The notes under the pieces are model-generated. The model did no database searches. It was given only the letters and a program-made list of their open reading frames with translations, and had not been told where the DNA came from. A stretch of 64,000 nucleotides of DNA from contig NC_057753.1 in the NCBI RefSeq assembly GCF_004010195.1, positions 13,009,446 through 13,073,445 on the forward strand, written 5' to 3'. This stretch comes from Chiloscyllium plagiosum. Taxonomy: Eukaryota. The position numbers were made by a program, and so were the translations under genes. Positions 1 to 64,000 of the stretch are shown here, piece by piece. Positions within the stretch are counted from its first letter, which is position 1. The number at the start of each line of letters is the position of its first letter.

Positions 1-975
1 CTCTCACGGGATTGAGTTCTTGACCAGCACTTGGCCTGACATAAAAAAAGGACCACTTTGGATGTGACCACATTGGATTGAAGCCCAGCTGAAGTCAACG
101 TGCTGCAGGCAATATGAACTCTTGCTGCAATTAACCTTGTATATCTTGGGCAAAGGTAGACTCAATTAAATTATGCATATTCGTTGTATCAGATTTCATG
201 AATGTCATCAAGTGGGATTGTGCTGAACTAAACATGGTCATGATTAATGTAATATTATGGGGAAGCTGCTTTAGATAAAACAGGCCTAGTTTGGGATAAT
301 ATGGTAATGCATCCATAAATACTGGGCTCATGCGTCCTGAAACTAATTACTTTGAGGAACCTGTCAATAATTTTGGCGTAATCAATTGCCTTGCTAATTG
401 TACTGACTCGAAGTCCTATTGTATTTGGGTATGATCAAACAAACACAACAATTGCCAGGAGTGAGGAGACTTTTTTTCTTCCAAGAATTTTATATTTCGC
501 AGACTATTCAGGAATGAACCCGCCTTCTTTGGTCAAAATTCATGTATCTGTTCTTCTTTTCATTGAGAAACACAAGTGGGCAATTGTACAATCTCCGGCT
601 TTTTTGTGTTCGAACTGTGTCTTAACCCGTGAAATCAAATCCATTCCTTCCTATGCTTCAACGGTTACTTAGTCGCTCGCTTCCTCAAACGTCTCCCTCA
701 TTTCCCCCAAAATATTTGTATCCCAGATCAGTACATCATTCGGCCTTTGAATACAACATTATCAGTCCAATCGCATCCTCTCCACATGCCTGCAAAGAAA
801 AATGGGCTATATTCCAAGACAACATTAGTTGTCACTGGGAGACACCATAAATTGCTTATGTCTGCAGGTCATGGAAGCAGCACCACATACCATATGGCAT
901 GGTTCCAAATTGCCAAATAGGCCATCAGGCAATTCATATTGGAATACAATTTTCACTAAATCGTGTTATTTTTCT

Positions 976-1483
976 TAATTTAGGGTGTAGATTTGCTGGC
1001 TGAGCTGTAGGTTTTATATCCAGACGTTTCATTAACTGGCGAGGTAATATCATCAGTGGCGAACTCCAAGTGAAGTGAAGCTGTTGTCTCCTGCTTTCTA
1101 TTTATATCTTTCTCCTGGATGGGGTTCCTGGGGTGTGTGGTGATGTCATTTCCTTTTCGTTTTCTGAGGGGCTGATAGATGGCATCTAGATCTATATGTT
1201 TGTTTATGGCGTTGTTGTTGGAGTGCCAGGCCTCTAGGAATTCTCTGGCATGCCTTTGCTTAGCCTGTCCCAGGATAGATGTGTTGTCCCAGTCGAAATG
1301 GTGGCTTTTTTCATCCGCGTGTAGGGCTACGAGGGAGAGCGGGTCGTGTCTTTTTGTGGCTAGCTGGTGTTTTGTGGCTACGCCACTGATAATGTTACCT
1401 AGCCAGGTAATGAAACTTCTGGATATCAAGCCTACAGCTCAGCGAGCAAACCTACACCCTAAATCTCAATCTGAGCTACAAAA
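976..1483 (-). mobile_element. Penelope-like retroelement 3' fragment (GIY-YIG C-terminus) with inverted pLTR
   Basis: ORF 980-1429 contains HHFDWDNTSIL..REFLEAWHS..INKH, typical of a PLE endonuclease C-terminus. About 978-1060 and 1381-1463 are inverted copies. The flanks cgtgttatttttcttaat (962-979) and cgtgcgtttttcttaat (1484-1500) resemble a target duplication. Confidence 0.85.
1018..1061 (-). ncRNA. Minimal type I hammerhead ribozyme motif in Penelope pLTR
   Basis: Minus strand reads gcca-CTGATGA-tattacctcgccagttaat-GAAAC-GTC-tgg, with an intact CUGAUGA/GAAA core, a stem II with a mismatch and a short stem I CCA/UGG. A mutated inverted copy (CTGATAA...GAAAC-TTC) lies at 1382-1422 on plus. 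Confidence 0.65.
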
Positions 1484-2063
1484 CGTGCGTTTTTCTTAAT
1501 GTAATTTGGCATAAATCAGTCTAACCAAATTGTACAATTTGCATTAAGTCATACCACCACATTGCAACTGGAAAACCAGTGCTGCCGACATCATCATGTA
1601 TCTGAAATAGTTGGTGCTCAATTCTCCCATACACCAATGTATCGCGGCTGACATCACTGTTGTCTATCCATCCAACACTTGCCATCAATTTCCTCATTCC
1701 AATTGCCACCTCCCTGACAATCTGGTTCTGACCCACTGTTACCTCCTTCCCTCTCATCACCCTGTTTGCTTGCACATGGACCGAGACAGCTGGGTGGTAA
1801 ACTGAAGGCAAGCAATGCAGGATCAGAGTGGAATTAGCCAGGGACACAGGAATATGCCAATGAGCAGATCATGTTTATTAACTGCATAATTTATCCATTT
1901 TGGCAGCAACATTCGCTAAGAAGCAGCTGCACTCATTGCTTGTTTCAATGAACTTAATTCATGTAAAAAATCAAAAATCGAATTATTTTATTCTGGAAGA
2001 CTAACTAGCAGGTACAAATGTGATCATTTTGCAGTGAGCATCAGGAGCTTCTGGATAGAAAAA

Positions 2064-2130
2064 CATGGAATATTGAAGGGTTTGGTTTTTGCCATTTACT
2101 ATCTGAACGTTGCAGCAATTGGAGTGTCAG
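2064..2130 (+). pseudogene. Orphan first exon of a GPR139/142-like GPCR paralogue (start codon lost)
   Basis: Translates HGILKGLVFAIYYLNVAAIGVS, followed by a phase-1 donor G|GTGAC at 2131. It aligns with exon 1 of the intact gene (MHGIPSGVIFAIYYPAIAIIGVP), with ATG replaced by AAA. No matching plus-strand exon 2 was recognised. Confidence 0.75.
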
Positions 2131-4139
2131 GTGACGTATAGAAGTTCAGTAGGAGTCGCATGGCTCATACGTCAACTGCATCAAGTATCCATTTTGTTGG
2201 TAACACATCTCCATGATATATAGCCTTTCTTCCTTTTATCTACTGCGACTTTCACGTCACCAGTATATATTTTCCCCTTATCTGATAAAACTGAGACCTT
2301 TTTTAACACTGTCATTCTTCTACTTTCATCTTTTTATCTCGCCAGTTATCTCATTAACTGAAATGAGTTTTTTCGTTAGATCTTCGATCCCTCTCACTAA
2401 ATGTGTCAATAAAACAGTTTACCAGTTTAGTTTCTTCATGCAACATCCCTCGTCTTCCACTTTAATGCTTGCATGTCTCAGTGTGGCCAGTGCAATTTCA
2501 ACATTTTCAACAGCACTTTTCTCCACTTAACTCTAACATCCTAAGATACAAATATGAATATATGGATCCTTTTGCAGTCTTTGTCGGCGATTTATGATTC
2601 TATTCTTTGATTTGAATGTTTTGATATTGTACTTTCCAATGCTTTTGAGGGCTAATTTCTTCTAAATTACAATGGTGGAAACTGAACTGTTCTTTGGCAC
2701 TGCCATGTTTACTGTGGGTAAATGACTGGAATGTTATCAAAGTGATGATTTGGAGAAGCCAGTGTTAGACTGGGGTGTACAAAGTTAAAAATCACACAAC
2801 ACCAGTTTGGATTGTAACCTGGTATTGTATGATTTGTAACGCTATCAAAGTGTAAATGGACCCATAATGTCTTATTGGCATGCTACCGATGGTGAAATAT
2901 AACTTGTTGTATTAAGACCTTGCTATTAATGTTCAAATGAAGACCTGATGTTTTACTAATGTTATAACACTAACACAGTAATTTTCATAATGCTTCATTG
3001 ATTGAGAGAGGGGGCTTTTTAAATCATCCATACATAGAATGAGTACGGCGTTGGCTGGGCCAATATTTAGTATTCTTTTCTATTTGCTCCTACGATCGCA
3101 GTGCTGAGCTGAATTCTTGAACTGCTGCTCTCATTAGGTTACGATTGACACGCAATGTCGTTAGGACATGGTCCAGGATGGTTGTACTCTCATTAAAGGC
3201 ATTTTTGGAGAACCTAAAGGAAATGTCGTCTTTGGATGAAAAAGGCACCTCACTAATCTCTGAAGAACACTTTGGTTTGTATAATGAAGAGAAATTGTTC
3301 CAACCAATGAAGCACTCTTACCTATTGTACTATGATAATTGGTACTGTGTGTCAATCGCCGTTTTGTCACCATTTTGTGATTCAAACACTGACGGACTAA
3401 TTCCCAGATATAAGAACTTGGGAAAATTGACCCAGTGACTAAGTTTAAAAGAAAAGACATTACTATTCAGCGACCTGTTGACAAATACAAATGTAATGTT
3501 TTTTTCCCCGAATGGTGTTTCTCTGTCTGTTGTTTATTGTTAGTTCCTGTCTCACAGCAGGCTTTCTGTTTTCAGCAATTGCTTTTTTTTTTGAGAACAG
3601 GTCTGCCCTTACACATTCAATGTTGTTGACATTTCTAAAGTTATGTACAGTGACGTAGAATTATATCCCACTCCAAAAAGCTTTCTTTATTTTGCATTCT
3701 TCCCATCTTCACCAGTGTCTATACATTGCCTCAAAACTGATGGCATTTCTTGCGGAGACTTGCAAAATCAAATGAGTATAAAGAGATTTTGGAAGGGGTT
3801 CAGAGAATGTTTCCAGGATAGTGACTGGACTGAATTATGAAGCTGCATCTCGGTTGGATAAATTGCTAATTCCATAACCGAGGTGTCATAGAGATCATAA
3901 TGTGATTGTGTTTCACCGTCAGTTTGTTTGCTCAAAGGAAAACAACACACTTAATCAGGCTTTTCACCACAGGCAAATTCCTGGTGAATCTCCTTTATGT
4001 CGTTTCCAATTTTTTTTGAGTCATTGCCGTAGTGTGGCAAACAGAACGACAATATTACTACATCTGTGGCCTAAGCCTTCTTGTATAAAATTCTGAGAAG
4101 ACTTCCTGGCTGCTGTTTTCTACACGCCCAGTGAAATAA

Positions 4140-6050
4140 AACATGCATATTGTTTTCTTTCTTCACTATGCTGCCTACCCGTGTTGAATTCTTCAGGAAT
4201 CTATGGACTTGTGGACCAACGTCTCTTTGTTCCTAAATACTCCCTCGGTACCTATCATCCATTGTGTCATTCCTTCCCGTATTAGACCTTCCGAAACCCA
4301 TCATCTCGAACTTATCATGAATAAATTTGATATAGCATTGTTCTGCCCAATTTATCAGTGGATCAATATCAAACTCTAATTTAAGAGTACGATATCAATG
4401 ACAAAACTATCAATAGTATCACTAATTTTTGTTTCATCGGCAAATCCACTTATTATGCCTTCTACATTCAAATACAGATCATTAATGTACAAAGCCATCA
4501 GGAAGGGTACCAGCACCGATCCCCGTGGTACGCCCTTGGTCACATGCTTGCAGTCATAAAACAATGATTCACCTTTACCCTTAGACTTCTTTTGCAACCC
4601 AATTTTAGATCTACTTTGCCACCTCGCCTTGTATATCATGGATTATTGTCTTTTATGTCAACGTTTCATGTGAGTATCTTGTCAAATGCCTTACTGAAGT
4701 CACAGAAACCATATAGACTGCAGTAACTTCCTCAATACATTTCGCCAGCTTTAAAAAAAAAAAATCTCAACTAAATTGATCGGACATGGTCTCTGCTAAC
4801 AAATTAGTGCAAACTACCCTGATCAAAACCTGTATTTCCAAATGGGATTACGATTCTCGCTTAGAGGTTATTCAATTTTTTTTCACCACTGTCGTCCGAC
4901 AGCCTGTAATTTTCTGCTTAACTCCTTTTATTTATGAAAGGAACCACATTATCCAGTATTCAATTTTCTGGTACTTCACCTTGGCCAGGGAAATATTCAG
5001 TACATCCGCCGGACTCCCCAGCAAACTCATTCCTTGACTCACGTGGCAGCCTGAGGTGAAAATGGTCAGGCCCTGGGAACCCGTGTACCTTTATGGTCGC
5101 TTATGAATTCGCACCCTTCTTACTTATAAATCACAACGTTTACTAGAAAGTCAGCATCCCGTCTGAAATTCCCAGCAACAATGTCTTCCTTCCCGTCAAT
5201 AGGGTTGAGAAGTAATCGTTTAAGTCCTAACCCCGTCCACTGGTTCCACGGAGAGATTGTCCCATTACTTGTCGTCGGCACCGCTCTTTCCTTGGAATTC
5301 CTCTTACTCTTAATGGATCGGCAAAATGCCTTGGGATCTTCCATTTTCTTAATTGCAAAAGATATTTTGTCGACCCTGTTTGTCCTCGCAACTTCTTTTT
5401 TTAACAAGATACCTGTCACCAGACATGTACACAAATATGTATCTGAAGGGATTTTCATTAGTGTTTTTTTAAATGAAAATTAACTGATGTATACTTCCTT
5501 CTTCTGCTTTACAAGCAATTATATCGCTTGCAGTGTCAAGAGTTGGAGGAAGTCAATGCTTCGGGTATAACTTTTCTTCAGAATTCAACCCCGCTTCGAG
5601 TTTTAAAGAAGGGTTATACCCAAAAGGTTTTCTTCTCCTCCTCTTGACTTGCTGTGTTTTCCAGCCTCCTGCTTTTCTACTTTGGATTACAGCATCTGCA
5701 GGGTTTTTTTTGTCACTAATGATTTCCCTTGGCATCCAGGGGTCCCTAAACATGTTACCTTTACTCTCCACTGTTAGAGGAGCACAGTGTGCCAGAATTC
5801 TCATCAAACTACTTTTGAAAGGTCTCCAAAATTCCAAATTCAGCCCTACCAGCAAGTAGTTGCTCCCAGTCTGTGTTTGCCATTTCCTGTCTCATGATGT
5901 TAGGAGAGCTAGCTTAGCTCTCCTCCAGTTTCGATCTGCAACATCTACACCATTCTTATCCTTTTCCATGATGACTATAAACTTTGCGACGTTGTGGGCA
6001 CCATTTCCAAAATTATCACAAACTGACAGGTCAATCAGTTGACTGAAATC
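4140..6050 (-). mobile_element. Degraded CR1-type LINE fragments, interrupted by a Penelope-derived foldback at about 5540-5710
   Basis: ORF 4376-4639 contains VTKGVPRGSVL..YINDL..FADETKI (RT motifs). ORF 5120-5458 contains DPKAFCRSIKSKR. Confidence 0.8.
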
Positions 6051-6680
6051 GTTCCCGCAAATCAGTCTAGCTTTGTTGCTCAGCTGAGCGTGAAGGACAG
6101 GCTTTCAACTTTCAGACGGATTACAGAACTATGCGGGTATAAAAAATCCAAGTGGTTTAGACTTGCATTACCTCTCACTTTCTATGTGCACCATAGTCAG
6201 TACAGAACGTCGCTTCAGAAAACATCTCCTAGGATACATGTCGTGTTTGCAAGTGATATTCATGTTCCATCTTCGACTATTTCCATTGGCTTCTTCACTA
6301 CAAATTTTATAATGAAAAGCTAATTTTTCAAAATGTGGATGGCTTTATGTAATAATGCTTCAATTCGAAAGATATAGTTCATTCATAACGGTTACAAAAA
6401 TGTGATATAACTCACTTAATTTTGCAAAACATAGAAGGTGCAATAAAATGCAACTTAGCTGCTCAAAATATGATCCATCTTATTCTGATTTATAAGATCA
6501 CAGTACTCTTAAATTATTTGTCTGTGCTTGATTATGACCACATGTCCAACCCAGACCATTGCTGATTTCATTCATTTCATTTTTGACAGAACTAACTTGT
6601 ATTGTGGACACGGAGGTGTTGTGACAATGTAGTAGTATGAGAACCCCATCTAGTGTACACTCCCAGAATTCATAAGATAG

Positions 6681-6996
6681 TTGTTTGGTCATGGTCTGGT
6701 CTCTTTTTGCATCAGCGTGTGAGCTTCAGGGCACAAAAATATATGTTTTTTTTTTTGTTTAAGAGCACGAAGATTCTTAAAATAAACATTTTATTCCCAT
6801 TGTGAAATTAAAAAGACAATCTGTCTTGTGTTTCTGGAGGATTATAATTACCCTCCATGTATCTTCAGCAAATATCACAGAATTTCCCGTAGATACTGGA
6901 TATACCAAATTAGGGTTCCACTGGCATAGGTTTTCAAGTAACTGTGTCAATAATTCAGATGAAATGTATGGCACTGAAATATTGCCACTCCTTCCT
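6681..6996 (-). pseudogene. TCR alpha-like V segment pseudogene with 23-RSS
   Basis: Acceptor tttcag precedes 6996. Reads TLIWYIQYLREIL*YLLKIH ... IYFCALK. RSS: heptamer CACGCTG (6719-6713), 23-nt spacer, nonamer ACCAAACAA (6689-6681). Contains stops and frameshifts. Confidence 0.75.
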
Positions 6997-7906
6997 CTGA
7001 AACAAGTGCAAAATGTTGCACTCGTCAGGGAATAAAAACACTCTCTGGGAAGCACACGCAATTTTAAAAAGAAACAACGAATTCGTCTGTAAGCTCATTA
7101 TTATTGGCGAGGAATACAAAAAAATGATATCCAGTTTATGTTTTGAAAGAAAATACGAAACGTGTTGACGCTCTTATTCTGATATGAAAGTGCAACCAGA
7201 GTCAGGCTTCGCTTACTAAGAGGCGGAAGGCGTCATCTAAATACAGGACTGAATGTTCTGCCATAGTAGATGACAGCTACGCATGAAGAAGTGACATCCA
7301 CAGATAGTAACTTCCTCTGCTTCGTATCCGAGTTTATCAGTGTCTCTTTGCTTGTCTCTTTGCATTGATCTCTACCTCTCCCCGCTGAGATCACCTCTCA
7401 TTGAAACAGACATCCTCTCTGCCTAAAATTTATTTTAGTGAATACCATCCAAATAATGAAATAATCTAATGTCCTTGAGGGAAGGAAACTAGTGCACTCA
7501 TATTTGCAGGTCCATACGTCACTCCCGACCCACAACAATGTGGTTGATTTTTATCTGCGCTCCTGGCCTCAGGGACAGACAACAAATATTGGCAAAGCCC
7601 ATGGCGCCCAAATCCTTTTAATTATCAGACCTCAGTCTTGGGAATGTATTCAGAGTTTAATGGAGTGGACAAGTAAATTGCAAAATCTGTTTGGCCAGCC
7701 GGTGACGTGAAGGCCGTTGGGGAATTTTCACTTTGACAGGACTGAACATAGAATCACAAATTTTGTTTCCTTTATTTATATTCAATGAAACACTTAGTCG
7801 GATTCAGTTAAACTAAATGAGAAACTTTAGTTCAAAACATGACCAAGATCATGTCTCCATGAAAAAGTCAAACCACTGAAACGTAGTGTGTTTGAGGGTG
7901 AGGGGG

Positions 7907-7980
7907 GGATAGAGAGAGAGAGAGAGAGACAGAGCGAGAGGGAGGGGGGGGGGCGAGAGAGAGAGACAGAGAGAGAGATA
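7907..7980. repeat. (GA)n microsatellite with G-run
   Basis: Directly visible. Confidence 0.95.
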
Positions 7981-8260
7981 TTGAGTATTCCTTTCCGTTG
8001 GGATTTGAAAAATCTTTATCGTTGGAGACAACCAATCCCTGCGTGTGATTTCGTGTCATGTCTGGTGTCAACGCAGCATAATCATCGGCTTTGTTGGGAA
8101 TGTGATCCATCAGTCTCACTGAACTTAAACTTCTCTCCATTGCCATCATTGAAAGTTTTTTGTTGTTGTTGACAGGATGTGCTCTCCTGAAAAGCTGAGG
8201 CTGATTGATCCACCACTTGTCAATCTTCATCGTCTTGAGCAGGGAGACTTGCAATGACCT

Positions 8261-8707
8261 ATGAACATTTTTTTTTCACTTGGACCTCTGATGTTCTTGA
8301 CATTGTGCAAATTTAGTTTTCTAATCGGACGCCTTGTTTTGCCCATCCCTCAATACATCGTAATGTTTGAGATGTGTTTCTTTTGTGACAGAGGATCAGT
8401 GTGAGGTGCAGAGCTCAGAGGCTGAACAGCTGCAATCTGTGGAAGGGAAACCGGTTGTATTGGACTGTTGACTCTGCTTTGGTGCTAGTATAAAAGGAGT
8501 CTGGTACCGGGAAACACTGATGGGCCTCCGACATTTATAGGCTACATACACCAGTGGAATATGACTATTGGACACTGCCTAATTTCATTTGAGACGGAAA
8601 AGAAGTCCAAAACAATTTCAATAGACGGCAACGTGGTTGAGGAACACCATCGTATTGTACGATGCAGGAACTGTGAAACAAACAGTGGATCTGGCCATAT
8701 AATATCT
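8261..8707 (+). pseudogene. TCR (delta-like) V segment pseudogene: leader, 76-nt intron, V exon, 23-RSS
   Basis: Leader MNIFFSLGPLMFLTLCKF at 8261-8315 and acceptor at 8391. The V exon reads SVEGKPVVLDC*..GVWYRE / DGPPTFIGYI ... SYCTMQ. RSS: AACTGTG (8669-8675), 23 nt, ATAATATCT (8699-8707). Confidence 0.72.
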
Positions 8708-8930
8708 TGTATTGTGATGTCTCGCTGGCTCCCATTAAACTATCGCCAAAAGAAGAATTTTCCAAATGCCAGTGTTTTCAGCAATCTTACTTTCCAAAAC
8801 TTATGCTTCCAGATGGATATATTTCAAAATTCGTATGACCATAATCAATTGTAGAGAATCACATTAAGTCAGTCTCTCTGCCTGTTCCATAGGAAAGTAT
8901 ATAATTAACAAAAGCGATATCTACCTTATT

Positions 8931-9093
8931 NNNNNNNNNNNNNNNNNNNNNNNNNNNNNNNNNNNNNNNNNNNNNNNNNNNNNNNNNNNNNNNNNNNNNN
9001 NNNNNNNNNNNNNNNNNNNNNNNNNNNNNNNNNNNNNNNNNNNNNNNNNNNNNNNNNNNNNNNNNNNNNNNNNNNNNNNNNNNNNNNNNNNNN
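8931..9093. other. Assembly gap (163 N) adjoining a (GATA/GACA)n microsatellite at 9094-9195
   Basis: Directly visible. Confidence 0.99.
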
Positions 9094-9291
9094 ATAGATA
9101 TATCGAAAAATATGTAGATAGATATACAGACAGACAGCTGGATAGATAGATACGTAGATAGATAGGTAGGTCGACAGATATATAGATACACAGATCGATG
9201 GTAATATTATTCCATCTGTGTATGGAGGCCCTTTATTTATTTATGTGTTCCTTGTATGATGAATTTGGTAGGATTTCATTGCATTTTGCAG

Positions 9292-9610
9292 CGACCTCTT
9301 CTCGTCCAGTGACATTTGCAATATCAGTTTATCAAAGAGTTGTTGGACAGACTAAGTTCCTTCAAGACAAGGCATCCTCTGCTTCGAATGGTTTTATGTT
9401 CTTCTGCAGATATTTCTGCTATTAAATTCCCAAATATATTATCTCAACATTCGTTAATGAACTAATTGTTGGAGTTTGCAAAGCCTGTGTATGGTGACAA
9501 AGGCTGCACCTGCCTCTCTGTTAACATGGTTCAGCTGTCAGCTGCTTTTGGTGATTGAGAGTGAAATGAGACACAGTGAAATATAGAAAGGATGAAACGT
9601 TGCAAGAATT
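9292..9610 (+). pseudogene. Highly degenerate TCR V segment with 23-RSS
   Basis: Acceptor ttttgcag at 9291 and a 280-nt exon reading VVGQTKFLQ..GFMFFCRY..IPKYII..LSVNMVQLS. RSS: perfect CACAGTG (9572-9578), 23 nt, GCAAGAATT (9602-9610). Confidence 0.6.
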
Positions 9611-11874
9611 TACCCTGCTTGGCGATTGAGGAGACAAAAATATAGTCAACATGAAATGAAAACATCATACAGGGGAAATGTTTAAATATGACACTAAAAG
9701 GTACACTATACATGTGAGTCAATATATTTCTGTTCCAATATTTAGACAGATATATTGTTAGAGAAGGTGAACTAAATATGGGACACATGGGATGAGGCAA
9801 CTAGGACGAGTTCAGTTTAGGAAACCCGGTAGCCATGGACGACTTGGGCTCAAGGCCCTGTTTCTGTGTTGTATGAATCTACAATGGAACCAAAAGTTAT
9901 TTTTGTAACAATTTCATACATCATCAGTATTGACTAAACTACTGTCTATCTGTACTTTTTCCAGAGTTATGTGTTTTTTTCTGGGAGTCTTCAGTGCTGC
10001 ACGACAGAAGGGAATTAATCTCATAGATGACCCCTTCTTTATATTATCTGAAATATTATGGAAGAGATGCATCCTTTTCGTAATCAATGACTATTGGGAA
10101 GATCAATTGCAGAAGCACGTTTATTTCACATGATTGTAGCATCGTACTTGACAGTGTTAATAGGACGTAAAAACATTGAAAGAAAGACTTTCTGGGCGTC
10201 TTCCTTCAGCTTTATAAGTTTGTTCTTTGCTGAGATCATTGTTCACCGAAATAACATTTAGAAGAAGCACAATGCAATATAAAAGATACATCACCCTTTT
10301 CGTGCGGTTATCGATTTTGAGTGATATCCTGATAATCAGTCGTTAACAACATTTTTTAATGATATCAGCATTCCAACAATATCAAGGGTGGAACTATTGA
10401 TGTGAAGTACCTCTGATTAGTGTAAATAAATTTGTAGTGTTAGTGATTAGGTAAATTATAGATCACAGACCAGTAATCTAACAATCTAAGTAAACAAAAC
10501 AAAATGATCTAGTAAAACACTATTTAAGCCAAAGAATTCAGTGATATTGACGAAGACACTTACAGTCAATGTCAAAAAAGCTGTATTGCATCTGAAGATG
10601 CTGGAGAACATTTTCTATGACCACAATTTGTCGACTATCAGTTGACTGGTGTCCCAGCTGAGTGCTGGGCATTCATGGAAACATGTTGCTTATGACATTT
10701 CACTGCATACATTGTGTTAAGTTGAATCGGGAGAAAACTCTTCAAACAAGGGGGAGAAGACGAGCGAAGATGGAATTGCTTGTGTATCTAGCCCCAGGAA
10801 ATCTCTGCAGGAGTTCCTGATAATATACCACAGAACACATCATTTGCATTGACATCATCAATGATACTACCTCATATGATCAGTTGTGACAGCCTAGGGG
10901 ACTGAAGTCACTGATCTAGTTGCTCCTCTCTGACTGGGCAGAAGCCAAATGAAATGGCCCCAACCTCGCACCCTGCAATCCTACAAGATATGTTGCTCTG
11001 CTTAGGGCCAGCTATAGCACCCTGACCTGGTGTCCAAGAAGGCACCATGTTGCCTGAGGATTACACGAAACTTCGCGATATTTATGATACCTCTGGCACT
11101 GAACAGTTCGTTTCTGCACGCATAAAGACCTGGATAGCTCTCGCATACATCCTAAGTGGTTTCAAGCAACATTCGCGTCACACCAGCGCGAGATTGTTAC
11201 CATTTTCAACAAAAGGAATCTTAGCATTATCCCTGAATTTCAATGACATTACCACGTCTGAAACTGCACTTTTAACGTACTTAGGATTTGAATTCAGCAG
11301 AATCTGGACTTGCCAATTTTAATATCATGCTCACATGAGCACATCAGAGCAGAAGAATGTTGGAGCGAATAACTCACCTCCATTTCCGCAAACCTTGTCC
11401 CCACCTTCGGGGCAAGGGTCAGGGGCATGTTGGAATGTTCTTCACTTACCTGGAACAGTGCAGCTCCAAAAACACCCGGGAATCTCGAGACCATTCTGGC
11501 CAGAGCACTTCGTTGAAAGCTAATAGATGATAACAGATGTTCTCAGAGATATAAGTTTACAGTGAAGTGGTTTAATAATGTGTGACGGAAATGGTTACAT
11601 TAATTTGTGTTTAATGGAGATCAACTGGAGACGTAGGGATTCAAAAGGGAACATGTATCACAGAACGTTTATTAAGATAACTGGCAGGATGGATTTAACT
11701 TATAAAACTAAACTAACTGTGAAAGCATCTCCGTATTTACCTTGCAACATTGTGTGTTTCATGATCTCTAAAAAATATTTCTGATTCTCTCACAAACAGT
11801 CAGGACTGAATTCCTTCAGTTTTGTGACATGGGAGCGCTCTCTGGGGAGCACTAAATGCAATTTCTACCTTAGG

Positions 11875-12362
11875 TTCATAAGTTCACAAGATACAGGACC
11901 AGAATTGGGCTCCACCAGTCGATCATGGCTGTTTGGTTTCTCAGCCCCAATTTCTGGTCTTCTCTCCAAGACCCTTGAACCCATTATCACGTTAAGTTCT
12001 GTGCAACCCCCTGCTTAAATTTACTCAATGTTCTAGCATCTGCCGTACTTTGTGCTAGCGAATTCTGAAGAGTCACAACCCTTTGGGAGAAGCCGTTTCT
12101 CCTTAGGTTTGTTTTAAATTTGCTGCTCCTTATCCTCAGATTTTGACATTTCGTTCTTGAATACTAAACCCGAGGAAACGTCCACTCCAAATCTCTTTTC
12201 TTCATAACTTTTATCATCTTGAATACCTTAATTTGATTTTCGCTCATTTTTCTTATGTACAGGGAGTGTTGGCCTGAATTACTCAGTCTCTCCTCACACG
12301 ACAAACTCCTCACCTCCGAATGAAACCAGTGAACACCCTCTGAACTGCCGCCAATGCTACTA
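11875..12362 (-). mobile_element. CR1 LINE 3' end fragment
   Basis: Similar to the other CR1 3' ends in the window. The minus strand encodes ALAAVQRVFTGFI (the LExVQRRFTR motif). Confidence 0.7.
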
Positions 12363-12370
12363 CATACATT

Positions 12371-12871
12371 GAATTTTGTCCTGGATGCGCTTTATCTCTA
12401 TATCTGTGTGGGCTGCATGGAACAGATATACATGGCTGCTTTTGGAGATGAGGATTTTTTTTATTGTTATTTCGTATCTTGTCAGTTTTATTCAACTTAG
12501 AAGATATCGATCACTTGATGGGGTTGCACTTCTACATGACCCGCCAAATACAATATGAACTGCGGATGCTGCCATATACTGAACCGGGAAACATAAGGGT
12601 TACAATCACCTTATTTTCAATTTGCAGGATTGTGTGCGACTTCAGCTCTTTTTTTTCCCCACAAATGTTTATTCCACTATATCATGCTGGCTCCACACTA
12701 ACATCTGAAATGTAATAAAAATTAGGCAATCAACGTCAACATAACAGTGATCAACATCGAAATCGCAATTTCTGTTATTCGATCAAGAAAGATATTTGTA
12801 TTGTAACAATCTGTTCTGTCCCGCAAAGTGTCCTCAGAATGAATATAATGACGACGAGTAATGTGATTCAT
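12371..12871 (-). pseudogene. TCR alpha-like V segment pseudogene (leader + V exon + RSS)
   Basis: ATG at 12871 and a frameshifted leader (LLVVIIFILRTLC). Acceptor precedes 12704; the ~296-nt exon has HPQFILY, SSKLNKTDK and AAMYICSMQP. RSS: CACAGAT (12408-12402), 22 nt, ACAAAATTC (12379-12371). Confidence 0.7.
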
Positions 12872-13014
12872 TTCGTATAGTTTATTTCTCATTTTATAAC
12901 TCTGCAGTTCAGGAAATTCTGCATGTCAGAGCAGAAATAAAGATCCCTGCCCCACTGCATTGTTGATCCAATCGATGACAAGAACAGTGCATTCTCTCTA
13001 AGAACACTGAAAAA

Positions 13015-13205
13015 AACTGCTGAAAATCAGAAACACAAACACAAAATTCTGAAAAAGCTCAGCAGATCGTGTGGCATCTGTGAATCGAAATCAGAGTTAA
13101 ATGTTCAATTGTAAGGGAGGAGTTTTACTCCCAAAACGTTAACTCTAATATCTCTTCAGAGATACTGCTCGACCTGCTGAGATTTTCCAGAAACGTTTGT
13201 TTTCC
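13015..13205. mobile_element. Palindromic non-autonomous element derived from Penelope-type termini
   Basis: Inverted arms gaaaaagctcagcagatc...cagagttaa / ttaactct...gacctgctgagattttccag. Confidence 0.6.
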
Positions 13206-13779
13206 AGAAATGCTTGTGAAATGCTCTCCAAACATGGAAGATATTACTTGTCAAAATTTGAAACTCTAAAACTTTAGCAATAGTTCTAGGATTGTTCAAT
13301 CTTACCCAGTTAAGTTTAAGCAGGGAAAATAACATTTCTGAATATCAGTTCAATTTCTACTGAACAGGTTTGAACAATGTTTCACAGTGCATTCAAGTCA
13401 GAGCAGCAAGTAGTATAATATTCAATTGATCTGCTGATACACAGACAGACAACATCACTATTTGCAATTTAGATTGTAATCGCAGATGGCAGTGTAATGG
13501 TAATAATGCTTCACTGCCAATTCAGAATCTCAGAAGGCCTTTCTGTGGACAGATCGCCTGGTTGAACTTAAATTCATTTAATAATTTTGCTCGCAGACAG
13601 TTCAAGGGTAATTATGACAGGGCAATGAACGTTGTTTTGCACAGCGAAACTCATCTCACATGAAGCAATAGAATTTTTAAAACCGTCACACAATGAAGTA
13701 ATACATATTCTTATGACGATCAGCAATCAAGTAAACATTTCGAAATAAATCAACAGCAACTATTAATGGAACTGTGTCC

Positions 13780-14960
13780 ATACAGCTCTCTGTGTCAAAT
13801 TTCGAAAGTCTGGCAGATCTTTGAGAGGAGGAATTCTCACTCATCTCTCTGTTAAATTGGTAACCTTTTATTCTGCGACTATTCACTCTTGTCCGAGAGT
13901 TTCCCATGTTTGGACACTTTCTGTCAGCATTTACCCTTACGAAGTGTATATGTTTTAATAAGATCAATCTCATTCTTCTGAACTCCAATGATTAGAGTCT
14001 AAATCTGTTTAACGTTTGTTCATAAGAAAATCTCTCCAGACTGGGCATTCCCAAGTAAACCTTCTCTTAACAGAATCCACCGAAATTAAACCTTTCTTCA
14101 AATGAAGGAACCAAAACTGCACACAGCATAAGGGAAATGGTCATTCAAGAATCCTATGGAGTTTTCCGAAGTAGTCCCTCCTCTAAACCTTCAACCCCCT
14201 TGAAGTAAGTGCCAAATTTACTTTAATGTTCCTAATTCTCTGCTGTATCTATGTGCTGACATTCTGTGTTTCGTGGTCATGTGCCCAGTACCTCTTGTGA
14301 TACGATTTCCTGCAGTTTTTATCTATTTGAATAAAGACATGTTATTTTGTTCTTCTTTCCAAATCAGTAACGTTACATTTTTCCACATTATACTGGACTT
14401 GCTAACATTTTGTGAACTTACTTATTCTATCAATGTCCTCTCATTAACTGTTTGTATCCTTCTCGCAAGTTCTTTTTGTGTCTCTTTCAAATTTGCCTAC
14501 GTTTTATTCTCTTCCTTCCCCAAGATATTGAAACATATCGTCAACATTTGTTGTCCGGGCACTGATCCCTGTACACCCCATTGACGCTAGATGGCAGACT
14601 GAAAAAAAGAACTCTTTTTTTTTCCCCACCTTTTGTTTCCTGGCCATCAGCCAATTCTCCACCCATGCGAATATGTGACATTTAAAACGGTAGACTCTCA
14701 CGTTCTGATTTAACGTTTGGTGAGATATCTTGAGATACATCTTATGGAAGCCCAAAATGACAAGGTCAGTGGTTACCCTCTATTGACTCTGTTTGGCCTT
14801 CCTCTAAACACTGTAATAAAACGTACTTAATGAAATTTCCCTTTCACGAAGCCATGTGGATTATATTTGATTAGGTTATGAATTTCCAAATGTCTTACTA
14901 GTACTTAATGATCGATTCCAATGTGTCTCCAACATAGGTCATAGTCTAATCGATCCGGAC
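13780..14960 (-). mobile_element. Degraded CR1 LINE ORF2 fragment
   Basis: ORFs contain EFRRMRLILLK and AWVENWLMARKQKVG, which are CR1 RT/3' motifs. Confidence 0.75.
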
Positions 14961-15725
14961 TTAATGACTACTATGTTTCCCTTGCTTTTTGAGAGAGGGT
15001 GCCCTGTTGACCTTTTTCCAATACTCTGGAACATTTCCAGAGACGTCCTTCGGTGTTTTTTGAGAAATTCTGCTTTGTTACACATCGTCAGAGACCTGGT
15101 TGCATCAACAACTTGGCATTCAAAGGATTGCTTTGAAATCCTAAAAAAAAGAGATCTTTTGCCGAAGATACAAGCATCGATTTTCACACAGCATCTCCCA
15201 TTTATTGGACCAATACTTAAACCGACATAGCCACAATGTCACTAAGCAGCATACCCCTGCCCATAAGTGTACATATTTCCTTACTGACGAGATAACAATA
15301 TATCTGTTTTGCTATTCCAATGTTTCTCACTGAGAATTGCAATTAAATCCCGCTTTGTGAAAATGGAGAGTTCACAGCTTAAAAGTCTCCATTGAAAACA
15401 CACAGAAAAATACAGTCTGTCTCTTTTAATCATTCTGTGTTCAGGTTAAAATTTCTGAGCAACTAACGAGAAAAAGATAATATCTCCGGCGAGATCCTGT
15501 GCGTCTTTGAGAAAGGAAATAAATATTCCTTTCCATAAAATCACACTTTGGGCTGCACTCAAATTGAATCTTAATTAAACAAATTCTCCAGCAGTATACA
15601 GCAAAACATTGTGGTGCTGGAACAAAAGCAGAACGTGTTAGATAAACTCAACATTTCTGCAAACATCTGTGGAATGAGACTTAACCTCTGCAGCCAACAG
15701 ATCCTTCATCATGACAGAACACTGG

Positions 15726-16428
15726 TGTTACGGGGTAAACCCTCCTGCTTCACTAAAACCAGCAGCACAGAAAAAAAAACAAAATAAATCCTGTGCAGAG
15801 ATCTGTGAAAATACCAGAGGCCAAGACTAATTAAGATAAAACTTCAGAACTTTATTTCGTAAAGTGTAACAGCGAATAATTAACTCCTATTTACAACTCC
15901 TCCCTCTAACCTATCTTTTATCTTACCTTTTATAGTACAAGTCCGACAGAAACCCCGACTAAGATGTACCAAGAATTCAAATTTTCAAAACCAGCCAGAT
16001 GTCGAATCTTCTCTTATATCATCCTCGGTCTTCTTTTCTTCTTCTTTGGGGTTTCTGTTTCACAGGAAAATGATCATTGAAGTTACCTTTAAGGGAGCTA
16101 TTCTCTGCAGATGTTGGTGGCTTGGCAGTTCTCCAATCAACTGTTTAATTTTCTCCAGTCTTATACCTCCAAAACATCGGATTGTCACATTGGATTTTAA
16201 TATTGTCAATATACTAAATTAAAACTTGTTTGGAGTTTGGAATTTTTTGGCTATTATTTAAACTGATTGGCTTCATTCGAACTTATTTTGTTGTCTCCAA
16301 GCAACCGGCTAATCGAGTTGTTCGATCAAATGTTAGATTATATTTTGTTCAGAACACTTGGTGCTGACAGGTAGGTTTGCCAGCCTTTTACTCTCTTAAA
16401 GGTGCAGTACACCCACTTCTTCATAACA
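15726..16428 (-). mobile_element. 3' LTR of Gypsy element
   Basis: Bounded by TGTTA...TAACA. The purine tract GGGAGG (16434-16429 on minus) lies immediately before it, downstream of the pol remnant. Confidence 0.75.
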
Positions 16429-16590
16429 CCTCCCAGTTATGAAAAAATGAACCATCCAAATGAGAAATGACAAACACATTGCCCTAACATACCGACAACT
16501 TTCATCTAAGATCACCTTAACTATGATATTCACATATCATTAAATAAAAAAAAACAAATCTCATCTAAAGATTCTCAGTTAAATTGGCGA

Positions 16591-18061
16591 CTATGCATCT
16601 GTGATTACATTCTTATGACCCAGAACATTTATGACTATTAAATTAAAAGTCTGCAACATAAGATTCCTCGTGGTCCCTGTCTTGTCTTCAAACCGTTCTA
16701 AGAATGTAAGAGGAGAGTGATCCTTGCACAACACCGTCTCTGACACATTGTTCATGACATGCATATTAAAATGTCGTAAGGCCAGTACCAAACTCAATAC
16801 TTCTTTCTCGATTGTGGAGTATTTCCTCTGCTGGATGTTGATCCTCTTCGAAAAGTAACCAACTGGCATATCAATCCCATCTGCATCTTCCTGTAGGAAT
16901 ACAGGTCCAAATCCTAAGTCACTAGCTTCGATCATAACTTTCGAAGGTTTTGAAAATTTTGGTGTAGCTAAACTAGTTTGATGATTAATCTTGATTTCGA
17001 ATGTTCGAATGCCTCCTGGCATTGTTCTGTCAACCGAAACTTTGTGTTCTTTTTCAGCAAATCGGTTAATGCTGCCTGAATTGCTGTGCTCTTCCAGCAC
17101 CACTGATTCAGAATCTGGTTTCCAGCATCTGCAGTCATTGTTTTTACCTAATAGTGCTACTATACTGCTGAAGTTTTGAACATACTTCAGGTGCAATCCG
17201 CTGAGTCCTAAGAATTGAAGCACCACTTTCTTCGAGGTTGGTCATGGAAATTCCTCGACAGCTTTCGTCTTTGTTTTCCGTGGGGTCAACTATTCAAGTG
17301 AAATTTTAGGTCCTCTGAACTTCACATCTGCTTTGCGAATTCAATTTATTTAAGTTTATCACCAACTTTGCCTCCTGTAGTTGCAAAACATCTCTGCCAA
17401 CTCTAACGGGTGATCTTTGCAGGACTTACTGAAAATCACTACATCGTCCAAATAGACTGCATGGTTTGTTAACCAAGCAACAACTTTGTTGATTAGTCTT
17501 TGGACGGGTGCGTTCTTCTTTCCAAAGGGCATCACTTAACACTGGTACAGCCCATTTTGGATTCACAAACATAGAAATTTCTTTCAACATCTTGGATAAA
17601 GGTACCTGCCAACAACCACTTATTAAGTCCAAGTTGGTGATGTTACTTGTCCAAATTTCTCGATATAGATCTCCAATCTAGGAATTGAATCAGCGTCCGT
17701 TTTTTTTCAGTGGCGTCGACATTCCAATACCCCTTGTAGAAACCTTGAGTCCCTCTGGTTTGGGAACTAAGACGACCAGTGAACTGCATTCGCTCTGGCT
17801 TGGTTCGATGACTTCCTCGTCGAGCATGGTCTCCACCTCCATTTGAACTTGTCTGGCTTTGAAAGGATTAAGTCGATCGTGGTATGGTTTTATCGGAGCA
17901 GTATTCCCTACGACTACTTCATGTACAATTAATTAGACATCCCCATCTGATTGAAACATATATTTTTATATTGAGGTAACAAATTTTTCAAGTGCGTACT
18001 GTGCTCATGAGACAGGTAGTTGAACCCACTTCAACCATTGAACCCTACCCCCTGCCAGAGC
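16591..18061 (-). mobile_element. Gypsy (Gmr1-like) pol remnant, RT followed by RNase H
   Basis: DLISGCWQVPL (RT) and ASDLGFGPVFLQ..PVGYFSKR..YSTIEKEVLSLVLALRHF..DHSPLTFL..GHKNVITDA (RNase H), with frameshifts. A short Penelope-terminal insertion sits at about 17000-17150. Confidence 0.88.
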
Positions 18062-18679
18062 TACCTTAGCATGCCACAACAGGAAGCGCAAAGCCTGCGC
18101 CCACACGACTACACTCACCTCCTTCTAAGGCCTCAAGGGATACTTCCACAACCGTCAGAAATTCACCTGCACCTCTCCCATTGTCATTCACTGCATCTGT
18201 TGCACCCATCGTGGTCTCCTCTATACCGGCGAGACAGAACGCCTTCTTCTGGATCATTTCAGAGAACATCTTTGGACACTCTCACCTACCAACACCACCG
18301 CTCCGTGGCTAAACACTTCAGCAACCCCTCCCACTCCGTCAAGGACATGCAGATCCTGGTCCTGCTCCACTGACAAACTGTTACCACCTGATGCCTGATG
18401 GAGGATGATATATTGCATGTTTGGGGGATGATATATTGTGATGGGAAGGTGAGGATTGGGGGTTCTGTCCTTGTTGCTCTGGCAGGGGGTAGGGTTCAAT
18501 GGTTGAAGTGGGTTCAACTACCTGTCTCATGAGCACAGTATGCACTTGAAAGATTTGTTACCTCAATATAAAAATATATGTATAAATCAGATGGGGAGGA
18601 CTAATTAATTGTACATGAAGTAGTCGTAGGGAATACTGCTCCGATAAAACCACACCACGATCGGCTTAATCCTTTCAAA
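17858..18679. repeat. 204-bp inverted duplication (17858-18061 / 18476-18679)
   Basis: The arms align end to end. The ORF track shows MNPLQPLNPTPCQS on both strands. Confidence 0.92.
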
Positions 18680-19775
18680 TTCCGCCTTGGGACCCTGCAA
18701 CCACACGGGATAAGTCCGGATTTCAACAGCTTCCTTATTTCCCCTCCTCTCACATTATCCCAGTCCCAAGCTTCCAATTAGGCACCGCCCTCTGGACCCA
18801 TCCATTACTGCCCTCTCTGACCAAGGGGTTCCTGTCAAGAACCTCACCTTCCACACCACCAACCTCCGCATAAACTGCAGCATCTGTTGACATTTTCACC
18901 ACCTACAAACGGACCCCACCACCAGGTATATATTTCCCACCCCACCCCTATCCACTTTCTGCAAAGTCCGTTCCCTCCGTGACTATCTGGTCAGGTCCAC
19001 GCCCAACAACCCACCCTCCTCTCCTGGTACCTTTCCCTGCCACCACAGGAATTGCAAAACCTGCGTCCACACCTCCGCCTTCATGTCCATCCAAGGCCAC
19101 AAAGGAGCCTTCAACATCCATCAAAGTTTCACCTGCACATCCACAAATGCCATTTAACGTATCTGTTGCTCCTGATTCGGCCTCCTTTACACTGGAGAGA
19201 CTGGACACCTTCGCACAGAGCGCTTTAGGGAACGTCTCCCGGACACACGCACCAATCAACCCCACCACCCCGTAGCCGAAGATTTCAACTCCCCTCCCAC
19301 TCTGCCGAGAACATGCAGGTCCGGGACCTCCTCTACCACCACTCACTCACCGCCCGACGCCTGGAGGAAGAACGCCTCATCTTCTGCCTCAGAATACTTC
19401 AACCCCACATCATCAGTTTGGACTTCACCAGTTTCCTCATTTTCCCTCTCTCCACCTTACCCCAGTTCCAGCATGCCAGCTCAGCACCATCCTCATCACT
19501 AATCCTACCTGCCAATCTTCCTTCCCACCTCTCCAACCTATCACCTTCATCCCCACCTCTATCAGCCTATTACACTCTTAGCTACATTGTCCCCAGCCCC
19601 ACCCCCTCCCATTTACCTCTCGACGCTGCAGGGTCCCAGCCTCATTCCTTGTGAAGGGCGTTTGCCCTAAACGTCGATTTTCCTGTTCCTGGTTGTTGCC
19701 TGACCTGCTGTGTCTTTCCAACACCACTCTAATTTTCACTCTGATTTCTAGCATCTGCAGTCCTCACTTTCGCCT
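18062..19775 (+). mobile_element. Nested Penelope-like element fragments (GIY-YIG region plus terminal repeat)
   Basis: Two related copies, at 18062-18400/18680-18820 and about 18825-19775. They carry VAKHFS, RRLEEERLIFCL and the terminal gaagggc..gccc.aaacgtcga motif. Confidence 0.8.
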
Positions 19776-19779
19776 TATC

Positions 19780-20400
19780 TTGAGATGATCCCAAGTTAGA
19801 ACTCCCAGGTCTCTTTCCACTTCAGACTTTTGGATTTTCCCCCCATTTACAAAATAGTTCATGCTTCTATTCAATTATCAAAGTGCATGACCTGCAAATT
19901 TACTACTTGCACTTCATTTGCCACTTTCTGCTCACTCTCCTAACCTGCCGAAATCCTGCTGCAGCCTCTCCGTTTCCTCAATGTTACCTTTCCTACTGTG
20001 TATCTTTGCACCATCCTCAAACCTAGATAGAATAATATTTGTTCTTTCATCTAGATCAATAATGTACAGAGTGAAATGCTGTGTTCCCAATACTGACCCT
20101 AGCGGAATACCACGTGTCACAGACTGCCATACTGACAAAGCCTCTTTTATCCCCACTGTCTGCTTTCTCTGAGACAGCTAATCTTCCAGCCATGCTAGCA
20201 GCTTGCTTCTAACGCCATGGGCCCTTGTCTAATTCAGCTGCCTCTTGTTTGGCATCTCATTAAAGGCCTCCTGGAATTCTTTGGTCTAACCTACTCATTA
20301 CTTCCTCAATGAATTCAAGCAGAATTTTCCGGCATGACCTCCCCTTGTTGAAATCATACTGACTTTGCCATATTTTACCATACGCTTCCAAGTATTCAGA
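19780..20400 (-). mobile_element. CR1 LINE RT fragment
   Basis: WQSVTRGIPLGSVLG..YIIDLD..LQQDFGRLGE. Confidence 0.8.
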
Positions 20401-20499
20401 AATCTAAACCTTCAAAATAACATCCGACATGTAAACCACATTTACAAGCATGTTATTAGGAGTAGACGCTTCAAGGTGCAAGAAGAGGCTCGCTATGAC

Positions 20500-20900
20500 G
20501 AGACATTTTTCCGCTGGAATGTAGGAGTTGAGAAGAGACCTTACAGAGGTTTACGAAATTATGAGGGGCGTGGATAAGGTGAAGTGCATAGGTAGATGAA
20601 TTCTACCCGATAATACATATTTTTAAATTGAGAGGGCAACATTTAAAAGGGACGTTAGGGGTGACATTTCCATCCAGACGGTGATGCGCATATGGATGCA
20701 TCGCCAGAGAAAGTGTCAGATGCAGTTACATTCAAAACATCTAAGAGAGATTTGGACAGCTACATGAATAGGAAAGGTTCTGAAGGATTTGGTCAATTCT
20801 CAGGCAAATGGAACTTCTTTAGCTTGGAAAATCTGTTTGGCATGAACAAGATGAACGAATGGTTTGCATCTGCGCTGGTTGGCTCCAGGACACTAAGCTG
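20500..20900 (+). mobile_element. CR1 LINE 3' end
   Basis: FKTSKRDLDSYMNRKG and a typical CR1 3' tail. Confidence 0.7.
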
Positions 20901-21440
20901 AAGGGAGAGGCATTCTTTGCGCTGGAAACGCTTGGTTATAAAAATAGACTCAATCAAAAAGAGGAACGGCAAACGAAAACAAAAAGTATGTTTTCGAATA
21001 TTCGTAGGGCCTTTGGAAATGTGAACTTATTGCTTAAGGGTGGACAAGAACAAAAACCATCTGATTTGTTTTTTCTTTCTTACCCCATCACATGGTGCCA
21101 TCTTGCTGATTTGATACTGATGATTGGGAATCAAAGTCAGGTCACATATGTAGGGAAGATGTGTTTTTGCAAAGCTTTTAATTCATGAAAAGATATGTAT
21201 TCCCGAATCATATTCATCGATTAAGGTCTGACTTTTGTCAATATAAAAGGAGCAGAGGAAACTTTCTTCAGTGTTACACTTTTTACTTTTGGCTTATTAT
21301 GTATTTGGATACATTTCAAATTTCTGATTTTGTTCCGAAAACATTTAGGAATTCCATGTTTCTCTGCAATCTTATCCTGACTCTATTCTTCCCGTACGCC
21401 CCACCCCCACCATTCAATGCAATTGGTCACTTTGCATCAG

Positions 21441-22000
21441 AGTTTTCGAACGAGGCTCCTCTTGTTTTCTGCCACTATGTCTCTCAGTCCGCAGTGATAC
21501 ACCGCGCTGACAGACAGTTGCAGCTGACTAACGGTGATATTTCCCTCACTTTTCGAAATGTCCGGACACGAAAATCGTCGAGTCCCTACGCCCTTTGCTG
21601 TGAAAGGATCTCCGTAGTTAGGGAGTAAGTGAAGAATTTTCGCGCTTTGCTGCGGTACTGACGGTACAACTGTGAAGAATATAAACTCAATGCAATCGAG
21701 TACTTGAAGGTAATTGTCACTAAGTCTTATTTGAACTTTTTGTTGCAGTCAATAACTGCGATACTGACTCTGCACAATTAGCATCTTAAGAAATGTGGTA
21801 AGAAACAAAATTTAAGTGATACATTCTCACTTTATTCGAACCATGTCTAAAAGGTGCGAAAATACTTTGAAAAGGAGGAGAGCATTTACAGGGAAGATTA
21901 TCATGTCGATATCATGTACCAACAACATTTTGGCACTTACTGAGCTTACTGATTAATACATCTGCAGCTATCATCAATACATAAAATGTTAGGCGATCGC
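21441..22000 (-). pseudogene. TCR alpha V segment pseudogene (leader + V exon + 23-RSS)
   Basis: Leader LTFYVLMIAADVLI with donor GTAAGC (21949-21944). The exon from 21784 reads ANCAESVSQ / VTITFKYS..QLYRQYRSKA / ITVSQLQLSVSAVYHCGLR. RSS: CATAGTG (21479-21473), 23 nt, TCGAAAACT (21449-21441). Confidence 0.85.
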
Positions 22001-22814
22001 GTGTGCTGAGTAGATCATAAGTTTGAAGTTGTGTAGTCTCCACTCAGAGATGCTTGTGAGTTTGAACACTTCAAGCTGAAGCTGAGGAAGTTTCAGAACT
22101 GATGTTCTGTGCTTTCCGGTCTTATTGCTGAATGGTTCTTCTGTGTAAGTGTCTTCAGGCGGCATCCAATCAGATCAAGCTGTTTTGTTCTCCGTTCATG
22201 AAATCAGAGAGTTCGTCAGTGAACCTTTGAATCTACTCCGTCTTTCAACCAGATCTTGTTCAGTCCACCAAACATTCACCGTGCCGTACAACTCCCACAT
22301 TCCTTATTCCCTTTAAGATTCACTGGTCTGGCAAAATGACTGCAAAATAAAGTCAAGTGACAATGGCTCTTCTCTGATATACTGAATTTATCTGAAGCAG
22401 GTACATACTGTAATTCTGAGAATTTAACAGAGTCTGTCACTAATCTGTGCCATTGTTGAGTGATAGTTCATGCCGTTGTAGTAACAGTGCCATTATCCTC
22501 TAATTAGAACCTCGCTTGCCGACCATGCACGACACTTGCAACGAAAGTAGAGGGATTTTATGCAGAACACAAACATTATGAAGTACACAAGGAAATCGTT
22601 ACGGACAGCTATCCCCTGAAGTGTGTTTTTGATTGTTTGAAGAGTAAACAGTACTGTTCATAGACCTGAAAGTTTGTGTTGGGGGCACAGTAGAGTAAAA
22701 GTGCTAGGTCTGTTTTTTTCCCAGAGTGTCGATAGCTCTCTCGCAGTGTGATGCTCAGTGAACAAAAAGGACAGCAGCAGCAGCAGCGATCTTTAGATGA
22801 ACTGTTCTGTTTTA

Positions 22815-24165
22815 CAGTCACAGAGTCACAGAGATGTCCAGCACAAAAATTGACCCTTTGGTCCAACTCGTCTATACCGACCAGATATCCTAACCTAATC
22901 CAGTCCCATTCCCAAGCACTCGGTCTGCTTCTTTCTAAACCCTTTCTATTCATACACTCTCCAGATTCCTTTTAAATGATGTAATTGTACAACCCTCAAC
23001 CACTTGCTCTGGCACCTCATTCCATGCAGGCACCGCCCTCTGTGTGAAGAGGTTACCTCTTAACTGCCTTTTACACCTTTCCCCTCACAACCTCAATCTG
23101 TGCCCTGGAGTTCTAGACAGTGTCACCCCAGGAAAAATACCCTGTCTATTTATCCTATCTATGTCACTCATGATTTTGTAAACCTCCACAAGGTCACTCC
23201 TCAGCCTCCGTTGCTCCAGGGAAAATAAGCCCAGCCTATTCAGCCTCTCCCAGTAGCTCAAACCCTGCCACCCTCGCAACATTCTTGTAAATCTTTTCTG
23301 AATGCATTCAAGTTTCACAACATTCTTCGGATATGAAGGTGACCAGAATTGCATGCAATATCCAAAAAGCGGCCTAACCACTGCCCTGTACAGCAGCAAC
23401 GTAACCGTCCAACTCCTTTACTTAATGGCCTGAACAATAACGGAAAACATGACAAATGCCTTCACTATCCTATATACCCGCAACTCTACAAAGTTTCTTT
23501 GTTGTAAAACACTCCCCAGGGCCTTACCATTAAGTGTGTAACCCCTTCTGTGATTTGCTTTTCCAAAATGCCGCACCTTGCATTTATTTAACTTAATCTC
23601 CATCTGCCTCTCCTCAGCCCATTGGCCCATCCGATCAAGATGCCGTTGTACTCTGAGGTAACCTTCGTCACTGTCGATGGCCACTTCAATTTTGGTCCCA
23701 TCTGCAACCTTGCTAACTCTTCCACGTATGTTCACATACATCTCATTTATATACTTGACGAAGTTCGTGGACTGAGCACTGACACTTGTGACACTCCACT
23801 TATCAGAGTTCTCCAGTCTGAAAATCAACCTTTCACCACTACAGTCTTTCTTCTACCTTCGAGCCAATTCTGTATCGAAATAATTAGTGCTTCCTGTATT
23901 CCATGAGACCAAACTTGCTAACCAGTCTTCCATGGGGTCCTTGTGGAACGCCGGACTAAAATACATGTAGATCATGTCAACTGCTCTGCCATCATGAATC
24001 CTCTTCGATGCTTCTTCAGAAAATTCAATCAAGTTCATAAGACATGATTTCACATGTACAAAGCTATGCTTACTATCCCTAATCAGTCCTTGCCTTTCCA
24101 AATATATGAAAATCTTCACTGTCAGGATACCCTCCAACAACGTGCCCAACACTGATGTGTTCAAA
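22815..24165 (-). mobile_element. CR1/HER1-type LINE, 5'-truncated
   Basis: ORFs 23853-24164, 23418-23828 and 23085-23399 carry KSCLMNLIEF, LYRAVVRP and LGLFSLEQRRLRSDL. The 3' tail ends near 22815. Confidence 0.9.
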
Positions 24166-24775
24166 GTAACTGAAAGCCAGTCTGAGATATCTGGGGACTT
24201 ACCAGCTCTTTTTTCCCTGTCATCTCAGTAAATATTTCGGAACTTCCGTGGAAAACTGAATGCACTAGAAACCTGATGATGTATTGTATTTTGCTGGGTA
24301 ATTACAGTTCAGAACCTGGTCTCTCCTTTCTCAACCATTATTGTAATTATATTCCAGGAAACTGAATCTTGGTCACGCATTTCTGCAAGAAACACGGTGG
24401 AAGGTGTCTAAAATCTGTATTGTAACTGATGAAATGCACTTTGACGAATTTAACTCAGACTCACCGGTCAGCACATTCATTATTCTCAGCAAGGCACACT
24501 CGGAACAAATGGCTTCAGGTTCGACAGTGAATCGCCCACTTCTTAAAGTATTTTCATGCTCCTGATACCATATTAGCGACTGAACCCAAATCAAAATTGG
24601 CTTCAATTACTAGGAAATTCAGGGTTGATTTCCTTGTTTCGATTGGCTGGTCTCCCTGATATTAACAATATACCAGTTGTAATTACTTCACAGCTGATTG
24701 CAGTTGACTCTCTCCAATCATTTATGAAATATCTTTATGTCTTTCTCACCCCACCCCACCCCCTCGTATTTTCAG

Positions 24776-25130
24776 ATGTTAAATCAGTTCTGACTAACTG
24801 TGGGTTTTGGGTGGGAAACGGATCCAGAAACCATTATAACTGTAAAAATGATTCATTGACTCACACTGATCTTCTCGAAAACATGATGAAGAGCAGCAGT
24901 CCGTCATTCGACCATGCTCCTCCATTTCTGAATATAACGACTACTCTGATTATAGCCTCAGCTCTTCTTGCCTGTCTCGCCCCAGAATATGCTTCTCCCT
25001 TATGCATCATGTCTCTATATAAATCCACCATGTGTATATTGAGTGGCCCAACCCAACTAGTCTGAGACAAATGAATTCCAAAGACAAACGACACACTGAC
25101 AGCGGAAGAAAAACGTCCTCAACTCATTCA
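24776..25130 (+). pseudogene. Possible very degenerate TCR V segment
   Basis: Donor-like GTAATT near 24679 and acceptor ttttcag at 24775, with NCK and DHAPPFL remnants. CACACTG near 25092 is followed by 23 nt and a poor nonamer. Confidence 0.3.
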
Positions 25131-25315
25131 AATGGAAGGGCAGTGGTAATTTTAAAAGTTTTACCTCTCGTTTCAAATACGCCAAAATGCAATACCATTC
25201 TCTGAGAACCCATAGGTTCATGGCTGTTGAGGATGTTTCACGTGTTTCAGAAAATGCCGCTCATTCTTCTCACTGTTTTAGCTCTTCACCTGGCGCCCCG
25301 ATTAGAATGTGAGAC

Positions 25316-25811
25316 AGTTTTTCTACTGGGCACCAGGATTCTCATTCACTGTGGGACTCAGTGCACATTAATACACAGCGCTATCTGTGAGTTTTAAATC
25401 TTGCATGTACAACTGAAAAAAGTCTTGTTCCTCGTTGAGATTCCCAGTTACGTATCCAAAACGTGAAGCCTTATCATTTTGTACATAACTATCGAATCTG
25501 AGCAGGTATTGAGGAGCTTTCTGTGGATACTGGTGATACCAGAGCAGGCCATAGCCTCTTCACATACCAAGTTAAGTGCAGCTTAAATTTGAATCTTCAC
25601 CCTTTACTGCTTCACATCCTTGTTCTGACTGGGACACTGAGTATCCATTACTCATCTGAAATTGAACAGTAAACACACAATTGAGACACCATGAGAAAGA
25701 AATAATCGCCTCAAAATTGAATTGGAAAATACAATATGAACTTGGGTGTATTGACTGGAGATTCAGTTTGACTGTGACCAAGAAAACAACCACTATCAGG
25801 CAGAGTTTCAA
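25316..25811 (-). pseudogene. TCR alpha V segment pseudogene, best preserved in the window
   Basis: Leader KLCLIVVVFLVT lacks an ATG. The exon from 25655 stays in one frame: SNGYSVSQ..GEDSNLSCT*..*..LLWYHQYPQKAPQYLL..LKLTDSAVY*CALS (3 stops). RSS: CACAGTG (25353-25347), 22 nt, AGAAAAACT (25324-25316). Confidence 0.92.
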
Positions 25812-25895
25812 TCCGATTGCTCCCGACTGATCTCCAGATGCAGAGACAGCATTCAGGGTCCGTACCAGATCTGGAATTGCAGAAATTGAAAAAGG

Positions 25896-25916
25896 CCAAT
25901 GACGTTATGTGATTGG
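25896..25916 (-). promoter_or_regulatory. CRE-like and CCAAT motifs upstream of V leader
   Basis: TGACGTTA (25900-25907) is flanked by CCAAT/ATTGG, about 90 nt upstream of the leader. CRE-like sites are typical of TCR V promoters. Confidence 0.35.
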
Positions 25917-26674
25917 CTGGGAATTCATTATGCTGCCCAATTTTATGTTTTCATGCACCCATTTTCTGTCAAAGGGGATACTCGGATCTTCAGTAAGTGA
26001 TCAGAGCGTCCCCTATTATGCCCAGAAGAACAGCTTTGGCACAATCTCAGACATAATTATGTACACAGTGACAGAGACAGACAGACACATTCATGCATAC
26101 GCAATCACAAACGCACATGCGCCCACAGACATTAAAAAACAAACTGACAGACAGATGTGTTACGGAAGATTTTGAAAGTGGTTAAATTGCATGTTTCATC
26201 TGAACAATATATCAGTATGAGTTAGTACCGATGTTGAATGTTTGTATCCCCGATTTTAGTTCTAATTCAAATCAGCAGGGATTTTCAGCCTCATATCCAT
26301 TGACTCCTGTTTGCGTGTGCCTCTTTATACCATACTCCATCAAATGCCTTCTTAAGGTGAAGGGAAATGGTTAGCACTTCATTTCTGGTATTTTGCAAGT
26401 TTGGAAAAAGAATGCCATAAGTTCAGGAGACGAATGTATCTGGTGGAACACAGCTGAGCATCATCTTAAAGGCTAGCAGACCCTTTAAGAGGCTTAGGTG
26501 TATCAACAATCGGCAAAACATGGAATTGTTCAGTCTCAGACGGCCCAATATCTTGTTCTTCTCCATCTAGTGAATCTTCCTCCTGTGAGCAGACCTATTT
26601 AAGACATTTTCTGTACGTGCGGAGTTCAGGTAAGTGATACAGCACTTTTCTTGATTTCAATGTCACACGGTACA

Positions 26675-26980
26675 TTCTTTCAGCAATGATGAGTCTTCTC
26701 CAGTTACTCAGTTTCTGAAACAGCGGTTTCATTTATATGCTAACCCACAACACGTTCGGTGAGGAATTGAAGAAGTCGATGCTATATTCACTTTATTAGA
26801 ATAACGAGGGTATCTAATCCACGAATGACAAACAAGACATAATATTCATATATTGATACTTCACGCCAGAGTTTTGGAGTACACAGAAAGCTCTCTCAAA
26901 TCAAATTCAAAAAGTTTGTATTTCGAATCCTCACTCTCAGGCAGCGTGATACTCCATGGTCCAGACTGTGAAAATACTGG
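26675..26980 (+). pseudogene. Possible very degenerate TCR alpha V segment
   Basis: SNDESSPVTQ start (tttcagcaatg, as in the V at 57902), YSLY* at the Trp position and an SSLSGSV.. F-strand remnant. An upstream donor GTAAGT lies near 26630. Confidence 0.33.
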
Positions 26981-27783
26981 AGTGTAAGAGGCGAGGCATT
27001 TTTGGATGAGTTGCTACATCACCATTTGCCTTAAAACTCTCAAATAGAAAGTAAAATGTCACATTGTCATGCTTTCCAAAAGAGAATATGGTTAAGCATC
27101 TGCAACAAATGTGATTATGATCGTGAAACTTGAGGCATTTACTTTGCAGGTTTGTGCTTGAGGGTGGCTTTGGAGGGTAGATGTGGAGAGGATGTTTTCT
27201 CTTATTAAAACGTGTAAAACGAGAGGCCGCTTTTTAAAAGTGGAGTGATGTCCACCTGTAACAGATGATATGTGTCGTTCTTATTTTCTCTTGGCCAGTA
27301 ATAAGAACTTATGCCCTGAAGAGGTGATAGAAGTAACGTCATTGAATGTTTTTAAAGGAACAAGCAAATATTTTACTGTTAAACAAGTGGGTGAATGATG
27401 AACCTGGGCTAAACGGGAAGGCTACGTCTGGTTCCAATCAGATCAGTCATGATTTCATTTAATAGCGAAGCAGACAAGAGAGGTCAGATGGTCTAGCCCT
27501 GCTCATTGTTCAAATGCTCCCTCGTTCTCCTCTCAGAGAGTATCTGTACAGAGTGATATACCACGGTGTAAGATAGTTGAGGGTCCGAGATGGTAAGTCA
27601 CATTGTTCCCCACTTGGCACTATTCCATGCACGGTGTAATGTTCATGGAATTTAAACTGCAACTCAGAAGGAGGACTCCCCGAATTCAGGTTTACAGTCA
27701 AAAAGGGAGTTTCATGTGAACACGCCCCCCAACTTGTCATAAACGTATTGCTTCTCAGTAAGTGCTTCTCAATAATAAAATTA

Positions 27784-28290
27784 ATGCAAGGTTTGTGAAG
27801 GTTTGTAGCTCAGGTTGAGGTTTAGGGTGCAGATTTGCTCGCTGAGCTGTAGGTTTGGTATTCAGATGTTTCATTACCTGGCTAGGTAACATCATCACTG
27901 GAGGACCCAAGTGAAGGGAAACTGTTGTCTCCTGCTTTCTATTTATATCTTTCTCCTGGATGGGGTTTCTCGGGTTTGTGGTGGTGTAATTTCCTGTTCG
28001 TTTTCTGAGGGGTTGATAGATGGCATCTAGACCTATGTGTTTATGGCGTTGTGGTTGGAGTGTCAGGCCTCTAGGAATTCTCTGGCATGTCTTTGCTTAG
28101 CCTGTCCTAGCATAGATGTGTTGTCCCAGTCGAAATGGTGTTTTGTTTTCATCCGTGTGTCGGGCTACAAGGGAGAGAGGGTCGTGTCTTTTTGTGGCTA
28201 GCTAGTGTTCGTGTATCCTGGTGGCTAACTTTCTTCCTGTTTGTCCTACGTGGTGTTTGTGGCAGCCCTACACACGGATGGAAAAAAAAA
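27784..28290 (-). mobile_element. Penelope-like element 3' fragment (same family as 976-1483)
   Basis: Near-identical to 980-1365 over several hundred bp. Confidence 0.88.
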
Positions 28291-28291
28291 C

Positions 28292-29373
28292 AAATCATAT
28301 ACTGATGTGCGTAGATAGGAATGAACATTCCTCCTTGATGGTCATATGATTAACCAAATAATATACCAATATGGTAAGGGTGAGAAGCTTTAGGAGGATT
28401 TGAAAGGAAAATATATCTCAGAAGGTGATGTGAATCTTGAACTCACCGTCTTAAATGTGGAAGGTTCCAAAACCCTCATAACATTTAAGAAGTATTAAGA
28501 TGTGCAATTGCGATGGAAAAGCAATTTTTGGGTGGGAAGGGCTCATGCCCGAAACGTCGATTCTCCTGCTCCTTGGATGCTGCCTGACCTGCTGCGCTTT
28601 TCCAGCAACATGTTTTCAGTTCAATTTATTCAATCTTGACTTGAAGACAGTATTACTGAAGCATAAAAGAACATGTTATGAAATGATGGGGAGATTTGAA
28701 TGATTTAATAAAAATGGTGATACTAAAGCAAGAATGTGCAGATATAAATAATTTCTTTTCCAGGGAAATCCAACAACTTTCCAGGTGGGGTTCATGGAAG
28801 TGAATCAGTGGCAGTGATTGTGTTTGCTGATTGTTCAGATTGCGAATGTTACTATTCCCATTAATCTCCCTGCTAACAGAACTATATTTGATGTGAGTCA
28901 GTTGCCAATATTAACAATTGGATCAATGATGCAATGAATCACTTTTTTTGCCCACTAATCACGAGACTGTAGGTTTGACGCCTCAGTTGTGGATTTCTAA
29001 TACAACATGTTTCTGTTACGTCACTCTCTGAGCAAACTAACCTTACCACTAATATTCTTAGAGTCATAGAGGCCTGCAGCACAGAACATAAAAGTGTTCT
29101 GAACCATCAGCTTTGTACTTACGTAAAACCCCACCAAAAATTGTTTTTACATCGCAATTGCACATCTTAATACTTCTTAAATGTTATGAGGGTTTTGCAA
29201 CCTGCCACATTTAAGACAGTGAGTTCAAGATTCACATCACCTTCTGAGATATATTTTCCTTTCAAATCCTCCTAAAGCTTCTCACCCTTACAATATTGGT
29301 ATATTATTTGGTTAATAATATGACCATGAAGGAGGAATGTTCATTCCTATCTACCCACATCAGTATTTGATTT
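28292..29373. repeat. ~244-bp inverted duplication (28292-28536 / 29130-29373)
   Basis: The arms align with few mismatches. The left arm lies between two Penelope-derived pieces. Confidence 0.92.
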
Positions 29374-30071
29374 CTTATGCCTTACTTAAACCACTTGACC
29401 ACAAGCCCAAACTCTGATCTGTTGTGCCGATATTTTAGACGTTTCTGTTATTCAATTTTTTTTTCTGTGTTTCAAACTGTTTTCTTTTTCATTCTTTCCC
29501 CCAGGACCTAAAAATATTTATATGTGCAGATATTAAAGCGATCTTGCTTCGAATAAAGCATAACAATATTTAAAGTCCAAGACCTACAAGGATTTTCAGC
29601 GAGGAATCGGTTGGAAATAACCTGCAGAGGAATAATGTTACACTGACGCTGGATACTGAAATAGTGCTAGAAACAAATTTAATATGATCCACAGGAAAAC
29701 TGCAGATTGTAGGAATTCAGAATTAAAGTCATCCCCAAAGTCAAGGCTCCACTAATTTCTTTTCGAGATGATCAATCAAAACAGAATGCAAATAAGCAGA
29801 GAAAAGGTGTTCCCTCGATGCACACGAAACACCAACATTCAAGTGGACGCCTGAATGCGCCGCAGACACTAATAATTCAAATGCTAATGACAAGCCTTTG
29901 GACTCAAAAGTTAAATCTGCTTTCTCACCACAATGCATCCAGACCTGATTAGTTTCTATAGCAATATCTGTTTTTTCTTCAGATAAGTCACATATTGCAT
30001 GACGCCCAAAAGCAATCAGTGAATTAAAATTTCAGATTGCCCCTCCTGGAAGCGCAGTTGTCTTCTGTCTG

Positions 30072-30402
30072 CTTTTCTGTTTTAAAAATAAAAGCTGGAC
30101 CCTTCATTGTGGAGACAATGGATTGATCCCACCTATTGCAGACGCATCCATGTCACCGGGAACCACCTCTCCAAAAATTGGGACTGTTCCCCTTCGAACC
30201 TTTCAATGTCTAGGCTCCAGCCAAGTTTTTTCACTGTCCCGAAGCTGAAATAAGATCAGAAATTCTGATGAATAGGAACGAGAATCATTTCAATGTCTCT
30301 GATCAGTTCATGTCGCTGAAGCCATCAGAGTCAATGACCAAGCCTCTTACAGAAAGGGAAGGTGCTATAACTGCCTCTGCTCCGTCAAAAGTTGCATGTG
30401 TC
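30072..30402 (-). pseudogene. Possible degenerate V segment
   Basis: Acceptor precedes 30402 and the 291-nt exon has SLTL, SEFLIL and VVPGD remnants. RSS-like: CACAATG (30111-30105), 24 nt, ACAGAAAAG. Confidence 0.35.
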
Positions 30403-30646
30403 CTGAGATGAGGAAATTTAGTTCTGTGCAGAGATTCTCGAGGCTACAAGGTGAGCAAGGTGAAACGGAGTTTTCTTGGGGTTGTTTGCAATGAGGGGGT
30501 TGGGAGCGGTGGGGCGGGTGGCTTGGTGCAACAGTTGGGTCAAAACTGTTTCCATTGACCGGTGTCAGTAGGGCCAGTTGCCAGAGGAATGTTTTTGAAA
30601 GTATTTAATGACGAATAGGTTTGCATTTGTACAACATGAACATGCA

Positions 30647-30868
30647 AAGTTTGTGAAGGTTTGTAGCTCAGGTTGAGGTTTAGGGTGTAGGTTTGCTCGC
30701 TGAGCTGTAGGTTTGATATCCAGACGTTTCATTACCTGGCTAGGTAACGTCATCAGTAGCGACCTCCAAGTGAAGCGAAGCTGTTGTCTCCTGCTTTCTA
30801 TTTATATGTTTGTCCTGGTTTGGGTTCCTTGGGGTTTTGGTGATGTCATTTCCTGTTCGTTTTCTGAG
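30647..30868 (-). mobile_element. Penelope-like pLTR fragment
   Basis: Matches 27784-28010 and 980-1168. Confidence 0.85.
30718..30761 (-). ncRNA. Minimal hammerhead ribozyme motif (Penelope-associated)
   Basis: Reads gcta-CTGATGA-c-GTTACCT-agcc-AGGTAAT-GAAAC-GTC-tgg, with an intact catalytic core, a 7-bp stem II and a palindromic ACGU helix III. Confidence 0.72.
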
Positions 30869-31959
30869 AAAACGTGGGTGCGTTTAAAGGGATTTTCCGT
30901 TTTGTTTTCAGTGGTCATTTTACCAGCAGTAATTCATTTAAAAACCATAATGTTTGAAAATGGAGTCATAAGGATTCAAACCTGAGCAGGAAGCCCTGTT
31001 TTCTTTTAACATTGCAATTGCCTGCAACAATTGGCAATGAGAACAACATTGCTGCGAATTCGACAATGTTTGTGCAGGCAAGGATTCTTTTCGGCTCGTC
31101 CTGTCCATACCATGGCCCGAACGTTGCCTGTCATCCTGCAATTGACCAGAAAAGAAGAATCTGAGGGGATCTGTAGTTAAGTAGTGTCCGAGAGAAAAAA
31201 GTAGATGGGAAGAATCCATTTCAATGTACAAAGAAGTAAGTAATCAAGGTGCAGGCTCGAGAAAGGAAAATGCCCTTGTATTTATCTAATGCCTTTCACC
31301 ACAACCTGAATTCAAAATGCTTCACCGCCAGTTCCTTTCGTTTGAAGTGAAATCGGATGCAAACTTTTCCAAATATTTCTATCCCTGCAGACATGCGCAG
31401 ACCATATGAGCATTTCCAGCATTTTTTGTTTGTATTGATTTGAATTTAGACTGAGAGATATCTGGCCGGCTCTTCTCTGTTTGTAGGGTTGATATTGATT
31501 TCCACAATGTTGTCGTCAAAACGTTCGCTTTAAACGTGACGTTTCCTACATTCCCCTATGTGGTGCTCGATGTTTGAATTGTTCCATTGAAATGACAACC
31601 TCCTGGTATATTCACTGACCTCCTCCAGAAGTCGCCGTTACAACTATGGAATCTGTGGTTCAAACGTTAAAACAAAAGCAAGAAAAGAGAATGCTGGTGA
31701 AACTCACTAGATATACCCCCGCTCTCCGGAGAGTTAAACAGAATTGACGTTTCCAGTCCGATATGAATAGAATTCAGAAATTCGATAATCTTGAATTCAC
31801 GAATGTCGAATCACAATTTCTGGAGGAGTAGGAAACAAGGAATCTCTCATTGTTTACAGAACTGTTCGGAATGTATGCAACTTGTGTTCACTCGAGTAAG
31901 TTAATTATTTAAATCAAAACAAACTGACGAGAAAATCCTGGAAATTATTGGATTTGAGG

Positions 31960-32760
31960 TTGAAAATGAAACATTTCATTTTGAAAAGGCAAATCAGTGC
32001 AGGATGTATACACTTAATGGTAAGATCGTGGAGAGTGTTGCTAAATTAAGAGATCTTGGAATGCAGACTCATAGTTCCGTGAATGTGGAGTCGCAGGTAG
32101 ATAGGACAGTAAAAAAGGTGTTTAGTATATTTTCTTTTACTGGTCAGAACATTGAATATAGGAGTTGAGAGGTCATGTTGTGGCGGTACAGGACATTAGT
32201 TCGACCACTTCTGAAATATTTTGTGCAATTGTGATATCCTCCCATTGGAAGAAATTTATGAAACTTGTGAGGGGTCAGAAAACATTTACAAAAATTTTTC
32301 CAGGGATGGAGCATTTGAGCGAAAGACGAAGGCTGAACAGGCTGAGGTTATTTCCCGTGGAGAGTCGAAGTCTGAGGGGTGTACTAACATAAGTTTATAA
32401 AATTATGAAGGGCATGAATAGGGTAAATAGACAAGGACATTTCCCTGTAGTGGGTGAGTCCAGAAAGAGACGGCATGGGTTTAGATTCAAAAGGGACAGA
32501 TTTAAAAGGGACCTAACAGACAGGTCCCTTTTTCACGCAGAAGGTGGTGCATGTACAGAATAAGCTGCCAGAGGAAGTGGTGGAGGGTGGTACAATTACT
32601 GCTTTTAAAAGGCATCTGGATGGGTGAATGAATAGGCAGGGTTGAGAAACATATGGGACAAGCGCTGAAAAATGGGACGAGATGGCGTCAGGATATCTGG
32701 TTGGTATGGACAAGTTGGTCTGAAGGGTCTGTTTCTGTGCTGTGCATCTCCATAATTCTA
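31960..32760 (+). mobile_element. CR1/HER1-type LINE 3' fragment
   Basis: QKTFTKIFPGMEHLS..RLNRLRLF and a typical 3' tail. Confidence 0.85.
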
Positions 32761-35046
32761 CGAGCAACTGAGAAATCTGGCATTTTCTGTTATTATTTCT
32801 GGCACACAGTACCTGTAGCAGTTTAGGGTTTTTTTTTCTGACTAGAGAGAGCAGCGAATCTGAAACTCCTCATCAGAACGGTTTGCAATCAAGCCCTCTG
32901 CTGGAAACTGATTGTTCAAGTCACATCATGAAAGGGCAAAAATGGACAACGAGTTATCCCATTTAATTGCACCACAGATCAATCACAGCTGAGACAGTCC
33001 ATTCAGATACTTCACCTGTGCAAAGTAATATACTCGATTCCCCATGTGTTAACACGCTTGCTTTAAGACTTTCAAAGAATTAGATCTGTGATTCACGCAT
33101 TTTACTTGAAAAGACCTGGTTTAAATATTCTCTATTTGGGGAAATAAATTGATTCTTTTTCACACCAATGGTGGAGAATGCAGTCAGTTCACTTCTAACT
33201 CTGAGGATTTGCTCCGGCATGATACACATTCAGGGAAATCTAGAACTAAGGTGCAGAATCGCAGAATAAGGTGTTGCTAATTTAAAATAGAGATAAGGAA
33301 GATTTTATTCAATCAGAGTGCCATGATTCTATAGAATTCTTCACGCTGAAGGGCTCTCGAGGCTCGATCATAAAATATATTCAAGGTTGAGACGGACACA
33401 TTAATAGTCAGCAATGGTGAATGCGAAAAGGCAGTGAAGTGAATGTGCGGATTTGCAGTCAAACACGATTTCATTGAATAGCAGAACAGATTCGATGGTC
33501 TGAATGGGATAGTTTTGCTCATGTAGCGTCTGGATTTATCATCTCATGGTCTTAAGTTAACATTTGCAAATTGGAAAATGTTAGAGACCATTATTGAGCG
33601 AAGAACTAGCAAGACTTTAGAACATTTAATTCAGCCAAACTGAATAAACATGAGGAGAAACGTCTCCACACAAGAAATTGAATTTGTTATCACAGAAAGT
33701 AGTCAAGTACAAAAAGTTGCATGATTTCAAGAAGGAGTTGGAAATCACATTTGACGCGAAAATATCCAAAGGACATGAGAATAAAACACGTATAGGCTGA
33801 TGAATTGAATGATAAGACGTGATCAAAATGAATGGCAGACGAGACTCCATGGGCCGAGTAGCCAACTCCTGTTCCTATTTCCCTTAGACTTTTGATGATA
33901 TTATATTCACAGCATGCCATTACGATGTCTCGTTGAATTTCAGCCTCTAGTACAAGATAATTTGATTGCAGAAATAACGAACTCTAGTTTCAATTGTCCA
34001 CGAGTTTGATTGAACTGCATCAGGAGTACTATATGCAATTTTGGTCTCCTGATCTTAAGAAAGATATTATTGCTATAGAGGACTTAAAGGAACATTCAGC
34101 AAATTTGCTGCTGGAAATGTCGAACTGTACTTTGAAGGGTGATTGTGAAACCTAGGCCCGTATTCTCCACAGTTCTTAAAAGTGAAAGGTCATCGACATC
34201 ACATTAAAAGGGATGGACAAAGTTGATGCATTTATGTTGTGGTTGTGGAATCTATAACCAGGTGGCAGATTTTTAAATAGAGGGGAATTAATCTTTACTC
34301 AGAAGATTCTGAAAGTTTGCAATATTGCACCAGAGATGAACGACGCATCTTCCTGTTTGAATATGTTTAATGTTGAGGCTGATCGATTTCTGATTGCCAG
34401 TGATGTATGGCATTTAGGAATTGGTTCATTAAAGGCATTGAAGTACTTGCTTTAGTATGATAATCATGAATGACAGGCAGGCTCAATGGTGGAATTGTCT
34501 GCTCTTCTTCCTATTGTCTTACCTTCCAACCAGGACACACATTCGCAATATTCACTTCATTCACTGGTTACACACACAGTAGTGTCATTGCACAATATCC
34601 TGAAGATGCACTGCAACCAATCATCAAAACTGCAAAGAGTGCAACGTTCAAACTTGTTAACTGGAAGGACAAAACCTGCATGTACTTGGCAGTACTCCCA
34701 CATGTAAGTTGCTTTCCGAAGTATACATTATCTGAACTTAGAAGTAGATCAGTGTTCCTTCATTGTCGCTGAGCCAAAACCACTCTCTAAAAAAAGAGCA
34801 TGCAGCTACGGTGCAAAGAGTGCAAGAATTCAGAAAGATAGTTCACTATTACATTTTCTATGACAGCTCGAGTAACAAAAGCTGATCAAACCACAAACGC
34901 CCCATCACAGAATGATTAAAATGAGAATTTCATTCACTTGCTAAAATTTGAATCCGAGAACACCTGGTCAACAGTGTTTGCTTCTGGCACAGACAAGAAA
35001 AGGGAATGTTGGAACAAAATTTATTGCATATTGTATTTTCGCCCTT

Positions 35047-35957
35047 TCACTGCTGAAATATTTTAACAAATCGACAGATTGTATATTTCAGACCATTCTT
35101 TAACTCAGCTCTGAATTTAGGCTGCGTTCCTGTATAAATGAACGGATTGATACATGAACTTAATAATTGAAGCATCATTCCAGTTTCTTGAAGAATAAAC
35201 GTGGAATTAGTGAAATCAGAACCAGAGGAGTACGTTACATGTGAAATTCGGACATAGAGGATAGTTGAAAAATACAACGAGTATAAAAGGATAAAACTAC
35301 CTGAAATGGCAAAGAGTAAAACCATGGACTTTTTTCGCTTTTTCATCTCTGGGTCACATTGACTTTTTTCATTGCCTTGAACTCGGAGTCTCTTGCGGGC
35401 TCTGTTTGTTATTATGATGTGCCTGACAGTAAGGGCGTTGAGGAGCAAAATGAACGTGAATGGAAGGAAAGGCGTTAAAATAGAACGAATCCAATCATAT
35501 GCGGTCCATGCAGGTGATGTATAATATATTTCTTTTATGGCACAAAACCAGGGAATATTGTCAATTATGTACTTAGGTTCGAACATAAAATACATGAAGA
35601 TGTTTTTTACACAGGTCAGTGTAGAGATGATTATTGTGACTCTTGCTGCCACCTTTGCGGTGCAATAAATTGCTTTCAACTTCTGGCAAGAAATGGCTAT
35701 AAACCGATCAAATGTGAAGGCAACGGTGAACCAGGCAGAACTGTCAATGGCAGCAAAATTTAAGGCAGAGCGAAAACTGCACACTGGTGTGATAGACAGG
35801 ACACTAAGTGGGAAATAAAGTCCAGCAATCCGGTTTAATATTACAGCAGTGATCACGACGAGGAGATCGGTTACTGCCATGGACACCAGGTAATATATAA
35901 TACAACGAGACAGACCACATCCTTTTCGAGACAGGATCACAATCACTGCCAAGTTAG
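35047..35957 (-). CDS. Class A orphan GPCR, GPR139/GPR142-like (shark-expanded type), exon 2
   Basis: Open frame with TM segments, LVSMAVTDLL, FTFDRF and CINPFIY. The acceptor ctctgttacag precedes 35957 and joins exon 1 in phase 1 to give GVP-ANLAVIVILSR. Total length is 326 aa. Confidence 0.92.
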
Positions 35958-37911
35958 CTGTAACAGAGAGAGAACGTCACAAGATTAAAATGATACTGGT
36001 GTGATTCTGAACAGAGTCGTTTAATTTTGCTGATTTTGTTTCATATTTATACACATCAAACTAAAATCAAGCATCCCTACAGCTTGCAAACAGACATCTG
36101 GCCCAATGGGTCCAGAATGAAACACCAAAGAACACCTCGCCAAGTGCCATCCCCGTACCCTCTCCTTGTGATCATGTATTACCCATAGCTAACGCACCTA
36201 ACCAACACTGCGAGTGGTCAACCCACCTGACTTGTATATCTTTGAAAATAACACCATTAGATTTAAAGACTTGATTCATCATTGTTCAATGTAAATTGTG
36301 ACTTCGTGAAAGAAAGGTTGTTGAATGATTATACAAAGTAGTCTTCATTATAATTACCTGCATTAAGAAGATAACTTTGCTAGAGAACTGGATTTCTCAA
36401 ACAATTACAAAAGAAAATTGGATACACATTCTGAACAACAAACGAACATCGAATAATTCAGAAATCAGTAAGGTGGGGGAGTTTTCTTAAATTGAGAAGA
36501 AAGGATTAGAAAGGGCAAGAAGGACAACTTCCTTAAATTAAATTTCCAGAAGGTTGCTGTGTGACTTTAGATAACTCAGTCGGAGCAGAGTATGGTCTTC
36601 CACTCAGTATCCCTGACTGAAGATGGAAATGCTTCAAATTGCATTTTTCTCAAAAAAATCCCCAAAGAGAGAAGTAGAAGAGATAAATATCGCCTTTCTC
36701 CAACTTCATGTAAGGCATGATGGGTAGAACTCAGTGGTAAATCCGACATCATCAACCAATAATCAAAGAGACTGTTTGGTGCTTTGCAACACTATTGTAT
36801 GGAGACGTTATATTTGGAGGATGCACTCCTCCAATGCAATAATTCCTCCATGGTACAATGTGACATTGGGCAAATGATCTGTCTTCCCCTAAATTATATA
36901 TTTAGAAGAAGAAGGTGCCGAACAGATGGAGCTTTATTACTCATGACATAGATTATCAGGGCATTGTACTGAACTTTGGTTAGGTCATAGCTGGTGTATT
37001 GTGTGCTATTCTGGTAACAACAGCAAGATACAGGATATAGTGGGTATGGGTGGAGTTGCAGATATAGGATAAACAAGTTTTTAAAAAGCATATCTGGTGA
37101 TAAGCAGGCATATTTTTGAAGAATCAGCAACAGTCAATGCGGAAATGGAAAGCCGGAGAGAGGGTGATTGAAAAGAAGGGGGAAAAAAACCACTGTGCCT
37201 TATCAATTTGGAAATACTGCAAGTATCCATTCTTTGTCAGCTGAGAAATGCTGATGTACTTTTCGAGAACTCAGAGTGTAATATTACCTGATTAATAAAT
37301 GAATCAAATATAATCGATCATGTTTGGTCAGTGACTGAAGTTTTTCAATCACTGAAAATGTTTTGTGTGTTATTCCACTGCTGACTCTCACGATAATTCT
37401 ACATATACATAGTGATCAAAATTTGAAAATACAAGCCGCTTATCGGAGTGAGTGACTTATTAGAAAGTAATTAACACAATGATGGGAATTTGGCAATTTA
37501 ATATAAGTGCATTATTGATGCACAATAAACGTACAATTTTGCCATTATAATTTTTGTTAGTTTGCGCACAGTCTACTTGAGAGAAACATCATTGAACTAT
37601 TCTCTGGCTGTTGTATCACAATATGATGCTAGTCTAAGAATTAAATGAGTTTTAGCAATGTCAATAAGACATAGTGCTACAATGACGCAATGCGATGGTG
37701 ACATAACTTGGCAGAAATACATAACGTGGCAGAAATACATAACTAAAGCAAATCAAATGTTACGTGCTTTAGCAAAACATTACAGACGTGAAGAATAAAC
37801 ATGAGTGAAAAATATAATGTAACGATGATGGTATACGGAAAAAATTGCATTGGCAAATCTAAGACATTCCATTATAAATATAGAGAGGTGCAAGATTAAA
37901 TAAAGATATGT

Positions 37912-38235
37912 AATGTTTGAACAACAAAAAATGCCATTATCTTGGTAAAACAAGCAAGCGATAACTGTTGAAGAGGACATTTTGCTGTTTTGCACACCAT
38001 AGGGCAGTCCTTGTGGAGTGGAAAACTGACTCTGTTAGTTACAACCATCCTACTGATGTCCAGTTTCTTATACACCAGGCCCAAGCCAGCTCCTGGCCTC
38101 ATTTAGCACTTAGTTCAAATACCAATTTTAAAAATGAGACCTAGTATGGAGGTGCGAATGACGGCCCTTGTCATCAAATTTTTAATGGTCGAAATGTTTC
38201 CGCGTGGGACTGTGCCACATTGGCATCAATATGCA
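37912..38235 (-). pseudogene. Possible degenerate V-domain exon inside the GPCR intron
   Basis: DANVAQS, NWYLN*VLNEARSWLG and QDNGIFCC occur at V-domain-like spacing across frameshifts. There is no convincing RSS. Confidence 0.3.
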
Positions 38236-39120
38236 TTGAGAAAAAAACTCGAGCCTGGTTGGAATCATGTTCGCACAAAGGAAGATAAAAGATACTCACA
38301 TGATCTCTGGAATTATCTACAGATGTTAGTCTGCGTTGTTTTCTGAGTTCAAACATCTTTAGAGGCTTTAGAAATGACATTCCCTTCATTGAAAAGTGTG
38401 TATTGGTACAATTGCTGATAATTACTCATTACCTCGCAACATTGGCAATTCACCAGGTGCTCAAGCAGTCCAAATAAGCATATTTTGGTTTTGATCCAAC
38501 ACAAACAGCATTCCCACCTCACAAGCCTGGTAGACAATGACTACCTTGATCAACAGAAACTTTAACTCTTGCTGCTGAACGTTTCATGGCATTAAAATTC
38601 AGCAATATCAATTTTATAGCGAATACCATCCCACAGAAAATGAATTGAATTCACCATATAAAGACTATGGCTACAAATGCTAATCAGTGACGAAGAATAC
38701 TGCAGCGAGTAATTCATCTCCGGATCCCCAGAAGTTGTCCACTTTCTCGTATACATAATTCATGCATGTGATAAGATACTCACCACCAGAATGGATGAGT
38801 ACAAATCTAACAAAAACATCTCACGTGAAAACCACCCAGAAAGAAGCATATTGCTTTCTTAGTATTATATCCTCGAGCAAACAGTCCGTCGAAATTTATG
38901 GACAACAGGTTGCACCATCGAAACATGGCACTGCAGTAATTCACCAGCACTCCATAGATAACACCTTCCAAACCCACAAACACGGACATCAGGAGGCAAA
39001 AGGGAAAGAGATGCATGGAAATACCAGCACCTGAATGTTCTCCTCAAAGCTATGCACTTTCCTGACTTAGAAAGATAGCAACATCCTTTCACTGTCACTG
39101 ACTAAAAGTCAAAACTTTAC

Positions 39121-39190
39121 CTGGAACACCAATTATTGCAATGGCAGGATAGTAAATTGCAAAGATCACACCTGACGGTATTCCGTGCAT
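39121..39190 (-). CDS. GPR139/GPR142-like GPCR, exon 1
   Basis: ATG at 39190 gives MHGIPSGVIFAIYYPAIAIIGVP, followed by donor G|GTAAAG at 39120. It supplies the missing first half of TM1. Confidence 0.9.
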
Positions 39191-39539
39191 CTTTCTCAGA
39201 ATTCCTGAGTGCACGCCACAATTCATTGAAGATGTAAGCGTATTTATTGCTGCTATCTTGCTCTTGGGACTTAATTAGTTGTTTCAATTATTTACATGCA
39301 TGAAATTTTATTTGTGCAGATGATTATTGCAGCTGCCTCAGATGGAGATAATGTTGTGTTGTCATGTCCTGTGGTGAAGTCACTTTCTGTTCTTTTTCTC
39401 AGGGAATGGTAGATGAATTCCATCTCGATGTATTATGGGATCTATCAACAAACGCATCGAGTCAGACGCCCATGTACCACCCCCTGAGAAAAAGAACAGG
39501 ACGTAACTTCACCACTGGAAATGACATCACCACAGGAGA

Positions 39540-41425
39540 ACAACCTCAAGTCCCTCAGCCTTTTCTAATAAGCCTTTTTCTCCATATCAGGCAGCATCTC
39601 AGTAAATCTCCTCTGAACCCCTTCTAAAGCATCCACATCCTTCCGAAACTGTGGTGAGCAGAATCATCCGTAATTCTCCAAGTACAGCCGCATCAGGGTT
39701 TTGCACAATTGCTGCATGACCTACTAGCTCAAACGCTCAATCCCTCTACCAATGAAAGCACCACACCATATATCGTAACAACCCTATCAAATTCGATGGC
39801 AACTTTCAGGGTTCTGTGCACATAGACACCGAGATCTCCCTACTCATCTACACTACCAAGTATCTTTCTGTGAGCACAGTTCTCATTATGACTGTTGATC
39901 CTTCTAAAGTGAATCAATTCACACTTTTCCACATTAAACACCATTAGCCACCTCTCAGTCCAGCTCTGCCGCTTATCTATGCCTCTTTGTACCCTACAAC
40001 ATCCTTCAACAATATCCACAACCTCATCGACGTTAGTGTCATCTGCAAATTTACTAACTTATTTCTATGCACTCATCCAGGTCATTTTTAAAAATGACAA
40101 ACAGCAGTTGGCCCAGGACAAATCCTTCCAGTGCACGGCTGGTAACCGAACTCCAGATGAACATTTCCCATCAATCACCTACCTCTGTCTTCTTTCAGCT
40201 CGCCAATTTCTGACCAAACCGCTAAATGAACCTGAATCCCATTCCTCCGAATTTTGTGCAAGAGCCAACCGTGTGGATCCTTATAAAACGCCTTACTGAA
40301 ATTGATATACCACACATCAACCACTTTATTCTCATCCACCTGTTCGGCCACCTTCTCAAAGAACTCAATAAGCTTTGTGAGTCAAGTCCTATCCTTCACA
40401 AAACCGGTTTGATTATCTCGAATCAACTTCTTCCTTTCCAGATGACTGTAAATATATATTTTATAATCCATTCCAACACTTTACCCACAATCGAAAGAGG
40501 GGTCACTGGTCTATAATTATCTCTTCTCTCATTCTTTAACAAGGGGACAAGACTTGCTATCCTCCAGTCTTCTGGCACGATTTCTGCAGACAATAAGAAC
40601 CTAAAGGTCAAAGCCAAAGGCTCTGAAATCTCCTGCCAGAGAATCCTGGGATAAATCCCATCAGGCCCAGGGAACGTATTTATTTTTATACTCTCCAGAA
40701 TTGCTAACACCTCCTCTTTCTGAACCTCAATCCCATTTAGTCTAATAGCCTGTATTTCAGTATTCGACTCGACAACGTTGTCGTTTTCCAACGTGAATAC
40801 TGACGAAAAATATCCATTAAGCGCTTCCCGTACCTCCTTGGACCCCACGCAAAACTTCCCTCTCCCATCCTTGATTGGTCCTAATCTTACTGTGGTCATC
40901 CTTTCATTCCTGATAAACCATTCGATGCTTTAGGGTTTTCGTTGATCATATCTGCCAGCGAATTCAGATGTCACCTCCAAGCGCATCTTCGCTCTCTCTT
41001 TAGGTTATTCCTGACTAACCTGTAACACTCAGGCTCTCTAACGAGTCTTCACGTCCAATCTTAACAAAAGCTTCCTTTGTCTTGACAAGAGATTCAACGT
41101 CTTCAGTAAATCATGGCGACCTTGCTCGACCACTTCCTCCCTGCCTGATAGATACATACTTATCGAGGACATGAAGTACCAGTTCCTTGAACAAGCTCCA
41201 CATTTCAACCGTGCCCATTCCCTATAGTTTCCTTCCCGATCCTATTCCTCCTAAACCTTGCCTAATCGCATCTTAATTGCCTTTCCCCAGCTCAACTCTT
41301 GCTCTGCAGTATATGCCTATTCCTTTCCATCACAAGAGTAAACATAACAAAATTGTGGTCACTATCACCAAAGTACGCACCTAACTCCAAATCTATTAAA
41401 TGGCCGAGCTCATTACCCAGTACCG
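39540..41425 (-). mobile_element. CR1 LINE ORF2 fragment
   Basis: ORF 40423-40899 contains PGPDGIYPRIL..VPEDWRIA..NYRPVT. Confidence 0.9.
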
Positions 41426-41789
41426 TTCATAATTCTGAACGATGGTAAGTTCTACTGAGAAAAGAAGACTTTACGAGAAAGAAGCAATATCTTTGGCCAG
41501 AAATTCAAAATGAAGGGAAAGCCAAACAATCCTGTATTGTCAGAGTAAGGAAGAGGGATGGGAGTAAAAGAAAACCAGAAACATATGCCCAAGAAAATAA
41601 TGCCATTGGAATGTGTGAAAGATAATTAACAAAAAGCTGAATCAGAGAGCAAAACGTCTTTCTAAATATCGAAAATGTACAGGTATCAAAAGTAATGATT
41701 TATCCTTTCGTAGACGAGATTGTGAAAATAATATTAGAAGTAAAGAAATAACTGTTCCTTGGAAGGAATGTTGGATCTTCAAAGTGGTC

Positions 41790-42420
41790 AAGAAGTCAAA
41801 TAGGATACTTACATTTCTACGCTGAAGCATAAAGCTTAAGAGCAGAGACGTGATACTGGAGCTTCATGCAAAGTAATTTGGGCACAGTTACAGAATTATG
41901 TGTGGTTCTGACACCCACATGTACAACGGATTTGTTTGCCCAGACGAGGGAGCGAGCGAGGTTTCCTGCGATGTTACGTGAAGTGGAGTTGTTTAATTAT
42001 AAAGAGAAAATGGACAGACTGGGGTTGTTATTTTTAAATAGAAGAGACTGAGAACGAGAAACAATTGAAATGTTTAAAACTCTGAGGTTCACAGACGAGC
42101 TCGACAGGTCAGTATTTATCCACTCACAGGAGTGATCAATGATTGGGCATACAGTTGAGGTAAAGTTTTGGACGATTAGAATAGATGAGAGGTAATTGCA
42201 TTCACTCAGATGTTGGTGGATTCTGGTACTCACTGGCTATAAAGGGTGGCAGATTCGGAAACCCTGACAACATCTGAAAAAATTTTGATGTTCAGTTGTG
42301 ACGCCAAGGCACAAACGATCATGTGTTAATTGCTAGAAAATGGGAAAGAATACGCTTTTTTTAACCAGCACAGACTCAATCGACCGAAGGGCTATTTCTT
42401 TTGGTACTGTATACCGGTGT
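41790..42420 (+). mobile_element. Old CR1 LINE 3' fragment
   Basis: YKEKMDRLGLL remnant and a 3' tail. Confidence 0.65.
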
Positions 42421-42989
42421 ATCTCTCTTACTATTATGGCAAAACAAAGCTGGAAAATGATGAATGGAACTTTAAACAATCATTAAACCCGTGAAACGGA
42501 AAGAAAACTTAGAAGCTTAATGGGATAGGGAGGTAGAAGTCTCCAGGACCTCTAGTGTTTCACACATTATAAAACCTAGATTAGAAACATCAACGTGAAA
42601 GGAAAATGGGATTTTACTGGAAAGGAAACACCTCTTTTCTTTCCAAATGTCTTTATTATAATATCGCTAAGCTACAACAATAGGAAGTGAGAAATAGACT
42701 GAAGTCCGTGCTGCATCTTTTCTATGATCTGTCTTCGAGGTGGAAGCATGACATATAAATATTTCACGTCGTTTCCTTGACATTGCCAGAGATTGAAGAT
42801 AATATATATTCAGTGATCAGGACAGTCACAGGGGATAATTAGATAATATATCTAACCACAAGAAATGACCGAGCAAACACAGTAAGCAAGAACGTCATTC
42901 AGCTAAAATAATAAGAGACTCCGTTCTTTGTCAATTTACCGTCCAGGTCTTGATCTTTTTCGGTGATAGAAGGTGAGAATGCCTTACGA

Positions 42990-43460
42990 TTGTTTTGTAT
43001 GGATTGACTGCTTTCTTGTATTAATGTTCATCTCAGTGCGCAGTAATGCATGACAAAGTCAGAGATCCTAGTTTTGTTGAATTCTGAAGGAACTGTTTTC
43101 TTGGTTTCATTCAAATTAACAGAGAAGTGAACTGAGATACATGTAGGCTTATCCCCATGAATGGTGCCATATTTCCTCAGCAAATACCTCGGAACTCACC
43201 TTGGTTTAGACCATTTGAAAAAGGAGGCAAAGTCGCACTGACCTAAACGTATTATTTTTGCTTCAGCAGATGTAGAGTGGACATTCTAGGAGTGATGCAG
43301 CTAGTCAATCCACTCAGCTGTAAGCAAAACAGAATTGATTTAAATATTATGGATGAAAAATGGATTAAAGGAAACAGAATTTAAAATAACTTAACTTACT
43401 TGACAACCCAAAAGACATGATACCACAACTTAACAAAGCTGTTGCAATTCCTGCAACATC
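42990..43460 (-). pseudogene. TCR alpha V segment pseudogene (leader + 82-nt intron + V exon + decayed 23-RSS)
   Basis: Donor GTAAGT (43399-43394) and acceptor before 43317. Reads PRYLLRKYG..FSVNLNETKKTV..ISDFVMHYCALR. RSS: AACATTA (43028-43022), 23 nt, ACAAAACAA (42998-42990). Confidence 0.8.
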
Positions 43461-45979
43461 CTATAAATATGGCCTTTGACAATTATTAAATCCAAACGTA
43501 GGACCTTACAGGCAGGAGAGGTTTCAGATGTAAAGTTCAGGAAAGACACCTCTGTGGTAGCATAGAACCTCTTTTCACTGTAGCTCCTTCTCTGCTAATA
43601 GCTGTTTTCTGACTGCTTGCTGAAAGAAACAAACTAGAAAAAAAAATAACTGAATAGGGAGATCTGGCTTTTCTTTTGCCATTGTCCAAAAAAAGCATTT
43701 TCAGACAAATTAGCACCACTGCCTCTCTGATCCCTCTTGAAAAAGGAGAACATAACCTCGTTAAAGGGGATGCATCGTCACAGCTATCTGTACTTTATTG
43801 TGAGCATAAAGGCAGGATCCCGAACGCAGTAGGCACTTCAAGAAAAGCAATACGTGGAGAAGCAAAAAGTACAGTATCACCTCAGTTGATCTGGCAGAAT
43901 CTGTAGAATGAGAACCAGTTAGGTTTATCAATCAAATATGACTCTTCTTCAGAACTGTGGAGACATTTCATGTGATGAAATGGAACGAGTGGGTGGTTGT
44001 GTGGGCATCATGAATTCCACAGTAATCACACACGCAAACGCCCACGCAGGCATTCACCATCAGACATGGGGACATTTCCTGGTAATCAGTGGGTAATATT
44101 TGGTCTGACACCAACAATGAGACAACAACAATGTTTCAGGCTTTCGAGCAACCATTATTGCAAAGGAACTCCAAACGGTTCAATTGTACAATTTTCCCTG
44201 AATCTTACACGTACATTGAAAACCAACTGGGACAGACATACTAACAAATTTTGAAGTTCTTGTCACCAAAAGATATCTCCTAACTGAACGTCTGTGTGAA
44301 ATTTTGCGGCTGTCAGTTTGCATGATATTGTGCATTTTTGTTTCCATTCAGTGTGAATCCACTTTTGCCCCGGTGTCGAGTCACTTGGAGTGGTTGGCAT
44401 TATATCGCTTTACAAACATGCTGAAGAAAGAAGAAGGCTTGACACCTTTTAACTCATGGAAACTACTGACAAAATGTCTTTCTTTGAAGTTACATGAAAG
44501 CACAAAGATACACATAGAGAGAAACACAGACACATGCACACATGCGCGCAGATCGATACAAAAAGAGATAGATCGTGAGGGTTAAACACAGATGGAAAAA
44601 TGGAGGGCTATGCACAGATTGACAACTATTTGCAAATACTCAAAGATGCAAATAGTCACACACAGACGTCAATTTTCATCATTTAATCATTGTCATCATG
44701 TTTCTTTCTATGAAATGCAGTTTTCCTGGATCTCGATTCGCATCAGTATCTTCTGGTCACAAGAAAAAGAAATTCTGGATTCAGAAATGCACCGTTTGAG
44801 AAGCAAATCATTCAGTTAATCCCACTCCCCTGCTCGGCTCACAATGTCTTGCAAATGTTCACATTCCAAAACTAACCTACTCTCCGTTGAAAATAAGAGT
44901 ACAACTGCCCCAGCTCTCCCTCAAACAGCTCATTGCAAATCACAACGAATTTCTTTAAAATAAGTGCTGTCTTTATGCCACGCCACCTCTGAAGAATCTT
45001 TCTGCAAAATTCCATGCTATTCTGGAACGTGGGACACGACGATCGTTCTTCAAAACAGTCGCGCGTATGATCATAACAATAAACAAGTGTATGTCTGAGG
45101 GTCAGATGAAGAATGTGCATGCATGATTGACTGTGCATTAGTAAATGAGAGAGGGTGCAAAACAATAGCACATGCATGCGCGTATGTGTATGTGCATGAG
45201 ACTGTGATAGAGTGCGGGTGTGACTGGCAGAACATGTGAGTATAACAGTGGTGAGTAAGTGTGAAGTGGTGTGTGGGTCTCTGAGTGAAGGAACATGTCA
45301 CCCATTGCCGTCCACAGCCTCTAACTTTTCCCAAAGAATAATTATCTTTTCGCTACTCAGTTTTGGATTATTACTTGTCAATATCAAACTCATTATCATA
45401 TGTGTGTATGAGAGAGTTTCTCACTGAGTTTGAAAATAGGCGATTGATAATGTGGGAAAATGCATGATTGCAAATGACGGAAAATGTATAAGTGAGAGTT
45501 TGTTTTAGACTGAGTTTGAGTGGATGTTTGTATGTGAGTGAGAGAGTGTGTGTAAGTGAGTTTACAACATACAACATAGGACAATACAGCGCAGAACAGG
45601 CCCTTAGGCCCATGATGTTGCGCCATCCTGTGAACTATTCTCAGCCCGTCCCCCTACACTATCGCATCGTCATCCACGTGCTTATGAGTAACAGAGAGAA
45701 GGTGTGCCTGAGATATAGTGAGAGCTTGAGAATGAATTTGGTGAATTTGACAGAGTGAACATCTCACCACTGCCGTCCCAGTATCATTCTACAAATTCCT
45801 CCATACCTGTGCTCGTCTAATTGTGCTCTCTTCTGCATTACTTCAATTCAAATGTCTACCAATGTCTTTTGTGCATTTAACTGCGGAAGCCTTATTCTTT
45901 TGAGATTATATCCTTAATGGCTTTCTTCCTTGTTCAGTACGTGGCATTTAAGCGTAATTTTTCAGAAGAATGTTTTCAG

Positions 45980-46800
45980 AATCAGAGAGTCAGCAAGTCC
46001 TACAGCACGGAGACATGTCCTTTAGCCCAAATTGGCCCAAGCTTATCAAAATAACCGTCGGCGCCAACCCCATTTCCCTGCATTTGGCCCATATCCTTCT
46101 AATTCTTTCCTCTGGATCTATTTGCCCAAATTACTTTTAAATATTGTTAATGTACCTGCCTCAAACACTCCTGCTGGTAACACATTCCATCTGCGTAATA
46201 GCCTCTGTGTAAAAAAGAAAATGCCCTCAGGTTCGCTTTTCTTTTTTTCCCTCTACAGATACGGCCTAGTCCTCTATTCCCCAAGCCAGCAAAAAAGACT
46301 GAGTGCATTAACACTGTCCATGCTTCTTCTGACTTCATGCACATCTAAAAGGCTCCCCCCAGTCTCCTATGCTCTAAGGAAAGCTCTCATAGCCTGTCAA
46401 ATCCCTCCTTATAACGCAAACCATTGAGTCCGGGGAAAATTTTTGTAAATTTCTTCTTCACTCTTTCCAGTTTAATAACATCCTTCATATAGCAAGGTGA
46501 CCAAAACTGAACACAATACTCCGACTGCGGCTTCACCAACATCCTGTTTAATTGAAACGTAACTTCCAACTTTTATACTCAATGTCCTAGCTGATGCAGT
46601 TCAGTGTGCCATAAGTATTCCTCACTGCACTTTCTACCTGTGACGCCACTTTCAGAGCACTGTGATCTTAAACTCCAAGATCCCTCTGTTCCACTACTCT
46701 CCGAAAGGCCCTAGTATACTCCATGCAAGTCCTACCATGATTTGACTTTCCAAAATGCAAAACCGCATACTTATCTATATTGAACTCCATTTCTCACTTC
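45980..46800 (-). mobile_element. CR1/HER1-type LINE 3' fragment
   Basis: EYCVQFWSPCYMKDVIKLERVKKKFTK. Confidence 0.88.
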
Positions 46801-47249
46801 CATTCGTAATTCTGAAGGTTAAATGAATAGTGAGAAAAACCTAGTTCAATCTCTTTTTAGAACAACTCAGACTTCATTTCAGACATCGTGCTATGGATTG
46901 TTGCATGGGAACGAAATATCTTTATGCTTCAATGAAGGTCGTACCGTGATTGAGTTCTCATAGTTCATTTCTTATACTGTAATAAGATCACAATACAAAC
47001 CACATGCTACTGCATTATGGCATAAATGTACTTCCATAAGCAGAAAAAAAATCGGAGTTTGCTACAGTCGAGTAAGACCTAATGTTCAACAATATAGTTG
47101 ATTAATGTTACAAGGCCATACGCAAAGATTAAGATTTAAGCCATATAATAAATGATATGTCCATTAACACATACGTAATAAATTGAATTACATCCTATAA
47201 TAGTCCATAAAACAAGCTCTGACAATGCGTTATAGTTTACCACAGCAAA

Positions 47250-47569
47250 GTATAATGTCACACAAAGTACATGCATATATCGAAAGTTGGCTGCAGTCCC
47301 TTTCGTTTAGGTAGTGCCAGATGTTGGAAAAACATCATCCCAATCCTGAAAGGAGAGGTGCGTTACATCCAGAGGTTCAAGTAAATTTAAACAACTCATT
47401 TGTGATCTATTCCTCCCCAAGAATACCAATTACTAGGAGAATCAGGTACCAGATGACAGAGAAAGGGTCATTGGTATGTCCATAGATCGTCTTTCAGAAA
47501 CGAAAATATTTCACAACGTGGTGTAGCTCAGCTTTATCACATATCCCAGTTGACCCTCGTTTATTCCTC
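47250..47569 (-). pseudogene. Possible degenerate Ig V-domain exon
   Basis: GYVIKLSY, SVIWYL and GLQPTFDICMYF remnants occur in order over about 320 nt. No RSS was recognised. Confidence 0.3.
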
Positions 47570-48404
47570 TGTAGGCCAACAGTAACACTTCAACTTCAAG
47601 TTTGCTTACAATCTATTTAAAAAACGGGTAAAATCAAAGTTCTGTGTCTTGCATTCCTAACTTTGTAAGTGAAACTATGTTATATCTGTAGGCAAAATTC
47701 TGGCGGCCTCCCTCTGTCCATAAGCGATGTTTTCAAACTCTGCTTTGAATGGAATTGCTTATTTTAAGTACTGAGATGATATCGAATTTCTAAATTTAAA
47801 CATCTCTTCCATGTTCTAAATTGTTCTATTCATTTCGTTGCCAAATTAAATTAAACTTTCGTTCATTGGGAATTATATTAACATTTCAGCATTAACTTCA
47901 TGTCAGTATTTAAATACATTTATACCGCATATGTTTGAACAATCATGCACTATATGGGAGTGTATCGGAGGTAAATACCATCGCATGCAAATTCTGTGCC
48001 ATGTGTAACTGTCGATCTCTTCGGTGTTTTCTACTAAAGTGTGCATCCAGGAAGGATCTCCAAATAGTTGATCCTCGTTAATGGATGTACTATTAGTTCC
48101 CACATGGCATGATACAATTCAGAGAGAGTTATCATTGAGAGTTATCATGCATGATCCATGGCTTACATCTGTCATACCAAATGCACTGGCAATGGAGGCA
48201 TGATGAATATAATATCTGATATTACATGCTCTGCGTGATCTTGATTGAGAATGAGCCGAATATAATATGAACAGTTACAACATGGTTAATTGGGAGAATT
48301 ACGTGTCGCTTAACCGGAATAAAGGAAGTGGGGTAGGGGGGTGTGCAATGAGAGATGACACGCGGCCCATTGCATTATGCTTTGATGGTCATAACACGCA
48401 ATTG

Positions 48405-48842
48405 CAAAGTTAAAAACCAAACACCAGCATGTTATAATCCATCAGGTTTAATTAGAATTACAAACTTTCAAGGGGCTGCTCCTTCATCAGGTAGGTATCG
48501 AGGCAGAATCATCAGACAGAATTTATGATAATAGTGTCATACGCCTTAGGTGATGCATTAAAAAACTAGATTTCTTTAACACTTCGAATGTTACAGATTT
48601 CGATGCATCAGTAGTTAAATCCCAAAATTTATTTCAAGTCACACTCCTGAGGTAACGTAACAGTTTATTTAAAATAGTTGATAGCTCAACTCAGACAATG
48701 TCTGATCCTGCCCCACTAGCTTCCTGATGAAGTAGAAGCACTCTGAAAGCTTTTACATCCAAAAAATCTGTTGAGCTACAAACTGGTGTTGGGCGATTTT
48801 TAATTTTGTCAACCACAGTCTAACACTGGCACCTACACATCA
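48405..48842. mobile_element. Penelope-derived foldback element with hammerhead cores on both strands
   Basis: Inverted termini with CTGATGA..GAAAG on minus (48490-48464) and plus (48724-48749). A related short copy lies at about 2742-2840. Confidence 0.65.
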
Positions 48843-49373
48843 AAATAATTACAAATATTGATGAGAATAGACTATTAATTAAACAGGCATTGTCAATGTA
48901 ATACAGAATGATGCGTCATACAGATTGGAAACATTCGGCTCTAATTTAATACAAAAAGAGAAATGATCCAACTGAATACGAACACCAGCACATTCGAGTT
49001 TAATATAAACGGAAATAGAAACAAGTGTAATATAAATAAACATAGGGTCGACCGTAACATAAATCGAAGCAAATTCATTTGAAATAGCGGCAATAACGTT
49101 GCATCGTTCAACACTGGTCGACACAACGTCTGGCGTAAGAAAGGAAAACATGTCAACATTCAGAGAGGACGACAAATGTGTCGCAAGTTATATAAACAGA
49201 GGGATGAGCGATTGAAGAAGTAATTGAGTCAGTCACAGAAAGTATCTAGTGTAATAATTGATTGGACTATTTAATTTAGCACGTATCCAGGGCACTTATG
49301 TGAGTGGCAGTGTCAGAGCTCTGTGTGTGGAGAATGGGCTTCAAGTCCTATCTGTTCCTGAGGTGTGTAGTGT

Positions 49374-49676
49374 TTAGATTAGATTACATTACAGTGTGGA
49401 AACAGGCCCTTCGGCCCAACAAGTCCACACCGACCCACCGAAGCGAAACCCACCCATACCCCTACATTTACCCCTTACCTAACACTACGGGCAATTTAGC
49501 ATGGCCAATTCACCTGAACCTGCACATCTTTTGGACAGTGGGAGGAAACCGGAGCACCCGGAGGAAACCCACGCAGACACGGGGAGAACGTGCAAACTCC
49601 ACACAGTCAGTCGCCTGAGGCGGGAATTGAACCCGGGTGAGGCAGCAGTGCTAACCACTGTGCCACCGTGCCGCCC
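49374..49676 (-). mobile_element. tRNA-derived V-SINE (HE1-like shark SINE)
   Basis: Head GGGCGGCACGGTGGCACAGTGGTTAGCAC (A box), GGTTCAATTCC (B box), V-domain TGTGTGGAGTTTGCACGTTCTCCCCGTGTCTGCGTGGGTTTCCTCCGGG and a LINE-like 3' tail. Confidence 0.92.
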
Positions 49677-52144
49677 ACAAGTAGGTGTGCCTATTAAAGA
49701 CACATATGCTGTTGTGATAATGATTCGGGGGGTGAACTATTAAGAGACAAAGAGTAAGAGTATCACAATAGTCAAAACACCTGTCAAAGCACTTACGCAG
49801 GCAGAAGGTAATTACCATCAAGGTAATAAATATGCAAATAATAGCACAGAACAAAAAAGATTTTGCCAATGAGATACAGCTATCTCTGCTCACAAAAATC
49901 CATATTTCGTCACTCCCTTGTGTTCTTCCTACAGCATAGAATATTAGACGTTTTTGATGTTTAGAACAATAAAATATAGAAACATTCACAGCAGGAAAGT
50001 AAACCCCTCTGACCATCGGATCTATGCTGGCTGAGAAAAGAACCATCAAATCAAATTCCATTTGACAATATGTGTTCAATGAACTTTGAGGTTCAGTATT
50101 TATGGTGTTAGTATCTTTGCTAAACAGGTTATCAGCTAATGTCTCTTTCGTCGTTTCAGGTTGAGTTTTCCAAACCATATACAACGTCCAGTTTTTTTAA
50201 AAAAAGAAAATGTTCACTCTACGCTAAACGTTTTATCAATAACTATTAACCTATGAAATTCAGTCACTGACGTGTTAAGCAAGGTAAATCCATCCTTCAA
50301 CCCATTTTATCCAGGCCCCTGAGAATCTTGAACAAGTCAAGAAAGCCTCCCCTAAAGCTCCTCATCATCAAAGAAAACAACTACAGACTCTACATACTTC
50401 CCCAGTGGCTTATTTTCCAGTCCTGGACAATCTGCATAAATACCGCTAATGCACTGTTGAGTGTCATGACAACTTCAGTAACAATGTGACGGTAAAGTAA
50501 TAACCAGGACCTAGTGAGACATCATCAAAGATCAAAATTTAATCACGAGTTTCTACACAGTTTTATTTTAGGTCAAATGGCGTTTCACAACTGTGTTAAA
50601 GATTTTGCTTAGTTACATGCTGAGCTGTGAAGTATTCGACTGGGATAAAATAAATAAATTGAAATGGGACAGACCTTTTTTTTGCAGAGTGGAAATCACC
50701 ACAAGCTTTCCATGCATCTGAAAATGATTGAGTGGTAATTTGCTCTTAGCAATTGGCATCATGTTGAGTTTTTCTCTTTTTATGAAGACACTTATGTTTA
50801 CAAGGACATTGGTGCCATTTATTTATTTCCCTGATCTAGGAATTCAAATCTTTGGACTTTCAATCAAAAATGGATATGGTATTGACAGTCCAAGAGCCTC
50901 CCATGATCTCATTAGTTTGGCCGCACATATTTATCACGAGACCAAGGGATCTTACAATCCATCCCATTAATTTACATTCCCATACTGGCAGTTATGCTCC
51001 TTATCAAATTCTATTATTCATTTTATATTTCCTAGTGACCTTGTCACAGGAGACATAAAAAGAGTCAGTTAATTCGTAATAATTACTATAACATTCATAA
51101 TATCAGTTACAACATAAAACTACATACTTATTCAATTATATGGCGACATCTAATTTTGGAATGCTTTAGCCAATGAGATATGATCATTTTCTGCCCCACC
51201 TGAACTTATAATATCAAACAAACACTATATCTCTAACTTGTTGCTGCAAATATAACTCTTTCTATCCACACACTATCTTTAGGTGCATTTTAAATAGGCG
51301 ATTGCTTTAACGGCGGAATTTACTGTCTCTAACTATTTCTACACTAACTACTTTCCTTAAAAAGATGACGCTTATTTAAATTCAAAGCAAGAAAGAAACT
51401 CAATAACTTCCCCAGCTTTGGAGACTTGTCTGAATTGCTAAAGTGTTTAAAAAAAAATCTCTGCCCTTCCCACCTTAATCCTTGGGCTTAAGAATGGTTA
51501 TTTGCGTTGTGAAGCTGCCATTGTTTATTTTCACGAATTCCAGCTGGTGACCATTAACGGGTTATGTGCATGCCCATTGGTCTGTCAGTCCCCCTTGCCG
51601 AGGGAATAATGTCTGTTTATAGCCCTCTGTTTTAAACAATTGCAACCAAATTTCTTAACGTTCAGTGTAGACTCCTTTCTTAATTTATCCAATCTCGATA
51701 ACCTGAAGATTCCACGCTGTTTTAGGATCATGCTATTTTTTTAATTCTGGCGAAAATACAGACTTCGGACTGTTTGTTCCAAACATTTCCGAACATGCTG
51801 CCACTCACACAGATCAGCATATAGAATTTTCTGTATTTTACTTTAAAACAATCTTTGTTCATTCTGTTACCCTGGAATAATATTTTCCTCAAAGCTACCA
51901 TTGTCGTCACTTAGGGAATTGTTCAATTCTGAACTCAGAAAGTTACTTCTGCTGCTATGGGTAAAAGAATGTTTTACCGCCATATCTATGCAAATAAAGA
52001 TTGACAAGCAGCTACCTTGTGCCACTTCTGGACTTGGGCTGTCCCAACATGCACACTTACCACCACTTTCTTAAATGAACAATGAAGGGACGTAAACCAA
52101 AACGAGATGGCAATTTATGGAGATAATACTAAAATTGAGACATT

Positions 52145-53600
52145 TTAACTGTCAGAATGTATAGGGGTGGGTAACATTCTCTGATAACGAGAAGATGAAA
52201 GGATAACTTTACTGATGTCTGTCCGATAGTGAAATCTCTTAGCTTCTGAATGCAGAGATGGATGTTCCTCTTGGGGTATGCACTGGATTGTATGCGTCCA
52301 TTCAGGTTGACCTTTGGCCATGACGGCTGTATGCATCTCTACGAGGACGAGGTATGGGTTCCCTCCCCTCCCCCAGTCCCCCGTGAATGTAAACTTTGAA
52401 GAGTATTAGTTAACTTATGTAGATATTTCAATCTTGTCTAGCACTGTTGTGGCATTAGTCTCAGTCATTGGGATGGTTCTCATTCATTTATTAAATGCGT
52501 ATACCATTATTAGACAATATTCATCACCTTGTACTGGAGTGAATTCTGTAAAATCAAATTGCAGCAAACTGAAAGAGCTCACCAGCAATAGTGTGTTTCT
52601 GGAACCCTCTTTGCCCTTATGTGTACAATTATGCAGCTAAACGGTTAAAATATGCAGGAGGAAAGAACGAACATAAACTTGTTCCACATGGGTCACCCAT
52701 AGCTTCGTTTGAGTATTGAGGGAGCACACCATTTGCATCCTTTTTTATGCTTTTCAGTCGGGGACTCACCTGTGATTTCTGTACGTTACCAAGCTCTGGC
52801 ATACCCGTCCTTATATTGTCTCCAACCAGGTTTTCCTCGAACCCAAAGGGACCAGATGTTCGGTGTGTAAGGTTGCCTGCTTGGGGAGGGAACCCATACC
52901 TCGTCCTTGTAGTGACCCGTACAGCCGTCATGGCCAAAGTTCAACCTGAATGGACGCATGCAATCCAGTGCATACCTCAAGAGGAACATTAACCTCTGCA
53001 TTCAGAAGAAGGGCTTATGCCCGAAACGTCGGTTCTCCTGCTCCTCGGATGCTTCCTGGCCTACTGTGTTTTTCCAGCACCACATTTTTCAACTCTGGTA
53101 CTCCAGCATCTGCAGTCCTCATTTTCTCCTGCTTGGCACCAGCACCTACCCACTCACTCTCTACGAAGACTGTATCAGTTGCATCAGCGTGAACTGAATA
53201 TTTGATAACTGCCAGACTGGTTGGACAAGGCAGCGTTACTAAGAGGCTATAGCGTGGAGTTTAAATCCTCCATGTTCTCACACGGCTCCATAATAGTGGG
53301 CCACGTCAAAAGCACAACAGGAGTGTTTCTTTTTTTCAGATTTTCCTTTCCGGATAATGCAAGCATGCTGATCCTTGCATTAGTTAAAAGGCAGCAAGAA
53401 GGGCACTTTGCTCCTCAGTGGCCATATTTCCACTGTTAAAGTAAATGCCTGCCATTTGTCCCTGGGAGATCTTCACAGTGCCAAAGTTGTAGCACCAGTG
53501 TGTGTCTGTCTGCTTTCCAAAGTCCCTAACTGAAGTGTTGCTCAGTAGTGGTCGCTGGGCGGGGATTTTATGGTAGGTTCTACCGTAGTGGGTTGACTGG
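52145..53600 (-). mobile_element. Endogenous retrovirus pol remnant (RNase H and integrase), internally deleted and rearranged
   Basis: Minus strand has AFDVAHYYGAV*EHGGF and LAVIK (RNase H), LQFDFTEF..YCLIMV..NATTV (integrase core) and TAVMAKGQPEWTH (integrase C-terminus). Confidence 0.8.
52243..53008. repeat. 126-bp inverted duplication (52243-52368 / 52883-53008), abutting a Penelope terminal fragment at 53005-53130
   Basis: AVMAK.QPEWTH.IQCIPQEEH appears on both strands in the ORF track. Confidence 0.9.
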
Positions 53601-56059
53601 TTTTGAACAATATCATTGAACTTGACACATGGTGTTTAGGGATCGCGAGGTCACAAGATATATTTGGTTTTACCTGTAATTTGAGTCTCACTCTGGCCAT
53701 CCGAGCAAAAGATCACCGCTCGCCTCATTTGCGACCGGAAATTCTTAGGCGAATTCATATTGTTAGTCCTCAACATGTCACGACATCAGAAGGAATACAT
53801 GGCAAAAGCATAGCATTAAACAAAGGCTTCTCGATTGAAGACAGGATCGCCTGCAAATTTTCCATAACAGACAACAAACCCCTCCCAATAATCATTTTCT
53901 GACTCCCAAGGTTTGTAATTGCATTTCAGTACATCACAAACACTTGCAGGTTTTTGTAAAGCTTGTTCTAATGACTGGATTAAGTGATCTGCTTAGTCTT
54001 CATTGTCGGGGAATCTTTCCGTCAAGTCCTCGTAACGATGGACAAGCCCTAGGATTATACATCTACATTGTCCTGCAGACGCATTGAGCAAAGTGTGCTG
54101 GATTCTCCTTGCGGTCAGGGGATTAGTTCATTAACATTACTTTTCATTCCGAGACAGTCCCGGTTAAGGATGGCTCAGGCCGCTCACCCACATGATGTCG
54201 GCTACAAAGCCGATTACCTAAATTGTAGCCTTCAGCTTCTGAATGAGCGGAGACTCATAATCTTCGGGTGTGCTGATGACTATCAGGAGATTTTACGGGC
54301 TCAGCGGGTATTCTGGAATACAATTCCCATCCCACGTCCTTATCAGTGTCATTCCCATCCTTATGTTGTGTTGCTATGCCAGACGTAAGCTCAAGATTCC
54401 AAGAAGAACTTAGATTCTTTTACAGCGATTTTTCTTCAACTCTATCTTTTTTAAAAAACTTTCCAATATATTCTATTCTACTCCTATTGCTAATTGTATG
54501 CACAATATTCAATTTCTTTTAAAGTATGGTCCAGATGAACATGAATCAATCCAGCCATCTTCTGACTAATCATGAGACAATGTCACAGATCACTGACAAT
54601 GTGTGAAAGTATGAAAACCAATCGATTTTGCCAATTGATTCAGATTATCGACCCGCGGGCTAATACAAATGGATTAAAAAATATTGACTTATATAACCAT
54701 ACAGTTAACGGGAGATGAAACCTTAACAAGTGACACTGTTAATTAATAGGAAATAACAAATTTTAAATTCACAAAAAAAAGATTCAAATCTGCTGAGTGT
54801 TGCAGACATGAAATTGTGTCATATGGATCTCAATTTATTACATCACAAGTTTCCAACCCTGAAATGCAGTAAAATTAATTGGTTCTAGTCTCTCAATTTA
54901 AATCCGAGAATCTGTTCCTTAGGCGGTTCCAATCAATCATTGCACATTTATAATGTTATAGGAAGTGAAATGACTGCAGCTACATTAAGAAGGTCTTCTC
55001 TGCCCACATGGTACAAAATATTTCTTATGCACAATCGATGAATTAATCCAAAGACACACATATTAACAATAGTATCTTAACTTTTTTACATGATTGTTTC
55101 ACAAACTAACGTTGAACTGAAACTTCAATTCACAGTAATGAAGTGAAACTGATATAGAATAGAGCAATGACTGGCACTCCGTACTCATAAATGAGGTGCA
55201 ACAGTCTCATAATTATGTGGAACCAAACAAGTCTGCAATAGAAATGGATTCTGCTGGTATCATTTTCTGAAGACAACATCGTTGGTTTGGTTATATTTAG
55301 ATCCATTTTTATACTTGCAGTTTTACAATTTATAATTAAATTATATAAAGTTCACTGTAATTCCTCCACTTAATGTGCAAATGTGAAAGTATAAGGTGAT
55401 TTTCCTCAATGTTAGGTTTAGGTTATTTTTAAGAAATGAGAAGGTGCTTTTTTCATCCCGAAACAGAATCATTCTGAACCTGAGGCCAGGGGTTACAGTG
55501 TAAGTGCTTTTACGTCCTTTAGTCAGTCATTTGAATAGTCTACCACCTGGAAATTAAAAGAGTGAAATTTATCTTTGGAAGTAGCACAAAATTATGGGGG
55601 AGTTGGAAGCAGATGTATACTAGTGTCAAATGATGAAAAAATCTCAGGAAAAGACGTTATTTGGAAGACTCTAATGTCGTCCTCCATATTACACTGATCA
55701 GAATTTCATGAAATCAGAAAAATTTGACTTTTTAGAAATTGACAGTAGTGCTGTCAAGGTCTATGAGACCAGCATTCCACGATGTGAGCTCCAGGGAACA
55801 AAACTCAAACATTCAATTGCCAACAAACAAATGTGCATTCAAACAAGACTCAAAGAGTTAACCAGTCCACAAGCTTCAGTGACTCAGCGCTGAGACGATC
55901 TCCCTCTCTCTGTCTCTCGAAACTTACTGTTTTATTTTAGCTTTCTGTTGATTCCGTTACTGTAAGAGTAATGAAATATTCACATTCCAGAGCAGTCGAA
56001 ATTAGGGAGTTTCAATTCGAGCAATATTCTCAAGCTAAGTTGCCCGTGCCTCTGCATTA

Positions 56060-57600
56060 GTCCATAACCAAGGGGGGAAATATAATGGAGACGTTAACGG
56101 TCGCCCAATGTATTACTAGGCTAAATTCATTAAAGACTGGACATCTGAGGCAAGCAACTAATAATTCTGCAGATTTGCAGTTTCCAATTTAAAAAATGTT
56201 GGTCACTTGAGTGGATCAAGGTGTCTTGAAGCATGGCGTGGAACCCAGAGTGTGTCCAATGCTTGTCACGTGGCGTTTCACCGAACATAATCCTGGGGAA
56301 AGCAAGTTCTTTATTACCAATCTCTCTAAATAGTGAGATGATTTTACCAAAACCCTTGTCTGGACGCTAGGATCCTGTTGAGTACCTGAACTAGTAATTT
56401 GTGGACAAGTGTAGCGAGGTCTAATAATGTTTCTGACAGCGTTTTTTTTCCTGGTCAGCTTTCCTGCTCGTTTGGGAAGTGACAACAGTCGTGATCTCGT
56501 CTGGGAAGCTACTTGGGGCAAGTACTTGGGATACTTAGCGAAATACGAACTGTAGGAGGGTTCTTGAAAGAGGTCGCAGGGCGCTGACCATGATTGTAAC
56601 TGTCGGGGGCAGATCGCTCTTAGCCCCTTTCTTAAAATCAATAATGGAATCTCCCACCGTAATTATTGCATTTTGTATGCTTCCCGTTGGGTTTCAGCGT
56701 CCCCTCCGAGGGAACAACAGGACCCGGTACAGCCTGCACAGCAGGACAAAATTTCCTTGTCCCTGGGGCTGGCACTTCGGTGTAACTTGTAAAATGATTC
56801 TAACCCGTCGTCACGTCTCAGGTCCCGTACTCAGAACAGTCACCTCCAGGCAAATGAATAAGACACAAACAAACACAAAGAACAAAACAAACCAACAAGA
56901 CAAACATTGGCGCCAGAATCAATTCCTTCCCAAGCCCAGCAGTCAGCGAAGTTTGCAATTCTGGACATTTACATCTGTCCATCTTCTGTCTTGACTCAGT
57001 GAATCAGCTTGTAGAATCAGGTCTAGATTAAACACTTTAGTGAATGTACTAATTTGAAGCGATATTTCCATTCTTACTTCTCGCCTCAGGGGAACAGTCT
57101 GCCTGCTCAGGTCACCAATTGTAATAATTTAGATGAGCCCAACTCAACACTGACATTTGCTCATGCACCATTTCAAATTATTGAAGACACTAATTGAAGT
57201 TCGCTCAGGACCCCGTAATGAAAGGGAACTTCTGACTCCGCCAATTGTTGAAGAAAGTCTCGAGAGGCAGATCTTGAGCATTAAACGTTTTGTTTCACTG
57301 TGCATCATGAGAAGGCCACCGTCCTAAGTATGGCTCGGCAGAACTCCGAAGTACAGTACAAGGTTACAGGATTACATAAAGAACAAGGCACGGGCCGAGA
57401 CACAGGCTGACTGTTAATTGCAAAGTATCAGGATGGTCCGAGAGCTATCCAATCAGGGGTCAGCTCTCGAGCTCAGCTCTAATTTATGCTTCACATTCCA
57501 AAGTGAACCGGAGTGAAAGTTATCACTAACATTTGCTGCAGGGATGCCTGTAAATGTAGAACAAATGTCCTTAATTAGATAAACAGCATTACACTGGCAA
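56060..57600. mobile_element. LTR-retroelement remnants (PPT/LTR/PBS-like pieces)
   Basis: Purine tract AAGGGGGGAAA near 56070. PBS-like TGGTGACC (about 57117) and TGGCGGAGTC (about 57243) follow CA on the minus strand. Confidence 0.4.
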
Positions 57601-57901
57601 AATATCGTAAACTAATTGACAGGGCTAAGCTCGCTTGAGCAGTTAAGCTGCATGGTCTAGCCATACATCATAGAGGGGAAGCAGTGAGCAATCAAACTGT
57701 GGTGCCTTGAACAGATAAGCTGCATTTATGCGATGCTGCTGTGAGACAGCTACAGCTAACATGCCAAGTAAATTGTTCTGCTGGAGTGAGAGGCACTTAA
57801 GCAAAATGGTTCCTTCACCTGGAGGGAAGCCATAGTAAAGGAAACGGCTTCTACAGGTTCACTCAATCAGTGATTTCCATTCCTCTAACCTGGTGTGTCA
57901 G

Positions 57902-58230
57902 ATTTCAGCAATGGAGTTTCTGTTATACAGCGGGTGTCCTCACTCGCACAGACAGAGGGAGAAAATGCCACTTTAAGCTGCAACCACACTGGCTATGGTT
58001 ATTACTTACTTTGGTACCGTCAGAACTCAGGCAGACTGCCAGAGTTCACTGTCCATTCGTGCTGAAGTGAAGGTGGATTTCGCTCAGATCTGGTTTTCTG
58101 ATGCTGTCCAACAGTTTGACTAGTCGAACTAATTAACTGTCTCTGAGCTTCTGGCGTCTGACACTACAGTTAATTACTGAGCAATGCGTCTTACAGTGAA
58201 GGGTCTGAGCAAGAGCCACGTGAAATAACT
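57902..58230 (+). pseudogene. TCR alpha V segment pseudogene with 23-RSS
   Basis: Acceptor at 57901. Reads FSNGVSVIQ..TEGENATLSCNHTGYGYYLLWYRQNSGRLPEF / DFAQIWFS..LTVSELLASDTTVNY*AMR. RSS: TACAGTG (58192-58198), 23 nt, GAAATAACT (58222-58230). Confidence 0.9.
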
Positions 58231-58727
58231 GCTGCAGGTTTCCGGGTCACAGCTGCTGCCTGTTGAGAGCTGTTCATAAGAACGTGTCAGATACTGGCAC
58301 TTCAGAACATTGATATGAAGGAAAAATTCCGGAGGACAATCACATAAACAGCATGTAACATGCTGCACAACAAATCCCGATTCAAGTGTCTGTACTGGCC
58401 GTGTGAATACCGAATTTGTTGTTGGTTATTTGGGACTCTGTGGGAATGAACCACTTCTGTTCATTGAGTAAATAAAATCTGCAACTGATATGGCACTAAT
58501 CCTGACCATATACACTGTGTTGACAATAAATACATCAAATACTTTTCGATTTGAATTCCGGGAGTACAGTACAGAGGGCAATGTAAGAAATCCCTAATAA
58601 TTACATTACCCTGATTGATCACTTCCCTACGTTAAACATTAACACTTTAAAAACTAAGAAGCTATAATACAACAAGGTAAATAGGGGGTGGGGGGTATAT
58701 TCGGGATATTATAAGAATATAATGAAC

Positions 58728-59390
58728 TGTGATGTCAATGATGTTAACCGTGATGTTAACCGTGATGTTCGGCCCGGCCAAATCCCTCAAAACATTTCAA
58801 GGGAGCCCAGATTCTAACTTTTCTAGTTATTTTGAGCAGATATACAATGGATATTCCAGGAGTGACGCAGCTGATCAAAACCCCTCGGTTTTAAACAGAA
58901 CAGAACTTATTTATGAAACACAAACAAAAGAGAACCGAATGATTTCAACTCTCCAAAATCTCAGCAGACAATGCCAACTTAATCATCCTGTTACAAATAC
59001 AGTCGCCACAAACACCCTCTTGGCAAAACAGTAAATAATACATCGATTCTTACAACAGAGGGAGAAGGCACAGATATTTATCATGAAACTTTGATCCATT
59101 GTTGCTGTTTCTTTGGATTCCCCGGCTTAAACTGACCAGCAACTCTGAATAGCCAGACTGCTGAAACCAGTAAAGCCGAGGTGAGAGAACGGGCTACATC
59201 ATTTTCATTGTACAAATGCTTGTTTTAAAAAACTTGAAAGTCTTTTGTCTCGGTCAGTATTTGTTAGATATAATCAAATTGGCCCTAAATCCCATACAAA
59301 CCAAACATACCAGAATCTAAGCGTTTTTTAAACCCTGTTAAAAAAAAACCATTGACAGCCTAACCTTGAGAAAGGAGCAGCATCGTCACA
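58728..59390. mobile_element. Probable LTR (solo or remnant)
   Basis: TGTGA...TCACA inverted ends with an LTR-like size. There is no clear TSD. Confidence 0.4.
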
Positions 59391-59599
59391 AATGGTAATA
59401 ATCCGCACAGACAGTCCCAATCTGCCCTGGAGGCTGGGTGACAGACGGGGGAAGGCTGAGGTGGAGGTGGGCAGCCCACAAGATACAGGTATCCCTCTTT
59501 CTCTTGGCAACGAAGACTCGCTTATGCTAATCTCTTCTACTAACATTACGGGCACTGAAACAAGCCCCAACCCCATATTGAGTGCTGAGATTGCAGACC

Positions 59600-60233
59600 A
59601 TGGACCATATGTTCAGTGCAATGATGCTGCGTATAAGTCAATGCCTACCTCTATGTTATATGTGGAAGATACACCAGTTACCTGTTTGGTAGCTATAGGA
59701 GCATCCCTGAAATGTTTAGTAGTGACAATGGAACACCAATTGAAAATAATGCCTTACAGCAGATCAGTGAATATTTAGGAACAAGCATGAGACGACACTG
59801 TGCCTACCACCCAGCGAGCGGTGGGGCAGTGGAAAGAGAAAATGCTATCTTAAAAAATAAATTGACAAAATATTGTGAGGAACTATAGGTGACATAGACA
59901 AAGGAACTTCCGATTGTGCTTATGTATATGAGATCCAGGAGGAGAGGAAGAGCTAATCTTAGCCCGTTTGAGATTTTGTTTGATAGGCCGCCCAATACAG
60001 GAATTGACCCAAGACATACGGTAAGACAGATAGCAAGCCACTTTGAGGAATGGACGTTGTGTTACTGTATGAAACTCGCTACACTTTTGTCTGAAATGCA
60101 GAATCAAGTGAAAGCAGCACTACCCCAACCAGCAAAAGGGAAGCTGCACGATCTAGAAAATGGAGACTGTATGGTAGTGAAAGACTTCAGGAGGAATAAC
60201 TGGAAAGCGAAGAGGTGGCTGGGACCGTTTTAA
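59600..60233 (+). mobile_element. Endogenous retrovirus fragment: protease remnant joined to integrase C-terminal half
   Basis: VEDTPVTCLVAIGA (LVDTGA-like) is followed by CAYHPASGGAVERENAILK..LSPFEILFDRP..RWLGPF. Confidence 0.85.
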
Positions 60234-61189
60234 ATGATGAAGTCTGCAGTCGAGGGACAGCTTGTCTCTGCAGAACTTTGTAAACATTCAAACTGGCCTT
60301 GTCAGCAGTCGAATTCAGATTTGAGCGAAGGAAAACATAAGAACAGTATGTCCACAACAAAGGAATGAAAAAAATAACAAGTTGAGTTTTCCCAGTCTTT
60401 GTCCTTGAAACCATAATAAGAATGTTATAAGAAGAGTTTTTGAATTATGCTCAAGTGCCCTTACACAAGGCATTTTTGCAAAGTATTTTGGTCCCTCTGC
60501 ATGCAGAGGTTAAAAATACTAAAGTTTTTTTTGCTCTTGCTAATAATTGAGTCGTGTCAATTTAATTTCCACGACAGGAATCATTTTCCTTTCTTCGTCC
60601 ACATTAGTGGAAAGCCGATCTCAGAAGTCTGGAGACTCATCAACATGTTCTTTTAGGAATCTCCTCAGCAAATATTTCGGATCTTGTCCGGAATATTGAA
60701 CGTACCTGAAGACAGTGGGTACGCTATATTTTGCCGTGTAAGTGGAATTTAATGTTACAGTATTTCCTTATTGAATGAATATGTTGCAAACTTCAATCTT
60801 TCCCATTCGCTCCTATATGAAATATGTAGGATGCACCAAAAGAATACGAATAAATGTGATGAGTGAAACGTAAAGTGAAGATAGATTTTTGTTCTGACTC
60901 ACTGAATTGCATAACAATTATTGTTGGTAACGAAGCCAACACCGTATTGGTTTGATTGCATACGGCACACTTCTACAATATTTTTACGCTTCAGGCATTT
61001 TACCAGCGACTCAACCCAGAATAGAGACAGTTTTCGCTTCCTCAGAGATTAAGAGGAATTTCTTCGTTTGGTGACTGACTGATATCACCGATTTGACGTC
61101 ATCTGCGGACCAATTACTATTACTTGAGGACTCTCTCCAATCTATATGGTTTTCTTCTGGTTCGTCTTATTTTGTGCTGTCTCCCATTT

Positions 61190-61760
61190 CGAAGTGGGGA
61201 TAGGTGAAGACAGGTAGAGATACGACCTGGTAAGTGGGGGAAATGAATTTGGTTGGTGTCAGGCAGCAGTGGAAGGGTTAGGGAGGGGCTGGAAAGGGAG
61301 TCGGGTGTACGAGAGGCAAGTTATTTGCAATTGGATAAGTCAATTTGAGTCTTCTGGACTCTAAACTGCATGGCAGAAGATGACGTGTTGTTCCTCTAAT
61401 TTGTGCTGTGGTGTGTTTTGGTTTTGGAGGATGCCAAGGATGGTCATGTCATGTCAGAAAGAGACTGGTTAGGGGAATTGTAATGGGCGGTGACTGGGAG
61501 ATTCAGCCAGTGCCTGTGGACCCAGCTGCAATGCTTGTTGAACTATTACCTAAAACTTTATGTTCGGTTTCCCCGATATAGATAAGACCGCACTGGAACC
61601 ACCTGATGCAGTTAACTAGATTGGAAGAGAGGCATGTGAACCCCTGTGTCATCTGGAAAGACTGTTTTGGATCCTGGGTGAAGGTGAGATGGGGGGGTGT
61701 GCTGTTAGGCTTTACAGCTTTTACATTTAAAGGGTAAGGTACGTGGGTGTTCGGGGTTTG
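61190..61760 (-). mobile_element. Penelope-like GIY-YIG fragment
   Basis: FTCLSSNLVNCIRW..CGLIYIGET in ORF 61503-62024. Confidence 0.8.
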
Positions 61761-61964
61761 GTGGGGAGAGTGGCACAAGCCAAGATTGTCCCAGACTTTA
61801 AGTTCACCCTGTTCTAAGCAAGCGAGGATGGAAGAAACCCCACGAACCACGACTGTCTCGCATGGGACATTGAGATCATGAGAGCCACCAAAAGAGGTCG
61901 TACTCTTCTTTGACCTTTTCAAAAATGTCCTTAACACCATCTGTCTCTGACTGATCTCTACCGT

Positions 61965-62200
61965 TTTCTGTCTCCCTATTTCCCTCTCTCTTGATTCTTC
62001 TTTCTCTCTTGCCACTATTTCCATTACTCTGTCTTCGTTCTCTCACAGTCTCTCATTGTCTCTGTTTCTTGTGTTTTCTGTCCCCATCTCTCCATCTCTT
62101 TGTCTGTCTCTTTGTCTCTCTCTGTCTGTCTCTTTGTCTCTCTCTGTCCCTCTTGTGCTCTTGCTCTCTCTCTCTCTCTGTTTCACTCTCTTGCTCTCTT
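61965..62200. repeat. (CT/CTGT)n low-complexity tract
   Basis: Directly visible. Confidence 0.9.
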
Positions 62201-63509
62201 CAATATATGATATCACTGAAAAGGGTAGGTTAAATAAGACCTGCACATGAGTTTCAATCATTTTGATATTAATTTCAGTTTACTTTGAATTGTGATAATT
62301 GATGGTTTCATAAGCTTAACTCAAAGATGGTCAGGGGGCCATCTTAAGCCTGCCTTTCTTTCTTCTAATCATTTTGGGCCATGAAACATCCTATGTATTA
62401 AAATAAGACATGGTAAGTTTCAAACTGGTCATTAACTTATCACTATTTTAACACCATGAGATCACACGTGCATTGGGGAACAATCCCAGCACATGGCCCA
62501 GAGGCTGCTGGCTTAGGATTACTGCTTAATCAACAGCTGGCCTCAACAGAAAAATGGCGATGTTCTCTCGATCATCTGTTTCTCATTGTGCCTGTTTTCC
62601 CTCTTTACCTATTTACCATCTGTCACCTTTTCCCTCTTGTTTTTAATCTCTCCACTCTGTTTTGTTTTATTTTACCCTCAGCCCTTTTTTATCCTCTTCC
62701 CTTTTCGTGCCTTATCAATTTTCCCCCCTGCCTTAATTTGCAGCCCACTCAATTGTACTTCCCCCGCCAATTTGTGCCCCCAAAATTCTGTAGCTTCCTG
62801 TAATATCGATTAAAAAATTTTGGGCATCATGAAAGACACGAAATAAATAATTTGTTTTTATTCACTAAATTGAGGGTATTAGTCTCTTTCAATAAAACAA
62901 TTATGTATGTATTCAAATGAAAGGTATCGGATATTAGCGCGAATTCGAGGAACCATTGCCTTAAACTTGCTGTTTAACTGACGTACTTTTGCATTCAGTG
63001 TCGTTATGGAAGTTTTTGTTCATGGTAAGCCCATTTCTGAAGAACTCATTTATGAGAAAATATCAAAGGGTAAGTTTTCAGGAATATTGTTTATGATGAT
63101 TATGTTACATAACTATTACAGAAAAATGAATAACGTTGAAGAAATGGCCAACATATTTCCTTAATTTTCATCCATTAGCGAGTTAACTTGTTCGTTTACC
63201 TCTGTGCATCACATTCAGTAGTTTGCACTTTCTTGCATTTCTCCTTCAATAGTTTTTTTCACCATTCTGTCCCCCTGCAAGCATTATTACTGTACTTCCT
63301 TCTTCGATATTGCGAGCTTGCAAATATATTATTCCTTCATCTCCGGCAGCACATCCAAATGTCTTCACTTCTGACCATTTTTAATTTTTGCTGTTCCATA
63401 TTTTCTATTGTTTCTTGCCCTCATGCCTTCCACACTCGGATTTTAGGAGTCCTGAATTAGTAGCACTGATACTTCAAAATCAGCATAGTGCAGCTCCCAT
63501 TCTACGCAG

Positions 63510-63826
63510 CGTTTTTGAGGATTCACTATCTGTTTGTGAACTATGCCCGCTTGGTGGAGAGGGAGGTAGCAGTATCACAACTCTTGCAATTCTCACAGTC
63601 CTGGTGTGGATTTTGTAGTCTCCTGTGATTGAAGCGGTGGTAATGTTGTCTTGATCGGCTTTTCTTGTGACCGTCACCAGATGCTGAACTGTCTGATTCG
63701 GGAGCTGTCTGTACCAATGTATGGTCGTACATGTGATACTAATGGAACAGGTCATGGACACAATTCTGACTTTACTTGCAACAATCCGCAAAGGAAGTTG
63801 TTTTACTTCATATTCTCCAGACAGCT
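63510..63826 (-). pseudogene. TCR delta/gamma-like V segment pseudogene
   Basis: Acceptor ctccacag precedes 63826. Reads EVKQLP..VSMTCSISITCTTIHWYRQLPNQTVQHL, then frameshifts to DTATSLS, so YYC is lost. RSS: CATAGTT (63545-63539), 20 nt, TCAAAAACG (63518-63510). Confidence 0.82.
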
Positions 63827-64000
63827 CTGTGGAGAACAGAGTGGTAAAAAGCAAGAGGGTTCCACAAATTTGGAACATAATCCAATACAATAAAGGTCGG
63901 TGAAAGCAGTTGTTCACTGACCGTCTGTCAAAAGCTGTGCAACTCTAAATAATAATTTTATTTATAAGAGGAATTAGGTTGAATAACTCGATCTTCATGT

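Follow-up and report, generated by a model that had tools for sequence, protein, structure and literature searches.

Inverted copies of nearby DNA in and at Penelope-like elements in a 64-kb window of the Chiloscyllium plagiosum genome

The analyzed stretch of Chiloscyllium plagiosum DNA, hereafter the window, comprises 64,000 nucleotides and contains pieces of two families of Penelope-like elements (PLEs), remnants of other retroelements, and V-like segments (Table 1). To assign the PLE pieces, we relied on protein matches. The piece at 18891-19154 matched 2 of 25 candidate proteins, P0001 and P0002, which possess RT together with GIY-YIG at the C terminus; the closer of these reference proteins showed 75% identity and carries the source label bamboo shark. 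Both domains of P0001 failed the Pfam cut-offs (RVT_1, E 0.008; GIY-YIG, E 2.5e-4), and the GIY-YIG of P0002 passed. Family-1 pieces of the window aligned with the two proteins at E 1e-65 to 1e-19 in tblastn, and the proteins mapped to 18048-18774, 18843-19528, and 61376-61797, and weakly to 27962-28264. The match of family 2 with P0001 was likewise weak (tblastn E 0.004). Judged by sequence, the family-1 pieces are assigned to an endonuclease-positive PLE with RT followed by a C-terminal GIY-YIG, and the family-2 pieces to an endonuclease-positive PLE with a GIY-YIG end, an inverted 5'-truncated copy, and a TSD. The two-arm family-2 unit at 979-1489 is flanked by a TSD of 11-14 nt, and at least four two-arm PLE units with inverted element sequence were present in the window, three of them with TSDs.

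A hammerhead-like 4-bp stem followed by GAAA folded in all three family-1 modules, with overall z-scores being null, and an Rfam search yielded 0 matches. Family-2 copies fit a hammerhead-like core pattern. Two family-1 3' modules differed by 9.8%. Both families were very abundant in the reads of three labelled organisms, whereas viral contigs scanned for a family-1 motif yielded 0 loci. The micro-inversion at the 5' junction of the second family-1 PLE (PLE1b) was consistent with twin-priming 5' inversion.

Table 1. Features of the window, with positions counted from its first letter
Feature	Position	Strand	Description
PLE's own inverted end	978-1061/1381-1464		Inverted pair; match >100 bits
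PLE family 2	979-1489, 27787-28263, 30645-30868		
PLE family 1	18020-19775, 28536-28622, 53005-53129	+	
Case 1 pair	17858-18064/18473-18679		207 bp, 9 differences, 95.7% identity, spacer 408 bp
Case 1 native arm	17858..18064		Decayed pol of an LTR retroelement (~162 bp, minus strand) followed by first 45 bp of PLE1a; self-BLAST, Pfam
PLE1a 5' part	18020..18397	+	Spans end of RT region to GIY-YIG of an old family-1 PLE; lacks ~210 bp after 18064
Case 1 inserted reverse copy	18398..18679	-	~282 bp, composed of a piece of pol, the 5' junction of the PLE, and ~75 bp of further PLE
PLE1a continuation	18680..18818	+	Resumes collinearly after the insert, from P0001 residue 432 onward
PLE1b	18819..19775	+	Second family-1 PLE; 18-nt micro-inversion of its own sequence at 5' junction (18819)
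PLE2b	27787..28263	-	Family-2 fragment (GIY-YIG end, hammerhead-like motif); tblastn E 0.004
Snap-back	28264..28292	+	29 nt, from PLE2b's own 28139-28166, at PLE2b 5' end
Case 2 pair	28289-28536/29129-29376		248 bp, 13 differences, 95% identity, spacer 592 bp
Case 2 inserted reverse copy	28289..28536	+	Copy of 29129-29376; self-BLAST, repeat finder
Family-1 PLE 3' module	28536..28622	+	Begins within hammerhead-like core
Case 2 donor	29129..29376	-	CR1-like by eye, an old repeat whose native context recurs in reads of other individuals/species
Palindrome	39352-39534		Resembles PLE family 2; fifth inverted match >100 bits
Case 3 pair	52243-52368/52883-53008		126 bp, 11 differences, 91.3% identity, spacer 514 bp
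Case 3 donor	52243..52368	-	Within decayed retroelement-like remnant, integrase-like by eye
Case 3 TSD, left copy	52876..52884	+	9 nt when two shared C are counted, 7 of them certain
Case 3 inserted reverse copy	52883..53008	+	2 nt shared with TSD, 4 nt with PLE module
Family-1 PLE 3' module	53005..53129	+	125 bp, hammerhead-like stem to 3' end
Case 3 TSD, right copy	53128..53136	+	
V-like segments	57979; ~63749	+; -	5-11 kb from nearest event

Self-BLAST and a repeat finder applied to the 64-kb window identified three genuine inverted pairs (cases 1, 2, and 3), with arms of 207, 248, and 126 bp and identities of 96, 95, and 91%. Their spacers (408, 592, and 514 bp) bore out the original prediction of three inverted duplications with arms 0.4-0.6 kb apart. 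A more sensitive search of the window at distances up to 5 kb yielded five inverted matches >100 bits, and the maximum inverted score in 20 locally shuffled windows was 44.6 bits. Four of the five possess a spacer, namely the three cases and the inverted end of a PLE itself; the fifth is a palindrome. All four strong local inverted repeats touched PLE DNA, and the same search found none outside PLE DNA. Direct local matches >50 bits in the window were exclusively between PLE pieces, and no direct local copies of non-repeat DNA were found there; the copies were inverted in 3 of 3 cases and direct in 0. The six junctions of the three cases, inspected for the microhomology expected of a polymerase-theta-type templated insertion, showed 0-4 nt of common sequence, partly within chance. 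Arm differences are given untrimmed (9/207 for case 1 and 13/248 for case 2); after trimming of end mismatches they were 8/204 and 9/240. The inverted arm had been described as joined directly to Penelope sequence; the copy of case 1 is internal to a PLE rather than at its end.

The placement of the pairs bears on the possibility that the inverted duplications are independent of PLE activity, PLE DNA being abundant, fragile, or drawn to existing hairpins. Family-1 modules are extremely abundant in reads, PLE pieces (with boundaries set by the analyst from self-similarity) make up 7.2% of the window, and case 1, perhaps also case 2, is younger than its PLEs, as would be expected from such independence. 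Under a rough placement null, the location of all three cases in or at PLE DNA had a p of 4e-4, a figure that is weak once corrected because the window was selected post hoc among at least 234 windows of this genome. The same rough null gave 1e-5 for two arm ends lying within 3 nt of a PLE boundary, in both instances a PLE 5' end. This proximity, the finding of no strong local inverted repeat beyond PLE DNA in the window, and a TSD in case 3 that encloses arm and PLE jointly argue against independence, which we regard as improbable.

Next, we considered whether the duplications could be artefacts of assembly. Contigs from 4 of 24 runs were aligned to 16800-31100, an interval with case 3 outside it (>120,000 records per run, mostly repeat copies). 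Among the matches listed for this interval, no contig crossed an arm-to-PLE junction or showed an empty site, and a scaffold gap lies within the window at 8931-9093; both would fit an artefact. As had been predicted, arm divergence speaks against it: the arms differ at 4-9% of sites, by transitions as well as transversions. Moreover, case 3 bears a TSD, the case 1 copy contains PLE sequence missing from its native arm, and two differences in the case 2 donor arm (29204 and 29292) are private to the window, other runs showing the letter of the copy. An assembly artefact is accordingly a highly improbable origin of these structures.

Case 3 has the simplest anatomy. A direct repeat of 7-9 nt brackets exactly the reverse copy together with the PLE 3' module, and the module alone showed no TSD. 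An exact repeat of at least 8 nt within 2 nt occurred in 0 of 992 random pairs, and the score was reached in 2 of 298 with a looser 8-nt window. The reverse flank copy and the PLE module arrived together, in one event, and because the TSD encloses both, the flank copy was made during 5'-side joining of the PLE. The divergence of the arms (8.7%) agreed with that between family-1 modules (9.8%; p 0.41). Among the three cases, only case 3 has an enclosing TSD, and only case 3 clearly came with its PLE piece. With a reverse copy of the upstream flank at the 5' end of the insert and the enclosing TSD, it presents the features of a foldback inversion of the L1 type. The cDNA side showed the better homology, exact over 4 nt and longer if one gap is allowed, a pattern that suits cDNA priming as well as fold-back of the flank. 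The donor had been labelled ERV integrase; Pfam, PDB, and two protein collections gave no relevant match for this label, and the motifs were recognized by eye only. Matches to beta-2-microglobulin in the donor search were attributed to chance (E 0.3 or worse).

In case 1, the donor is LTR-retroelement pol (Pfam RT_RNaseH, E 1e-18; RVT_1, E 1e-6). The arm had originally been described as 204 bp of Gypsy pol; instead, ~162 bp are LTR-retroelement pol and the remaining ~45 bp are PLE. The ~75 bp of PLE in the copy that are absent from the native arm were removed there by the ~210-bp deletion, and residues 28-55 of P0002 matched the minus strand of the insert (E 0.04). PLE residues are collinear over the insert (308-425 before, 432 onward after), and 18 nt of PLE were lost at the site. 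The best TSD candidates, for the insert as a whole or for its parts, lay within the null. The insert brings no new cDNA, and its internal position differs from that of an L1-type foldback inversion, which lies at the 5' junction.

The ages of the parts of case 1 also differed. At residues on which both reference PLE proteins agree, PLE1a differed at 19 of 70, corresponding to ~13% nucleotide decay, whereas the arms differed by 4.3% (9/207), or 2.2% per arm (p 1e-16; p 3e-5 with the decay estimate halved), although gene conversion could lower apparent arm ages. Because the copy spans the PLE 5' junction, that junction predates the copying, at the time of which the loop was ~485 nt. Both the ages and the copied junction place the break after the PLE: the element was probably already old when it was broken and repaired, and case 1 is several times younger than it. 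The contig of a relative (5-6% diverged) aligned with 18396-18679 and then continued with 41 non-fitting letters, a hint that it may retain the undeleted PLE junction that was the template. That this contig also ends 3 letters past the outer edge of the case 1 arm limits the observation to a hint.

In case 2, the arm that is native had to be reassigned: the left arm proved to be the copy, and its donor is located 510 bp downstream of the PLE 3' module. The copy sits head to head between two 5' ends, that of PLE2b (family 2) and that of the family-1 module, and represents flank that is upstream with respect to family 2 and downstream with respect to family 1; junction overlaps are 1-3 nt. The CR1 label of the donor derives from motifs recognized by eye, and the donor matched one other site in the window, 42205-42301. 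The best TSD candidate, for the whole or for parts, was 6/7 nt and within the null. The divergence of the arms (13/248) was below the 9.8% spread of PLE copies (p 0.007, untrimmed), a spread that is inflated by subfamily differences and CpG decay; case 2 may thus post-date its PLEs. The break could have occurred at the 5' joint of the family-1 module or, alternatively, between two older PLE stubs.

Two contigs ran uninterrupted through the case 2 donor, which does not amount to absence of the copy, since contigs drop copy branches. A relative carries the 3' junction of the family-1 module and the donor, with 31 letters on the PLE side. Approximately 950 contigs per run showed loose ends before 28536, with 10 upstream letters in common. 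A ribozyme-cut origin of the case 2 and case 3 junctions was rejected, as family-1 5' ends accumulate near 28536 regardless.

The three pairs are therefore not one event repeated three times, as a single recurrent mechanism had implied, with case 1 probably being a later repair and case 3 linked to integration. For case 3, the TSD supports the proposed switch of template to local DNA at a break associated with a PLE, and for case 2 such a switch is plausible; as an integration step it is not supported for case 1, given 4.3% arm divergence against ~13% PLE decay and the copied 5' junction.

With moderate confidence, we interpret the reversed arms as templated insertions made during break sealing, probably by a host end-joining polymerase. 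Pairing over a few bases would bring a free 3' end at the break onto DNA ~0.5 kb away; 126-282 nt would be copied there, probably by a host end-joining polymerase, and the extended end would then be released and joined to the other side of the break. This break was the PLE's own integration site in case 3, as the TSD shows, and likely a later one, inside an old PLE, in case 1. If a resected end folded back on its own strand, the geometry of all three cases would be accounted for (loops of ~485, 592, and 514 nt), as would their common inversion and similar distance. Two points favor host end-joining polymerases: the same product occurs at plain breaks as well as with L1 and R2, and case 1 lacks cDNA. 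The product sequence reveals neither the priming end nor the copying enzyme. Against this interpretation, the loops (0.5 kb) and the copied tracts (130-280 nt) far exceed the fold-backs of 5-34 bp described for yeast (PMC11724301). A twin-priming 5' inversion does not describe the three arms, which derive from flanking DNA rather than from element RNA.

A more element-centered possibility is that the PLE reverse transcriptase jumps from its own RNA to nearby genomic DNA as a regular feature of integration. PLE 5' ends in the window are rich in switches within their own sequence (the snap-back at 28264, the micro-inversion at 18819, and the two-arm units with TSDs), a lizard PLE protein is described to cut and extend both strands in vitro (PMC11167929), and self-priming has been proposed for rotifer PLEs (PMC3846280). 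The frequency of events, 1-2 in ~15 PLE units compared with ~4/1,200 for L1, points in the same direction. Such a jump leaves case 1 unexplained, its copy being far younger than the PLE around it and without new cDNA, and the same product is found with L1, R2, and plain breaks. Furthermore, the comparison of PLE with CR1 junctions that had been suggested, run within the window, was not significant (3/16 PLE vs 0/13 CR1-like pieces, p 0.23), the CR1-like pieces being probably older and located with seeds chosen by eye. We consider a regular jump of this kind unlikely.

Template switching onto nascent RNA, a minus-strand transcript of the neighborhood, was also weighed. One such L1 event is described in PMC10191854, and in our window the three donors are minus by eye and the three family-1 pieces plus, an arrangement that would yield inverted orientation. 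Neither the narrow range of distances (0.4-0.6 kb) nor the restriction to inverted copies (3/3 inverted, 0 direct) is predicted by a nascent-RNA template, and case 1 is without new cDNA; we deem this origin very improbable.

Returning to break-templated insertion, we compared its frequency with that at L1. One certain and one possible event in ~15 PLE units, against ~4/1,200 L1 insertions (a denominator derived from percentages in PMC10191854), gave Fisher p values of 0.06 (1/15) and 0.002 (2/15), in a comparison that sets selected old germline copies against new somatic ones and uses a window chosen post hoc. The rate of flank capture at PLEs may thus be higher here than for L1. As a tentative and rather doubtful extension, shark PLEs that cut and prime both ends would leave long-lived resected ends, copying ~0.1-0.3 kb of flank from ~0.5 kb away in ~1/10 insertions, tens of times the L1 rate, and would rank among the main origins of short inverted host-DNA duplications in shark genomes.

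The mechanism had also been invoked to help explain the scrambled orientation of the V segments. This did not hold, as the events add 130-280 bp and do not invert their flanks: case 3 keeps its TSD, and case 1 keeps the PLE collinear. TSD-enclosed flank copies are fossil intermediates of 5'-side joining, the last step of PLE integration, and lend themselves to a genome-wide count. Should they prove frequent, reverse duplication of pieces of host DNA would be a further effect of a very abundant shark retroelement, and if the high rate is true, the very high PLE copy number would place promoters and splice sites among the host DNA duplicated.

Finally, we compared the cases with known systems, as described in the available portions of the cited papers. 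Searches of the open-access literature, covering main texts, turned up no account of inverted copies templated by the flank at junctions of PLEs. Endonuclease-positive PLEs, whose architecture is also given in PMC4209133, are described with an inverted 5'-truncated copy or inverted pLTR (PMC8557442, PMC3846280); there the inverted part is element sequence, whereas in the cases of the window it comes from the host flank. For Adineta, the same portions do not present the host DNA captured between pLTRs as an inverted local copy. The zebrafish LINEs ZfL2-1 and ZfL2-2 acquire 5' extra nucleotides templated by the flank in a host-cell-dependent manner (PMC4245944, PMC4760211), but this filler comprises several nucleotides, compared with 130-280 nt from 0.5 kb away here.

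At plain breaks in yeast, fold-back inversions are microhomology-primed, mostly 5-34 bp, and adjoin the break (PMC11724301), and for L1, three insertions have been described in which genomic DNA close by served as template for some of the sequence (PMC11702581). In such break-templated inverted insertions, in yeast as at L1-induced ends, end joining captures the opposite end, which suits case 1. For R2, the cDNA 3' end primes on cDNA or, less often, on nearby target DNA/rDNA before joining (Zhang et al., 2024; PMC11371274). The 29-nt snap-back of PLE2b, and possibly cases 2 and 3, resemble this process, although the R2 events are engineered site-specific insertions in human cells and chiefly onto cDNA. 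Somatic human L1 insertions include short foldback inversions, 52-220 bp in length, upstream of the target, in 3 (0.3%) and 1 (0.1%) events, which were attributed to extra DNA synthesis in final joining (Nam et al., 2023; PMC10191854). Case 3, with 126 bp and a TSD kept, has the same anatomy, a reverse copy of the upstream flank at the 5' end of a retroposed insert, and as one clean case it adds PLEs to L1 and R2 as elements with this type of junction. Here, in contrast to L1, the element is a GIY-YIG PLE without poly-A, the insertion is germline-fixed, and the event is possibly commoner (1-2 in ~15 units vs ~0.3%).

Two of the Penelope-like elements (PLEs) carried rearranged copies of their own sequence at the 5' end. 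In PLE1b, the second family-1 PLE (18819..19775, +), RT-coding sequence of the element was micro-inverted over 18 nt (18815-18837), with 4 nt matching the left end, a pattern as twin priming would give. In PLE2b, a family-2 fragment (27787..28263, -), the 5' end (28264-28292) was a 29-nt snap-back copy derived from the fragment itself.

PLE ends also followed one another in contigs aligned from four read sets. Among the contigs listed, several in each of the four runs passed from the family-1 3' end (19771-19775) to the family-2 end (30686) or to another family-1 3' module (28536), the spacing between pieces not being given; this succession may reflect abundance or target preference. The contig depth of 29205-30568 in run X9 was 170-190, compared with about 10-30 elsewhere, which suggests that this stretch is multi-copy in the organism of that run.

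The case-3 insertion (an inverted flank copy with a family-1 3' module, within one TSD) interrupts a heavily decayed retroelement-like remnant (52100-54500, -). Pol-like motifs recognized by eye flank the insertion on both sides; tool searches of the remnant gave no match. Elsewhere in the window, a pattern search returned oppositely oriented V-like segments, with no clear recombination signals beside any of the three, and an open frame looked, by eye, like a candidate seven-helix receptor.

Two-arm PLE units, palindromes and gene-like segments in the window
Feature	Position	Strand	TSD	Remark
Head-to-head two-arm PLE unit	979-1489		11-14 nt	
Head-to-head two-arm PLE unit	2745-2842		10-12 nt	
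Head-to-head two-arm PLE unit	48405-48846		9 nt, one mismatch	
Decayed palindrome	39352-39534			Resembles PLE family 2
Decayed palindrome	13047-13192			Adjoins family-1 remnant
Decayed palindrome	5535-5648			Adjoins family-1 remnant
Immunoglobulin/T-cell-receptor V-like segment	57979	+		Pattern search
Immunoglobulin/T-cell-receptor V-like segment	about 63749	-		Pattern search
Immunoglobulin/T-cell-receptor V-like segment, weak	59214	-		Pattern search
Open frame, 309 aa	35047-35976	-		Seven-helix receptor-like by eye

The three decayed palindromes are probably old two-arm stubs. The three head-to-head units, which represent at least two families, have the usual inverted-end architecture of PLEs.
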